Shown here: piece after piece, positions 1-64,000 of the stretch
How positions within the stretch are numbered: the first letter of the stretch is position 1
Layout: each line of letters opens with the position of its first letter
Assembly (NCBI RefSeq): GCF_032191835.1
Contig: NC_083241.1
Location: 1,178,001-1,242,000 of the forward strand
Origin: Heteronotia binoei
Taxonomy: Eukaryota
DNA length: 64,000 nt
Reading direction: 5' to 3'
Translations under genes and position numbers: made by a program
The notes under the pieces: generated by a model
Told to the model about the DNA's origin: nothing
Databases searched by the model: none
The model's input: the letters and a program-made list of their open reading frames with translations, nothing else

Positions 1-52
1 GCAGCAGGAACTTCCCCACTGCCAAATGCAGCAGCTTCCAAAGAAGAGCTGT

Positions 53-72
53 AAACACACACACACACACAC
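53..72 (+). repeat. (CA)n microsatellite
   Basis: Direct reading. Other simple repeats: (GT)n at 56725-56744 and 61266-61292, (TTG)n at 57658-57688. Confidence 0.9.
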
Positions 73-654
73 GGCTCAGAAGCCTGGCTGAGTCTCACTG
101 CATCGGGTGGAGATGGGATGTGTGCTGCTTGGCTAAACTAAGCATCTACAAGAGCCAAGGAGCGACCAGAATTTCTGCCCTTGTGTCCTGGACTGCCGCA
201 GTTAACCATTCTCAGCCAAAGCACACAGAAGAGGACTCTGCCCAGCTGATCCAGCCCCCAAGCACTTGGAAAACCCAGTGGCCATCACTTGCTAAGAGAA
301 GCGGGACTTCGGGATGCTTTCTTATCTGCTATGGACCCATTCTCTTCCTCACTCAGCCCTCCCTAGGTAAAATCCCTCCAGATGGGGACAGCTTCTTCTG
401 TAGAATCACTGCAAGTCATGCAGCTGTTAAAGGCACAAGACCTCTGGTGGGGGGAAAAACAACTGGCAGTTGCCTTTAGAACTTGCAGAGCTGCTCAAAG
501 AAATAAAAAAGGCCAGGATCACACACAACCTTATCTTACACTGTTCATCTCAAAGCCATCATCAGCTGCTGTTGTTTACAGACACAGACCAGAGTCTCTC
601 CCTCTAACCTAAAATCTTTTGCCTTAGAAACAGGGTGAAAAGCAATTCAGTTTT

Positions 655-990
655 ATGCCAGAATGACTGGACCGCCAAAACGACAAGCAAGTGGGTTCTA
701 GATCGAAACAACTCTGGACTCTCCCCACAAGCTAAAATGACTGAACTGAGGCTATTGTACTTTGGTCACATTACGAAAAGACAAGGGACACATTACGAAA
801 AGACAATCGTGCTAGGAAAAGTGGGAGGCGGCAGGAAAAGAGATGGAGGGACTCCATCAACGAAGCCCCAACTCTCAGTCTGCAAGACCTGAGCAAGGCT
901 GTCAAAGACAGGATGCTTTGGAAGTCGTTAATTCATAGTGTTGCCATAAGTCGGAAACGATTTGATGTCGCTTAACAAACACAACACAAC
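655..990 (+). mobile_element. RTE-BovB LINE 3' fragment
   Basis: Degenerate C-terminal ORF (WTAKTTSKWVLD...KLRLLYFGH...EKTIVLGKVGG), followed by an (ACA)n-like tail. Confidence 0.85.
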
Positions 991-1400
991 TGTGGAAGAG
1001 CCGAAGAAGCAGGAAGCTGGTGCTGAGTTCCTGCCTTCTTTGTTTAAAAAAAATATAGAAAGGCCTATTTTTAACTTGTCTTGGCATGAGATTAGCTCAC
1101 CTTACAAAAGCCCTCTTCAGACCTCAGAATCCCCAGACCACAGTTTGAGAAATGCTGATTTACGTCACACTTTCGCTTGCAAGATGCTTTTGCGAGATTG
1201 CCCTTCAACCTTCCTATGTTGCAGGCCTCTGCTCTTCCCATTGTGCAAGTGGGAATCTGAGCCAGAAAGAAATCTGGCCAAACAGCAGTAATAATGAACT
1301 GCAAACCACATGACCCATGCAGAACAGAGAACTCGCTCCACTCCACTTTAGCCATTGGCCCATTCTGTCCTCAAAGGAATCCTGACCCTCACCAAAGTAC

Positions 1401-1645
1401 CTGAATCCACACAGGCTCCTCTGTGGGGCCAGGAGAGGTGAGATTCTCCCAGTTTCCTGTTCGCTCATAGGTGAAGGTTGTCCCAGCCACCGGGTAATCC
1501 CCATTCCACTGGATGGTCCAGTCACCATTCAGGAAGTATTTCTTTGGATCTTCGCTTCTCAAAGCCAGGAAGTTCTCAGCCTCAGCCACTTCCTCAATCT
1601 GGATCTCTCGTGCTCCAGCTGGGATCAACCCAACATCGACATAAC
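1401..1645 (-). CDS. ADAMTS7: ADAMTS7 exon 15, spacer domain ([19 protein letters not shown]...EPVWIQ)
   Basis: gacag acceptor, GTACTT donor, 245 nt. Confidence 0.95.
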
Positions 1646-2286
1646 CTGTCCAGGAGAATGAACTGTCAAGGGAAGAGGGTGAAGTAACCCTAGCAAGAAA
1701 GAGGAGGACAGGCCCTTGTTTCGGAGTTCCACTACAGCTGGACCCTTTGGAGTGTTTGCCCCTTCCCAGGCATTCGGTGAAGAACTCTCAACAAACAGCC
1801 AACTGTTTTTGAGGCTGCAGCCCCCTTTGGAATCCTGACGTTTTATCGTGGACACAGCCAGGAGGTAAAGCCAGCCACAAAGTGGCTCCCACAGTGAAAA
1901 TCCTTGGGTTGTGTTGGTGACAGTGCTGCCAAAGGAACATTTTTTAAAACTTTGCACAGCCTATCAAATCAGAGACCTTCCTGGGCAAAAGTCACACCTG
2001 GTCCCACCCACCTGACATAAACACTTGATGGGCACCAGAAGATGTGCCAAGGAGTGCACTAAAGTACCCCTGCACTAAGGGGTGAATGGCTTCTATGAGG
2101 CCTGTTTTCCTGCCCAAAAATCTGCTTGAAATGCTGACCTTCCGAAGGTCTTGCTCTTGATCCACAAGCTGCATTTTCTCTTTCCTGTCACCTAGCTGCT
2201 ATCAGTGTGTACTGTCATCATCACAGCACACCAAAGACGGAGATATTCAGTCCCCCCCAAGAGACAGATCTGGCCCCCAAACTCAC

Positions 2287-2407
2287 CCCGCCCCTCGCTC
2301 TTCTCAAAGGTCTTCTTAACAGTTTGACAAGTGGACCCATCCCCTTGGCAGACGCCACACCGGTCCTCCACTGCGTAGGAGTCGATTTCAAAGTCACAGC
2401 CGATGTT
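2287..2407 (-). CDS. ADAMTS7: ADAMTS7 exon 14 ([27 protein letters not shown]...EGR)
   Basis: ctttcag acceptor, GTGAGT donor, 121 nt. Confidence 0.95.
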
Positions 2408-2649
2408 CTGAAAGACAGGGCAGGGCAGTCAAGGGCAGGCCAGAATCCCAGTCACCACACACATTAACAGAATTACAGCCTTCTGCACCCACTGACTTCA
2501 CAAGACACTGAAGGGTGTAACTCTGCTTGGGTTCCCACTGAAAGGACAGGGAGTGATGATCAACAGTGGCTACGAGGTCCAGTTTCCAAGGACAATCACA
2601 TGGTCCAATCAAAAGATGGATCTACTCAGAGGGGGTGTGGATCACACCC

Positions 2650-3185
2650 AAATACAAATGAATGATCGAAGTAGGATGAATCCGAACCAGACCAGACACT
2701 GGAGAAGACAATAATGCTAGGAAAAGTTGAAGGCAGTAGTGAAAGGGTAAAAAACCTGACAAGGTGGAAAGCTCCCGTGGAAGACACCAGGACCCTGCGG
2801 GATCTTTTACAATTTTGCAGGGCCTGCAAAGCAGAGATGTTCCAGCAGGCTTTTGCTTGAGGACGGCAACAGTTGCCGGGCTGGCACTCTTTCCCCTCTT
2901 GAGGGAGGGGGGTGTCTCCCTGCCCCAGTTCAGAATCTAGAAAGCAGACTGGTAGCAAGTTATAACAAGTGCCATTGGGCTGAAATTGTTTTTAAGCTGA
3001 TTTTATTGCGGATTATTCATGTTTTACTGTTGTACGTGAGATGGACTGACTCAATAAAGGAAGCCAAGGCCTTCAGTTTGCAGGATCTGAGCAAGACTGT
3101 TAACAACAGGGCATTTTAGAGGCCATTAATTCATAGGGTGGCCCTAAGTCAGAAGCGATTTGATGGAACACACATACACACACGC
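2650..3185 (+). mobile_element. RTE-BovB 3' fragment interrupted by an L2 3' fragment (about 2765-3045)
   Basis: LEKTIMLGKVEG-coding half before, and RWTDSIKEA..LQDLSKTVN half after, an insert containing the L2-type gcagggcctgcaaagcagagatgttcc. Confidence 0.7.
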
Positions 3186-3696
3186 ACACCCTGTAAGGAG
3201 AAACCAGTATTTTTTGTAACATGCCAACTATCCCAGACCCCTGCTCAAACTACATCCGATAGTATCAAATCTATCCGATAGTATCAAATCTGCATTTGAG
3301 TTCTAACTCAACAGATTCTGGCTGGAATCTGCCCTTGAATTTTTTCCCGCTGAAGCCATGCAACCTTTAAAGCTATTACAGAACATCCATGGAGACTCCG
3401 CTTCTTCCTCCACTTGTTTCCATTGGTAATGCCTTGATGGTGCATTGACAAGACAATTGGATTGTTCTTGGTTGAGAGAAGGACCAGAAAAATGGGCCGG
3501 CACTACCTGCCCGTCCACTTTTCTCCTTGACCAGCCTATTCTTCTCCTTCCACCATGTCAAACACATCATTCCAAAGATCAGAATCAGAGTTGTGATTTT
3601 TCTACGCAAGCCCACCTGGCTCTCCTGATGTGGCTGACCAGGCTTTCAGATTCTGCCATCGCCCAACCCCTGCAAAGAGACCAGGCCTCAGCTTAC

Positions 3697-3830
3697 TTTA
3701 CAGATCCCGTTGATACACATGTCCCGGCTGGAGTTCCCTTCAAAGCAAGGAGTCCCGTCAACAACTGCATCACGGAGCTTCTCTGAGAAGAACTCATTCT
3801 CTGGACGACAGTGCAGTTCACAGGGATTAA
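3697..3830 (-). CDS. ADAMTS7: ADAMTS7 exon 13 ([28 protein letters not shown]...INGICK)
   Basis: tctgcag acceptor, GTAAGC donor, 134 nt. Confidence 0.95.
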
Positions 3831-4557
3831 CTGCAGAGGCCAAAGAGAACAAGCAAGTCACTTGTCAGCTCAGCAGCATTCAGCTGCCTCCTTCCTTCCG
3901 CCAAAGTCCCTCAGAGATGCAGCACTCAGAAACCAGATCTGGGCCAGCACATGGTCAATGAAGCTTACACAGCAAGATCTATCCATACCTCCAGCCAAGC
4001 CCTGTGCTTCAGAGATAGGCCCCTTCCTAAATCCAAAGTCTACTAGATAATCTAATCTGGGTGGAAACTAGTTCCTCACCCAACTATGGTGTTCAGTCAG
4101 TCCCTGAGTAGCATGCAAGGCCAAACAAAGGGGGAGGGCAGGAGGTAGGAGAACATCTCTTCACTGCATCTGGATCCAGCTCAGCTGGAAATCCCTTCCC
4201 AAAGAACAAAGTATTTCACCGGCTACCACACCAAACACCTTCTTTTTAAACGTGAAAGTCGCCAAGGCTTTGCTAGTTAAGAGTGTTCTTCGCACACTAG
4301 CTCTAGATAGAAGTGTGATCCCAGCAGGCAGAAGGCACATGCAGATCAAAGAGCAGATTCCCCCATCAGGGGAGAACGGGATATAAATTTGATAAAATAA
4401 AATAAAAATAAATAGGTGACTCGAGCAGGTCAACCAGGCTGCATATAGCAAAAGAAGCACTTACCAGCATTAGGCTTCCAACACAAATGTGCAAAAAGTC
4501 CTGCAAACCCCTCCCAATCTTTATCACTCTGCTTACACAATGCAAAAAGATGCTTAC

Positions 4558-4727
4558 TGTTATTAGGAACTGGGGTCCACTTGTACAGTTTTCCTTTGTA
4601 GGGTCGGGAATCAAAGTGGCTGCACTGGATGTGGCGGAAAGACAGCTGGTTCACGGGGCAGGTCTTCATGCTGCAAACCCGGAAGCGTTTTCGTTCCCCA
4701 ACGCAATATTTGCCACCGTATTTTGGC
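4558..4727 (-). CDS. ADAMTS7: ADAMTS7 exon 12 (PKYGGKYCVGERKRFRVC...WTPVPNN)
   Basis: caccag acceptor, GTAAGC donor, 170 nt. Confidence 0.94.
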
Positions 4728-5283
4728 CTGGTGTTCGAAAAGAGAAGCCAGATAAGAGACACAATGCAGGTGGCATTTCCTCCATGTCGAGCAGTCCCTG
4801 GGAGGAAAAGACGGTCCTGAGAAGTGGGCAGAAAGCAGATGGAGATGGTTCTACTGCTGAAACTGAGGCGGGAGAATCTGAGCTGGGCCCACTCAGGGGT
4901 GGGGGACGGAGGCATGGCTGGCCCCTTGCCCACCAGCTGCCAACCCCACCCCCCAATCTTGTTGTTCAATGCTTCTGCATTCTCCAAAGTCAGCATAACT
5001 ACATCGCTCCAAAGAAATAAACAAATCGAAGAACAATCTCGACATAAATGCAAGAAGCTTTCAGGGTTAAACTAACACTAAAGTGAGGGTAGATCCAGGT
5101 GGACAGCAGTGTTCCCTCTATGCTGAGTTAGTATGAGCTAGCTCACCATTTCTTAGCCTTCGGCTCACCCATTTTTGTCTTAGGAAGGATGGCCACAGAG
5201 CAAACTAATTTATGCAGTAGCTCACAGCTTGAACGCCAGTTGCTTGCAAAGTAGAATTTTTGCCCACACCGGTGGGCAAAAAA

Positions 5284-5424
5284 ACAAAGCTGGAGTCTTT
5301 GGTGGCAACATTAAGACCAACAAAGTTTTATTCAAAGTGTGAGGAAGTGCACTTGGCACACTGAAGCTCACACTTTGAATAAAACTTTGTTGGTCTTAAA
5401 GGTGCCACTGGACTCCAACTTTGT
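5284..5424. mobile_element. Penelope-type short foldback (about 60-bp inverted arms)
   Basis: ttaagaccaacaaagttttattcaaagtgtgag ... ctcacactttgaataaaactttgttggtcttaa. Confidence 0.7.
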
Positions 5425-5610
5425 ATAGGGGGTGGGGGCAGCTGTTTGTAACAATTGATTTGAACTGCTGGTTTAAAAGAAGTCTCCCCTCTTGGAGCTC
5501 ATATCTTTCCTGAACAAATTTGCAAAAAAAAATTGTTTTCTATAACAGAAAATATATCCAGGTGGGCAGTCGCGATGGTCTGAGGCAACGAAACAAAGTG
5601 GGAGTCCAGT

Positions 5611-5906
5611 GGCCAGTTGGTGTAGTGGTTAAGTGTGCAGACTCTAATCTGGGAGAACCAGCTTTGATTCTGCACTTCTTCTCCACGTGCACCTGCTGGA
5701 GTGACCTTGAGTCAGTCACAGTTCTTGAAAGAGCTGCTCTCTCAAGAGCAGTTCTCTGAGAGTTCTCTCAGCTCCACCTACTTCACAGGGTGTCTATTGT
5801 GGGGAGAGGAAGGGAAAGGAGATTGTAAGCCACACTGAGTGAAGGGCAAGGTATAAATCCAATCTCCTTGCCGCCTCCTCCTCCTCCTCCTCCTTCTTCT
5901 TCTTCT
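5611..5906 (+). mobile_element. tRNA-derived MIR/Ther1-related SINE (Squam3-like), full length
   Basis: A-box ggtgtagtggtt, B-box-like segment, cacagggtgtctattgtg core, (CCT/CTT)n tail. Confidence 0.8.
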
Positions 5907-6299
5907 AATATTAAGTTTTATTCAACATGTAAGCTTTTGTGTTCCTGCAAATATATTTGGTTTGTGCCTCTGCAGAAGCTAATTAATCCAAAATTACATG
6001 ACTTTTATATAGCAGAATGATGTCTGCTTGAAGACTAAACACAAATATCTGTTTACCAATTCCAGCGGGGCAACTATGTTAGTCTGTTCCAGAAAAATAA
6101 AAAAAAAATCTGTTGCCACCTTCTAGGCTAGATCATCTGAATATTTTGAGCCAAAAGCTCTAGTCCATGGAAGCTTAGATTGCAATACATCTGTTCAGCT
6201 TTAATGTGCCACCCAGCCTCTTCTTGAAATTTTGGCTTCCCCACCTTATTATTATTGTTGTTACATTCTATTCCACCTATAGCTAAAGCTCTCTAGTTA

Positions 6300-6600
6300 G
6301 TCTACAAGTATAAAACAGTAAAATACATTAAACATAATATTAATACAAAATAACATAAGAACAGTAAAAAATAATAAAGACAGTAAAACCAATGAACAGA
6401 GGCACCTAATTAATTGTTTCAGGCCCCTGAATGGTCAAAGAGATCTTTAAAGGCCTTGGTGAAGAGGGCTGTATTCTGGCACAGAAGATGGCAAATTTGG
6501 TGTCAGGCAGGCTGCAGCAGGGAGATTGATCTAAAGTCAGGGGGCCACCACCGAAAAGGACACTAAGCAGGATCACTTCCTTGAAAACTAATGAAGCAAT
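6300..6600 (-). mobile_element. Old L2 LINE 3' fragment
   Basis: Reverse strand resembles the L2 C-terminal region (LSVLFGGGPLTLDQSPCCSLPD) plus an AT-rich 3' UTR. Confidence 0.55.
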
Positions 6601-8923
6601 CCAATGCCCAGGACTGAAAGGCAAGCGTATGTCATGGTTATGTCCAGGAAACCCAGGTATGCTTCCCCCTTCTACCATGGAAACTCACTGGGACACCTTG
6701 GGCCAGTCACACACTCTCAGCCTAGCTTACCTCACCGGGTTGTTGTGAAGATAAAATGGAGGCGGGGGAAACAATGGAAGCGGCTTTGGGTCCCCACTTG
6801 GGAGAAGGGAGGGTACAAATGAATAAAATAATGATAAAAATAATATACTCCTGGCCAGTATTGATGTGACGGTGGGACAGTTCTACGTGGACCCCTTGTA
6901 GTTTTTGTTAATTGCAGCTACAGTGGAAGAACCCTTGGCACTGGGAACAGGAACGGAGGGGTGTTTACCCTCCCCCCACCACTGCTTTCCTGATGCAAAT
7001 TTCTCTCCCCCCTTCACTGGCCTCAAGGAAGGAAAACATCTGCATTATCACATGCTGTGCCCTTCATATTCCCTCCCCCCCACACACACACACCCCAGCT
7101 GCTGCTGACTTAAACTTCTTCATGTCAACGGCTGTTCTGGGCCCTTATTTAGACATAAATTCCACTGAGCAACATGGGATATTCCTTCCAAATCAAAATG
7201 CCTGGCATTCGCTTCCAAGTGTCCAGATCCTTCCAGAAGCAAGAGACTGCAAGGCCACAAAAAGGGAAGGAAATGTCCTTGCTGTCTGCTTTTCTATTTG
7301 AGAACAAATCCAAGCAGAGGGAAGGCACGATAGAGAAGGACCAAGGCTGCCCACCTGGGTCCCATGGGTGAGATACAGGATGGCATCTCCCGGCTCCCAG
7401 ACCACGCAGGGACTTTCTGGTGCTTGGTCCCGCCATAAGATGCAGCTCCCTGGGCCACTGACGGGGTCTGTTCTATTAAATTCAGACCATCTCTCTTTTG
7501 ATTCTGTAAACAAGTTCATTGTTCACCCAATTTAAATTCTAAAAAAATCTGATTTAAAATTAAAACACCTGATTTGATTTTTGGGAGATTCTGTATAAAC
7601 AAATCCCGCCCCCCTTGTACCTGTGTGAAGCAATGAAATAAGATGAAGCGATGGCCATAGATTTCCTGTTTGGCTTGGGCAGTATGCTCTGCACAGGGGG
7701 GGTGAGGTGGGGCGGCGTGGGGTGGAGGAATGCTGTTGCATGAATTTTTGCGCTGTGTTAGGGAGGGGAGAGATTGGCTGATAACAGACACCCAAATTAC
7801 AATTATTGCTTTGCTGTCTTTTTATCCTTCCAAAAGAAGCTGCTCATCTCTCAACAGATTTCAATAACAGTTCGAAGCAATTCTGACCAGAGTGACTCAT
7901 TCACAGTAAAAACAACAGCAACATACAGCATAATGTATGTGAAACCAAGCCCCCTTCCTCCCACCCCTCTGTCCTCTGCTGGAAAACAAGAGCTGCTTTC
8001 AGGAGCAGCCCCCCACATGCCTGAATCACCATTGCTGACCGAAGTTTGAAGAAAAATGCATCCAAGCCGGGGGGGGGGGGGGGGGGGAGGGGGGCAAGAG
8101 AAGGCCTTCTGATTCTGTGTGACACCACATCCCACCGTGGCCGTGTGAAGTTCGGCTGTGAGGGAGCTCGATGCTCAACCCAAAGCTTTTGCCTTCATGG
8201 GGGGGGGGCAGGGGGAGGGGTGTCAAGGAGCCAGGTCCTCAGTGGGGGAGAAAGATGGAAAGGGTCTTGTAGAACTATGCACTAGTCAGATCTCTGTGTG
8301 GGGAGGAACGACAAGTGAATGCAACACAATCTGCTGTCCAAACTGAACGCAGCCATGAGGCTGCTGGACAAGTCCTCCCCTAGCCCCAATCTGGCCCTCT
8401 GCCCCCTAAGATTCTGCCCCTCCTGCTCAGAGCTGGGGAAGCCACGTATCTAAGAGCAGCAAGTGGTGTTCAGCACTTCATGAAATGCCTACCAAGCTTC
8501 ACCACACCCAAACAAGAGCCTCGTTTTACTGGAAGGGAGAGGGCTCATAACGCATACCCCCGCCCTAATTTCTCCCCCTCCCCCACACCAGGATGCCACA
8601 AACTCCACAGTATTTTCTCTGCCGTGGTTGCCGGGGGGGGGGGGGGAGGGGGGAGAAAGAAGCATTTCAGTCTGCAGTCTCCTTCCCCAGGCCTTTTGAG
8701 CTGAGATGTGGGGCAGGCCCCTTTGCTGCTTGAAGAATCTTGAAGGGAGGGAAATTGGGGCAGAAAAATATCCGACTTCCCTCCCCTCCCCAGCCCCACT
8801 GCAGATTCTGGCCTCCTGCACCTCTCCAGTGGAATGGCTGCCTGACACATGGAGGGCTTCACTCAGCCAGAAACGGGGGGCAGCAGAATTCTCTCCATGG
8901 CTGGAGGGTTGCTTTGCGTCACT

Positions 8924-9209
8924 GGAGAGCCAGTTTGGTGTAGTGGTTAAGTGTGCGGACTCTTATCTGGGAGAACCGGGTTTGATTCCCCACTCCTCCA
9001 CTTGCACCTGCTGGAATGGCCTTGGGTCAGCCATAGCTCTGGCAGAGGTTGTCCTTGAAAGGGCAGCTGCTGTGAGAGCCCTCTCCAGCCCCACCCACCT
9101 CACAGGGTGTCTGTTGTGGGGGAGGAAGGTAAAGGAGATTGTAAGCCGCTCTGAGACTCTTCGGAGTGGAGGGCGGGATATAAATCCAATATCTTCTTCT
9201 TCTTCTTCT
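8924..9209 (+). mobile_element. Squam3-like SINE, full-length monomer (reference copy for the arrays)
   Basis: ggagagccagtttggtgtagtggttaag head, ggtttgattccc B-box, gggcgggatataaatccaat(ctt)n tail. Confidence 0.88.
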
Positions 9210-9433
9210 ACTTGAGAAAATAACATTTCCCTATATCCCTAGTTCCCACACAGGCACACACTTTGCCTATGCAGCTAGCCCCCCTTTCCTCCTGGATTGG
9301 TTGGGGGGGGGGGCGGTGTGCGTTTCTGCTTTGCTGTGAGAAGAAGCCAGATAGAGGACAGCAAGGAACTGCCAGTGGGGAGAGAACTGCCTGACCTGGA
9401 GGTTCCCTCCAGCCTCCAGTTCCTCCCCAAGGT

Positions 9434-10717
9434 GGGGAGGGACGGTGGCTCAGTGGCAGAGCATCTGCTTGGCAAGCAGAAGGTCCCAGGTTCAATCCCC
9501 AGCATCTCCAACTAAAAAGGGTCCAGGCAAGTAGGCGTGGAAAACCTCAGCTTGAGACCCTGGAGAGCCATGAATGGGGCTGTGGCTCAGTGGTAGAGCA
9601 TCTGCTGGGTAAGCAGAAGGTCCCAGGTTCAATCCCCGGCATCTCCAACTCAAAAGGGTCCAGGCAAGTAGGTGTGAAAACCCTCAGCTTGAGACTCTGG
9701 AGAGCCATGAATGGGGCTGTGGCTCAGTGGTAGAGCATCTGCTTGGGAAGCAGAAGGTCCCAGGTTCAATCCCCGGCACCTCCAACTAAAAAGGGTCCAG
9801 GCAAGTAGGTGTGAAAACCCTCAGCTTGAGACTCTGGAGAGCCATGAATGGGGCTGTGGCTCAGTGGTAGAGCATCTGCTTCGGAAGCAGAATGTCCCAG
9901 GTTCAATCCCCAGCATCTCCAACTAAAAAGGGTCCAGGCAAGTAGGCGAGAAAAACCTCAGCTTGAGACCCTGGAGAGCCATGAATGGGGCTGTGGCTCA
10001 GTGGTAGAGCATCTGCTTGGGAAGCAGAATGTCCCAGGTTCAATCCCCGGCATCTCCAACTAAAAAGGGTCCAGGCAAGTAGGCGAGAAAAACCTCAGCT
10101 TGAGACCCTGGAGCGCCATGAATGGGGCTGTGGCTCAGTGGTAGAGCATCTGCTTGGGAAGCAGAAGGTCCCAGGTTCAATCCCCGGCATCTCCAACTAA
10201 AAAGGGTCCAGGCAAGTAGGCGTGGAAAACCTCAGCTTGAGACCCTGGAGAGCCTTGAATGGGGCTGTGGCTCAGTGGCAGAGCATCTGCTTGGGAAGCA
10301 GAAGGTCCCAGGTTCAATCCCTGGCATCTCCAACTAAAAAGGGTCCAGGCCGGAGAGCCATGAATGGGGCTGTGGCTCAGTGGGAGAGCATCTGCTTGGG
10401 AGCAGAAGATCCCAGGTTCAATCCCTGGTTTCTCCAACTCAAAAGGGTCCAGGCAAGTAGGCATGAAAAACTTCAGCTTGAGACCCTGGAGAGCCATGAA
10501 TGGGGCTGTGGCTCAGTGGCAGAGCATCTGCTTGGTAAGCAGAAGGTCCAAGGGTCAATCCCCAGCATCTCCAACTAAAAAGGGTCCAGGCAAGGAGGCG
10601 TGGAAAACCTCAGCTGGAGACCCTGGAGAGCCGCTGCCAGCCTGAGTAGACAACACTGGCTTTGATAGACCAAGGGTCTGATTCAGTATAAGGCAGCTTC
10701 ATATGTTCACATGTTCA
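9434..10717 (+). repeat. Tandem array of 9 tRNA-Ala-like SINE heads (137-bp unit) ending in one complete SINE body and tail
   Basis: gctcagtgg at 9448, 9585, 9722, 9859, 9996, 10133, 10270, 10375 and 10511. Tail aggcagcttcatatgttcacatgttca. Confidence 0.92.
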
Positions 10718-10746
10718 AGGTGGTACTTGTGAGCAGAGTCACTTAC

Positions 10747-10892
10747 GTGGGCTTGTTGCATTGCCGCTCCGCGTTCTGCAGTCCAGCACCACAGGTCCGT
10801 GAGCAGGCTGCCCAGGAGCTCCACGCACTCCAGCCACCATTGATGGATTCTGGCCGGTACCCCATATGCACGCACTCCCCATTGAAGCACCA
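10747..10892 (-). CDS. ADAMTS7: ADAMTS7 exon 11, TSR1 (WCFNGECV...[19 protein letters not shown]...CNKP)
   Basis: ttcccag acceptor, GTAAGT donor, 146 nt, WxxWxxW and CSRTCG thrombospondin motifs. Confidence 0.95.
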
Positions 10893-11051
10893 CTGGGAAG
10901 AAAGGGGGAGGCAGGATCAAGTCAAGCCAGCAGGCACAGCAGATAAACAATACCCTCAATGGCCACTCCCTCTAAAATCATCAGGGGCTCATGAGCACAC
11001 AGTCCAGTTCAGCTCTGAGATATCAGAGCACAGCAGAGGGCAGAGACCTCG

Positions 11052-11130
11052 GGGGAGGGGCTGTGGCTCAGTGGCAGAGCAACTGCTTGGCATGCAGAGG
11101 GTTCCAGGTTCAGTCCCCGGGATCTCCAGA
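11052..11130 (+). mobile_element. Isolated tRNA-Ala-like SINE head
   Basis: ggggaggggctgtggctcagtggcagagc...ggttcagtccccgggatctcca. Confidence 0.7.
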
Positions 11131-11162
11131 TAAAAGAATCAGACAGTGGATGGTGTATTCAT

Positions 11163-11615
11163 GTAGAAAAGAGAAAGAGTCCAGTAGCACCTTAAAGGCC
11201 AACAAAATTTGTGATAGGATATGAGCTTTCATGAGTCACTGCTCGCTTCTTCAGATACAGCTAGAATGTAAGTCCATCTGACCTATATATTGGAAAGTGG
11301 AGTGATGCCTGATGTCAAATGTCATTAGCAAGCAAATGACAATAGCAGGCATGATTGGATTAGGTGATATATGCAGAGGGGTGCTAGGTGTGGAGAAAGC
11401 AGCACTGGGATTGAAACAGGAAACCTAGGTCTTGATTCAGTCCAGGTGGATGCATTGTTTTGAGCTTCATTATCAGTTGCAATTCAGCAGTCTCTTTCTA
11501 ATCTCCCTTTGAAATCCTTTTGTAACATAACTGCTCCTACCCTACCATAAATTTTGTTAGTCTTTTGGAGTCTTCCTCTTTTCTACTGCTACAAACAAAG
11601 CTACCCATCTTCATG
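11163..11615. mobile_element. Penelope-like element remnant with inverted ends and a degraded hammerhead-like motif (- strand, 11221-11260)
   Basis: gagtccagtagcaccttaaaggccaacaaaattt is mirrored by aaattttgttagtc at about 11550. CTGAAGA..GAAAGCTC core on the - strand. Confidence 0.65.
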
Positions 11616-11703
11616 GGTCTTTCAATGTTTCATTAACATTCTTGATAACACCCCCCCAAGGAAAGTAAGAACAAATGAAAGACAAAAAACTAAAGAATGC
11701 CTA

Positions 11704-11905
11704 CTTAAGAACATAAGAACATAAGTGAAGCCATGTTGGATCAGGCCAACGGCCCATCCAGTCCAACACTCTGTGTCACACAGTGGCAAAAAATTTTATA
11801 TATACACACAGACTGTGGCTAATAGCCACTGATGGACCTGTGCTCCATATTTTTATCTAAACCCCTCTTGAAGGTGGCTATACTTGTGGCCGCCACCACC
11901 TAGTC
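11704..11905 (-). mobile_element. CR1 LINE 3' end, single (non-arrayed) copy
   Basis: aagaacataagaacataagtgaagccatgttggatcagg 3' terminus, then body coding FKRGLDKNMEHRSISGY-like sequence. Confidence 0.85.
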
Positions 11906-12012
11906 GCCATTAGAATACTGTGCCCCAGGGAAAGAATCCCCAAAGCCCTTTGACAGACCTCAGCCTTAAAAAGCATTCTAGAAACAAGGAGAATGAGAGT
12001 TATTAGATTTTC

Positions 12013-12223
12013 CGGGGTGTAAGGCCATGGTCTTGGCATTGTAGAACCTAACATTTCGCCAGCAGCTGTGACTGGCATCCTCAGAGGTATAACACAGAAG
12101 GCTAGAGTTCTCTCTGTGTCAAAGTCAAACTCTAGCCTTCTGTGTTATACCTCTGAGGAGGCCAGTCACAGCTGCTGGCGAAACATCAGGTTTGACAATG
12201 CCAAGGCCATGGCCATACAGCCC
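12013..12223. mobile_element. Palindromic Penelope-type element with two inverted hammerhead-like motifs
   Basis: About 95-bp inverted arms with an 18-bp spacer. cctCTGAGGAgGCCAG..CTGGCGAAAcatcagg on +, mirrored copy on -. Confidence 0.75.
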
Positions 12224-12689
12224 ATATAGTCTACAACAACTAAGAGGGGTGGAACTCTGACCATGAAAGCCTTCAATGACATAATGCGAGTCATTCTCCC
12301 ATTCTCAAGAATGCTGTTCAACAGAAAAGGGACTGCTGCAGAGAAAGAGCGAGCACAGCACATCATTGTGCCCCCCCTCCTCAGAGAAAGACGTTGGAAT
12401 AATATCCTTTGGCAGCTCCTTTCAGAAACAAGGACAGGGACACAAGCTGCAGGTGCAGCCTCTGCAACACTCGTCTCAAGAGCTGCCTGCTTCATGGGCA
12501 GATTTCACACGAGCAGAAGTCAACTTGGGAACTTATGCGGAATCCGACCACTGCAGCAGAATCCTGAGAAACTCTGCCAGCTTCTTTGTTGTTTCAAGCA
12601 AATGAGTGTAAATTGTCTTGCTGCAGAATTTGGGCTGCCAAATGCCCACACAGCAGAGTTGGAAAGAAGACCAGGCTTCTCCAATCCCA

Positions 12690-13008
12690 CTGGGAGAACC
12701 GGGTTTGATTCCCCCCTCCTCCACTTGCAGCTGCTGGAATGGCCTTGGGTCAGCCAGAGCTCTCTTATCTGGGAGAACCGGGTTTGATTCCCCCCTCCTC
12801 CACTTGTAGCTGCTAGCATGGCCTTGGGTCCGCCATAGCTCTGGCAGAGGTTGTCCTTGAAAGGGCAGCTGCTGTGGGAGCCCTCTCCAGCCCCACCCAC
12901 CTCACAGGGTGTCTGTTGTGGGGGAGGAAGGGAAAGGAGATTGTGAGCCACTCTGAGACTCTTCAGAGTGGAGGGCGGGATATAAATCCAATATCATCAT
13001 CATCATCA
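12690..13008 (+). mobile_element. 5'-truncated Squam3-like SINE with the 79-bp head module duplicated
   Basis: tgggagaaccgggtttgattc at about 12691 and 12770, junction cagccagagctctcttatc, (ATC)n tail. Confidence 0.8.
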
Positions 13009-13341
13009 GTGGAAAGGTATGAGAGAGAAGCTGCAGTTTGCAGGGCTCACCTGGATGTTCCATCTGGTTTTCACCCAGCACAGGGTGAGAGATGCCCTTT
13101 ACTCCTCATGCTGTTTTTCTGCTGATAATTGCCCCCCCAAGTGTTTTGGCCCCATTGGGAAAGCTATGAGTACCTCTATGTGTTCCCTACCATAGGGAAA
13201 AGCAGCTTGGAGGTAGGGACTACGGTGAAAACGAACAGGATGAAAGAGACCCTGCTCCGCTGCTCTTCCCCTCCGCCCTGAACATCCCAAAATAATGATG
13301 GTAAAAAAGATGCCCCTGAGAGCTGCCCCAGATCTCATTAC

Positions 13342-13434
13342 CTTCTTCTCGTCGCATTTGGTTCCATCAACAGCTGCATCCAGCTTGGAGTGACACGTGT
13401 TCCCCACAGAGCACCACAGTGTGCTGCAGACACT
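13342..13434 (-). CDS. ADAMTS7: ADAMTS7 exon 10 (SVCSTLWCSVGNTCHSKLDAAVDGTKCDEKK)
   Basis: ctccag acceptor, GTAATG donor, 93 nt. Confidence 0.95.
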
Positions 13435-14315
13435 CTGGAGAGGGGGGGAAAAGCACAACATTCTCCAGATGCAATCTGTTCAGAACACCTCTGGAAAAGA
13501 GAAGGGAGGTTCCTCAAAGGCTTCTTAGTCCTGGCCCTGCAGCTTCTCCTTAGCATTTCTGGGTTGTTGGGGTTTTTTTTTACATTGCACGGCCGCAGGG
13601 AAACATGGCAAGAGCCAATTGTGGAAGGGGTTCCTTGAGAAAGAACCTGGAATGAGGAGGGAGAGGAGGACTTCAATAGTCCATGGCTCTTCGCAGAAAC
13701 CAAAAGGATAGGTCCCTGCCCTGATGAACTTGCAATCCGTATTTCCACAAACAAAGAGAAAAGAAAGGAGAAGAAGGGGAACACACCAAGCCCTAAAGAG
13801 AGGAGAGACGGAAGATGCAAGAAGATCAGGGGGTACAGCCCTGGTTTCTTTGTAGGGGAAGGACTTTCTTCTTCTGGAACCCATTTGGTGGATGACTGGC
13901 AGGCCGAGCACTTTCAGGTGAGTGGCATCATCATCCTCTGCTGAATGTTGTCTTAAGACTACACAATTCACTAAATGACTTTATTGTACGTTGTGTTTCA
14001 TGGAGGGTCTTGTTTTGTTTCTATGCAGCCTGCTGAACCTTCTTGGCTAGGAGCGGACAAGTGAGCGGCAGCAAATGCAGTTATAGTTCAGGGGCGGCAA
14101 AAATTAGTTCTTGCCTTTGCCTTTGTACAGCAACAATCAAATGCAAAAATCAGTGTAAACGGCTTGCTCAAATCTCCCTCCAATCTCCTTTGAACTGACT
14201 TGAGCTAGTTTCCTTCTGAAGGGGGCTTCCATGCAAACATACTCACAACCCCTATTTCGCAACCCTATGTCACATCAGAAATAAACAAGGAGACCAATAC
14301 CCAGCCCTTCCTTAC

Positions 14316-14460
14316 ATCCATGTCGTCGCAGAAGGTGGAATAGGGTCCATACTGAAGCCGGCACTGGTGGCTGACATCGTAGAGGACTCCCGGCGGGAGC
14401 GAGGGGTAGTCTATCGCGTCTTTGGCAGGGGGGTCATCCAGGCAGAGCCCCCAACCGCGA
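14316..14460 (-). CDS. ADAMTS7: ADAMTS7 exon 9 (RGWGLCLDDPPAKD...STFCDDMD)
   Basis: tttgcag acceptor, GTAAGG donor, 145 nt. Confidence 0.95.
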
Positions 14461-15835
14461 CTGCAAACAGAAACATGAGAATAAAAGAGAAGACACATGA
14501 AAGGAGGCCTGTAATTGGAAAGCAGCAGGGGAAACTATGTACTTTATGGCACTCCATCCCAGCACAAAGCTTGGTGGCGAGGCACCTCAAACCAGAGAGG
14601 CTGGAAGCAAGATTTCAGGCGCCACAGCAAAACAGCCAGGACATTTTAAAGGGCAAAGTCTCTGTTTTGGTCTCTGATTAAGGGAGGGGGGCAGGCACCA
14701 TGGGGGAGGGAAGAACCACGCTTTCTTCAGTGCTGCTGTTTATCTTGCAGTATAGATGGAAGTCTTTGCCTTCTGTGGCTATACCTTCCATTACATATCT
14801 TAATATATAGGATACTGTGCTTGTCAGTTCACTGGTCATTTGGATGTCAATGCTACGTGCAAAAAGACCTCTCACCCCACCAGAATCTCGGGGCGGGGGG
14901 CTCGGGATGAGCCCATAACAAGCAAATTATTTAATGAGGCCCATTCTCTGTGAGCTGATGTAGAACAACCACGTTCAACCTGCGGGAGTGAGAATGCCTA
15001 AGACAGGAGGTGGCTGTCTCTGAGCCGGAAGCAAGTAAACAAAAGAGTCCTATCCTATCCCAGCCCTGCTCTGTTCCGGAGGAAAGACCAGCTGGTGAGA
15101 GGAAGAGGAAGCAGAGGAGACATGGAGACAGAAGAGTCAACTAGCTGGAGAGCACAGAAGACGCCGCTGCCTCCCCCTGAGGTGCAAATGCTGAGCCCGG
15201 CTACACAACGGAATCTTCCCAGCAGTGTTAAAAAGGCAGCGCTTCCTGCACAAGGAGGGGAGGTGGCCTGGGACAGCCCAGTCTAAACAGATCTTGGAAG
15301 CTAAGCAGGATTGGTTCTTGGACGGAAGACCACCAAGGAAGACTTTGCAGAGGAAGGCAAAACCAATCACCTCTGCTTCTTTGGCCAAATAAATAAATCG
15401 ATTGATCGATTGACTTCTGCTTCTTGCTTGCCCTTTAAAGCTCCTTGCCGGGGTCATCCGAAGGGGGCAGTGATTTGAGGGCACTCTCTGTGCAAGGAGC
15501 GGGCAGTGCTGCTTTTAATCAATGAAATGGGGAGAGTGAAAGGATCCGCTCTCCACCCCACCCCCAGCTGCATCAGGACTGCAACATACTGCTTGAAGAG
15601 GCTATGAACACCCGGTCACAGGTCACCCCGTCTCCTCCTGCCTGGGCTGCAGCAGAAATCTTTCCCCACCCTCAAAGAGTGAGTCTGGAACTTCCCACCT
15701 GAAAGCCACGTATTTTTCCTCCTGAGCTACGAACGGCCCTTTGAAAGCTGCTCAGGAAAAACAGATTTCAAAGACTCTCTGTGGGAGGGGGTGGAGGAAC
15801 CAGCCTCCAAAGCAGCCGTTTTCTCCAGGAGCAAT

Positions 15836-16430
15836 GATAATAATAATAATAATAATAACTTTTATTTATATCCCGCCCTCCCCGCCGAGGCAGGCTCAGG
15901 GCGGCTCACAGACATGGCATGTGCCATGATTACGATAAATACATTATACAATAAAATACATTCAAATAAATTAATTAAAACCACAACAGTTAAAGGTGCT
16001 ATAGTACAACGCAGTATATATCGGATGGCTAGGTGTCACTTCAGGATTCCGTCTTGAAAAAGGACAGTTTTACAGGCCCTGCGGAACTGATTATCGTCCC
16101 GCAGGGCTCGAACCTCTGCTGGTAGTTGATTCCACCAACGGGGAGCCATTGTTGAGAAGGCCTGCTCTCGCGTTGTTTTCAGTTTGGCCTCCCTTGGTCC
16201 AGGGATTTTTAGGAGATTTTGGGAGATAGATCTCAGTGCTCTCTGGGGGATATATGGAGAGAGGCGGTCCCTAAGGTAGGCAGGTCCTCGGCCATATAGG
16301 GCTTTAAAGGTAATAACCAGCACTTTGTAAAGAACTCGGAACACAATTGGCAGCCAGTGCAGCTCCCGCAACCTAGGCTGCATGTGTTCCCACTGGGGTA
16401 GTCCCACTAACAGCCTGGCCACCGCAATGA
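15836..16430 (-). mobile_element. L2 LINE 3' fragment (ORF2 C-terminus, 3' UTR, (TTA)n tail)
   Basis: LRELHWLPIVFRVLYKVLVITFKALYGRGPAYLRDRL; 3' end gagccgccctgagcc..gggcgggatataaat. Confidence 0.88.
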
Positions 16431-16435
16431 TCTTT

Positions 16436-16658
16436 GAACATATGAACATCTGAAGCTGCCTTCCACTGAATCAGACCCTCCTGGGTCCATCAAAGTCAGT
16501 ATTGTCTACTCAAACTGGCACGACTCTCCAGGGTCTCAAGCTGAGGTTTTTCACGCTTATTTTGCCTGGACCCCTTTTAGGTGGAGATACCGGGGATTGA
16601 ACCTAGGACCTTCTGCTTACCAATCAGAAGCTCTACCACTGAGCCACTGTCCCTCCCC
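16436..16658 (-). mobile_element. tRNA-Ala-like SINE, full-length monomer
   Basis: Reverse complement of the 9434-10717 terminal unit. Confidence 0.85.
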
Positions 16659-18464
16659 AAATCTTAGTCAACTGGAGACCAGCAGGAGCTCTCCGGATGC
16701 CCCTGGAAGGTTCTCTACCCCAGCCAGAGGTTTTGTGCCATGGAGAGGTACTTGCAGGCTGGAGGGGGAAGGCGGCATTTGATTCAGAATTGCAAGAACA
16801 ATAATAATAATAATAATTTTATACCACTGACGTCACCTTATTTCATTTTTATTTAATGATTTTAACTGTCTAATTTGTAACTGTTTTATTGTGTGGTTTT
16901 AATGGTTTATTGTGTTGTAATCCACCCTGAGCCCAACTTGGAAAAGGGCTGACTATAAATTCGCAAATAAAATAAATGATTCAGAACTGCCAGAACCAGT
17001 CTGCTTATCACGCCTCCTCCTCTCGACCGGCCTCAGAATTCTGGGCTTGCCATGGGGCATGGGGGAGGCAAGGAATGCTTCTGTCCTGTGAAGAAGGATG
17101 GTGCTGTCAGAGAGCCAGAATTGCCTCCAGGGATTTCTCACTTTTCCTGAAACACCAGAAGGTGTGTGTGTGGGGGGGGGGTGGATGGGGAAAGAGCTGT
17201 TCACAAGGGACAAAACCTCACTGGCGGGTTGTTCACTGCCTGCCTCTCCCCACCTGGGGGGCTCCCCTTTCCTTTCTGCCTCCCCTGCCCAGCGAACACT
17301 GGCTGGAATTTGGCTCAAAGCAGGGCGAGAAGCACAGAGAAGCAGCCCCCAGAGAAACAAAACACATTTGCATCACCGGGGTTCATTCCTGGAACACTTG
17401 CAAGTCAAACTGAACCAAGACAAGTGCCTCTGTACATGTTCAGAGTGTCATTTCCCGCCCTACTGAGCCACCAGTCCCCAGCTTTTAGGATTAAAGAGGA
17501 TCTTTTCCTTGCTGGCTCGCGCTCCAGGGACCCAGCATGAGAATTAGGGCAATGGGGCCTTGGAGTGACGCATGCGGAGAGACTGCCCACTCCTCTCCCA
17601 GGGCCATACTGTGTCTGCAAGAGCTACCCAAGGGCCCTAACACTGCCTCCAGCCTTGCTCAGCTGCAAGAAGGCCTGCCAGCCGCTGCTCTCTCGTGCCC
17701 TTTTCTTGCCTCCCTTTCCCAGCCAGGCCAAAGGGTCCCGCTGGGCCAAGCAAGAGCAGAGAGAGAAGGAGGCAAGGCCAGAAGAGTCAACAGCAACAGA
17801 AGGCTAAATATAAACAGATGCCAGAAGGAATTTGGCTCAGCCCTCCATAGCTGGGAAGCATTTTTGGCCTTGGCCTGGCGCCACTGGGCCAGGGCTGCTC
17901 TGAAGCAGGAGGTCCCTGGCTGGCAAACCCGGCCAGGCAGGCGGCACAGAGGGAATGCCAGCCTCCGCTCTCCATGCCACATTCTGCAGAATGCAAACTC
18001 TTTCCCCCTTAAGTGCAGCTGCAGTGGACTGAGCCAGTATCCAGGAGGGATCTTCTGGACCGGTACTCATTACAAGCAGAGGTGCTTGCAGGAGTCATCT
18101 CCCTGAGGTCCCAAGCCCAGGAGGGCGGAGGTCAGCAGATGTTCCTCTGGGGCAAGGAAGAGACCCAAATCACTCTTTGCAAAACAACATCGACCCTTTG
18201 CAGGTCCAAGAGTTTCCCTGCCTCTTCACCTGAAAGCCACCCAAAACCACTCTGACCCACCCACCTGCACACCTGCTTCTCCAAAGCTGAGAAGAGAGGC
18301 ATCTCTGAGACTTCTGTGTGCTGGCCACCCTGTCCCTTTCACGCAACCCCGAATGGATCCCTGAGCCATTGCCAGCATGAGGAAGAGCGAGCAAAATGGG
18401 TATCTGGCACAATGCCACAGTCACGCCACTGCCTTTTTGTATTCCTTGCTGCCCTCAGGAGTCT

Positions 18465-19870
18465 CATAAGAGCATAAGAGAAGCCATGTTGGATCAGGCC
18501 AATGGCCCCTCCAGTCCAACACTCTGTGTCACATAAGAACATAAGAGAAGCCATGTTGGATCAGGCCAGTGGCCCCTCCAGTCCAACACTCTGTGTCACA
18601 GAAGAACATAACAGAAGCCATGTTGGAGCAGGCCAATGGCACCTCCAGTCCAACACTCTGTGTCACATAAGAACATAAGAGAAGCCATGTTGGATCAGGC
18701 CAATGGCCCCTCCAGTCCAACACTCTGTGTCACATAAGAACATCAGAGAAGTCATGTTGGATCAGGCCAATGGCCCATCCAGTCCAACACTCTGTGTCAC
18801 ATAAGAACATAACAGAAGCGTTGTTGGATCAGGCCAATGGCACATCCAGTCCAACACTCTGTGTCACATAAGAACATAAGAGAAGCCATGTTGGATCAGG
18901 CCAATGGCCCATCCAGTCCAACACTCTGTGTCACATAAGAGAAGCCCTGTTGGATCAGGCCAATGGCCCATCCAGTCCAACACTCTGTGTCACATAAGAA
19001 CATAAGAGAAGCCATGTTGGGTCAGGCCAAAGGTCCATCCAGTCCAACACTCTGTGTCACATAAGAACATAAGAGAAGTCATGTTGGATAAGGCCAATGG
19101 CCCATCCAGTCCTACACTCTGTGTCACATAAGAACATAAGAGAAGCCATGTTGGATTAGGCCAATGGCCCCTCCAGTCCAACACTCTGCGTCACATAAGA
19201 ATATAAGAGAAGCCCTGTTGGATCAGGCCAATGGCCCCTCCAGTCCAACACTCTGTGTCACATAAGAACATAAGAGAAGCCCTGTTGGATCAGGCCAATG
19301 GCCCATCCTGTCCAACACTCTGTGTCGCATAGGGGCCAAAGAAACCAGGTGCTATCAGGAGAACTCCAGAAGCCCTCCCACTGTTGCCGCCCCCCACAAG
19401 CACCAAGAATACAGAGCATCACTGCCCCAGATGAGAGTTCCAACAATATGCTGTGGCTAATACCCACTGATGAACCTCTGCTCCATATGTTTATCCAATC
19501 CCCTCTTGAATCCCTCTATGCATGTAGCTGCCACCATCTCCTGTGGCAGTGAATTCCATGTGTTAATTACTCTTTGGGTGAAGAAGTACTTCCTTTTATC
19601 TGTTTTAACCTGACTGCTCAGCAATTTCATTGAGTGTCCACAAGTTCTTGTATTGCGGGATGCATGCATAATCTTGTAAACCTCTATCATGTCACCCCTC
19701 AGTCGTCATTCCTCCAAGCTAAAGAGCCCCAAGCGATTTAACCTTTCTTCATAGGGAAAGCGTTCCAAACCTTTAATCATTTTAGTTGCTATTTTCTGCA
19801 GTTTTTCCAATGCTAGAATATCTTTTTTTGAGATGTGGTGACCAGAATTTTACACAGTACTCCAAATGAA
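18465..19870 (-). mobile_element. CR1 LINE 3' fragment with its terminal 67 bp repeated 13 times (18465-19330)
   Basis: 13 copies of cataagaacataagagaagccatgttggatcaggccaatggcccatccagtccaacactctgtgtca, then 3' UTR and ORF2 remnant (GHSMKLLSSQVKTDKRKYFFTQRVINTWNSLPQ). Confidence 0.92.
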
Positions 19871-19879
19871 CACCGAATA

Positions 19880-20106
19880 CTGAACATGGAACACTGAACT
19901 TGAAACTGATGAGTGTAGCTTTAGGACCGCTGTATGATTTAATGTTCATGTATATTACAAATGTTTACATTTTTAACTATAAATTATGAAATGTCAATTT
20001 TAATGTTTAATTTTATATTTTATGTTAGTTTTATATGTTGTAAGCCGCCCTGAGCCACCTAGTGGGAAGGGCGGGATATAAATCTTAAAATAAATAAATA
20101 AATAAA
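19880..20106 (+). mobile_element. L2 3' UTR/tail fragment
   Basis: ttgtaagccgccctgagcc..gggcgggatataaat then (TAAA)n. Similar tails occur near 4340-4415, 16800-16975, 32440-32505 and 52370-52505. Confidence 0.7.
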
Positions 20107-20286
20107 TGAGGCCGCACCATCAATTTATAGAGGGACACTTCTTTCCCAGAAACGGATACAGTCCAGCCCACCATACACACTTTCTCTTTGCTATCATGAT
20201 GTCCTATTCCTGCCCCCACATGCAGGAGGCACTAAGCCTGGAAATGGAAATGCATCTCCCCCCCCCCCCACACACACACCACTTAC

Positions 20287-20430
20287 TCCAAAAAGCGGGT
20301 GACGTACTCCCTGCTGCAGCGGGACCATGTGAGTGGCGAAGTGTCGTACAGGAGCTGTGGAGACATGATGAAAGGTCTTTTCCCAACTGGCTCACAGTCA
20401 TTGCCGCTTCCGTCATGCTGAATCCCAAAA
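20287..20430 (-). CDS. ADAMTS7: ADAMTS7 exon 8 ([28 protein letters not shown]...TRFL)
   Basis: cttgcag acceptor, GTAAGT donor, 144 nt. Confidence 0.95.
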
Positions 20431-20581
20431 CTGCAAGAGCACAGCCCCCCAAGGGGGGAGGTGAGCCGTGTACCCATACACAAGCACCAAGGAACTTCAG
20501 GCTGGGCAGGGGCGTTGGGCATTCTAGAGAGGGCTCCTCTCCCCAGGCCTTCAGGGGCCGCCCACTATGGATGCCCTCACA

Positions 20582-20972
20582 TATGAACAAATGAAGCTGC
20601 CTTATACTGAATCAGACCTTTGGTCCATCAAAGTCAGTATTGTCTTCTCAGACTGGCAGCGGCTCTCCAGGGTCTCAAGCTGAGGTTTTTCACACCTATT
20701 TGCCTGGACCCTTTTTAGGTGGAGATGTCGGGGATTGAACCCGGGACCTCCTGCTTACATATTAACATATGAAGCTGCCTTCTACTGAATCAGACCCTCG
20801 GTCCATCAAAGTCAGTATTGTCTTCTCAGACTGGCAGCGGCACTACAGGGTCTCAAGCTGAGGTTTTTCACACCTATTTGCCTGGACCCTTTTTTAGTTG
20901 GAGATGCCGGGGACTGAACCTGGGACCTTCTGCTGCTTCCCAAGCAGATGCCACTGAGCCACCGTCCCTCAC
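20582..20972 (-). mobile_element. Head-to-tail dimer of tRNA-Ala-like SINE (full copy 20764-20972, 5'-truncated copy 20582-20760)
   Basis: Two successive gaagctgcctt..ctgaatcagacc tails. Confidence 0.82.
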
Positions 20973-21312
20973 CTCTTCTGCAGGATCTCAACCACACCCC
21001 CAGAGGGCATGCAGGGGGTTCTCTTTCTCTTACGTACACACACAGAGAGAGCTTTTGAAGACTGAAATACTCTGATTTTGCTTATTGGTTTTGCATTTTT
21101 TCCCCCCTTAAAATTTACCAAAAGCAAAACACAAAATTTGGGGAACCTGAACACACTGCAGTGTTTCTGGAGTTGACAAACTAAAAGTTTGCTTGCAAAA
21201 TGTAATAAAAGCAGAAGTTAATAGCTGCATTCTGGACAGCGGTAGTTCCGCACTGTGGATCTGATGCCTCCACATGCAAGGTCAAGACGGAAGCAGCCAG
21301 TCTTTGCCATAC

Positions 21313-21462
21313 CTGTGTCCAAGCTCATGGGCCACGGTGAATGCCAGAGGAAGCCCCGTGTCCTCGTTGATGTTGCAGCTTCTGTGGGGCTGGCACATGC
21401 CCGAGACGTGAGACAGGCCCAGCGTCTCGCACGGACGGTTCATGGCAGCACAGATGTCTTTC
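21313..21462 (-). CDS. ADAMTS7: ADAMTS7 exon 7 ([25 protein letters not shown]...AHELGH)
   Basis: gagaag acceptor (weak), GTATGG donor, 150 nt, first half of the zinc-binding motif. Confidence 0.94.
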
Positions 21463-21629
21463 CTTCTCCAGTTGGGCAGAAACACATAGATAACAAAGAC
21501 ACAATTACAATCACCAGCAGAAGCACCTGCAGCTGAACCAAAGGAACAGCGCAGTGGCTTTCTGTTTGCAAACTGGAATGCTGAGAAAGGGCTAGCAACC
21601 TCTAACTGTACCCCCCACACCAGAACCAA

Positions 21630-22480
21630 ATATGAGTCCAGTGGCACCTTTAAGACCAATGGAGTTGTATTCTGGGGATAATAAGCTTTGGTGTTAGGGT
21701 TGCCAAGTCCAATTCAAGAAATATCTGGGGACTTTGGGGGTGGAGCCAGGAGACATTGGGGGCGGAGCCAGGAACAAGGGTGTGACAAGCATAATTGAAC
21801 TCCAAGAGAGTTCTGGCCATCACATTTAAAGGGACAGCACACCTTTTAAAATGTCTTCCTTCCATAGGAAATAATGAAGGATAGGGGCACCTTCTTTTGG
21901 GGCTCATAGAATTGGACCCCCTGGTCCAATCGTTTTGAAACTTTGGGAAGAGGAACTAGATACTACACTGAAAATTTGGTGCCTCTACCTCTAAAAACAG
22001 CTCCCCCAGAGCCCCCAAAACCTCCAGATCAATTCCCCATTATACCCTATGAGAATCGATCTCCACATAGGGAATAATGAAGTGCTCAGCAGACCCCCAC
22101 CCGTTTCTGGCGACTCTGAAGCAAGGGACTGGCCTCTCTACTCACGAGTTGCTGCCAGCTTCTTCACAGCAACACAGACACACCATCTCAAGAGGAAGCC
22201 TTTCAATCGGAGACTGAAGCCTCCGAAGGTGCGAAGGCACATGGTCCTTTGGGAGCGGGGCTTCCGCCTGCCAGCCAGCTGACTGGGAGCGGGAAGGAGT
22301 CTGGGAAAGTGGAAGATCCCCCGCTGGGATGTGGGGATTGGCAAGCCTATTTGGTGTGCATGCACACTTCTTCAGACACAATGAAATGGAAGTTACCAGT
22401 CCATACATATGGGTATAGGGTGAGCAGCAAATTAGCCTACAGCACAGGGAAGATGTTTTAACAGCTCCAAGGACCAAACA
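21630..22480. mobile_element. Penelope-type fragment split by the hAT insertion
   Basis: gagtccagtggcacctttaagacc..ataagc before the insert and gcatgcacacttcttcagacac after it; matches the 26060-26400 element. Confidence 0.7.
21695..22349. mobile_element. Non-autonomous hAT-type DNA transposon (655 bp) with 8-bp TSD
   Basis: TIRs TAGGGTTGCCA / TGGCAAGCCTA; TSD TTTGGTGT at 21687-21694 and 22350-22357. Confidence 0.88.
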
Positions 22481-22574
22481 GGAATAACAAGCTTAGTTTA
22501 TATGGTCACTATTAGTTTGGATTTAATTCGGGGGGGGGCGCAATTCCAAGGAGGAGCACAAATATAAAAACTGG

Positions 22575-23050
22575 AGACTGGTGTGCATACCTTTGGGACT
22601 GCCTCTCCCCATATGTGCCCCAGAGAGCACTTTGTTCAGGGTCCCAAAACCTCCTTAGGATCCCCGGACCAAAAGAGGCTCGACTGTCCATCACCAGAGC
22701 CAGAGCGTTTTCAGTAACAGCTCCTGCTTTGTTGCACCCCCTCCCTGAAAACATCAGGGCCCTGCAGGACCTGCCATAGTTCCGCAGGGCCTGTAAAACC
22801 GAATTGTTTCAACTCACTTTTAGAGGCTGAAGGGAGGTAGCTATTACTCATCATAACTGAGGCAATAACATTCAGAGTAATTAGAAACGCACATCTTGGT
22901 TTTAATGATTGTAAACTGTACTGGTTGATTGTATTGTGTAATCTGTTTTTAATGTTTTATGTGGTTTATTTGCTGTTTGTTAGACAGCCGCCCTCAGCCC
23001 GTCAGGGGAGGGCGGGATATAAATCTGATAAGATAAAATAAATAAATAAA
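22575..23050 (+). mobile_element. L2 LINE 3' fragment
   Basis: gggactgcctctccccatatgtgccccagagagcact..ccgcagggcctgtaaaac, tail gggcgggatataaat(TAAA)n. Confidence 0.8.
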
Positions 23051-23355
23051 ATGTGCCCTTCTTAACTGCGGAATGCTGAAAGTAATTAACTGAGACCCTG
23101 TAGTTATGCTCCATCTGTCTCTTCTCGAGCATGGCAGTAACTAACAGCCTCCTTTTCTTTAAGGCAGGGTGAATGGTTGTGCTGTGTTAAATCTCCTCTG
23201 TCCCCAATCAGAGAAACAGATTCCAATTTACCATTCCAAACTACACTACATCCTACTGTTCGTTGCATTGCATTACAATCACTACCCTCCCTACAGGGAA
23301 TTCTCAAAAGAAGTCATGACCATGAAGTGGTTTAAAATTGTGCTCCCAGGGGCAT

Positions 23356-24427
23356 GAAGAAGAAGAAGATGATATTGGATTTATATCCCGCCCTCCACTC
23401 CGAAGAGTCTCAGAGTGGCTCACAATCTCCTTTCCCTTTCCTCCCCCACAACAGACACCCTGTGAGGTAGATGAAAATATTGGATTTATATCCCGCCCTC
23501 CACTCCGAAGAGTCTCAGAGTGGCTCACAATCTCCTTTCCCTTCCCTCCCCCACAACAGACACCCTGTGAGGTAGATGAAAATATTGGATTTATATCCCG
23601 CCCTCCACTCCGAAGAGTCTCAGAGCGGCTCACAATCTCCTTTACCTTCCTCCCCCACAACAGACACCCTGTGAGGTAGATGAAGATATTGGATTTATAT
23701 CCCGCCCTCCACTCCAAAGAGCCTCAGAGCGGCTCACAATCTCCTTTCCCTCCCCCCCCCCCCACAACAGACACCCTGTGACGTAGATGAAGATATTGGA
23801 TTTATATCCCGCCCTCCACTCCAAAGAGTCTCAGAGCGGCTCACAATCTCCTTTACTTTCCTCCCCCACAACAGACACCCTGTGAGGTAGATGAAGATAC
23901 TGGATTTATATCCTGCCCTCCACTCCGAAGAGTCTCAGAGCGGCTCACAATCTCCTTTCCCTTCCTCCCCCACAACAGACACCCTGTGAGGTAGATGAAG
24001 ATATTGGATTTATATCCCGCCCTCCATTCTGAAGAGTCTCAGAGCGGCTCACAATCTCCTTTACCTTCCTCCCCCACAACAGACACCCTGTGAGGTGGGT
24101 GGGGCTGGAAAGGGCTCTCACAGCAGCTGCCCTTTCAAGGACAACCTCTGCCAGAGCTATGGCTGACCCAAGGCCATTCCAGCAGGTGCAAGTGGAGGAG
24201 TGGGGAATCAAGCCCGGTTCTCCCAGATAAGAGGGCTCTGGCTGACCCAAGGCCATTCCAGCAGGTGCAAGTGGAGGAGTGGGGAATCAAATCTGGTTCT
24301 ACCAGATAAGAGAGCTCTGGCTGACCCAAGGCCATTCCGGCAGCTGCAAGTGGAGGAGTGGGGAATCAAACCCGGTTCTCCCAGATAAGAGTCCACACAC
24401 TTAGCCACTACACCAAACTGGCTCTCC
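23356..24427 (-). mobile_element. Squam3-like SINE with tail module x7 (about 105 bp, 23356-24100) and head module x3 (79 bp, 24165-24400)
   Basis: atattggatttatatcc at 23372, 23477, 23582, 23686, 23793, 23897 and 24001; three gataagag head modules; single 5' end gctctcc. Confidence 0.9.
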
Positions 24428-24881
24428 ATACCAAACTGGCATGAGCTACTAGAACATTCTTCTGTGCAAGCTCCACTCTGCAATGGAGGCTGCTGAGATT
24501 CTCAGTCTGTTATTTGGTGAGAAAATGCATGTGCCATCTCTCCAGATACCTATCAGAGGCACTTCACAAAGTCAAATCAACACTATCAAAAAAGCAATCA
24601 TGAAATGATTAATAGTTTTGGAAGATGTTCTTGCCAGCACGAGGACAAACACCAAGCAAAGGAGACCTGGGGTAATTATGTAGCTATGAAATACAAGAAA
24701 AGCCCCAGGGTAACAAAAGACTTGAATACTTAACAACACTCTTAAAGTATTAGATATTTGTAATTACAAACAACATATAAAGTAACAAAGCCCACTCTAA
24801 CAAGGAAAATTCTACGAACAAGAAATACAACAAGCTTTTCTTGTATTTTATAGCACAAGGGCAAAAGCGGAGTGCCAATAC

Positions 24882-25006
24882 CTTGTGAGTAGGACAGCAA
24901 CATCATGGTGTAGCGGGTGAGTGTCCCCTTTCACGTTGATGGCTTTCTGCCACTTACAAAAACTCCGCAGGGTGTTGTCTGCGTGGTGGGTGATTTTCAG
25001 GTCCTC
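24882..25006 (-). CDS. ADAMTS7: ADAMTS7 exon 6 ([21 protein letters not shown]...[10 protein letters not shown])
   Basis: tctgcag acceptor, GTATTG donor, 125 nt. Confidence 0.95.
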
Positions 25007-25289
25007 CTGCAGACACAAGGTTGGATACTCTCATTCAGTTAAATGTTTCGTGAACATACTGCATTCCTGTTCAGTGTGTCAGAATTCCCATCCTCCCACC
25101 CTTATCCAGATATCAGAATACTGTGAGGTGCTTCAGGTCTCACCAAGAGTTGGGGGCTTCTCAGAACTCTTTGGAAGGTCAGAGACCCTGGGGACAGACC
25201 TTGTGACTTGCATGCTGCACTACTGATGGAATGCAGTCAAGTAGCAGCTGAGTTATGGTGACTCGTTTTCCAGGCAAGAAACGAACAGG

Positions 25290-25570
25290 GTAGCAGGCCA
25301 TTGCCTGCCTCTGCGTAGCAACCCAGAACTTCCTTTGTGATCTCCCATCCAAGTATTAACTAGGACCAACCCTGCTTAGCTTCTGAGATGTGACGGGCCA
25401 TCTAGATCAGAACAGAGACACACAGAGATGGTTTGCCTTCGCCTGCCTCTCTGTAGCAACCCTGGACTTCCTTGGTGGTCTCTTATCAAAGTTCTAACCT
25501 GGACCGACCTTGCTTAGCTTTTGAGATCTGATGAGACTGGGCTACCCTGGCCCACCCAGGTCAGGCTGTT
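25290..25570 (-). mobile_element. Two tandem 5S rRNA-derived SINE (SINE3-type) copies
   Basis: tctcccatccaagtattaactaggaccaaccctgcttagcttctgagat is the reverse complement of the 5S internal promoter region; non-5S tail gaggcaggcaatgg. Degenerate, not a 5S gene. Confidence 0.78.
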
Positions 25571-25999
25571 GTCTTATGAGCACTTTTAAAAATATTATTG
25601 CCTGACCTGTATCCTTTTGAAGCCAGGTGAGCACTGCTTCTCTGGCTCATACTCCTGCAGCCACATGCACAATAAATATCAGTGCAACAACAACAAAACC
25701 TTTACTACTGTAAGCCATGGCTTGGAAATGTTCCCAAGCAATTGTACCTGCATTTTGCAGGCACCAGGATGACCATAGGCAAAGCCTAACAAACTGCTGT
25801 TGAAGGTAATCAGGAGACCAGAGGTCACTGCTAAAACACCAGACCACTTCACAGACTGAAAGGTTGAGTGTCTGGAAGCATCCCCCACAGAACTGGTGAG
25901 TATTCTAAGGGGGCATCATGTCAATCTTGTTTTTCTAGCACTGTCCTGGCATAAACAGCAAATACACCAGATTCAGGTAGGTAGCCACGCTGGTCTGAA

Positions 26000-26400
26000 G
26001 CGGCAGGACAAAGTTTGAGTTCAGGGGCATCTTGAAGACCAACCAAATCTAATTCTGGACATAAGCTTTCAAGTACATGCACTCTTCCTGAGATACACTG
26101 AAATGGAAATTACCACGCCATACATATAGGAAGAGCAGCAAATTAGCACACAACGTAATGAAAATGTTTTAACAGAGGCAAAGACCAAACATGTTTCTCC
26201 ACGAATTAAACCCAAACAAACGGCAACCATATAAACTAAGCTGGCTAATCCTGTTTGGTCTTTGAATCTGATAACCACCTTCATTATGCTGTATACTAAT
26301 TTGCTGTTCACCCTCTACCTACATGTATGGACTGGTAACTTCCATTTCATTGTGTCTGTAGAAGTATGCATGCACATGAAAGCTTATTATCCCCAGAGTC
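26000..26400. mobile_element. Penelope-type foldback (about 100-bp inverted arms, 26062-26161 and 26281-26387)
   Basis: ataagctttc..aaatggaaattacc..aattagc mirrored by ctaatttgc..ggtaacttccatttc..gaaagcttat; degraded hammerhead-like cores. Confidence 0.7.
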
Positions 26401-26444
26401 AAGCCCGGTTGATCTTAAAGCAAACATACTAGTCATTTTTCCTT

Positions 26445-27700
26445 CATAAGAACATAAGAGAAGCCATGTTGGATCAGGCTAGTGGCCCATCCAGTCCAAC
26501 ACTCTGTGTCACATAAGAACATAAGAGAAGCCCTGTTGGATCAGGCCAATGGCCCATCCAGTCCAACACTCTGTGTCACATAAGAACATAAGAGAAGCCA
26601 TGTTGGATCAGGCCAATGGCCCATCCAGTCCAACACTCTGTGTCACGTAAGAGAAGCCATGTTAGATCAGGCCAATGGCCCATCCAGTCCACCACTCTGT
26701 GTCACATAAGAACATAAGAGAAGCCCTGTTGGATCCGGCCAGTGGCCCATCCAGTCCAACACTCTGTGTCACAGAAGAACATAAGAGAAGCCATGTTGGA
26801 TCAGGCCAATGGCCCATCCAGTCCAACACTCTGTGTCACATAAGAAAAGCCATGTTGGATCAGGCCAGTGGCCCATCCAGTCCAACACTCTGTGTCACAT
26901 AAGAACATAAGAGAAGCCATGTTGGATCAGGCCAATGGCCCATCCAGTCCAACACTCTGTGTCACAGAAGAACATAAGAGAAGCTATGTTGGATCAGGCC
27001 AATGGCCCATCCAGTCCAACACTCTGTGTCACATAAGAACATAAGAGAAGCCATGTTGGATCAGGCCAATGGCCCATCCAGTCCAACACTCTGTGTCACA
27101 GAAGAACCTAAGAGAAGCCATGTTGGATCAGGCTAATGGCCCATCCAGTCCAACACTTTGTGTCACATAAGAACATAAGAGAAGCCTTGTTGGATCAGGC
27201 CAGTGGCCCATCCAGTCCAACACTCTGTGTCACATAAGAACATAAGAGAAGCCATGTTAGATCAGGCCAATGGCCCATCCAGTCCAACACTCTGTGTCAC
27301 ATAAGAACATAAGAGAAGCCCTGTTGGATCAGGCCAATGGCCCCTCCAGTCCAACATTCTGTGTCACAGAAGAACATAAGAGAAGCCATGTTGGATCAGG
27401 CCAATGACCCATCCAGTCCAACACTTTGTGTCACAGAAGAACATAAGAGAAGCCATGTTGGATCAGGCCAATGGCCCATCCAGTCCAACACTCTGTGTCA
27501 CACAGTGGCCAAAAAAACCCCAGGTGCCACCAAGAGGTCCACCAGTGGGGCTAGAATTCCTTCCACTGTGCCCCCCCCCAAAGCACAAGATACAGAGCAT
27601 CACTGCTTCAGACAACAATATACTGTGGCTAATAGCCACTGATGGGCCTCTGCTCCATATGCTTATCCATTCCCCTCTTGAACCTGGATATACTTGTAGT
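26445..27700 (-). mobile_element. CR1 LINE 3' fragment with its terminal 67 bp repeated 16 times (26445-27500)
   Basis: 16 tccaacact-type modules; body truncated at about 27700 (FKRGMDKHMEQRPISGY). Confidence 0.92.
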
Positions 27701-27733
27701 CAAGCATAGACAGTCATTTTTCCTTCTGTTTAC

Positions 27734-27817
27734 CTCCTCCTCTTCTAGAAAGATGAGGCGCACAATGGAAATGTGGATGGGGTTACCAATGCTGGCGTCA
27801 TGGAATAAACCTGCCAC
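27734..27817 (-). CDS. ADAMTS7: ADAMTS7 exon 5 (VAGLFHDASIGNPIHISIVRLIFLEEEE)
   Basis: Poly-C tract plus cag acceptor, GTAAAC donor, 84 nt. Confidence 0.95.
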
Positions 27818-28063
27818 CTGGGGGGGGGGGGGGGAAACAACAACAACAGAAGAAGAAGAAATTGTGACAAAGATAGTTCTGCAAGCAGGTGTCACTCACA
27901 GGACCCTTTGCAGGACAATGCCCTGAGGTATGCTGGGCTCTGGGTGGCTCAGCAGAAATGAATACTGGAGGAGCAATCCAGGTGCTTCAAACTGGATTGC
28001 CCTACAAATTGGATCTCCTTCCTCCTACAAAATCCCCCTCGCCATGTCCCCTCCTGCACTCAC

Positions 28064-28251
28064 CATGTTCATGACAGTCAGGACATACTTCTCCACATTC
28101 TCACTCCCGTGGTACTCCACCATCTTGGTGTCGGCAACCACCAAGGTCTCCACCCACTTCTCCTTGCTGATGGAGCGCTGCTTAATCTGTCGCTTCCTCT
28201 GCTGCTTCTGTTCCCACCTCTCTCTCCGCTTCTCAGACTTCTTAAGGCTTT
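28064..28251 (-). CDS. ADAMTS7: ADAMTS7 exon 4 ([15 protein letters not shown]...[18 protein letters not shown]...VMNM)
   Basis: ttccaag acceptor, GTGAGT donor, 188 nt, covers the prodomain/catalytic junction. Confidence 0.94.
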
Positions 28252-30169
28252 CTTGGAATTCAAAGAAGAAAAGAAAGCGATGAGAAGTCTGGGGCCAGAA
28301 TGACTTTGACAGGACACCAGCAGCCCTCCGCAACCCCCTCCTCTTCCAGAATGGAGATCCGTGTTTTTCCTCCCTCCCTCCTTTCTCCTCCACCTCCTCA
28401 CCTGTCGCTCAAGTCTCAGGCAGGTACAGGACTGAACAGAAGAACAGCTTTACACCTTGTGTGGACCTTCTGCATAGGAACACGTTCTATAGAAACCATC
28501 ACAAATGACCCAAAGATGCTTTGGTGAGGAATGTGGCACCCAGATTGCAGACAGGCACTCCTTACAGAGAACATGTTATTCCCACCTAGAGGAAAACTGC
28601 CTGCTGATTTGTTTCCATGCCCAATTCAAGGGGTTGGCTTAGGACTTGAAAGCTCTAATAGCCTGCGAATAAATCATCTGAAGGGCTGTCTGTTTCCATA
28701 CATTCTTGTCCATCAATGTAGGCCTTTGTCACCTTCCCTCTGAGGCAGGCAGACAGTTACAAGCAGCAGGGCCTTTTTAGACATGGCACCCTAGCTGAGG
28801 ATTGTTTTCCCCACCAAGTTACTCAGCTGGCATAGATTCTGGTACGGATCTGGAGAAGAAGGCTTTTGGTTAACTGGGGTGCTGCTCAGTTCACATTCAC
28901 TGTTTATTTTGTTATTCTTTCGGGGGGGGGGGTTGGTTTGTTCTCTTAATTCTCTTAATTTAGTTGTTGTTGTTTTTTGCAGGGTTTTAATTACTTAATT
29001 CCACTCTTCTGCTTTGATTTTGTTGCTCTGCTGTTGAGGAATCGACACTTATTGCCATTTTAAGGACACAAAGCTGAGAGTGCTTCGGGAGCCATCTAAG
29101 CATTATGCTGATGCAGCTCAATTTAATGCAACCACCACAAGAGCTACACTGGTGGATCCCCCACTGGGCAGCAGCTGGGTATTGTCACTGCCCGCAGGAC
29201 TGCGAGGCCTGACTATTTTGCTGTTATTGTGGTGTGGGGTGTGGGTGTTATATTTTTATCTTTTTTTGTAAGCTGCCCCAAGAACCTTTGGGTTTGGGAG
29301 GGGAAGGGATACAAAAAAAATTAAAATAAATTAACCACAACCATACCCTGACTGGTGTGAAACTTTCATGAGTGCAGATTAAAACTTCTGAATTTTGTTT
29401 GAGGGAAAAATAACTAAAAGCAATCCTTAGTTTTTGCACACAACAAGCTGCCGTCTTTGAAGAAGAGCTGGCTTTTAACAGAAATGTGTTTCCTGTGAGG
29501 GGATTTCATCTGCTACTAAGCAGGGTCTTGACCTGAAGTGAATTCCACATTCAGACCCTGCCAGGCAGGCAAGTCCACGCAGAATCACCCAAATCTCCAC
29601 AACAGGGTGATGTGGATAAAGAGCATGGGCACCAGGAAGGAGCAGTGAGGGAGAGAGACGGCCTTCCGGGGAGGAGAGGAGTGCCTCCTCACACACCATC
29701 TCCCCACTCTGACCGCACCCCAATCATGTGGGCAGCCACTACGAGCTCTAAAAAAGAACTTTTGGAACCACACCCACTCAGAAATTCTGAAAATGCCTCT
29801 CTGAATCACATCCAAAGGCTTAGGCGTTCCTCGCATCACAGTCTTTCAGATCACTTGGTGCTTAACTTAAATAAAGGGGAGATCTTTAAAATGGTGTCAG
29901 TTCAGGTGACACATTCTGGCACAGCCTCCTGTTTCTGTTCTGTCTTGTAGTCAACCTGAACCCTGTTTTGCTCCTGTCTAGATCTGGTCTCACCACACGC
30001 TATCAGGGAATCGCCGTGTCTTTGCGTGGCCTGTTTTTATTAGCCTTCTTCCTGAGAGACAGAACCCTGTGTTCCTTCCCGTGACAGCAGATTTTGTCTG
30101 AATTATGAGATAGTTATTTAGTGCATTTTTATGACCCTTCTCCAGGGAAACCTGCCCAAGACAATTTAT

Positions 30170-31280
30170 GGATTACCTAACACCCTTATGGAGGAGAAGT
30201 CTAAAAGCAGCCATGGTGACTAAAAGGAACCTCCATGTTCAGAGACAGTCAACCTCGGAATCCCAGAGGAATCCCAAGGAAGACCTTGGCCTTTATGCCC
30301 TGTTGTTGGCCTTCCAGAGGAACTGGCTGGTCACTGTGTGAGACAGGAGGCTGGACTAGATGGACCCTCCCTAGTCTGATCCAGCAGGACTCTTCTGAGG
30401 TTCTTCTCAAAGGAAGGCCTCAGCCTCTTTGCCCTGTTGTTGGCCCTCCAGAGGAACTGGCTGGCCACTGCGTGAGACAGGATGCTGGACTAGATGGACC
30501 CTCCCTGGTCTGACCCAGCAGGTTCTTCTCAGAGGAAGGCCTCAGCCTCCATGCCCTGTTGTTGGCCCTCCAGAGGAACTGGCTGGCCACTGTGTGAGAC
30601 AGGATGCTGGACTAGATGGACCCTCACTGGTCTGATCCAGCAGGGCTCTTCTCAGAGGAAGAGGTTCTTCTCAGAGGAAGGCCTCAGCCTCCATGCCCTG
30701 TTGTTGGCCCTCCAGAGGAACTGGCTGGCCACTGCGTGAGACAGGATGCTGGAATAGATGGGCCTTCACTGGTCTGATCCAGCAGGGCTGAGGTTCTTCT
30801 CAAGGGAAGGCCTCAACCTCCATGCCCTGTTGTTGGCCCTCCAGAGGAACTGACTGGCCACTGTGTGAGACAGGAGGCTGGACTAGATGGACCCTCCCTG
30901 GTCTGATCCAGCAGGACTCTTCTGAGGTTCTTCTCAGGGGAAGGCCTCAGCCTCTCTGCCCTGTTGTTGGCCCTCCAGAGGAACTGGTTGGCCTCTGTGT
31001 GAGAGAGAAGGCTGGACTAGATGGACCCTCCCTGGTCTGATCCAGCAGGACTCTTCTGAGGTTCTTCTCAGGGGAAGGCCTCAGCCTCTTTGCCCTGTTG
31101 TTGGCCCTCCAGAGGAACTGGCCGGCCACTGCGTGAGACAGGATGCTGGACTAGATGGACCCTCCCTGGTCTGAACCAGCAGGGTTCTTCTCAGAGGAAG
31201 GCCTCAACCTCCATGCCCTGTTGTTGGCCCTCCAGAGGAACGGCTGGCCACTGTGTGAGACAGGAAGCTGGACTAGATGT
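30170..31280 (+). mobile_element. CR1 (second subfamily) 3' end with an about 121-145 bp terminal module repeated 8 times
   Basis: gccctgttgttggcc x8 (30298-31215); each unit carries the tgctgga..tccagca stem-loop. Confidence 0.85.
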
Positions 31281-31541
31281 TCTCCTTTTGTGATCCTAAA
31301 ATTTAATTGACGACTGATGCTCATTCAAGCTTGTCCTTCACAGGGTCAGGCCCATTTTGATAAGTTTATTTTAGATTTGTAAAAATGAAGGAATTGCATG
31401 GCTTAATTCAAGATAAACCAAGATGAAGTGTGAGGTGCTTTTCATATAGTCAGAAAGTCATGCTTTTAAAATACAGGGAAGAAGACGGAAACTCAGCATT
31501 ACACAGCAACAGTTGGGCAGCTGTTCAGGAGACAACATTAC

Positions 31542-31725
31542 CTTGCACTCCACACATCCTGACATCTGCGGGCTTGGTGTTTGCTACAGCAATGAGTTCT
31601 TCTGCCTCATATTCGGAAATGCTGCGTCGATAGATCCTGTGCAGCTGGGCAGCATTCTCCCGCGGCTGGCTAGCAGGCAGCGGCTCAATAAAGAAATCTT
31701 GGTTAGCCAGCTGGAAGACACCTTT
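31542..31725 (-). CDS. ADAMTS7: ADAMTS7 exon 3 (KGVFQLANQDFFIEP...RMCGVQ)
   Basis: ctctccag acceptor, GTAATG donor, 184 nt. Not in the ORF track; translated by hand. Confidence 0.93.
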
Positions 31726-31996
31726 CTGGAGAGGGTGAGAAGAGCACAGGAAACGTCAGCGCTTGGGTTTGGCAGGATTCTGCACCACCACTCATGGCTT
31801 GTTTAGCTTCAGCTCAAATGGATCAAACCGGGAGAAATGAAAGCACAAAGCAAAGTGCCAAGCTGTAAGTGTCATCCAGAGTTTTGCCACAATGCCTTCT
31901 CCAGTCCGGAGTGCACGAGTTAACAAGCCATCCAAGTTGACTGAGTACTTAGTTAAAAAAAACGAGGATTCCGACAAAATGCTTTCCCTCTTCAGT

Positions 31997-32173
31997 TAGG
32001 GTTGCCAGCGTTTTCACTGGACCTGCTCCAGTGCCTTTAACAACCTCACACGCAGCCGAAGAGTTCCTTTACTTGCTTTCCATGCCAAGAACAGCTTCAC
32101 CTGTTGCACTTCTGCTTCTCAGGCTGATGTTAGAGGCACAGCACTGAGGCCAGTCAAGAAGCTGGCAACCCAA
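31997..32173. mobile_element. Short hAT-type MITE
   Basis: TAGGGTTGCCA ... TGGCAACCCAA termini; TSD degenerate. Confidence 0.6.
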
Positions 32174-32691
32174 CTCCAGCCGTGAGGAATAGTTCTGCTG
32201 GGAGCTCTACACACAATAAAGCGAGAAATGAAAAACAGCCAAGGTTGATCCTTTGGCTCTACACCCAGCTAAGAGAGGCATCCCATGATATCACTTTGAC
32301 CAACCCCTTGAAGGGTGGACACTTCCAGGATCAACACGGGTCCCTGGGGGGTAAACAGTTATAAGAGCAGAATAAGTCCTGCAGAAGAGGAACTATGTTT
32401 TGAATGAAATGTTCTGCAAGAATGTGTTTTGAAGCTTTTTCTAAAAATGAAATGCATTCGTGGGAAGGGCGCGATATAAATCTCAAATAAATAAATAAAT
32501 AAATTTCAAAAAAAATAACTTGAAAAGGACATGGAACATATGACACACAATAACATTTGCTGCACCAGATGTTGGACAAAAAAATAAGGTACCCAAGAAG
32601 CAATTAACAAGGCTTGATCCTCTCACATATCTGACAGAGATCTGTCTCTGCAGCTCCAAACCATAAATACCACGGAACCCAAGAGGCTTAC

Positions 32692-33050
32692 CAGCCCATC
32701 GCAGGTGCTGAGCGCAGCCAGTCCACTTCCCCATTCCTCGTTCTGAACCGACCCAATCATGTGGCAAGGGTTCTGCCCGTCAGCCCGGATCTTGGCACGA
32801 GCGATTCCTCCATATCGCCTCTCACTAACAAAGCCCGGAGCCAGAAGGTGGCTGTTCAGGTGCAAGTCGAAGCTCAGCTGATGTCCCCGGTGGTGCAGCT
32901 TGTAGAAGGACCGCAAGGAGTTCTGAGAGGAAATGGCCCTTTTGTAGAGGAAACGGTGGGATAGGTTGTAGGAGAGAAAGACTCCCCTCTCGTTCACCTT
33001 GACAGGATGGACAATATCGTAGTCAGAGTCTTTTGTGTGCAGGGATCCTG
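32692..33050 (-). CDS. ADAMTS7: ADAMTS7 exon 2, prodomain (DIVHPVKVNERGVFLSY...AALSTCDGL)
   Basis: Acceptor cacag|CAG|GAT (tandem acceptor, alternative start 33047), donor GTAAGC, 359 nt. Confidence 0.93.
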
Positions 33051-33399
33051 CTGTGAAAAAGATGTCAGAATTATCAGCCTGCAAGAGAAAGCACGGTCCC
33101 TCGCGAAGGGCATTCTGACGGGGAGAGGGATGCAGGAACACTGCCGCTGACCTGAAGTCACAGAGCCCCTCAGCTGCAAGCAGAGGGGAGTCCCATGAAG
33201 AAGGAGAAAAGACATGTCAGTTCCAACTCCAAACAGGGCAAAGCACCTCAGGGGATGCTAAATGCAAAAAGTGCTGGGAGGAGCGGGGGCTGCTTTTGCT
33301 CCATGCTACTTGCCGGATCATTTAAAGTTCTGGAGGTTTTAAAGCTGGTGGAGACAAGAGCGTGAGATGGAAGAACTCCAGCAGCAGAGCCTTTTCAGT

Positions 33400-34100
33400 G
33401 CGTCCCCTCCTGCCCTTGGAGGAAAGGGCTCCTTGTCCCTAGCAGGAGAGGCTGGACCTGAAGTTCAGCCAAGAGGCGCAGCCTCCCCAGGGCCCCGATC
33501 CTGCACCCTGAAAGGAGCCAGGGGTGCCTTGCTCACCTCCCCCATTCCGACCCCCACCCCCACCCAGAGGAGTTTTGCACCCCCGGCGGCTGCAAGAGCA
33601 GAGGGCCCCCTCCGGGATCCGTTCCGGGCCTGGCCTCTTCCTCCGACTGCCCAGCTCCGGACCCAAGGAAGGGGCTGGCTGGCCGAGCCGTGGATCAGGC
33701 GGCCTCCGGGTGTCGCTGCTGCTGCGCCCCAGCCGGGGCGAGGAGAGCTCCACGAGGGGCCGAGGTCCTCTTGCAGCAGGGCGCAAAGCGAGGGGCGCAG
33801 CAGCAGCAGCAGGAAGCAGAAAGGGGGCCGCTGCCCGGGGAAGGAGGGGCACTCACCGCGGCAGCCGCCGCCCAGCAGGGCCCCGAGCAGGGCGGCCGAG
33901 GCCAGCAGCAGGCCCAGGGCCATGCCGGCCGGTCCCGGGGATGCCCTTGCAGCCGCCGCTTCCCGCTCGGCTCGGCTCGGCTCCGCGCAGCAGCCCCGCC
34001 GCCTGCCTGGCCCCGCCCCCCGCCCAGGCAAAGCCTCTGAAGCGACGCCCCCTCCCCACTAGCTTCCTGCCCATGGGTTGCCAGCCTCCCGGTGGGGCCT
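33400..34100 (-). promoter_or_regulatory. ADAMTS7 CpG island / promoter and 5' UTR
   Basis: GC/CpG-rich block around exon 1, GC boxes near 34010-34025, (CTCGG)3 in the putative 5' UTR. Confidence 0.7.
33857..33923 (-). CDS. ADAMTS7: ADAMTS7 exon 1, signal peptide MALGLLLASAALLGALLGGGCR
   Basis: ATG at 33923, hydrophobic leader, donor GTGAGT at 33856, 67 nt (phase 1), within a CpG island. Confidence 0.85.
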
Positions 34101-34288
34101 GAGAAACCCTGATGTGCCCTGGTGATCTCCAGGCGACAGCCCCTCCCCTCTCCAGGAATGTCACAGCCCAGAGTCTGCAACCCCTTGGAGCACCCCAGGA
34201 GATGGAGCAGGGGACTCCCTGCTACCCAGAGATGAAAAGCCTGTGCTGCAAGGATGTCAGATGGGGGGGGGGGATCTCAGCAACACCA
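34074..34288. mobile_element. Degenerate hAT-type MITE about 150 bp upstream of the ADAMTS7 ATG
   Basis: (a)tgggttgccagcctcc..gtggggcct..gatctcc start, degenerate cagcaacacca end. Confidence 0.45.
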
Positions 34289-36767
34289 GTGACTCCTTCC
34301 GACCTTCGTGCCCTCCCGCCTTTCTGTGCAGCTGCCCACTTGCCCCGGGCATGGATGGCGGCAAACAGCAGGGCATTATCCCAGGCTGTCTTGCGGAACC
34401 ATATTCATCATTGCCTTGCCTGGGTTGTCACCAGAGTGGTTCTTTCATGCTGCTCCATAACCAGGGGCATGTTTGGGCATCCCATTTCCCTGCGCTCCAG
34501 CAACAAGGGGCATCTCAGTGCCCTCCTTGCATTTGCCCTCCTCCCGACCACATCTCCTCCCATTGGCGCGCAGAGTGGGTTCGCTCCACAGCGCAAGATA
34601 GTCCCCTCTGCAGAGAAGGCAGCACAAAATGCCTGCCCACGGCTGTGGAGATTTCTCAGTGTGCTCCTTCCCTCTGCTAGCCTGCATGGCCTGCTAAGCA
34701 TTCTTCTAGTGCTCCAGGAAGGATTTTCGATCCGTTGATTATATGCTGTGAATGCCTTACCATTGCATCTTTTTTTCCAGTGGACAGGCTTGTGTTGAAT
34801 GTGGTGGCGGTGAGCTACATAAAAATGTTGAGTGTGGGAGACCTTTGCTTGTTGCCTTTGAAACTTCTCCTTAGCATGGCCTGGCTTGGGGAGTCACAAG
34901 CTAGAAGGGGCCAGGAGGGCAGGGCGTGCAGGTGCTGATACCAGCAAGAGCCAAATACACCAAGGCTCCCTTGGATTTCCAGCAACTTGGCATCGCTAGC
35001 AATATGTTCCCTGGCAGCCAGGGGGGAATTTCTACACTTGGATGTCCTGACAAGCTATTTAGAACAAGCCACGGCTCACAAGCCCGCTTTGGCTTAGAAT
35101 CCAGGTTTATAGCTGGACTAGAGTTAGTTGGGGGCCAGCGTTTGCGTGTCCTGACAAACTGGATTGCAAAGCAGAGATGTCTGAAAGCTGTCTGTGTGCT
35201 CCGCTTCCTGAGCCTGTTGTTGGTGTAAGTGTGACATCTGGTGGAGAAAGAGGCAGCTGCTCTCGGTTCATGCACATTTTAATGCTGCTGTCAGGCTGGC
35301 AATAGAACCACTGAGTAGACCCAGCTGGCAGCTCTGGTGGGGTGAGTGTGATGCCCTTATGGTCCTGCATGCCCAGCCAAGAGAGAGTTGCCTCTTCCTA
35401 GGGACTGAGGCCTCCAATCTGTGTAAGAACCCTTTGGGGAACGTGGGACATAGAATGGGAAGGGATCACTTACTGGGAACTTCTCTGCACTGACCTTGGC
35501 ATCATCTCGGCGACAGCATCCAAATCAGCACTGTGCATCATTCCAAATTCTCTCAGCTTTCTGAATTGCCTGTTAGCCACTGTGGTGAGGTGGCATCAGA
35601 GACACATCTGAATGGCAACTGGGTTTCACTGTAGTGCTTCACTTCTGCAGGGCAGGGGGGAGTTAGCTTCCCAGATACATTAAGATGGGGCAACTTCTAG
35701 GACACCCCCAGCCTGTGAGCTTTCAGTCTCTGATGTGGATATGCCCTGGCATTTGTGTGTCCTCCTTGTCAAGCATGTGGTTTATACTCAGTATTAAATG
35801 TTAAGTCCGATTCTGCTAGTAGAATACTTCCCATATAATTGCATATCAAAGCTAAGGGACCCTCCCTGCTTCTCACCTCTCTTTTCTCTTTCCCACCTTT
35901 GAGTAGCAAATGTAGGAATGTCATGTTTTGATAATGAGTGCCTCCCGGAAAGGTCTCCACACTGTAACCATCAACTGTAATAAGAATGCCTGGGACTTTA
36001 ACCGCAGAGATAGTCGCATATTTGCAGTAATTCACACGTTCTTGTTATGTCTTTTAACTATCATTCCTAAATGCTTTGATGTAACCCTTAAAGCTTCATG
36101 CCTTGCTTTACTTTGTATCACTTTCAAGGTGTGACACCTTGAAGCAACAATGGATTATCAATAAACTAAGACTTTGTATTAAATAATTACTTGGTTATCT
36201 GAAACTTCCATGCTTGACACTCCTCTGTGGTTGGCAGAGAGAAGCAGGCATCAACATGGAGAAATCTGATGGTAACTATTGGCCAAGGTTATTGAAGAGT
36301 GGGCAAAGAGATGGTGCTGCAGTGGCTGCATCCAACTGGGGTGCTGGAGAAAGGGGGTTCCCACCCTCCAGTGGCTCATGTGTTCATTAAAATCTTTATT
36401 AGCCACCTTCCTTACAGAGGTCAAAGCAGCTTATGACACTGAAAACATAAAACCAAGATGCCCAAATCGCAACCCAGGGCTGCTACTGAATCAAATGCCC
36501 TCATGGATAAAAGTGTCTCCAAGCTGTGTGCTCAAGCTTGAAAGTGGGGTGCCAGGCACACCTCCCTGAGGAGATCACTCCACAATTGTGGGGTTGCCAC
36601 TGAAAAGACTCTCTCACAGAACCATTGTGGCATGGCAACTATGGGGTGAGGGGGACAACTGCCTTCTGGATTGAAGAATATCACACACACACACACACAC
36701 CTCGAGCCTTTCCTACAGAATTGTTATACCCTAACTGCCCACAATCAAATAAAAGGGGAGGGAGACA

Positions 36768-37113
36768 CATAAGAGAAGCCATGTTAGATCAGGCCAATGG
36801 CCCATCCAGTCCAACATTCTGTGTCACACAGCGGCCAAATACATACATACATATATATATATGGCTAATAGCCACTGATGGACCTCTGCTCCATATTTTT
36901 ATCTAAACCCCTCTTGAAGGTGGCCATGCTTGTGGCCGCCACCACCTCCTGTGGCAGTGAATTCCACATGTTAATCACCCTTTGGGTGAAGAAGTACTTC
37001 CTTTTATCCGTTTTAACCTGTCTGCTCAGCAATTTCATCGAATGCCCACGAGTTCTTGTATTGTGAGAAAGGGAGAAAAGTACTTCTTTCTCTACTTTCT
37101 CCATCCCATGCAT
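36768..37113 (-). mobile_element. CR1 LINE 3' fragment, non-arrayed
   Basis: MHGMEKVEKEVLFSLSHNTRTRGHSMKLL...FKRGLDKNMEQRSISGY plus cataagagaagcc terminus. Confidence 0.9.
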
Positions 37114-38667
37114 TATCTAAGCTTTGCATTTAAGACTGGCAGCGTGTCAGCGATGTGCTCCCCAAAGGTCTCTTACTTGGAAACCTGCTGGGCTGGGGCG
37201 TGAGGTGAATTGAGATCATTTCTCTTTGGGATGTTTTGACTCCGCAAGGCGCAGATGGAGATAAAAATAAATTATATGTGTGGCTGACTTCTATATGTAT
37301 ACTTATGCACACTTATATATCAAGGGGGGGGGGCTGTGTTGGCCTGAAGTGGGAGTCCATTTTAACGCTTCAGTGTGCTGCCTGCTGTTAAGAGTGGCTC
37401 TCAGCACTCTGAGGTGACCTGAGGTGGGTGTGGTGTGGTGTTGCTTTCACTTTTCTCTGCCAGGTGGGTTTCCCCCCCACAGCAGGGTCCCTTTCTTTCC
37501 CCTCACAACAGAGCCCCTTTCTCAGAAATGAAAAGAGGGGCCGGACACAAGGCTTGTTTGTCCCACAAAAACTAAGCTTCCTTCTCTCAGTCGACGACCC
37601 GCCCATAAAACCAACCCCAGACTGACGGGAGAAAATGGTACTCCCGCCTTTTAAAGTGAGGGTGGCTCAGCCCCGCCCATCCAGGGGAGTTCCCTGGGCT
37701 CTGATTGGCTAGCAGCCGCTCGGATTTGCATAAAGCCTAACTGGTAAGGCTTGGCTCAGAGTCCAGGGGAAAGGCGGGACTTTGGGGGGTGATTGGCAAC
37801 CTGCCCAAGGGCTTCTTGGCTTTATGGGACAATCAGGGGGCTCCAGTCCCCGCATCTTAATTCCCGGCCGTCCGCAGCCTCGTTTTCACGTGCATTTCTG
37901 GGTTCTTCCCCATTGCCCTCCACCAACCCATGCATGGCCCCTTAGTGTCCGGCACTTCTCTCTACCCACCCAGAGACACCCCCGCCCTTTCCTTGCTTGC
38001 ACCCGGTCGAGCTGCTCTCTGACCCGTGCGTGCCAGGGCTGCCCGGCACCTCGGCTGCAGCGGAGCCCCCTGCGTGGCGTGGCCTGGCCCTGGGTGTGTG
38101 TGGGCGACCTGGCAGCGTCTTCTGCGAGCCATGCCCCGCGGCAGGGTGCAGAACGCGAGCCCGCCAGCCGTGCACGCAAGTGGCGGCCAATGATGCGGCG
38201 CGACGAGGTCCAGGCCGCGGCGGAGGCAGCTCTGCAAGGGGGGCGTCGCGTGCCCCGCATCCCCGGAGGGGGCCGGAAGAGATCTGGGGCGCAGGTTCTT
38301 GCATTGCGGCGACAATTCACCCACTCACTCACACACACACCTCGGTGCGAAGAAGCGCCCTGCCACCCCGGGGACGGCTGCAAATCGGCTCCACGCCTGG
38401 CCTGCAAAGAGAGGCGCGCGGCTGCAGCAGTTCCCCCCTCCTTTCGGGAGCGGCGGGGCTCCCGTGCACAAGGACGGCAAAGACGCGGAGCAGCCGGGGT
38501 CAGGGAGGAGAGCGCCCAGGACTACATCCCCCAGCATGCCCTGAGACGCCGGGGGGCGTGGTGGCGCATGCGCGGGCCGCCGCCCCCTTTGCCATAATGC
38601 GGCGACGGCGGCGGCGCAGCTGAGCGGCTCCCGCGGGGAGGGGAGGGGAGGCGGCCGTCGCTTATAA

Positions 38668-38707
38668 ATGGCGCCCAAGCAGGACCCGAAGCCCAAATTC
38701 CAGGAGG
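38668..38707 (+). CDS. MORF4L1: MORF4L1 exon 1 (MAPKQDPKPKFQE)
   Basis: ATG at 38668, donor GTGAGC. Confidence 0.97.
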
Positions 38708-38927
38708 GTGAGCCGGGCGAGCGGGAGGGAGGGGAGCGGGGAGGCCGCCCGGGAAAGACCCCCCCCACCCTCCGAGGCCTAGCCGCGCATGCGCGCAGCC
38801 CGCCTTTCCCCCAAAGAGGCGGCCGCGGGGCCCCCTCGGAAAGGGCGGCTGGGAGGGAGGGAGGGAGGCTGGAGGCTGCCCGCTGAAGGGCCTCTCTCTC
38901 TCTCTCTGTCTCTGTCTCCCACCGCAG

Positions 38928-38974
38928 GCGAGCGGGTGCTGTGCTTCCATGGGCCGCTCCTCTACGAGGCCAAG
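38928..38974 (+). CDS. MORF4L1: MORF4L1 exon 2 (GERVLCFHGPLLYEAK)
   Basis: (CT)n tract plus cgcag acceptor, GTAGGT donor. Confidence 0.97.
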
Positions 38975-39029
38975 GTAGGTGCCCGCCCAGGGCGAGGGGC
39001 CCCCCCTGCTGAGCTCTCCCGGTTGGGGT

Positions 39030-41600
39030 CCCCCCCCCTCCTCCACTCGCCCCTGCTGGAGTGGCCTTGGGTCAGCCAGAGCTCTGGCAGGAGTTGTCCT
39101 TGAAAGGGCAGCTGCTGGGAGAGCTCTCTCAGCCCCACCCACCTCGCAGGGTGTCTGTTGTGGGGGAGGAAGGGAAAGGAGATGGTGAGCCGCTCTGAGA
39201 TTCAGAGTGACGTGTGGGGTATACATCCAACTGCTCCTCCTCCTCCTCCTCCGCCAGTTCGGTGCAGGGGTTAAGTGCGCAGACTCTTATCTGGGAGAAC
39301 TGGGTTTGATTCCCCCCTCCTCCACTTACAGCTGCTGGAGTGGCCTTGGGTTAGCCAGAGCTCTCTTATCTGGGAGAACCAGGTTAGATTCCCCACTCCT
39401 CCACTTGCACCTGCTGGAATGGCCTTGGGTCAGCCAGAGCTCTCTTATCTGGGAGAACCGGGTTTGATTCCCCACTCCTCCGCTTGCAGCTGCTGGAATG
39501 GCCTTGGGTCAGCCACAGCTCTCTTATCTGGAAGAACCGGGCTTGATTCCCCACTCCTCCACTTGCACCTGCTGGAATGGCCTTGGGTCAGCCATAGCTC
39601 TCTTATCTGGGAGAACCGGGTTTGATTCCCCACTCCTCCACTTGCACCTGCTGGAATGGCCTTGGGTCAGCCATAGCTCTCTTATCTGGGAGAACCGGGT
39701 TTGATTCCCCACTCCTCCACTTGCAGCTGCTGGAATGGCCTTGGGTCAGCCAGAGCTCTCTTATCTGGGAGAACCGGGTTTGATTCCCCACTCCTCCACT
39801 TGCAGCTGCTGGAGTGGCCTTGGGTTAGCCAGAGCTCTCTTATCTGGGAGAACCAGGTTAGATTCCCCACTCCTCCACTTGCACCTGCTGGAATGGCCTT
39901 GGGTCAGCCATAGCTCTCTTATCTGGGAGAACCGGGTTTGATTCCCCACTCCTCCACTTGCAGCTGCTGGAATGGCCTTGGGTCAGCCAGAGCTCTCTTA
40001 TCTGGGAGAACCGGGTTTGATTCCCCACTCCTCCACTTGCAGCTGCTGGAGTGGCCTTGGGTTAGCCAGAGCTCTCTTATCTGGGAGAACCAGGTTAGAT
40101 TCCCCACTCCTCCACTTGCACCTGCTGGAATGGCCTTGGGTCAGCCATAGCTCTCTTATCTGGGAGAACCGGGTTTGATTCCCCACTCCTCCACTTGCAC
40201 CTGCTGGAATGGCCTTGGGTCAGCCATAGCTCTCTTATCTGGGAGAACCGGGTTTGATTCCCCACTCCTCCACTTGCAGCTGCTGGAATGGCCTTGGGTC
40301 AGCCAGAGCTCTCTTATCTGGGAGAACCGGGTTGGATTCCCCACTCCTCCACTTGCACCTGCTGGAGTGGCCTTGGGTTAGCCAGAGCTCTCTTATCTGG
40401 GAGAACCGGGTTTGATTCCCCACTCCTCCACTTGCACCTGCTGGAAGGGCCTTGGATCAGCCCTAGCTCTCTCAGGAGTTGTCCTTGAAAGGGCAGCTGA
40501 TGTCAGAGCTCTCTCAGCCCCACCCACCTCAAAGGGTGTTTGTTGTGGGAGAGGAAGGTAAAGGAGATCGTGAGCCCCTCTGAGACTCTTGAGATTTGGA
40601 ATGGAGAGCTACTTTGATGTAGTGGTTAAGTGCGCGGACTCTTATCTTGGAGAACTGGTTTGATTCCCCACTCCTCCACTTGCACCTGCTGGCATGGCCT
40701 TGGGTCAGCCAGAGCTCTCACACAGCTGCCTTTCAAAGGGCAGCTTCTGGGAGCGCTCTCTCAGCTCCACCCACCTCATTGGATGTCTGTCGCGGGGTAG
40801 GGGGAAAAATAAAAGAGATGGTGACTGCTCTGAGATTCAGAGTGAAGTGTGGGGTATAAATCCAACTGCTCCTCCTCCTTCGCCAGGTTGGTGTAGTGGT
40901 TAAGTGTGCGGACTCTTATCTGGAAGAACTGGATTTGATTCCCCACTCCTCCACTTGCACCTGCTGGAAGGGCCTTGGGTCAGCCAGAGCTCTGGCAGAG
41001 TTGTCCTTGAAAGGGTGGTTTCTGGCTGAGCTCTCTCAGTCCCACCCACCTCACAGCGTGTCTGTTGTGGGGGGAGAAGATTTAGGTGATTGTAAGCTGC
41101 TCTGAGTCTCTGATTCAGGGAGAAGGGCAGGGTATAAATCTGCAATTCTTGTCTTGCAGAGTTGTCCTTGAAAGGGCAGCTGCTGAAAGAGCTCTCTCAG
41201 CCTCACCCACCTCACAGGGTGTCTGTTGATGTTCGGGGAAGGTAAAGAAGATGGTCACCACTCTGAGACTCTGAGATTCAGAGCATGGGGGGATATAAAT
41301 CCAATATCTTATTATTGAGAGAGCCAGTTTGATGTAGTGGTTAAGTGCGCAGACTCTTATCTGGGAGAACCGGGTTTGATTCCCCACTCCTCCACTTGCA
41401 GCTGCTGGAATGGCTTTGGGTTAGCCATAGCTCTCACAGAGATGTCCTTGAAAGGGCAGCTTCTGCGAGAGCTCTGTCAGCCCCACCCACCTCACAGGGT
41501 GTCTGTTGTGGGGGAAGGAAAGTAAAGGAGAATGTGACCGCTCTGAGTCTCTGATTCAGAGAGAAGGGTAGGGTATAAATTTGCATTCTTCTTCTTCTTC
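39030..41600 (+). mobile_element. Head-to-tail train of about 6 Squam3-like SINE copies filling MORF4L1 intron 2
   Basis: Copies at about 39030-39250, 39252-40590, 40605-40880, 40882-41155, 41157-41310 and 41318-41600, all in the + orientation. Confidence 0.88.
39284..40468 (+). repeat. 79-bp minisatellite x15 derived from the SINE head module, with a 237-bp higher-order repeat
   Basis: ctcttatctgg at 39284 + 79n (n = 0-14), no indels seen. Confidence 0.93.
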
Positions 41601-41626
41601 TTCCTCCTTTCCTCCCTCCCTCCTAG

Positions 41627-41694
41627 TGCGTGAAGGTGGCCATCAAGGACAAGCAGGTGAAATACTTCATCCACTACAGCGGCTGGAATAAGAA
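41627..41694 (+). CDS. MORF4L1: MORF4L1 exon 3 (CVKVAIKDKQVKYFIHYSGWNK)
   Basis: cctag acceptor, GTGAGT donor, 68 nt. Confidence 0.97.
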
Positions 41695-42754
41695 GTGAGT
41701 GTTTGGTCCCGCCTCCCGTGGCTCATCCAGGCCGTGTCATTCCCCTGCTGCCTGCCCAGGCCTGTAGCTATGGGGGGGAAGGGGGCTTGTGGGAGCCTTG
41801 CCCCTTGACTTCCTGTTGAGTGTCCCAACCGAGATGTTCCTGACCTTCCCTCCTCCTCCCTCCTCCTGCCGCTGCCACAGGGGTGAAAGCTGGGGGCTGC
41901 CCTCTCCCTCCCCTCGTGGTTTAAATTGCATGGGAGGGAGTACCTTGAAGCAGCCTCTGCTGAGGGAGCAGCCTCCTTTAAATGGGATGGGAGGGGCGGC
42001 AGCTGCAATTTAAACCACGGGCTGGGAAGGGGCGGCCCCCAGTTCTCAGCTTTCACCCCTGTGGCCCCTCATGTGGCGGTGGCAGTGGGAAGAAAGGCCG
42101 GGTGCCCTGAGTCGCAGCGGCGACATCCATGACAGGGGAGCCGTTAAGACCCCCCCTGACTTTTGTATGCCTCCCAACTTTTAAATCCTGGCTGTGGGCC
42201 TGTGCCTGCCTGCCTGCCCTCTTCCCTTTCCCATAGCGGAGGGGGCACTGTCTTCCTCAGCTGGCGCTGCTTGCTCCTTCTGCAAGGTGAAGGGAGCCCT
42301 TCCAGGACTGGGAGCAGGCCCCGACCGGACTGTGGCGGGAGCATCCCTCACTCTCTGCCTAGCGTATCAAGGTTAAGTCCTCCTTCCGCTCTGATTGCAA
42401 CATAGCCACCATAACCAACTGTTATCGGCATAGATTGCCACATAAAAGGGCAACAGAATGGGGAAAGACCTCTTTCTGAGGCGTTGAAGAGCAGTGGATC
42501 GCTGACGAGCTTTGTCGGTGCTAGAAGTTCACTGCTACGGTGGGTTCATCAGCTCAAACTCTTTGGGTGAAACGTGTGGGCTGTTGAAACTTGCAAATTA
42601 CACAGGCTTTGAGTTCTAAACTCTCAGCTGGAAGGAAGACTGTTCCTGTCAGTAGGTGAATTGCATGCGGTCGAAGCAAAGTTGGCTTTGTGGAAGTCAT
42701 CAGTTTGCCAACTGGGCATAAGCTCTGAAAACTGTGTTCCTTTTACTTTTTCAG

Positions 42755-42841
42755 CTGGGATGAATGGGTTCCAGAGAGCAGAGTGCTCAAATACGTCGAC
42801 ACCAATCTGCAGAAGCAGAAAGAACTTCAAAAGGCCAATCA
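42755..42841 (+). CDS. MORF4L1: MORF4L1 exon 4 (WDEWVPESRVLKYVDTNLQKQKELQKAN)
   Basis: tttttcag acceptor, GTAAGC donor, 87 nt. Confidence 0.97.
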
Positions 42842-44652
42842 GTAAGCATTATCTATTAGTTGCGAGAAACATGTGCATGGTGTTTAGTAGTTGTGGGTCT
42901 TGCTGTGTTTTTTATTTAAGAGAATGATGCAGGAGGTGGCAGGAAAATTTTGCTCCACCTTGAAACCTGCTATCTCTGAATTCTTGCAGGCCTCTCAGGT
43001 GCAAGATGCCCACCTTTACACCAGGAAGTGTGTAACTTGCTGGTCTCCAGGAGAACTGGTAGAGCATGTCCTGCATGCCTGACATACTTTCAGAGGTGTC
43101 TGAGGCAAGGAGAACTGGGAAAAGACACTCTTGTCCCCTGTGCACACTGTGTTCTCCACGGGCCAGTTTTAGATCCACATTAAAAGGCTCTGGATCTTCA
43201 CAGTCATGAAGAAGAAAAAAGATCTGTTGTGCTACTAAGGTCTGACGCTTCAAGCCTATGAGTAGCTTAATGCACACATGCCTAGTGAGCAAAAGACAAA
43301 ATTCCATGCCTCGTGTCCTTTGTGGCTCTTTCCTTAGTACAGCACACTTTTTACTCCATTCTTCATTCACATCACAGTCCATATTTGGCTTCAGTCTAGT
43401 GTATAGTATCTACACTCTTCTTTGAGATTTCTGCCAAGGCTTCACTTGGTGAAGGAGTGATGAACTGTCATTCTGTATATTTCTCAGTAGGAGGGAAAAA
43501 ACGGTGATTACAGCAACTTCCTTTTTGACTGCTTGGTGCAGTTTTTCAACCAATAGGTAATAATAGGGAAGAATTATTATAAAAACCAGCCAGGTGGGAT
43601 ACTAGAGGCCTACTGTACAGTGTTTCTGTGTCAGTCCTGCAGAATTTTGAAGACGCATACTGTGACATGATTTTTTGTAAGCCGCAGTCTGCTTTGTTAG
43701 GTGCAAATGGACTCTGTGCCATGAGGGGTTTTTTTATCATTTTGGCTGAGCCAGCGTACAGACAGAATATAGCTTTATGGAAAACTTCTGATATACATTA
43801 TAACAGTGTTTTAGTAGGTTATTGTACAGTATTAAGAGGCTGGATTTTGCTTTGAAACATGGAACTTTCACGATTAAAAAAAAAATTTACTTTTTCTTGC
43901 AAGGCGACGTGAACAGTTAAGTATATTGTTCAGTGTCTTATGTACCTGTGGCTTCTATTGGTCTTTCAGTCCTCTTTCTTTGCAAGTTGTGGGATAGGAG
44001 GATAACATTTAGGTCTCTGAGCCAGTGACCAGGTGATTGCTCCTCTTATATGCTTTCATTTGGGTTTCAGAAAAGCAAAGCTCACTGGTTGTTTCAAATA
44101 AAGATGTTTCATGACCAATTCAAGGATGTGTGTTCCCTCCCCCTTGTCTGTTGTGACATCCAGGAAGGAAACAAATTAAATTAGCAGGGGGGGGCACACT
44201 CTGACACCATGGATGCTTGGGTTTAGGTGAAGTCTTTGATCTCTGCAGGCCACACAAGGGGCAATAAGGAGGTATGCGCAAGCTTAATGAATAACTAGGT
44301 TTATGCTGACCACAGATGAGTGAGATTTGCATTGAACTTATGAGTGACAACTTGTATATGGGAAGACTGCTATAAGGTTAGTGGGTGGAAGATGAAGGAG
44401 GGGGGCAGAAGAAGACAACTGGCGGAGACACAGTGACATTGCAGCAAGTATCTGTCAGTGTGGGGTAAGACTCAAGTAACAAAACAAAGAAGTAGGTGAT
44501 GTTTGCCTAGCAGTTATGCACATCTAGTTCATCAGGTGGCAAGTCATGAGAAGTTAAGCTTATGATAGTTCATTAGAACGCTTTTTAGCCCCTTTCCAGG
44601 GTAGAAAGGTGTGAAAACGCCTCTAATCTATTTGCTGAACTTGTTTTTCAAG

Positions 44653-44733
44653 GGAACAGTATGCAGAAGGAAAGATGAGAGGGGCTGCTCCAGGCAAGAA
44701 AGCGTCTGGTCTCCAGCAGAAAAATGTTGAAGT
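44653..44733 (+). CDS. MORF4L1: MORF4L1 exon 5 (EQYAEGKMRGAAPGKKASGLQQKNVE)
   Basis: tttttcaag acceptor, GTAAGA donor, 81 nt. Confidence 0.96.
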
Positions 44734-45685
44734 GTAAGAAACTGTCTGTGTCTCTCTTTTTCACTGTTTTTTCTTCCAAGGACAAAACGTTCTAAAAATC
44801 CTGGTGGGCCTATTTGCAAATCTCCAAATTATGCATAATGGGGGACATTACTAGGTTTGGAAAATGTAGCTGATCTTTAGTTACTTCATTGATTAGTGCA
44901 TCTGGTTTAATCTGTAAAGAACTGGATAAAGGCCGAGTCAACAGCTGCTTTGCAAGACAGACCCGTGAGCCACAGAGACCTCACATTTAGGTTCCAGTGG
45001 GAAGGGCTCCCAATTCCATGTCTGGATCAAGGGTTTAAATCCCTTCTACTTGAGTAGGACTTCAGCAGTTAAGCCTGTGCACAGCTTTGTGAGCTCTCAA
45101 GGTATAAGCAAGTGCGTGCATCTTCCCTCAGACCTGACTTGGGTTTGAAGAAGCTCCTTTCCAAATGCATGTTTTTAAGAATGCTGAATTGAAAGGTGTG
45201 CTGGCAAAACAGGTTTCCCTGAAGTCAGATGCCTCCTGGTAATAAATCCTCTAGAGACTTCCAGAGTACAGCATGGTTCTTGAGTGTTCTTTTACTTGCT
45301 AAAAAGCCCCACTGAGTAAACAAGTGTCAAGAGCTGCATCATTCCAATGGTATGACTTCAAAGCGAGCTAGTTGGCTCTCGGGAATTTTAGTGTCTTATT
45401 GATTGGGGGGTGGGTGGGTTGGGCCGCTGGACTTCCATGGCCTTACTTTGGTTTCTGCTTCTGTGGAGGAATAGATGGAATATGCCAACTCTTGAGTCTA
45501 GCTGGTCTTTTTACTACAAGGTGAAAGGGAAGGGGGAAATAGAAATAACACGTTCCAAGCCAAACCGTCCTGCTTCCCAGGGTATGTTGAACAGGGCTGT
45601 AACTTTTAAGCTTAACTGCATTCTCTTAAAGGCTCCGCACGTCAGGTCTGACACTCTCCTTAACTCAACCCCCCATTGTACCTAG

Positions 45686-45748
45686 ATTTTTCAGACGAGA
45701 TGGAGCGCATACAGTTTGCAGTTTGGAGACCCCTGCAATATCGACGCG
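45686..45748 (+). CDS. MORF4L1: Candidate in-frame alternative exon of MORF4L1 (FFRRDGAHTVCSLETPAISTR, 63 nt; 54 nt if the AG at 45693-45694 is used)
   Basis: cctag acceptor, GCG|GTGAGT donor, phase 2-2, no stop codon, CpG-rich relative to the surrounding intron. Confidence 0.65.
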
Positions 45749-46424
45749 GTGAGTTAAGGATGGATTGTCACACCAGGATCTTCATCCTGAAACACCCAGA
45801 TTTCCTTGAGTAGTCACTGAACATCTCTCTTTCAATACAATGTGGTTGTACTGGGGCCCTGTTGTTCCTCCCTGGAGCTTGTTTGAAGAGAAGGAATTGT
45901 GCATTTCCTCACTTGCTAAAGCAGCTCTTGTGGATTCTCAGTCCTGGTCCAAGTTTTTTTTCTTTTAAGAAATCCGCCCTCGGTCACTTGCTGCACATCT
46001 GCCAGTAGCTCAGTGGTGCTGAGGGGAGGTGTCACCCTTTGAAGCATTGGAGTCATGGTAGGCGGCAGATGGCATCGGCAACCTCAGCCTCACACCCTGG
46101 AGGAGGAGGGTGTGGCTACATTTGGATGATTGACAGCCGCCTTATGAGAGTTTTTGCAGTCTCGCTCAGGAGTTTCTAGCCTTAGCTGAAACTGTGCCTC
46201 TTTTTGTGCAGCAGCAAGACACTGGGGGGGGGGGGGGGGAGAGGTCAAGGGAGTTTTTCTGCAAAACGCGTTTTCTTTCGAAGCACCAGTTTGTTGATGG
46301 GGCAGTTTCATGCAGTAGCAGTCCATTCTAAACATGTTGATTTGAGTGAGCTTAAATTGGAATAACCCTGCATCGTTTCTCACTCTTAACATATTTACGC
46401 ACTGCTCTCTCAATCTCTCTCTCA

Positions 46425-46901
46425 GGAGAGCCAGTTAAATGGGCGAACTCTTATGTGGGATTCTTAACCAAGTTTGATTCCCCACTCCTCCACTTGCACC
46501 TGCTGGAATGGCCTTGGGTCAGCCATAGCTCTGGCAGAGGTTGTCCTTGAAAGGGCAGCTGCGGTGAGAGCCCTCTCCAGCCCCACCCACCTCACATGGT
46601 GTCTGTTGGGGGGGGAAGAAGGGAAAGGAGATTGTGAGCCGCTCTGAGACTCTTCGGAGTGGAGGGCGGGATATAAATCCAATATCTTCATCTACCTCAC
46701 AGGGTGTCTGTTGTGGGGGAGGAAGGGAAAGGAGATTGTGAGCCGCTCTGAGACTCTTCGGAGTGGAGGGCGGGATATAAATCCAGTATCTTCATCTACC
46801 TCACAGGGTGTCTGTTGTGGGGGAGGAAGGGAAAGGAGATTGTGAGCCGCTCTGAGACTCTTCAGAGTGGAGGGCGGAATATAAATCCAATATCTTCTTC
46901 A
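46425..46901 (+). mobile_element. Squam3-like SINE with tail module x3
   Basis: ctcacagggtgtctgttgtgggg..gggcgggatataaatcc repeated; junction atcttcatctacctcacagg. Confidence 0.87.
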
Positions 46902-47276
46902 ATTTAAAAAAAATCTCAAGGTGGCTGAAATAAGTTTTTGATTTACTTATGTACAGTGGCAGTAGGGCAGGATGTGTGCAGTTTATTAACTTTGCAGAGG
47001 AAAGAGTCACTTACAACTTGCTGTTCTCTAGCAAACACAAGGCGGCTTCTTTAATGTTCTTTGTCTATCAACACTTATCCCTGTGGCCAGCCTTCCTTTG
47101 AAGTATTGGGCCTGACCAGCCTTGAAGACAAGTGGGGGGTTGCTTGGTTAAATGGCTGTTGGCCGGCACTCTAAAAGGTCTAGTGCTTGAGCTTGAAGGT
47201 ATGAAATGGGGGTTTAAAGAGAGTAGGACTGGGATTATCCTTACACTTGTAATAATGTACTCTTCTCTTTTGACAG

Positions 47277-47302
47277 GAAAACAAAAAAGAACAAACAGAA
47301 AA
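47277..47302 (+). CDS. MORF4L1: MORF4L1 exon 6 (KTKKNKQK), 26-nt microexon
   Basis: ttttgacag acceptor, GTAAGA donor. Confidence 0.95.
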
Positions 47303-47689
47303 GTAAGACTCCTCTACATTTCTAATCTGCACATGTACTGGATTCCATTAGATTCTCACTGTTGAACCAGCCTTGCCCTGAGCCTCTCTAATGGAAGCGA
47401 CAGGCAAAGCAAAGGAAAGGCTTGCTAAGGGGAAACCGTATGAGTGATGTGAAAAGCTGGTAGCAGCCAGTTTCAAGTTCATATGTGTTTTAGAAATACT
47501 TGTGTTCTGAAAGAAATTATAGGAGTGCATGTAAGATTTTTGCCATTGACATCTGGGGCAGCTTTACATAAAACTGTCAGTTGTGTCCTTACAAACCTGG
47601 ATTCTGAATCCAGGTGCCATGACTTGTTGGGAATTGCAAAGAAAAACAAAGATGGGAAAGAAACTTAACGCAAAAACTAGAGTAAGAAA

Positions 47690-48690
47690 CCTAAAAGGTT
47701 AATCTGCAATTAAAGGGCCGAACATGAGAAATAAAGTGTAAAAAAATCATAAATCAACATACATGTATTTATTGTTGAAAGATAAAACCATTTAAGGGCG
47801 TATCATAAGCCTCTGTCCTATGTAAAATCATAAAACCTCAATGGGAACCCACTCAACTTGACCTGATGCGTTTTGACCTAGATTGGTCTTCAGAGGTCAG
47901 AAAGGTAAGTACACATATTGGCTGATAATATAGAACAGAGCATACCTATAGCATTCAGTGCTTTTTTTGTATGCCATGTGGTCCAGAATTGATAAAGTCA
48001 GAACCTACGTGTTACAACTCTTGGCACATAGGCTCTGACTTTACTTGATCAATTCTGGACCACGTGGCATACAAAAAAACACTGAATGCTATAGGTATTA
48101 CCTTGATAAGCCTATAGAACAAGAAGCCTCAAGGCTATAGAACAAAGAGGCCTCAAGAATATCTCCAAGCCTTTGTCACTTCACTAAATTTCCTTGTGGT
48201 CCAGCATTCTTCTATTGTTTTGAACATGAACATATGAAGCTGCCTTATACTGAATCAGACCTTTGGTCCATCAAAGTCAGTATTGTCTTCTCAGACTGGC
48301 AGCGGCTCTCCAGGGTCTCAAGCTGAGGTTTTTCACACCTATTTGCCTGGACCCTTTTTTGGAGATGCCAGGGATTGAACCTGGGACCTTCTGCTTCCCA
48401 AGCAGATGCTCTACCACTGAGCCACTGTCCCTCCCCTATTCTGTTCTGTATTATGAGCCAATATGTGTACTTACCTTTCAGACCTCTGAAGGAGACCCAT
48501 CTAGGTCGAAACGCGTCAGGTTAAGTTGAGTGGGTTCCCGTTGAGGTTTTATGACTTTACCTAGGACAGAGGCTTATGATGGGCCCTTGAATGGTTTTAG
48601 CTTTCAACAATAAATACATGTATGTTGACTTATGATCTTTTTACACTTTGTTTTTAATGTTTGGCCCTTTAATTGCATATTAAGCTTGTT
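47690..48690. mobile_element. Penelope-type nested foldback (outer arms about 250 bp, inner arms about 65 bp) with hammerhead-like motifs
   Basis: 47690-47940 is the inverse of 48437-48690; inner palindrome 47945-48096; acctCTGAAGGaGACC..GGTCGAAACGCGTCaggt at about 48482-48522. Confidence 0.72.
48221..48436 (-). mobile_element. tRNA-Ala-like SINE inserted in the loop of the foldback
   Basis: tgaacatatgaagctgccttatactgaatcagacc...ccactgagccactgtccctcccc. Confidence 0.87.
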
Positions 48691-49448
48691 GGGTATTGCA
48701 GTCAAGTGTAACTGGATTGAAGACTTCTTCAACTGGAAGCTTTCAGTTCCGTTCCATTGACAGGGGGTGGGGGTCATTTGTGGAAGCACAGTAAGCAGCA
48801 GGGTCAAGCTACCCTATATATCTGAGGGGTGTATGTCTCCTGTGGAAGAGTTTCATAACGATGACTACACCTGTATCCATCTGTCCTTCCATCACAGAAC
48901 AAAGCGCAGTATTTCCACATTGGTGGCAAGATGCTTATCAGACCGAACTAACATCTGCAAGGTGGTTGTGTCATAAATCCTGGGGCCTTACAGTAATTCA
49001 CAATCGTCTCTGTTTTAAGTTTGACAATATTTTTGTTTACGTTACTGCCCGCCTTTTAGCTGAGACTCATGGTGGAATATATAGTGTTCTTCAATGCGGT
49101 CAATAAGGCAGGACTTCCAGTAATCAGGGTTAGGGCTGTGGAAATTAAAACAAATGAAGGCCTAGAACAAAGCTGCAAATATTAAGTATTAACGTGGCAT
49201 AATAAATGACAAATTATACAGCAGGATAATCTATACGGACACAGATAGTATGTACAGTACGTAGTAATGTAGTCCGTAGCAAGTTATATTTTGAACAAAA
49301 ACATACTGAGGTATAAGCGTATGTTGTAGCCTTTCAAGATGGTACTTGTCACTCAAAGTTTCTGAGTGTTTGTACTAATAATGCCTCAATGTAGAATCTG
49401 CCTATCGACTAAAAAGATCAGATGTGATTGTTACATATGTGTGCTTAG

Positions 49449-49537
49449 ATCCTGGAATCGGGGAAGGCAGCAGTACCAGTGAGAACCCTCAGCCTCCCAG
49501 GAAAAAACGGGCTCGAGTAGATCCCACAGTCGAAAGC
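49449..49537 (+). CDS. MORF4L1: MORF4L1 exon 7 (NPGIGEGSSTSENPQPPRKKRARVDPTVES)
   Basis: gcttag acceptor, GTAAGC donor, 89 nt, NLS-like PRKKRAR. Confidence 0.95.
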
Positions 49538-50789
49538 GTAAGCATTTGTCTCACCTGGGGCTTTCAGTCTAGTCTGTTGTCTTACTGCAATTTCTTCTCT
49601 TGAGTGTGAAAAATAAGGTATGCCTGATGGGGGTTTTGTTCCCTTTAGCCCCTCAATAAAATCGCAAGGGAAGTGGTTGCAGGCGTAGCAGTCTGCCAGA
49701 AGAACTTCCCGGGGCTGTCAATAATCTGTGGTCTTCCCGGCTGTCTGGGAAACGCTTATAGCTTTATACTTGCTTATATCCTCTAAGCCAGCGGGTTCCC
49801 AACCTTTTTTGAGTCTGGAAACCTTTTTTTAAGGTCAAAAGAGTTTTGCAGACACCCATTTGATAATAGTTGTATTATAAGTATTGGTTGATAGAGAAAA
49901 CACATGATGATGGAAAACCACTGTGCTTTATTAATCATAACAGCATCGGCATATTTTTGGAAAAAATACATTCCAGATTCTTGTTGTAATTACTGCCAAG
50001 GTAGGAAGAGGAAAAGGGTTTCTTTCCTTGCTGGGAAATTCCCTTAAACCAAGGGTTTCATGGAAAGCACTCTGGTAACTGACTGCCACCACTCAGGGAC
50101 CTCATGAGATCATCTGGACTGACTCGCTAAGGAGGGAAGCTTCCAGGACAGTACTAGAGCAATAACCAAGTGCCAGGATAGAAACCCTAGGTAACATTGT
50201 ATAACCAACCTGGAAGCACCAATGCAGTCTAACCCATGGGGAAGGGACTAAGAGAAATATCCCAGAGAAACAGGTTGTACTGAGAGAAGCCCAATGAAGT
50301 CTTTATAAAAAGATTTATTGTAAAAGAGAAAAGGAAAAATTACTGGATCAAAAAGGGGGTGGAAAAGGACAAAACCAAATACAGGGAAAAGGTACCAAGA
50401 GCAGCAACAGCACAACAAAAAGCAATACTGTTGAGCTACTTAAGCTAAATATACAAATACACCTTACCTAGTCTGTAGCAGGTTCCTCAGAGCGTGCACA
50501 GAGTTCCTCGCACTAACAAGTCAAAGGAGACCTCAAGCCCTACTAACTTTCTAGGGACTCACTTTCTGCTGAGGGCTGAAAATTTAAGGGAAATCCTACT
50601 TATCCAGATATTTATGGTAAATGGAATTCAACCTAAACCAATCTCCTTTCTAAGAATGGCAAGCTGATTTCTTCAATCCCAGACAAAGCCCCATCTCTTG
50701 ACGTTGGAGGCTGCTGTTACCAATTAGAGGCATATAAAATACAGTCCCACCTCCATCAAGCACTGGGGTAATGGCTCTGAACTTCCCTG

Positions 50790-51808
50790 ACAAACGGTGC
50801 TTTTCACTGTGTTCATTAATGATTTGGAGATGGGAGTAAGCAGTGAAGCGACTGAATTTGAGGATGACACTAAGTTGTTCAGGGTGATGAGAACCAGGGA
50901 GGATTGCGAGGTGCTCCGGAGGAATCTGTGGAGGCTGCGCAAGTGGGCATCAATGTAGCAAATGCAAAGTAATGCACATTGGAGTCATTGTAGACAAGTG
51001 CAAAGTAATGCACATTGGAGTCAAAATTTCTGGCTATAAATATGTGTTGATGGGGTCTGAACTGGTGAGAACTAACTGGGAGAGATCTTGGGATCATGGT
51101 AGATAACTCACTGAAGATGTTTTGACTCAGCGTGCGACTGCAATAAAAAAGACAAGCGCTGTGCTGGAGATTATTAGGAAGAGGACTGAAAACGAATCAG
51201 GCAGTATCATAATGCCCCTGTATAAATTCATAGTGCAGCCTCATTTGGACTAATGTGTACAGTTCTAGCAACCGCATCTCAAAAAATATATGACAACATT
51301 GGGGAAAGTGCAGAAATAGGCAACTAAACTGATTAAGGGGATGAAACATCTTCCCTATGAAGAAAGATTAAAGAGATTAGGGTTCTTTAGCTTCGAGGAA
51401 CGAAAATTGAGTGGTGACATGATAAAGGTTTTCAGAATTAAGCTTGGGATAGAGAAGGTAGAGAAAGAAGTCCTTTTCTCCCTTTCTCACAGTACAAGAA
51501 CTTGTGGGCACTCAATTAAATTGATGAGTGGTAGGCTTAGAACAGATAAAAGGAAGTACTTTCTCGCTCAAAGAGCGGTTAACGTGTGGAACTCACTGCT
51601 GCAAGAAATAGTAGTGGCTACAAGTGTAGAGAGCTTCAAGAGGGGATTGGATAAGTCTGGGGCAGTGGTGCTCTGTTGTCTTGGTGCTCGGGGGGCCACA
51701 GTGGGAGGGCTTCTGGAGTTCTGGTGGATCTCCTGATGGCACCTGGGTGTGACAGTTTTGGGGGCTGCATGGGGTCATTGGCCTAATCCACCATGGCTTC
51801 TCTTATGA
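50790..51808 (+). mobile_element. CR1 LINE 3' kilobase (degenerate RT and C-terminus)
   Basis: VLFTVFINDLEMGVSSE..EDDTKLF RT remnant, MKHLPYEERLKRLGFFS..., 3' end atggcttctcttatg. Confidence 0.9.
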
Positions 51809-52084
51809 AAGTGCAGTTAAAAATGTCCCTCGTGGAGAGAATTCTGATCAGGGGATGGCTGCCTGCTCCTGCCCCCCAATGCTGCCCCCCCAAGGCTTTA
51901 GCAGTGGCCTCTTCTCTCATAAGTAGGCAAGGAGCCCTGACTAGGCTGGGGACCACTTGGGGGAAGGGGGGCTCTGGTTGAGACTGACCCTGTGTCCTCT
52001 GGAGGAGTCTCTGAGCAGGTGGGCCAAGTTGAGGAAGTGCAGCAACTAGAGGTGGGGCATTTTCTTTGATGGCTTTCACCTTTA

Positions 52085-52310
52085 AAGAGGAAGAAGAGTT
52101 GGTTTTGATATCCTCTCTTTCTCTTCCTTAAGGAGTCTCAGAGCAGCTTACAACTGCCTTCCCTTCCTCTCCCCACAGTGAGGTAGGTGGGGCTGAGCTG
52201 TGACTGGCCCAAGGCCACCCAGCAAGCTTCATGGAGTGGAGGAAGAGTGGGGATTTGAACCCGCTTCTCCAGATCAGAGTCCAGGGCTCTTAAGCATTTC
52301 GTCACGCTGG
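52085..52310 (-). mobile_element. Squam3-like SINE (older subfamily)
   Basis: Reverse strand ggactctgatctggagaagcgggttcaaatccccactc..ctacctcac..gactccttaag..aaccaactcttc. Confidence 0.75.
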
Positions 52311-53075
52311 CCTTTGAAACGCTCTCTCCCTTGAGGCCTGCCTGGTGCCTGCCCTGTTTCTTTCTTATGCAGGCTTTTAATTAGGGTTTTTTATCTCGCC
52401 AGCTTTTGAATGGCTTGCTTCTGTTTTAATATTGTGGGGGTTTTTTAAATTGTAAGCTGCCTCAAGCAGGACTCCGAAGAGGTGACTTAGAAATATTCTA
52501 AGTAAACAGTTGTACTGTGGCAAGCAGACTGGTAGATGAAGCGCAGCAGGCCCAACACAGAGCCAGAGGGGCGTGGCTGCCATAGAGGTAACCCCCAGGG
52601 AAAAGAGGCGCAGGTAGGGGAAGGCAGAAACACACCCAGCCTGGATGAATTCAGGCACCTCTTGCAATAACTCTGGAACACCCCAGAGTCCCCTGCCCAC
52701 AGAACGGGACTTAGCTGGCAGAAAGCAGGCAGGTGACGATGGGTCTGGAAGCCACAGGAAATGCATCATTTCACCTTCCTCCTTCCCAAAGGCCCCAATT
52801 AGACAGTTGGTGCTGCTTTGGTGCTGCGTGCCTCTCCTGTTGGTCAATAGCAGCAGGACCTGTTGGGGCTGCCATCTGCTGGGTTTCTTGGGGATCTTCC
52901 AAACAGGCCACGGTTCTCAGTACTGTGGTGAAGAGTCTTGTGTTTTCTAGTGCCTCTGTGTACAGGATTATGGGGGGCCCTCCTGGATTTTCTGAGTCCA
53001 GGAGCAAAGGATAAGCTCTCTGAAACATGCAGTGTCTGCATGTGAGATTTATGACTTGCCTTCTTGACTATTCAG

Positions 53076-53177
53076 GAAGAAACCTTTATGAACAGAGTTG
53101 AAGTGAAGGTGAAAATTCCAGAGGAGCTAAAACCGTGGCTTGTTGACGACTGGGATTTGATCACCCGGCAAAAGCAG
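53076..53177 (+). CDS. MORF4L1: MORF4L1 exon 8 ([34 protein letters not shown])
   Basis: attcag acceptor, GTAACA donor, 102 nt. Confidence 0.97.
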
Positions 53178-54276
53178 GTAACAGTGGGCCGCTAAAATAT
53201 TTTAAGTCACATATATCTAGTTGTATGTAAGCTGTCTTGAATCAAACAATTGCACCTTTAACAAAGCAGTTTGGGCAAACAAATACGTTGCGAAGTGGAA
53301 ACTGACCACGTTTCAGTTTATTCCCTCTCCGCCAGGCCAGGCCATTCCTGCTTCTAGTCTCTTACGTTAAAACATCTGCTTTCTTTGCCTGGTGCTAGGA
53401 AGGAGAGAGTGCTGTGTTCTCAGCATCCTGATGATGCTTCACTTTAACTCTCCAAACTTCTCACTGCAGTTCATAGGGCTGAATAGGTTGCTTAACTTGG
53501 GACAAGAAGGTCTAATCCTTGGGTGGGCTGCTACCCACATCACGACAGCAGTGCAGGTTTTGTGGTGCTGTTGGTGTTGTCCATTCCCAGGAGCAGGAAC
53601 TCAGCAAAGCCCTTGAAAAAAGAAAGCTGGTGCACTGTGTAGGTGTAGAATTGTATGAAGCAGGGGAGTCCCACTGCACAGATTCCGTGGGTTTCTTCTC
53701 CGCTTTGCTTTTTTCAGTGAGATAGGAACGGAGATCAGTGAGGTTGCAGGTTTCTCGTTCCCATCTCTGCCTTCCTTTTTGGAAAGATATTGATATTCAT
53801 ATCTAAAGCCACCGAGAAGGCACAGCTCTTGCCTGCTGATTCTTGCTCTTATCCGCCCCCGCCCAAGCAATCTCTCAGACCAACCAAGGCATCTCTTGAT
53901 GCAAAAAACTGGGCCTGGTTTCACATTGAATGGGTCCAGAAAAACTGTGCTCATCTGCAACAGAAGCCTGGAGTTGTCTGGCTACCACTCACCTGAGCGT
54001 CTTGCCCAGAAAAGGGATACTTGCTCCTGGGGAATGGTTCACATCACCTGTAACCAGAGACGGCCTCTTCGCAAGGGACTTTGCAGCCATTTAATGATAA
54101 ATTAGGGGCTCAATGCTGTGTCATCTCATTTTTTTCCTTGTCATTCCGAATGCCTGGGCTTCAAAGGTGCAAATGACTTGGTCCCTGGGTCAGGATTTAA
54201 AATGAAACCACTGTTGTCTGGCAGATAGTTGCTTTTCTCCAGTCTGTGTTCACTCAGTGTCTGTGGTCTTCTTCAG

Positions 54277-54365
54277 CTCTTCTACCTTCCTGCCAAGAAG
54301 AACGTTGATTCCATTTTAGAGGACTACGCGAACTACAAGAAGTCCCGAGGAAACACTGATAACAA
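54277..54365 (+). CDS. MORF4L1: MORF4L1 exon 9 (LFYLPAKKNVDSILEDYANYKKSRGNTDN)
   Basis: cttcag acceptor, GTGAGG donor, 89 nt. Confidence 0.97.
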
Positions 54366-54588
54366 GTGAGGAGGAAGAGGAGGGGTAATTTGCAGAACAG
54401 CATTAGGGTTAGAAGAATTCCAGGAGTATGGCTGAAGGTTGCTACCAGGTAGTTCAGGGGGCGTGGGGGATATCCCTGGACAAGAAAAACTCAATGGAAT
54501 TCTTTTCTCCTTGGTGTTGGTGGCTGCAGCGTGACTTGTACAGAATAACTGGCTAATTTTTAGCGTGTCCTTTTTCTTCTGCACCCAG

Positions 54589-54761
54589 AGAATATGCTGT
54601 TAATGAAGTTGTAGCGGGCATCAAAGAATACTTCAATGTAATGCTCGGCACCCAACTGCTATATAAGTTTGAGAGACCACAGTATGCAGAGATCTTAGCA
54701 GATCATCCTGATGCTCCAATGTCACAGGTCTATGGAGCCCCACACCTCCTCCGGTTATTTG
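54589..54761 (+). CDS. MORF4L1: MORF4L1 exon 10 ([32 protein letters not shown]...HLLRLF)
   Basis: cacccag acceptor, GTATGT donor, 173 nt. Confidence 0.97.
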
Positions 54762-54921
54762 GTATGTATGTGTGGGGCCAAAGACTAAGAGGTGGTTCTT
54801 ACGGAAGACTTTTGTGCTTGTTGTTTGGATTTATGAATTCTGGTGTGTATTTTCCTTTTAAATGGCCAGTGGAAGCTCTTCTGCTTCTCTGAATACCTTG
54901 AAGGATGCCGTGGGGCATTCC

Positions 54922-55153
54922 ACTGTTTGGTGTAGTGGTTACATGCGTGGATCTGGGAGAACTTTGATTCCCTGCTCCTCCACATGCACCTGCTGAGTGA
55001 CCTTGGGTCAGTCTCAGTTCTCTTAGAGTTGTTGCTCTCAAGAGTGGTTTTCTCAGAGCTCTCTCAGCCCCACCTATCTCCATTGTGGGGAAGGGAAGGA
55101 GATTGTAAGCCACTCAGACTCTGAAGGGCAGGGTATAAATCTGGTCTCTTCTT
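54922..55153 (+). mobile_element. Squam3-like SINE
   Basis: tttggtgtagtggtt head; tail gggcagggtataaatctggtctcttc. Confidence 0.75.
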
Positions 55154-55519
55154 TGTGTGCATAGGTCCTGCTCTGTCACATGTACACAGCTTATGCACTT
55201 TAGGCCTGCTTTTTCAAAGCAGCAGACAAAAGTCCTGCAAAGCAACCGCAGTAAATAAAAGCCAGGTGAGCGCAGGAAGTACAATCTGATTTTAAAAGTC
55301 AAGCACTGTTGCCAGGCTCACCAGTGGAATGTGTAGGTGGTGGCAAAATGTGAGATCTTGTGACATTGCCACAGAGATGGGATTCCTGGGCAAGCAAAGT
55401 AGTCTGTGAGGCACCTGGGATGTGGAAACTCCAGAACTCTGCGATGGGAATAGATTTTGCTTTCCACGATGGTATCTTAAGCGTAGATTTTGATGTATTT
55501 AATACATTAGTTATAATAT

Positions 55520-55680
55520 TCAAGGTGGAGCAAAGTTTGCATCCAGTGGCACCTTTAAGACCAACAAAGTTTAATTCTGGGTATAAGCCTGCAGCGTGTA
55601 CATGAAAGCTTATACCCAGAATTAAACTCTTAAAGGTACCCCTGGACTTGTCTTTTGTTCTATTGCTTCTAACCTGGCTA
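55520..55680. mobile_element. Short Penelope-type foldback
   Basis: ttaattctgggtataagc / gcttatacccagaattaa inverted pair; atccagtggcacctttaagacc end. Confidence 0.65.
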
Positions 55681-55688
55681 CCCACCTG

Positions 55689-55869
55689 CAGGGCTTTTTT
55701 GTAGCAGGAACTTCTTTGCATATTAGGCCACACACCCCTGATGCAACCAATCCTCCTGGAGCTTACAGTAGGTCCTGCATTAAGAGCCCTGTAAGCTCCT
55801 GGAGGATTGGCTGCATCAGGGGTGTGTGACCTAATATGCAAAGGAGTTCCTGCTACAAAAAAGCCCCTG
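55689..55869. mobile_element. Near-perfect palindromic MITE (181 bp)
   Basis: cagggctttttt gtagcaggaac..attaggccacacacccctgatgc pairs with gcatcaggggtgtgtgacctaat..gttcctgctacaaaaaagcc. Confidence 0.8.
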
Positions 55870-56235
55870 CCCTCTTGAAAAAAATATTCAAGATACTTTT
55901 TAGCAGTACAGTATTCAGTATACCTTGATAGAGCAGCACCATTTGGCCAATGAGACTTTTGTGTTCCTCCCCCTTCCTCTTCATGCTTCTTGGTGTGTGT
56001 GTGCATTTAGAATCTCATGTTCCCTTGGCCTGAAGTCAGCAAGAGTGCCCAGGTTTTCCTTAAGGACTCAGAAAGGTGTTAGACAGGATTAGTTGAGTGT
56101 CTTTTTTTGTTTAGGTCCTATGCTTATCAGCATGATATGCTGTCTTCACAAACTAATTAGATTAATTCAGGAGTGTCGTGAGTCATAGAAACGCTTCATT
56201 TAACATCTTTTAACTTCTCGTTGCTGCTGCTGCAG

Positions 56236-56320
56236 TCCGGATTGGAGCGATGCTGGCTTACACACCGCTTGATGAGAAGAGCTTGGCCTTGCTGTTGAAC
56301 TACCTGCATGACTTCTTGAA
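56236..56320 (+). CDS. MORF4L1: MORF4L1 exon 11 (VRIGAMLAYTPLDEKSLALLLNYLHDFL)
   Basis: ctgcag acceptor, GTACGT donor, 85 nt. Confidence 0.97.
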
Positions 56321-57242
56321 GTACGTAGGGCACATGGTCTTGACTTGTGTTAAGTCCAGTGGCGGGGGTTGTGTCTTGCTCCGTGTGTCATCTTGTGCAT
56401 TCACAGGTAGGGATGCCCACGCCCAAAGCCCTTACCTCTGTCTAAATTGGGTGGCCCGTTCCTGTGTTTAGAGCCCTTGATGAGGGGAAGTGAAAGTCAC
56501 ATCAACATGCAAGAATGGGGGTCTGCTGGAGGGTGGGTTTAGAAGGTCTTTGGATCTTCATCTTGGTCCTCTCTCTCCCATCGGGTTTTCCAGTGAATTC
56601 CTCATATTTCCTATATCAGTAGCCTTGTTTTGAGATGATGTAGGGCAGTTGCCTGCCGTAAGCACGCAGGTTCAGAGTTCACTGCCCAGGCTTCAGGGGC
56701 TTAAATGTTCTGGAGGTGGGCTAGTGTGTGTGTGTGTGTGTGTGTCCATCACAAAACACCACCTCTGCCCATAGCAGCTGCACTGCTGACCTCTTGACCC
56801 CAATAAACTCCCAAGCAATACATCTCAGTAGAGCTTATGCATCGTGTGTCCGTGAATGCTGAATGGTAATAGAGCTGGCGGACATTTGCTCAGAGCAGGG
56901 GGAGGCCAGTACTGATGGGATTTCCGTCTCCTCAACCCCACGAACCTGGCAGAGCAGCTGTGGAGGCATCAGAAGGAAGCGAGGCCAGTGGCTGTGCCCA
57001 CAGCAGGTTTGGCTTGCTTCCTCATCTGCCTTCTGCTTGTCGTTGCCGGACAGAGCTGGGCTGAGCGTGGGAGGAGACTCCTCCTGCAGGCCAGACTTGC
57101 GCTGTGGAAAAGCAGGAAGCAGTTCACGGGATCCCTCTGGGTGCAAAGCCTGCTGCACAACAAACAGTGTATGGGCTGGAAACCCTTTCCCCTGCCCAGC
57201 AACAGGGCTGCGGGGCAGCGCTTCGGGGTTTGCTCTGATAGT

Positions 57243-57655
57243 CTTGTTGACTATTCCCGGACCGAGAGAGGTGAAGCTGCAAAGTACCCGTAACCGGGCC
57301 TTCTCCTCTATAGCCCCGAGCCTATGGAACCAACTTCCAGAGGAAATGTGGGCCCTGCGGGACCTTGAACAGTTCCGCAGGGCCTGCAAGACCTTCCTCT
57401 TCCGACTGGCTTTCGCTGATGAAAATGGAAATTGCTAAGGAAACCGCCATCATAAACATAAACAGCAAACATAGCATTAGCACTTTTACTAATTTTAATT
57501 TAATTAAATTTTTAAAAAACTTAAGTAGAATTTTTAATTAAAATGTTTATAATGTTTAAACGTAATTTTCTCTATTTCTGTATAACTAAACCTGAATTAT
57601 GTTGTTAGCCGCCCTGAGCCTGCTCCGGCGGGGAGGGCGGGATACAAATAAAATT
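57243..57655 (+). mobile_element. L2 LINE 3' fragment
   Basis: LLTIPGPREVKLQSTRNRAFSSIAPSLWNQLPEEMWALRDLEQFRRACKTFLFRLAF plus gccgccctgagcc..gggcgggatacaaat tail. Confidence 0.88.
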
Positions 57656-57969
57656 TTGTTGTTGTTTTTTTGTTGTTGTTGTTGTTGATTCAGCTGTGGC
57701 TGCTGTTGCTGTTCCCCAGGTGGCACTCTGGTCTTTGGTACATCAGCCCAAAAGAGGAAGATTGATCCTTTAGCGATCCCACGAGGGGGTGGGGGGAAGA
57801 GCGATCCTTCCAGAACCTCTGCGTGTTTCTGTTCTTGCCAGGGGGCTCCTGTTCTCTGGCTGCATGAGGTGTAACCAGGTCCTGAAGGATCTGCCTCTAT
57901 TCTGCAAAACCTAGTTAAAGAAAACCCCTCCCCTGTATCTGCCTTCAGGGGGCGACTTCTGATCTTGAA

Positions 57970-58123
57970 CAGTGTTCCCTCTAAGATGAGTTAGTGTGAG
58001 CCAGCTCACACATTTTTGTCTTAGCTCAGGAAGGATGGCCGCAGAGCAAACTGATTGATGCAGCAGTTCACGAAGTGGAATGTTTTTTTTCTCACGAGAC
58101 TCCACAGCTTAGAGGGAGTATTG
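57970..58123. mobile_element. hAT-type MITE (CAGTGTTCCCTCTAAG family); relatives at about 5107-5270 and 62248-62441
   Basis: TIRs cagtgttccctctaag / cttagagggagtattg; degenerate 8-bp TSD atcttgaa / ctcttgat. Confidence 0.7.
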
Positions 58124-58537
58124 CTCTTGATGTGGCCACAGCCCAGGCTGGAAACTAAGGAGACATATGGCTGGATCTGGCTATAGTTCCCCGTGGTCAG
58201 ATCACATTCTAGATTGAATTACTGCCGTGCACTTTATCTGGAGTGCACCAGAAGGGCCATTAAGGAAGCTTCGGCTGGTGTCGACATTGCATTGAGATTG
58301 ATAATGGGTTCTTGCCAATGGGGTGTCTGTCTTCAGTTTTCATTCGCTCTAGCTCCGTGCTTCTGGGCTCCATTGTGTGCCTTTTGTTAGCTCCCTCAGA
58401 AGCCGTTTTGATAGTGGAGGCAGGATTTAAAAAGAAGTCACATCAAGTTTTGCAGTCCAACCACATTGAGGACTAGATCAGCCCTCTGGTTTTGTTGCTG
58501 AACCTCTCAACTCTGATGTTTCTTCTTCTGTGTTCAG

Positions 58538-58622
58538 ATACCTTGCAAAGAATTCTTCCATGTTGTTCAGCGCAAGCGACTACGAGGTTGCACCCCCAGA
58601 ATATCACCGGAAAGCAGTGTAA
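58538..58622 (+). CDS. MORF4L1: MORF4L1 exon 12 coding part (YLAKNSSMLFSASDYEVAPPEYHRKAV*)
   Basis: gttcag acceptor, TAA at 58620-58622. Confidence 0.97.
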
Positions 58623-59291
58623 GCATCTCGCTCCCGTGTGTGTGTGTCACCGGAAGGGATCCTTGGATTTCTGCAGCTGTTGTGCCCAGTTCTCCGTTTG
58701 CCCACTGTCCCCGTCTCACACACGTCTCCGTGCAGTTGACGTCCACGTGTCCAGTGAATAGTGAGTGTGTCTTCAGATGGAACTGACCGCCCGCCTCAGA
58801 AGGACTTTTCTTCAGTTCTGAAATATCTCCAAGAGGAAAGCCTTATGGAGTATTTCAGGGAGTTGGCTTGGTGTTGGGACGTCCCTGGAAATGCAACAGA
58901 CACTTCATGGTTTGCGCTTCTGCATGCTTCTCGGTGATTCCTTGTTCATGAAACCAAGCAGTGAAGGTGTTTGGTAATACATGTTTTCCCGCACCCACCC
59001 TTGGGGGGAAAAACTTCGTTTGCCAACAGTAAAGAAGGACCAGTCACCTCTGAGGACTTGCTACTGGGGTGGGGATGGAGCATGTTCCATCTACTTTTTT
59101 GGTGTTGGATTGGTAAAGTGCGTGCTGGTCTAAGTGTCTGTGTTTTGCCTCCTTAGCAGCAGAACTGTGCATTTGTTTGTTTTTTGGCTTGGCCTTGAAT
59201 GCACCTTCTAAGATAGGATGAATTCACATCTTGTACACCTTTCCTGAAACATTATTGTTTTGTTTAAGGGGGGGATGTTTGCAGATCTCCA

Positions 59292-59297
59292 AATAAA
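59292..59297 (+). terminator. Probable MORF4L1 polyadenylation signal AATAAA (3' UTR about 58623-59320)
   Basis: First AATAAA after the stop codon, followed by a T/GT-rich downstream region. Confidence 0.7.
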
Positions 59298-59919
59298 CTT
59301 TTCTATTTCAGCTGTTCAGACATGTTGGCCCCTGTGTTGCTGCTTGAAGAGTTTTAGTTTGTCATAAAGGGAAGGTGGCTTTTAATTCCTGCTAAAGAGC
59401 AAGCCTCAGGGTGTAGTTCCCATCTGCCAGGTAGCTGGAAGAGTCACCTGAACTACACAGGAGAACACTGGCTTGTTCTTGTGGTGTTTAAAAGAATTCG
59501 AAACTGATTGTCCTTGAGATACTGAGAAGAACTGAGATTGTTACCTGGGGGTTGGGGAGATTGGTCTGCTGAAGGTGCTTTAATACTTGGTGAGTGAGAT
59601 TTGGGTTGGGGGGGAAGAAAAGATTGTCTTGTCTCATCTCCCTGTAATTCTCACAGCCCCCCCCCCCCCATTTAGTCATTGTTATTTATGTATCATCTGC
59701 AATATACATTGTGCTTTATCCTTATATGAGTGGAAAAGATTCCAAAAGGAGGAGCTTGTCCTGTGAATTTCAAGGGAGGATGGAGCAAGGAAGGTGCAGA
59801 CCACGGAGAGGGGAGTATTTATGCAATTAAACTGGGTTACGTTCTTGTAAGTAGGAAGGGCCATAAGTAGCAATTTCCCCAATGTGCAGAATTAAGAAGC
59901 TGAAAACATTAGCCTGGTA

Positions 59920-60252
59920 CAGGGGTGGCCAAACTGTGGCTTGGGAGCCACATGTGGCTCTTTCACACATACTGTGTGGCTCTTGAAGCCCCCATTGCCC
60001 AATCAGCTAGCTTGGAGAAGCATTCTCCAGGAGAGAGAAATGCCACTTAAAGTTGCTTTCTTTCCAGCTCTCTATCCCTCCCTCCCTCCCTTCCTCCCTC
60101 CCTTCTTCCCTCCCTTCCTGTTTTGCGGCTCTCAACCATCTGATGCTCATGTCTTGTGGCTCTCAACCATCTGATGCTCATGTCTTGTGGCTCTCAACCA
60201 TCTGATGTTTATTCTTTGTGGCTCTCACATTAAGCAAGTTTGGCCACCCCTG
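59920..60252. mobile_element. hAT (Charlie-like) MITE with an internal 31-bp x3 tandem repeat
   Basis: TIRs caggggtggccaaact / agtttggccacccctg; TSD gcctggta / gcatggta; ggctctcaaccatctgatg x3 at 60127-60225. Confidence 0.85.
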
Positions 60253-62549
60253 GCATGGTAGATGGGCATTCCCTTGTTTGAGCTTGGCAGCCCTCCTGCA
60301 CCCTTGCAGTCACCCCCACTTCATTGTTTAAAGATGCCTCTTCCAGTAGAGGCAGAGGCCAGCTTTTCAAACGCTTTCTCCTTTCCCATGGTATTGCTGG
60401 CTGCCTTGCAGTTTTTTCAAGCTTGCTTTATCTACTGACTGCTTGAGGCCCAAACTAGATGTGCATTTAAACAAAAAAAAAAATGCTAAGGGTAGGAAGG
60501 ATTGGGACCCTGGTGCTTTAACCCTTCCCTGCAACGATTTCCCAAATTTTAAATGCTGTTTGCCCCCGAGGGAGTAGAGGTAGTTTAAAAGTGAGGGAAA
60601 ATAGGTTAAAAAAAATCAGCGGTTTGGTTGTTATTTGTGCAGCTGGTAGGTCCCACCTTTCTAGAGGTGCTGTGTTATTAGAGTGGTTCCAGTCACTTCT
60701 TAGCTAGAAGCTAAACATGGAATGTGCCTCTCAGCTGTGCTGCAGTACACAGTAAGCTTTAATATCTCAGGTCTTGTTTTCCAGGCCGCACAACCTCGGC
60801 AAGGCTCCACTCATGGCGGCAGATGCCATTTTTGAAGTGGTCCAGACTGTTGTGCACTTTTTCTTGTGTGTACAAAGATCTACTCCTAATTTGATGCTGG
60901 CTTAATTTCAAATGAGAATTTCAAGCCATATGCAACTTCAAGATTGTAAATAGGACCCAGCTGGTTCGAATGCCCTTCAATAGCTTCCAGTTGGTTTCGA
61001 GTTTCAGTTAAAGCTGATAGTTTTGACCTTTTGGCACTGTTTTGTGTCTCCCCCCCCCCCTTGGTACAAAGGATGATCACATGGGACAGGGTCACCTTGG
61101 TGGTGGCCCCAAGTTCCAACCTTAGAGAGGTTCCATACCTCCTGGCCCTTTAGGCACCAGCTCAAGAGGGCTTGGCAACTCTAGAATTCATGGTCTTCTG
61201 AATCAAGTCAGAGTATGACTAAGGAATTAGGCTCCAAGGTTTACAGCCAAGAGCTTCCAGATATAAATCACCGGGGTGTGTGTGTGTGTGTGTTAGAGGT
61301 TGAAAGGAGGCAGCTTGCTAACTTGGCAGAGTTCACAAATTCATTTTTGGCTGGGAACAAGTGGCTGTGTGGGTCTCTTTCCACATGAGCTTTTAGAAGT
61401 AGAGCTTCCACAGTGACAGCAGGTCGTCAGCTTCCACAGATGCTTATAAATCAGGCGTAATCTCTTTTTTTCCTGAGGGCTCCTTGAGCTGGCACTTCCC
61501 ACAGTTCTCTGGGGACCACCCCTTTCAAAAGGCTAAAGCAAAGAGCTCAGACTGCCCTAATCTGCCTTGGCATTGCTGCTGTAAGAGCCAGCCCCTGGAG
61601 TGGCTAGTGAAGGGAACTGGGGAGGGATGATCCAGCAAGTACCACAGACCCCAAAACCAGTAAGAGCTTCAGAGGTCAACTCAAAGAAGCTGGCAACTGG
61701 GGCAGATATTTCAAGATCTCAGCAATTTATTAGCTTCTGTCAGCAACCGGGCAGCTGCACGGGTACAAACTGAACTTTTAGCTTAACAAGATTTTCTTTC
61801 TACCTTCATAGGGCTACTAAGGCAGCTAACAGATTCAAACTTAACAAATTAAAAACTCATCTTAAAAGCCATTCAAAGGCAGCCCCCCCCCACCCCGGTA
61901 GAATGACAATCATCTACTCCTGGGTTTACATCATGGAGGTGTGAGACCTCCATTTATAGTAGGAGCAGGTCAGAGAGAAACATCCCAAGAGATCCAAGAA
62001 AGTGGGTCTCTTTGAGGATACCTTTCTGTGCTTTCCAAAGAAATAAAGTTACTAAGTTAGGCCTTCCAGTGGCAGCTCTGCTTTCTCTGTACTATTTGCT
62101 GAGAATTCACTTTGTGCCTCTAATCAGCTGGCCACTAACAGGGCAGTTCTGAGTGGTTCCGAACTTCCAACCCTTCTTCAGAGTCCACTGAAGTCCACAG
62201 GCTTTGAAGGGTGAAATACTGTTTAGGGGAAGGATGAATATGGTTGCCAGCAAAGTTCCCTCTAAATTGCAGAGTCTTGTGAGCAAAAATTCTACTTTGT
62301 GAGCTATTGGTATTAGTTGTGAGCTACTGCATCAATTACTGTGCTCTGGGGTCATCCGTCCTGAGCTAAGACAAAAATGTGTGAGCTGGAGGCTAAAAAT
62401 CTGTGAGCTAGCTCATGCTAACGCAGCTTAGAGTTCCGCTGGTTGCCACCTTCATGTTTTGAAGACCTGCCAGACAATGTCAGATTCAAGGAAATTAAAA
62501 CCTAGAGGCATCTTGTAAGTATTGGCAAACAGTGAATATGTTTTCTTCA

Positions 62550-63490
62550 TTTAAAAGTTTATTTTGAAAAAAAACAATAGGGATACAGAAAAGATAAGGG
62601 GGGATTCTGCAACATACCTTTATTTATCATGGGCAATCTTATAATTTAGTGTAAATTTTAACTCATTTCAAATTGTCATACCTAATACATTATATGTATA
62701 TGAAAATTATGATTGGAAAAATATTAACTTTTAATAACATTAAATGGTGATTTCAAAATACTAAAAATTCAGCTTTAATATTAATTTTTCAACAGGACAT
62801 AACAAATTTATCTTTTCAAATATCACACATTTTATATCAGACATTTTAATATAAAATTCATGACATTTTCAAAAATATCTTTCTTCTCTGTAATTAGGTA
62901 AGGTATGAGGAATAAGCTTTCATATATCTAAATAACTCTTCAAAGGTTTTATCATTATTCTGAAGTAAAATACCCAGTAACATATTCTCAACTTTCATAG
63001 GAAATTTAAAACATTTTCTGGATTTCTGCATGTATTTCTCCACCATTTCTTTTTGCATGCCCACCACGTATGTTAGAAAGTTCCATCAACCTCTTTGCAT
63101 CTCCAGCAGCTCCCTTTTATAATTCTTATCCATCTTTTCAATATATTTTGGAGTGATATACCATCAGTAGCACATCTTATACCAATTTTCTTTTAATGCT
63201 TCACAATTCTAGAATATATTTTATGTCTATCAGAAAAGAAACTGTTAATAAAAATACCAGCCTCACAGCTTAAAAAAAACCTATAAAACATTTTAACTAA
63301 ATGGAAAGTTTGGGCTGGAGAGAGGCTGCAGTCAGAGAGTTCCCTCATCCAAAGGGAAGCTTTGACATCAGTGATATTAGTGAAACCTGAACGTTTGAGT
63401 TGGCTATGGCTTCCAAAAAAGAGATCCCACCAATCCATATAACAAGTAAATGGGATGAGGAAGATACTCAAGACAAGGGAAATAATAATT
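62550..63490 (-). mobile_element. L1-clade LINE 3' fragment (degenerate ORF2 C-terminal zinc knuckle)
   Basis: - strand reads WYITPKYIEKMDKNYK / GSCWRCKEVDGTF*HTWWAC with a frameshift and a stop; AT-rich 3' end with AATAAA near 62560. Confidence 0.8.
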
Positions 63491-64000
63491 GAAGAACAGA
63501 TACGTAATTCTACAGCCAAATGTACCACAAGATGGTGCTATTAATGTACAACTGAAGGCAGTTCTCACACCTGCTGTCTTGGCAAGAGCTGTATCACAAA
63601 AACATCTCAGGAGTTCGAGAATATGGGTTGAAGTCCTTCAGTTCTCCAAAAACCATCTGAAAAATGGACCATCCATAAAAAAAAACTGCACAAAAGGCTA
63701 ATAGGAGCTGCAATCAAGCAGACAGGAGGTGCTATTAATATACAACTGAAGATGGTTCTCACACCTACTATCTTGGCAAGAGCTGTGTCACCAAAAATCG
63801 GTGTGAATCAACAAGAAATGCTGAGTTGTCATCTGCCTCAAGTCTCGGCAAGAAGACTGGGCTCGTCCTGGGAGATAGGCCACTCCCCCTCCTGGATATT
63901 CAAGGAACCAACCCTGTTAAGGAGGAGGAGCCTATTCCTATCAATACAGGACTGTCCCACTCCAGACAATCGGAGAAGTAAATAAAACCCTACGTTTGAA

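Follow-up and report, generated by a model that had tools for sequence, protein, structure and literature searches.

Tandem arrays of retroposon end modules with shared joints in the genome of the gecko Heteronotia binoei

Arrays in the window

The window, i.e., the whole stretch of 64 kb that was analysed, contains about ten places with head-to-tail repeats of two gecko SINE families, Squam2 and Squam3, and of the ends of CR1 elements; these were detected with TRF and self-BLAST and lie in a span of elements of ~38 kb (9434-46901; Table 1). Across the arrays the unit-to-unit match is 86-96%, well over chance. TRF recovered every array listed in the original prediction with the periods and copy numbers given there, and the unexpanded monomers were found where it had placed them (8921-9215, 11704-11901, 16436-16659 and 36767-37063); the families that it had called the MIR-type SINE and the tRNA-Ala SINE are Squam3 and Squam2, respectively. 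The four junction k-mers that it had named match, with up to two mismatches allowed, exclusively at array joints within the window: 26 matches at two loci for CR1; 17 at three loci, on both strands, for the Squam3 head; 8 at two loci, again on both strands, for the Squam3 tail; and 8 at one locus for the Squam2 head. Calling this a window-wide system was, however, an overstatement: what the arrays reflect is a genome-wide trait of the families. One unstable local region as the source of the shared joints was rejected, as two of the joints have counterparts in Gekko japonicus.

Table 1. Retroposon copies in the window, with and without tandem modules
Feature	Position	Strand	Evidence
Young Squam3 monomer, unexpanded	8921..9215	+	BLAST
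Squam2 copy, sSat2-type array	9436..10716	+	TRF, unit table, TSD, Rfam, ARAGORN
CR1 3' end, single tail, three 8-nt repeats, short-UTR	11704..11901	-	BLAST
5'-truncated Squam3, 79 bp x1.9 at 12690-12842	12690..13010	+	BLAST
Squam2 monomer, unexpanded	16436..16659	-	BLAST
5'-truncated CR1, 13 tail copies	18465..19905	-	TRF, unit comparison, ORF reading
Squam2 dimer, 178 bp x2 (20579-20934)	20579..20974	-	TRF, BLAST
Squam3 copy with head and tail arrays	23358..24428	-	BLAST, TSD search
Short 5'-truncated CR1, 16 tail copies	26445..27700	-	TRF, TSD search
Second CR1 subfamily, 3'UTR with 134 bp x7.6	30200..31279	+	TRF, unit comparison
CR1 3' end, single tail, one 8-nt repeat, short-UTR	36767..37063	-	BLAST
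Train of six Squam3 copies, head-to-tail	39020..41625	+	TRF, BLAST
Squam3 copy with 104-bp tail x3 (46589 to 46897/46900)	46429..46903	+	TRF, BLAST
Squam2 monomer, unexpanded	48222..48437	-	BLAST

SINE-derived satellites built from Squam2 and Squam3, termed sSat2 and sSat3, have been described by Vassetzky, Kosushkin and Ryskov (2023, PMC10702118), who caution that the quality of an assembly affects the array lengths. Nevertheless, we regard it as very improbable that the arrays or their lengths stem from mis-assembled dispersed repeats: the 4-8% divergence between units is ordered and follows patterns specific to each locus; the arrays stand in register within host retroposon copies that have unique flanks and, in at least two cases, clear target-site duplications; and the same array classes occur in independent gecko assemblies (PMC10702118). 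When the words of positions 23000-28000 were compared with sequencing runs, no run held more than 17% of them, and only the repeat parts were shared (11 organisms). The arrays fill introns of an ADAM/ADAMTS-family gene and of MORF4L1, and they are likely to be usable as length-polymorphic markers.

Squam2 and Squam3 loci

The Squam2 array (9439-10632) holds 8.7 units of 137 bp, one of them with a 32-bp deletion. Each unit consists of the first 131 nt of Squam2, corresponding to the published consensus from its 5' end through …CTGGAGAGCC, and a 6-nt filler, ATGAAT, that is present in all eight joints. The last unit continues through a normal body and a CR1-like tail to 10716, and an 8-nt target-site duplication, CAAGGTGG, adjoins the copy at both ends. 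The leader of the inner units is GGGGCT, as against GGGGAGGGACR in the first unit of the array and in all the monomers of the window. As is the rule for sSat2, the unit comes from a part of Squam2 and is shorter than the SINE, and at least four middle monomers are accompanied by a longer end unit that runs to the SINE terminus. Each 137-bp unit is called as a tRNA by both Rfam (43-67 bits) and ARAGORN; arrays of this kind are a source of false tRNA calls. At the second expanded Squam2 locus (20579..20974), a full copy is followed directly on its 3' side by a copy starting from SINE position ~40; this dimer is a two-unit 3'-terminal joint, different in kind from the head array. Such whole-element dimers (20579-20934 and, in Squam3, 40991-41301, with 161 bp x1.9 by TRF) had been little stressed in the original prediction.

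With positions counted on the young monomer 8921..9215, BLAST delimits in Squam3 a head module of 79 bp (SINE positions 40-120) and a tail module of 104 bp (177-280); this monomer and all the Squam3 units read as Squam3B or published gecko variants. The head joint is identical at 12690-12842, 24153-24391 and 39284-40472, the first of these copies beginning at SINE position 47 of its upstream head unit and going on through a complete second unit into the body and tail. At all three loci the upstream units are uniform in type, carrying G at both site 48 and site 75 of the unit; the last unit belongs to the monomer type, with T at site 75 in three of three loci and C at site 48 in two of the three. 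Both limits of the head unit are internal to the SINE and have a 4-nt microhomology, CTCT, in common. The tail joint, in turn, is identical at 46589-46897 and 23364-24096: at these two loci an odd short tail (…CTTCATCT) replaces the natural (CTT)n in eight of eight joints, and unit 2 has one variant common to both, a mere hint of colinear order. The copy at 23358..24428 combines three head units with seven tail units; the 7-nt direct repeat TCATGCC adjoins its tail, with the upstream copy of the repeat ~10 nt before its 5' end. The published sSat3 threshold of at least four middle monomers is reached at 23364-24096 (x7) and 39284-40472 (x15), whereas 46589-46897 (x3), 24153-24391 (x3) and 12690-12842 (x2) rank by it as short loci. 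When RNA folds were compared with shuffles, the Squam3 tail unit was modestly stabler (z -2.1), and neither the 79-nt head unit nor the 134-nt CR1 unit showed excess stability.

Self-BLAST shows the six copies of the Squam3 train to be only 75-88% alike; hence, they represent separate insertions. Four of the five joints between them are sited at a resident tail, and one copy that adjoins a tail is 5'-truncated, starting from SINE position 118. The train thus shows that resident tails attract new insertions, and these tail-targeted insertions suggest how the founding joints of the arrays might have originated. Its second copy (39253-40601) carries the longest head array, the 15 units of which form a three-unit higher-order repeat (a-b-c).

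CR1 tail arrays

In the first of the two CR1 copies with 67-bp arrays (18465..19905), the body (19332-19905) comprises the ORF2 C-terminus and the 3'UTR, and the last 67 nt recur 13 times (18461/18465-19331); upstream of the array an ORF2 C-terminus, probably of CR1 type, can be followed in reading frame, as a C-terminal part only and broken by stops. An intact 131-aa homologue lies at 51341-51733, with the motif PYEERLKRLG…, a motif known from CR1. Searches with the CR1 ORF gave no Pfam match, an atlas match of 0.86 that serves as a lead only, and two unnamed matches in a word search. In the second copy (26445..27700), the body is confined to 27503-27700 and is followed by 16 units (26445-27502); a target-site duplication of ~25 nt (27701-27726 and 26420-26444) brackets the whole copy, and the unit stops at the exact element terminus that this duplication sets. 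In the unit a hairpin precedes the 8-nt repeat, which is present once or twice and so sets the length at 59 or 67 nt; CR1 3' ends, in array units and single tails alike, bear one to three copies of TTCTTATG. The unit contains both parts of the CR1 3' end as defined in the literature, a hairpin and an 8-nt microsatellite (PMC8665684); the predicted hairpin has a folding energy of -20.1 kcal/mol, with a weak z-score of only -1.7. The array in the second CR1 subfamily (30277-31279) repeats the last ~134 nt, with unit lengths of 122-142 that vary with the number of terminal short motifs. The 3' half of this unit shares homology with both the 67-bp unit and the tail of Squam2.

Both CR1 copies that host 67-bp arrays are of a long-UTR type and both young single-tail copies are of the short-UTR type. 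The two 67-bp arrays have five unit variants in common against 1.75 expected (P=0.02); colinear unit order between them was looked for, and none was seen. The units are 4.3-6.8% apart within an array versus 5.9% between arrays. Over their bodies the CR1 copies are 17-31% apart, as against 3-7% over their tails; since single-tail copies, too, have tails this similar, the contrast can be put down to differing subfamilies and a conserved tail. It does not measure age, and dating the arrays against their CR1 hosts by body versus tail divergence was therefore rejected.

Origin and spread of the joints

Target-site duplications accompany two or three of the array copies, clearly so at the Squam2 array and the CR1 copy at 26445. 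Neighbouring units have variants in common in the 104-bp, 137-bp and 134-bp arrays; together with the higher-order repeats, this shows local growth at the DNA level. From the identity of the joints down to their odd bases, and from the parallel differences between inner and end units, we infer that every joint had a single origin, or a few origins at most, and was inherited from then on. With two or three loci per joint to compare, inheritance thus looks a better reading of the shared joints than renewed formation at every site.

The original prediction had also offered the converse, namely that one step re-makes each joint wherever it occurs. In a mechanistic version of this, a LINE reverse transcriptase would re-prime or switch at a fixed stop in a telomerase-like fashion, building the array in one burst during target-primed reverse transcription. 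The unit 3' limits do coincide with the exact 3' end of the RNA; the hairpin and 8-nt repeat that are regarded as the recognition site of the reverse transcriptase lie within the CR1 unit; and the CR1 unit distances are similar within and between arrays. There is also a precedent in the L2-clade, stringent-type LINE UnaL2, which undergoes template slippage on its short 3' repeats, TGTAA (PMC3747384); like CR1 3' ends, it parallels the CR1 unit described here, with its hairpin and its 8-nt repeats of varying number (one to three in single tails). However, slippage of this type accounts for repeats of 5 to 8 nt, not for a unit of 67 or 134 nt. Moreover, untemplated addition would not recreate the same 6-nt filler and odd tail bases at each joint; the two CR1 subfamilies differ in their 5' limit (67 versus 134 nt) despite homologous tails, which speaks against a common structural stop; the higher-order repeats, like the variants shared by neighbouring units, show growth in DNA by steps; and re-priming at a 3' end cannot build head arrays. 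We accordingly disfavour this option and hold such bursts to be quite unlikely.

We propose instead, as a moderately probable account, that these are retroposon-derived minisatellites that took shape in three steps. First, a founding joint would form at the level of retroposition: the exact 3' end of the upstream copy is the starting point in five of the seven joint types, and most unit types have one limit exactly at an end of the retroposon RNA. Such a joint might result from the reverse transcription of a 5'-truncated copy onto a resident tail or, alternatively, from a template switch to the 3' end of a second RNA; for most joints, the first copy most likely goes back to an event at the level of retroposition. 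The 79-bp head unit is the exception to this RNA-end rule, for its internal limits and shared CTCT are those expected of a duplication by DNA slippage. Second, the joint, having arisen once or a few times, would be passed on. A duplicated element keeps its promoter-bearing head and its 3' recognition tail and should thus still be copyable by the LINE machinery; this step is partly documented, since retroposon copies at unlinked loci contain the same joint, odd bases included, and some of these copies have clear target-site duplications. Third, unequal exchange or replication slippage would change the copy number locus by locus; the arrays show this local growth directly, with from 2 to 16 units along with the higher-order repeats and variants common to neighbours.

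This account comes close to the first option of the original prediction, in which local expansion is seeded by master elements that have the module in duplicate from the start. The shared joints, the inner units, the young Squam3 copies and the higher-order repeats agree with that option; the age of one host does not. By our count, arrays are present in three of four young-type Squam3 copies versus one of nine older copies (Fisher P ~0.05), and in this small sample three of the four Squam3 array hosts are thus of the young type, the fourth (39253-40601) being of the older type. The flanks of its array at 39284 come from an older subfamily than several of the inner units, a mosaic for which import by recombination or conversion is a better explanation than simple descent from a master.

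Observations such as this one might be taken to favour satellite dynamics purely at the DNA level, in which unequal recombination and gene conversion act between pre-existing copies, without retroposition of any RNA that bears an array. For sSat2 and sSat3 the preferred model is, indeed, unequal homologous recombination between the numerous copies of the SINE (PMC10702118). The restriction of the monomer-type leader to the first unit of the Squam2 array is in keeping with it, conversion could also give a 5'-truncated host a unit, and about ten arrays of three families within 38 kb could mark a recombination-prone region. On the other hand, exchange between DNA copies has no reason to respect exact RNA ends, at which most unit limits lie, and older Squam3 copies have had longer to expand, yet it is the young ones that are enriched in arrays. 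On balance, we consider a purely DNA-level origin unlikely. Nonetheless, three further observations tell against the three-step account that we prefer: for head and tail arrays to occur together in 23358..24428, either the master must have been a recombinant or the two arrays must have been acquired independently; the final unit of the 134-bp array is cut short and lacks the natural 3' end; and colinear unit order, which retroposition of entire long arrays should leave, is absent from the CR1 pair and only hinted at in the Squam3 tails.

Relationship to known satellites and chimeric retrocopies

The expectation that the SINE part would not be wholly new is borne out, as two of the three SINE unit boundaries are already published (PMC10702118). 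In the alignment given there, the tail-type sSat3 variants have the SINE 3' end in common and differ in their 5' limit. One of them, sSat3_Gja1a of Gekko japonicus, resembles our 104-bp unit in starting at the same base (ACCTCACAGGG…) and running to the SINE 3' end, and the likeness to sSat3 extends to a longer end unit that runs into the rest of the SINE and to loci of few to many units; nevertheless, the two differ in about a tenth of their sequence, as estimated by eye, and our unit has the short odd tail CTTCATCT rather than a long (CTT)n, differences indicative of a different gecko species or lineage. The 137-bp unit is similarly matched by sSat2-Gja1 (PMC10702118, supplement 6), which extends from the SINE 5' end to …CTGGAGAGC and adds a short filler. 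The unit lengths are 137 nt here and 139 nt there, and the fillers are ~7 nt (CATGAAT by the published limit; 6-nt ATGAAT otherwise) and ~8 nt (TGTAAAGA), respectively; judging from these sequences, a common origin of the two is possible. None of the gecko sSat3 variants listed in that study matches the 79-bp head unit, although by position (40-120) this unit resembles a 67-nt snake unit (42-108).

The CR1-tail arrays (67 bp x13 and x16; 134 bp x7.6), rightly singled out in the original prediction as the least familiar part, are absent from PMC10702118 and are the LINE counterpart of the published SINE-derived satellites. LINE 3' regions have become tandem repeats elsewhere too: the chicken HinfI repeat has a CR1 3'UTR and partial ORF2 embedded in it, and the common cetacean satellite comes from the L1 3' end (PMC9659126). 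Those, however, are single families whose units are not an exact terminal module, whereas the CR1 unit here is exactly the last 67 or 134 nt, is still joined to a CR1 body, and occurs with the same joint at separate loci. A different parallel to the tail-type joints is offered by chimeric retrocopies generated through template switching of the reverse transcriptase, such as the U6-L1 chimeras of mammals, in which the exact 3' end of one RNA is likewise joined to an internal point of another. Such chimeras are one-off products of different RNAs; here, the partners belong to the same family, and the product is heritable and expanding.

Conclusions

The conversion of dispersed into tandem repeats is still poorly documented, and the three families in this one window display every stage of it: single copies, tail-on-tail insertions, two-unit joints, and arrays of 15-16 units with higher-order structure. 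Going beyond the window, we tentatively suggest, as a possibility short of an even chance, that the LINE reverse transcriptase makes founding joints at RNA ends, that multi-tail CR1s and multi-module SINEs stay mobile, and that retroposition thereby systematically seeds minisatellites throughout the genome, from CR1 tails as well. If true, this would connect target-primed reverse transcription with the birth of tandem repeats, a link not reported so far. Should the RNA-end rule apply genome-wide and the arrays travel with a mobile subfamily, the birth of minisatellites would be tied to the insertion chemistry of CR1-type LINEs, and the SINE-derived satellites would be extended to their LINE partner.

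Arrays and their parent elements

Every array in the original prediction, which had described retroposon end modules repeatedly turned into minisatellites, was recovered by Tandem Repeats Finder from window sequence free of N and masking; units were placed on their elements by self-BLAST and by BLAST with one monomer per family. Likewise, the unexpanded monomers were present where cited, and the four proposed junction k-mers matched, within the window and with up to 2 mismatches, at array joints (boundaries between successive units) only: 26 matches at two loci for CR1, 17 at three loci on both strands for the Squam3 head, eight at two loci on both strands for the Squam3 tail, and eight at one locus for the Squam2 head.

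Tandem arrays and whole-element dimers in the window (Tandem Repeats Finder)
Feature	Position	Unit and copy number
Squam2 head array	9439-10632	137 bp x8.7
Squam3 head array	12690-12842	79 bp x1.9
CR1 tail array	18461-19331	67 bp x13
Whole-element dimer, Squam2	20579-20934	178 bp x2
Squam3 tail array	23364-24096	104 bp x7
Squam3 head array	24153-24391	79 bp x3
CR1 tail array	26445-27502	67 bp x16
CR1 tail array, second subfamily	30277-31279	134 bp x7.6
Squam3 head array	39284-40472	79 bp x15
Whole-element dimer	40991-41301	161 bp x1.9
Squam3 tail array	46589-46897	104 bp x3

The elements earlier named a MIR-type SINE (monomer 8921-9215) and a tRNA-Ala SINE are indeed SINEs; by the family consensus sequences in the supplements of Vassetzky, Kosushkin and Ryskov 2023 (PMC10702118), they belong to the squamate families Squam3 and Squam2, respectively. 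Because the 137-bp unit is Squam2, each of its copies is called a tRNA by Rfam and ARAGORN; the 'tRNA genes' at 9438-10438, 16580-16654 and 48360-48431, whose anticodons vary from unit to unit, were rejected as being Squam2 SINE heads. One Squam2 unit (10267-10371) has a 32-bp internal deletion. A third tRNA-derived SINE (11057-11300, +; head GGGGCTGTGGCTCAGTGGCAGAGCA…) occurs as a single copy without an array, its body presumably resembling Sauria/Squam1.

CR1-type sequence precedes the 67-bp arrays, with a broken ORF2 C-terminus upstream of the 18461 array and an intact 131-aa homologue at 51341-51733. The 67-bp unit comprises a hairpin and then an 8-nt repeat in one or two copies, which is the 3' structure of amniote CR1s (PMC8665684). 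Units of 59 nt, lacking one 8-nt repeat, lie at 18933-18991, 26838-26896 and 26645-26703, and single CR1 tails elsewhere in the window carry one to three such repeats. As Pfam, the protein atlas and a word search gave no name for the ORF, the CR1 label is based on the 3' structure together with an ORF2 C-terminal motif that we take to be that of CR1. A second CR1 subfamily supplies the 134-bp unit, which is its 3' end; the 3' half of this unit can be aligned to the 67-bp unit and to the LINE-derived Squam2 tail.

An ORF at 32623-33141 (-) has a match to the propeptide of the reprolysin family (Pep_M12B_propep, E 1.7e-16), implying an ADAM/ADAMTS-type gene on the minus strand whose introns contain the arrays at 9-31 kb. 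About 60 bp separate the start of the CR1 copy at 26445-27700 from a probable exon at about 27760-27850. A train of Squam3 copies (39020-41625, +) ends at a splice acceptor, and the exon from 41627 reads …CVKVAIKDKQVKYFIHYS, which we take to be the MRG15/MORF4L1 chromodomain. Unrelated to the SINE and CR1 arrays is a (TCCC)n run followed by a 31-bp x3.5 tandem repeat (60075-60227).

Probable inheritance of the joints

Four lines of evidence point to the joints being inherited rather than re-made. First, a short tail of odd sequence (…CTTCATCT) replaces the natural (CTT)n in all Squam3 tail joints, at both loci, and all Squam2 joints share the filler ATGAAT; such bases would not be recreated by a repeated process. 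Second, inner units depart from the end units of their host, and do so alike at different loci, whereas simple in-situ duplication of each host would leave both units alike. The first unit of the Squam2 array has the leader GGGGAGGGACR, as do all monomers of the window, whereas in the inner units the leader is GGGGCT, as in the published consensus. Similarly, at all three Squam3 head loci the upstream units have G at unit sites 48 and 75, whereas the last unit has the monomer's T at site 75 in all three and its C at site 48 in two; the G at site 75, being shared by older Squam3 copies, is a subfamily marker and not a new mutation. Third, the two 67-bp CR1 arrays have five unit variants in common against 1.75 expected (P=0.02), four of them transversions, and the set contains the commonest variants of each array. 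Fourth, by our count over the Squam3 copies of the window, arrays are present in three of four young-type copies against one of nine older ones (Fisher P about 0.05), while both CR1 arrays are on long-UTR copies and both young single-tail CR1 copies are of the short-UTR type. As old copies had more time to expand, this pattern favors arrays arriving with the insertion.

Of the two options originally offered, the first has more support: master elements carry the duplicated module, and arrays then expand locally. A joint re-made at every insertion through reiterated reverse transcription is unlikely because the joints do not vary, the two CR1 subfamilies have different 5' limits despite their homologous tails, and the higher-order repeats bespeak stepwise growth.

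Insertion and local growth

An 8-nt duplication directly adjoins both ends of the Squam2 array plus tail, and the 16-unit CR1 copy at 26445 is flanked by a target-site duplication of about 25 nt, which makes the element's last base that of the unit. The two copies of this unusually long duplication (26420-26444 and 27701-27726) are alike except for one substitution and two small indels. In the composite Squam3 copy (23358-24428, -), a 7-nt direct repeat adjoins the tail, its other copy lying about 10 nt upstream of the 5' end. The Squam3 copy at 12690 begins at position 47 of an upstream unit, as expected from 5' truncation of a two-unit RNA, although conversion could also yield such a start.

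In the 79 bp x15 array, unit types a, b, c and d follow one another as a b c d d c a b c a b d c a, which amounts to a higher-order repeat of three units. Private variants are common to unit pairs 3-4, 5-6 and 6-7 of the seven-unit 104-bp array and to pairs 2-3, 4-5 and 7-8 of the 137-bp array; in the 134-bp array a deletion is common to units 2 and 7 and two bases to units 1, 5 and 6. Clustering of CR1 units by locus is weak yet significant (3/2000 permutations). The higher-order repeat, shared variants and locus clustering are footprints of DNA-level unequal exchange or slippage. CR1 body and tail divergences, confounded by subfamily differences, do not support an age of the arrays far below that of the hosts. 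An assembly artefact is unlikely, given that the units are ordered and diverged and that several arrays have target-site duplications. Sequencing runs from 11 organisms share only small portions (up to 17%) with positions 23000-28000, probably the repeats themselves.

Some features do not fit this reading of inherited joints. The 79 bp x15 host combines older-subfamily flanks with several inner units identical to the young monomer, and its last unit switches type midway, a mosaic pointing to recombination or conversion within the train; the composite Squam3 copy bears head and tail arrays on one element; and the final unit of the 134-bp array is cut. These features lead us to leave a sizeable share of probability to a model in which arrays spread through DNA-level exchange only, as favored in PMC10702118.

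Possible origin of the first joint

Five of the seven kinds of joint in the window (CR1 67, CR1 134, Squam3 tail, Squam2 178-bp dimer, and the joints between whole copies in the SINE train) begin exactly where the upstream copy has its 3' end. The Squam2 head joint ends, with filler, at the downstream unit's exact 5' end, and the 79-bp Squam3 head unit alone has two internal limits, which share the microhomology CTCT. The train comprises six head-to-tail Squam3 copies which, being only 75-88% alike, represent separate insertions. Four of its five joints fall at the resident microsatellite tail of the upstream copy, and one copy, 5'-truncated at position 118, adjoins a tail; thus, resident tails attract new insertions. 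A truncated insertion onto a resident tail would yield precisely the type of joint from which a tail array may start, and a template switch to the 3' end of a second RNA would give the identical product.

Relationship to published satellites

SINE-derived satellites have been reported from 56 squamate genomes and are most diverse in geckos (PMC10702118). As in sSat3_Gja1a of Gekko japonicus, a Squam3-derived satellite of that study, the 104-bp tail unit begins at the exact same base and extends to the SINE 3' end. The limits of the 137-bp unit agree with those of the Squam2-derived sSat2-Gja1 (SINE 5' end to …CTGGAGAGC plus short filler), the published unit being 139 nt. The sequences of the units are somewhat divergent from the published ones, implying a different gecko lineage. 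Among the gecko variants of PMC10702118 there is no counterpart of the 79-bp Squam3 head unit (monomer positions 40-120), which is similar in position to the snake unit (positions 42-108). As originally anticipated, the SINE part is not wholly new, with such arrays already published and two of three unit limits matching. Further, the published alignment, in which tail-type sSat3 variants all share the SINE 3' end and differ in 5' limits (PMC10702118), shows that they follow the same 3'-end rule as the joints of the window. The term CR1 is absent from PMC10702118, and our literature search returned only single LINE-derived satellites, e.g., the chicken HinfI repeat and a cetacean satellite (PMC9659126). 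In conclusion, the finding holds up as real and is of an ordinary kind, with the CR1-tail arrays joining the published SINE-derived satellites as a new member of their class.

What the first reader, a model, noticed from the sequence alone, without database searches (positions are those of the whole stretch)
45686..45748. Hidden in-frame cassette exon adding 21 aa between the chromodomain and MRG domain
Seen: candidate branch ttaac at about 45659, acceptor cctag| (alternative tttcag| 9 nt later), donor GCG|GTGAGT. Phase 2-2, no stop, giving ...KNVEV-FFRRDGAHTVCSLETPAISTR-KTKK... (344 aa, or 341 aa with the downstream AG). Five CpGs in 63 nt in an otherwise CpG-poor intron suggest constraint. 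Not visible in the ORF track. Inference: a real alternative MRG15 isoform located after exon 5, different from the mammalian long-isoform insert that lies in the chromodomain.
Basis: partly seen in the sequence, partly recalled or inferred. Interest (0 to 1): 0.7.

Follow-up and report, generated by a model that had tools for sequence, protein, structure and literature searches.

The report
Conserved 21-residue MORF4L1 linker exon

Summary
Window 45686-45748 lies in intron 5 of MORF4L1 (E5 44653-44733, E6 47277-47302). It is 63 nt, phase 2-2 and stop-free, has 5 CpG, and is flanked by AG and a very strong GTGAGT donor.

Taken alone, this is about what chance gives. Comparison with other genomes settles it:
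- The only part of intron 5 that aligns to turtle and bird is 45599-45808, at 86-88% identity.
- The exon is invariant at 53 of 63 positions in seven sauropsid genomes, with both splice sites kept.
- The same 21 residues stand between KNVEV and KTKK in annotated MORF4L1 isoforms of some thirty lizards, snakes, turtles, crocodilians and birds, for example the 344-aa Anolis X3 and Paroedura X1.
- Platypus and marsupials carry a 19-residue version. A caprine intron 5 has no trace of it.

The exon is therefore real, as old as amniotes, missing in at least one placental, and already annotated.

Three points are added here:
- It splits the published bipartite NLS.
- Its branch site and its 5' splice site form a predicted 23-bp duplex, present in 6 of 7 genomes.
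- Its first half is read in another frame in mammals.

The parts
44653..44733 (+). MORF4L1 exon 5 (ends ...KNVE + GT of the split Val codon; weak donor gtaaga)
45599..45808 (+). Deeply conserved block. It is the only part of intron 5 that aligns to turtle and bird (86-88% identity), and it is 94% identical to the gecko Paroedura against 52-70% for the rest of the intron.
45645..45670 (+). 5' arm of the predicted exon-looping duplex. It covers the branch-like ttaac (45660-45664) and part of the pyrimidine tract.
45684..45685 (+). Acceptor AG used in all annotated orthologous isoforms. A second, invariant AG lies at 45693-45694 and is not used in any protein seen.
45686..45748 (+). Cassette exon: 63 nt, phase 2-2, 21 residues, 5 CpG. 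53 of 63 columns are invariant and there are no indels in 7 sauropsid genomes.
45748..45774 (+). 3' arm of the predicted duplex. It covers the last exon base and the whole donor GTGAGT (45749-45754).
47277..47302 (+). MORF4L1 exon 6, a 26-nt micro-exon and the downstream partner of the cassette.

Best explanation
Window 45686-45748 is the orthologue of a genuine, frame-preserving alternative exon ('exon 5a') of MORF4L1/MRG15. The exon dates back at least to the amniote ancestor. When it is spliced in between exon 5 and the 26-nt exon 6, it adds 21 residues to the linker between the chromodomain and the MRG domain and gives a 344-residue protein.

Shown here:
- the exon and its splice sites are conserved across sauropsids;
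- isoforms with and without it are annotated in many species;
- monotremes and marsupials carry a shorter homologue.

Inferred:
- The insertion point (V108|K109 of the 323-aa form) falls inside the published bipartite nuclear localisation signal KK-x11-KTKKNK. Inclusion stretches the spacer from 11 to 32 residues, so it probably changes nuclear import or other properties of the disordered linker.
- Inclusion is probably controlled by an RNA duplex of about 23 bp. In this duplex the exon's own branch site and pyrimidine tract pair with its 5' splice site and loop the exon out. This would explain why about 60 nt of intron on either side are as conserved as the exon.
For: Gene context. The exons of a complete 323-codon MORF4L1 are in the window.

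Conservation.
- Blastn of intron 5 against turtle and bird intron 5 gives a single hit, 45599-45808, at 88% and 86% identity.
- The identity profile against Paroedura peaks at 0.93-0.98 over 45613-45792, equal to exon 5, against 0.4-0.7 elsewhere.
- In the 7-genome alignment, 53 of 63 exon columns are invariant, there are no indels, and the AG, the second AG and GTGAGT are invariant.

Annotation.
- The word search with exon 5 plus cassette of a Pogona protein returned 20 clusters with full coverage, from lizards, a snake, turtles, a gharial, birds and platypus. Their sequences show the insert at KNVEV|KTKK.
- Among the stored proteins, 47 carry the sauropsid insert, 4 the mammalian one, and 110 the canonical junction.
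- Forms with and without the exon exist in the same species, for example Cariama T1 against T3 and several marsupials.
- The exact 344-aa proteins of Candoia and Liasis and the 342-aa koala protein are also on record from Logan run assemblies. For an uninterrupted 12-exon product this implies a spliced transcript contig (inference).

Coding signal.
- About 7 synonymous and 7 non-synonymous changes were counted, and one four-fold site shows all four bases.
- The length is 3n in both lineages, 63 and 57 nt.

NLS. Residues 96-114 are given as a bipartite NLS in PMC13049774.

Duplex.
- 23 pairs are predicted, 45645-45670 with 45748-45774.
- It is the MFE structure in the window and in turtle, with z -2.0 and -4.3.
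- Arm-to-arm duplex energy is -31 to -37 kcal/mol, z -3.3 to -5.4, in 6 of 7 genomes.
Against: - No RNA read of this species was seen.
- Most supporting proteins are automatic predictions.
- A search for short Logan fragments carrying the junction found none.
- The coding signal is weak. Variable sites by codon position are 4/1/5, all three frames are open, and the first half of the exon appears to be read in another frame in mammals. The peptide as such may therefore matter little.
- The duplex has no compensatory changes (0 of 46 pairs), and Crotalus has lost the upstream arm yet keeps the exon.
- The effect on the NLS is untested, and a second basic motif (PRKKRAR) lies downstream.
- The structure model was too poor to say anything (mean pLDDT 36).
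Confidence: 0.85

Rival explanations
1. The exon is real, but selection acts mainly on the RNA (splice-site pairing and regulator binding) plus a simple 'stay in frame' rule. The 21 residues would be a largely sequence-independent spacer, or the exon would serve mainly to tune splicing of the neighbouring 26-nt micro-exon.
For: - The flanking introns are as conserved as the exon: 70-80% invariant columns over 60 nt on each side against 87% in the exon, without Crotalus.
- All five CpG are retained in most genomes.
- The mammalian peptide matches frame 0 of the sauropsid exon over its first 11 residues and frame 1 over the last 8. The same nucleotides therefore seem to be translated differently.
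- Non-synonymous changes are as numerous as synonymous ones.
Against: - The C-terminal core CLET-x-x-IS-x-R is kept in the same frame from platypus to birds.
- The third-position rate (5/21) is about twice the first- and second-position rate (5/42).
- The length stays 3n and stop-free in every genome and protein seen.
- The frame switch is inferred from peptides only. No monotreme or marsupial DNA was fetched.
Confidence: 0.3
2. The block is a conserved non-coding intronic element, such as a splicing regulator of exons 5 and 6 or an enhancer, that gene predictors wrongly promote to an exon.
For: - Conservation extends into both flanks.
- All frames are open.
- Most evidence is automatic annotation.
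- No reads could be laid here.
Against: - The AG and a consensus GTGAGT are invariant exactly at the ends of a 3n segment in seven genomes.
- Independent pipelines (RefSeq, Ensembl-derived UniProt entries, GenBank submitters) place the same insert.
- Isoform pairs differing only by it exist.
- Exact full-length products with the insert are recorded from Logan run assemblies.
- To my knowledge NCBI's pipeline issues extra isoforms only with transcript support. This was not tested here.
Confidence: 0.04
3. It is a chance AG...GT pair in an intron, that is, a pseudo-exon.
For: The splice-matrix count shows such 3n stop-free pseudo-exons are expected about once per gene. The acceptor is weak.
Against: 86-88% identity over 210 nt between lepidosaurs and turtles or birds, in an intron that is otherwise unalignable. 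The same insert appears in annotated proteins of dozens of species.
Confidence: 0.01

Closest known systems
Annotated 344-residue MORF4L1 isoforms of other sauropsids. Examples: Anolis carolinensis X3 XP_062819243.1, Paroedura picta X1 XP_077173642.1, Eublepharis macularius X1 XP_054858557.1, Emydura macquarii X1, Thamnophis sirtalis X1.
   Same: Same gene, same junction (KNVEV|KTKK), same 63-nt exon. The peptide is identical to the window's in Pogona, Eublepharis, Thamnophis, Candoia and Liasis, and differs by 1-3 residues elsewhere.
   Different: Nothing essential differs. The window is another gecko-like squamate: its exon 5, 7 and 12 residues match Paroedura best. These entries are predictions without a described function.
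19-residue insert of monotreme and marsupial MORF4L1. Examples: platypus F7DT37 / A0A6I8P5L6, koala XP_020831628.1, Tasmanian devil XP_031812619.1.
   Same: Same junction, a 3n length, and a shared C-terminal core CLET..IS.R.
   Different: It is 57 nt rather than 63 nt. Its first 11 residues correspond to another reading frame of the sauropsid exon, which implies about +1 and -7 nt (inferred). No DNA was examined.
MRG15L / MORF4L1 long isoform of mouse and human (39-residue insert)
   Same: It is also an alternative, frame-preserving exon of the same gene that changes the protein's behaviour (PMC13049774, PMC12145428).
   Different: That insert lies after K51 inside the chromodomain, in the intron between exons 3 and 4. 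This one lies in the linker, inside the bipartite NLS. The review lists only 323-, 362- and 235-residue human forms, none with a linker insert.
Alternative exons looped out by complementary flanking intron sequences (conserved long-range RNA structures in pre-mRNA splicing; from my own knowledge)
   Same: Here an upstream intronic arm pairs with a downstream arm so that the exon sits in the loop. The duplex is far more stable than shuffled controls and is present in 6 of 7 genomes.
   Different: Here the arms are the exon's own branch site and its own 5' splice site. Support comes from conservation and energy only, not from covariation or experiment.

Membership tests
MORF4L1 / MRG15 gene | N-terminal chromo (Tudor-knot) domain plus C-terminal MRG domain, with the vertebrate 12-exon structure | tested here: met
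   The exon translations found in the window add up to 323 codons. Pfam on the Paroedura orthologue gives PF11717/PF22732 at 11-77 and PF05712 at 157-333. The exon 10 search hits MORF4L1 proteins at 100% identity.
Frame-preserving alternative cassette exon | Bounded by functional AG and GT sites, with a length that is a multiple of 3 and no in-frame stop | tested here: met
   Both sites and the 63-nt length are invariant in 7 genomes.
Frame-preserving alternative cassette exon | Transcripts both with and without the exon exist | tested here: inconclusive
   In relatives both forms are annotated, and exact products with the insert are on record from Logan assemblies. In the window's own species no reads could be laid.
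Frame-preserving alternative cassette exon | Orthologous exon conserved above the intron background | tested here: met
Poison (NMD-inducing) exon | Inclusion introduces a premature stop or a frameshift | tested here: not met
   63 nt, open in the gene's frame.
Mammalian MRG15L chromodomain insert | 39 residues inserted after K51 within the chromodomain | tested here: not met
   The insert is after V108, outside the chromodomain.
Structured non-coding RNA (e.g. an intronic snoRNA) | Match to a curated RNA family | tested here: not met
   Rfam scan of 44734-47270 at E<=1 gave only an unrelated weak hit at 46570-46690.
Transposon-derived (exonised) sequence | Other copies in the genome or window | tested here: not met
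   There is no second copy of 45300-46100 in the 64-kb window, although the window is rich in SINEs. Genome-wide copy number was not testable.

The most novel reading that the evidence does not exclude
The exon is a self-masking splice switch. A conserved 23-bp duplex between its branch site and its 5' splice site would decide inclusion. Inclusion would pull apart the two halves of MRG15's bipartite NLS and so change import or condensate behaviour of the chromatin reader. The switch would have been kept for more than 300 million years, even though mammals and sauropsids translate its first half in different frames, and then discarded in placentals.
Probability: 0.25. Interest if true: 0.55.

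Novelty: already known. Interest (0 to 1): 0.3.

Why it matters
MRG15 reads H3K36me3 and is a shared subunit of the NuA4/TIP60 and SIN3B complexes. Its isoforms are studied almost only in mouse and human, where this exon appears to be absent.

Non-placental amniotes keep a linker exon of near-exonic, partly intronic ultra-conservation that falls inside the nuclear localisation signal. This means model work in chicken, lizards or opossum deals with an extra MRG15 form that mammalian literature does not describe.

For the scan itself the result is a useful positive control. A reader without tools picked a true, annotated alternative exon out of raw intron sequence.

Tried and rejected
1. RNA reads. 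The look-up of sequencing runs gave RNA runs of a matching species label.
2. Rfam on the intron: nothing found.
3. Repeat origin: no other copy in the window.
4. Splice-matrix statistics, from matrices recalled from memory and therefore rough: the pattern alone is not significant.
5. The look-up of encoding contigs found no record for P0019, P0023, P0185, P0169 and P0186.
6. A word search for short fragments (23-72 aa) carrying the exon 5-cassette junction returned only canonical fragments. A blank here means little.
7. The AlphaFold model of the Paroedura 344-aa form has mean pLDDT 36 and is unusable.
8. The extra 13 residues after the cassette in chicken are not conserved in other genomes.
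9. Literature search: no paper in the library links MORF4L1 to a cassette, poison or ultraconserved exon.
Searches used single exons by reference or database proteins. The only join was a local count of length and frame.
11. No human contig was fetched or compared.

Full report
**Observation.** The window carries a complete MORF4L1 (MRG15) gene on the + strand. I located the exons by short peptide motifs and read their borders.
- The exons are E1 38668-38707, E2 38928-38974, E3 41627-41694, E4 42755-42841, E5 44653-44733, E6 47277-47302 (a 26-nt micro-exon), E7 49449-49537, E8 53076-53177, E9 54277-54365, E10 54589-54761, E11 56236-56320 and E12 58538-58622.
- They sum to 972 nt, or 323 codons plus stop.
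The branch-like ttaac is at 45660-64. The acceptor AG is at 45684-85, with a second AG 9 nt later. The exon is 63 nt, and the donor GTGAGT is at 45749-54.
- The phase is 2-2 and there is no stop. The five CpG are the maximum of intron 5.

**Is it more than chance?** As a pattern, no.
- With rough splice matrices (from memory) the donor scores 5.7 bits. That is better than most real donors of this gene and is matched by only 3 sites in 19 kb of introns.
- The acceptor scores 0.6 (2.4 for the downstream AG), and 166 intronic AGs do as well.
- All three frames of the 63 nt are open. A 3n stop-free pseudo-exon beside a strong donor is expected about once per gene.
- The segment has no second copy in the window and no Rfam match.

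**Reads.** The look-up of sequencing runs offered RNA runs, including three large raw-read runs of a matching species label.
- My single read-laying run included exon 6.
- There is therefore no read evidence for this species.

**Proteins.**
- A search of the representative library with exon 10 by reference returned, among MORF4L1 relatives, two proteins that hold the predicted peptide between KNVEV/KNVDV and KTKK. They are a Pogona vitticeps RefSeq isoform, with the cassette identical to the window's, and a Cariama cristata GenBank isoform with two substitutions.
- A word search with exon 5 plus cassette of the Pogona protein gave 20 clusters with full coverage. These come from lizards (Pogona, Podarcis, Anolis, Hemicordylus, Paroedura), a viper, turtles (Emydura, Lepidochelys, Gopherus), Gavialis, many birds (including a UniProt chicken entry and two clusters of 87 and 123 members) and platypus.
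- The cluster listings add Sceloporus, Zootoca, Lacerta, Gekko, Eublepharis, Varanus, Thamnophis, Crotalus, Candoia, Liasis, Python, Naja, Ahaetulla, Pituophis, Erythrolamprus and alligators.
None uses the downstream AG.
- Forms with and without the insert occur in the same species. In some snakes the insert-bearing form is the only model.
- Three exact full-length products with the insert (Candoia, Liasis, koala) are also on record from Logan run assemblies. For an uninterrupted 12-exon product this implies assembled spliced transcripts. That is an inference, because the contigs could not be fetched.

**Genomes.** I fetched the gene loci of Emydura (L001), Cariama (L002), a caprine (L003), Paroedura (L004), Crotalus (L005), Alligator (L006) and Sceloporus (L007).
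- In all six sauropsids the exon lies in intron 5.
- Of the 2.5-kb window intron, only 45599-45808 aligns to turtle and bird, at 88% and 86%.
- Against Paroedura the intron is 40-70% identical, but 45613-45792 reaches 93-98%, the same as exon 5.
- In the seven-genome alignment the exon has 53 of 63 invariant columns and no indel. Both AGs and GTGAGT are invariant.
- The 60 nt upstream and downstream are 70% and 80% invariant (without Crotalus), against 15-23% further out.
- Exon substitutions number about 7 synonymous and 7 non-synonymous. Variable sites by codon position are 4/1/5, and one four-fold site shows all four bases. This is a modest coding signal on top of strong nucleotide-level constraint.
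- The caprine intron 5 (1.5 kb) has no trace of the element by blastn or tblastn.

**Mammals.**
- A word search with the platypus region found the same 19-residue insert in Tasmanian devil, koala and opossum. The cluster listings add wombat, glider, dunnart, antechinus and wallaby.
- No placental protein had more than the exon 5 part.
- The first 11 residues of this peptide align with frame 0 of the sauropsid exon. Its last 8 align with frame 1, the sauropsid coding frame.
- The simplest reading is one extra base near the start and a 7-nt loss at a short tandem repeat. The frame would be restored (57 against 63 nt), while the first half is translated differently. This is inferred from peptides and was not checked on DNA.

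**How it probably works.**
- The insert lies between the chromodomain (11-77) and the MRG domain (157-333).
- A 2026 review gives residues 96-114 of the 323-residue form as a bipartite NLS. It lists only 323-, 362- and 235-residue human isoforms (PMC13049774). The cassette enters between V108 and K109, that is, between the two basic clusters, and lengthens the spacer from 11 to 32 residues.
- Classical bipartite signals have 10-12-residue spacers, and longer ones work less well (my own knowledge). I therefore infer altered import or linker behaviour. A second basic motif further on may keep the protein nuclear.
- On the RNA side, RNAalifold and RNAfold pair 45645-45670 with 45748-74 in 23 pairs. 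The first arm holds the branch-like site and part of the pyrimidine tract. The second holds the last exon base, the whole GTGAGT and the next 20 nt. This loops the exon out.
- The arm-to-arm duplex is -31 to -37 kcal/mol, with z -3.3 to -5.4 against shuffles, in six genomes.
- Crotalus has flanking introns of only 305 and 127 nt, has lost the upstream arm and keeps the exon.
- There is no covariation, because the arms hardly vary. The duplex is therefore a prediction that would explain the intronic conservation, not a demonstrated switch.

**Verdict.** The exon is real by orthology and annotation and is at least as old as amniotes. It is apparently absent in placentals, on the basis of one genome and the protein survey. 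It is already present in public annotation, although I found no paper that describes it. Its position inside the NLS, the self-pairing of its splice signals and the apparent frame switch between lineages are the only new points, and all three still need testing. The structure model was uninformative.

Noticed in passing
window 45521-45581: The other first-stage candidate in this intron (a 'poison exon', note s1-340914) has AG/GT sites of moderate score (1.7 and 3.3 bits). It is 80% identical to Paroedura and lies outside the block that aligns to turtle and bird, so it lacks the deep conservation of the cassette.
   Followed up: partly
window 46589-46897: A 104-nt unit repeated three times (96% matches) in intron 5, within SINE-like sequence. 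Paroedura has nothing alignable here.
   Followed up: no
window 47277-47302: Exon 6 is a 26-nt micro-exon with the strongest acceptor of the gene (8 bits). Exon 5 has a weak donor (1 bit), and the cassette donor (5.7 bits) is much stronger than either neighbour's.
   Followed up: no
L005 3728-4221 (Crotalus tigris): The introns on either side of the cassette have shrunk to 305 and 127 nt and the upstream duplex arm is lost. In Pituophis and Erythrolamprus the cassette-bearing 344-aa form is the only RefSeq model. The exon may therefore be close to constitutive in snakes.
   Followed up: partly
proteins P0175, P0176, P0180-P0182, P0188, P0204 (junction of exons 3 and 4; window intron 41695-42754): Sauropsid isoforms carry lineage-specific inserts of 10 to 39 residues at the same chromodomain junction where mammals have the 39-residue MRG15L insert. 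Birds, crocodilians, turtles and Sceloporus each have different sequences. The window's intron 3 was not searched for one.
   Followed up: no
proteins P0170, P0171 (Podarcis) and P0020 (bats): A further small insert of 9-11 residues ending in VA follows KTKKNKQK, so there is another alternative segment between exons 6 and 7 in some lizards and bats.
   Followed up: no
protein P0177 (chicken A0A8V0ZJ53); L002 19733-19773: The chicken entry has 13 extra residues after the cassette. There is only a weak partial match in Cariama and none in turtle, alligator, the window or Paroedura.
   Followed up: partly
protein P0213 (MCH1932277.1, 'Shewanella sp.', 319-nt contig): A 106-residue 'hypothetical protein' of a bacterial assembly clusters at 90% identity with vertebrate MORF4L1. 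This is most likely vertebrate contamination of that assembly.
   Followed up: no
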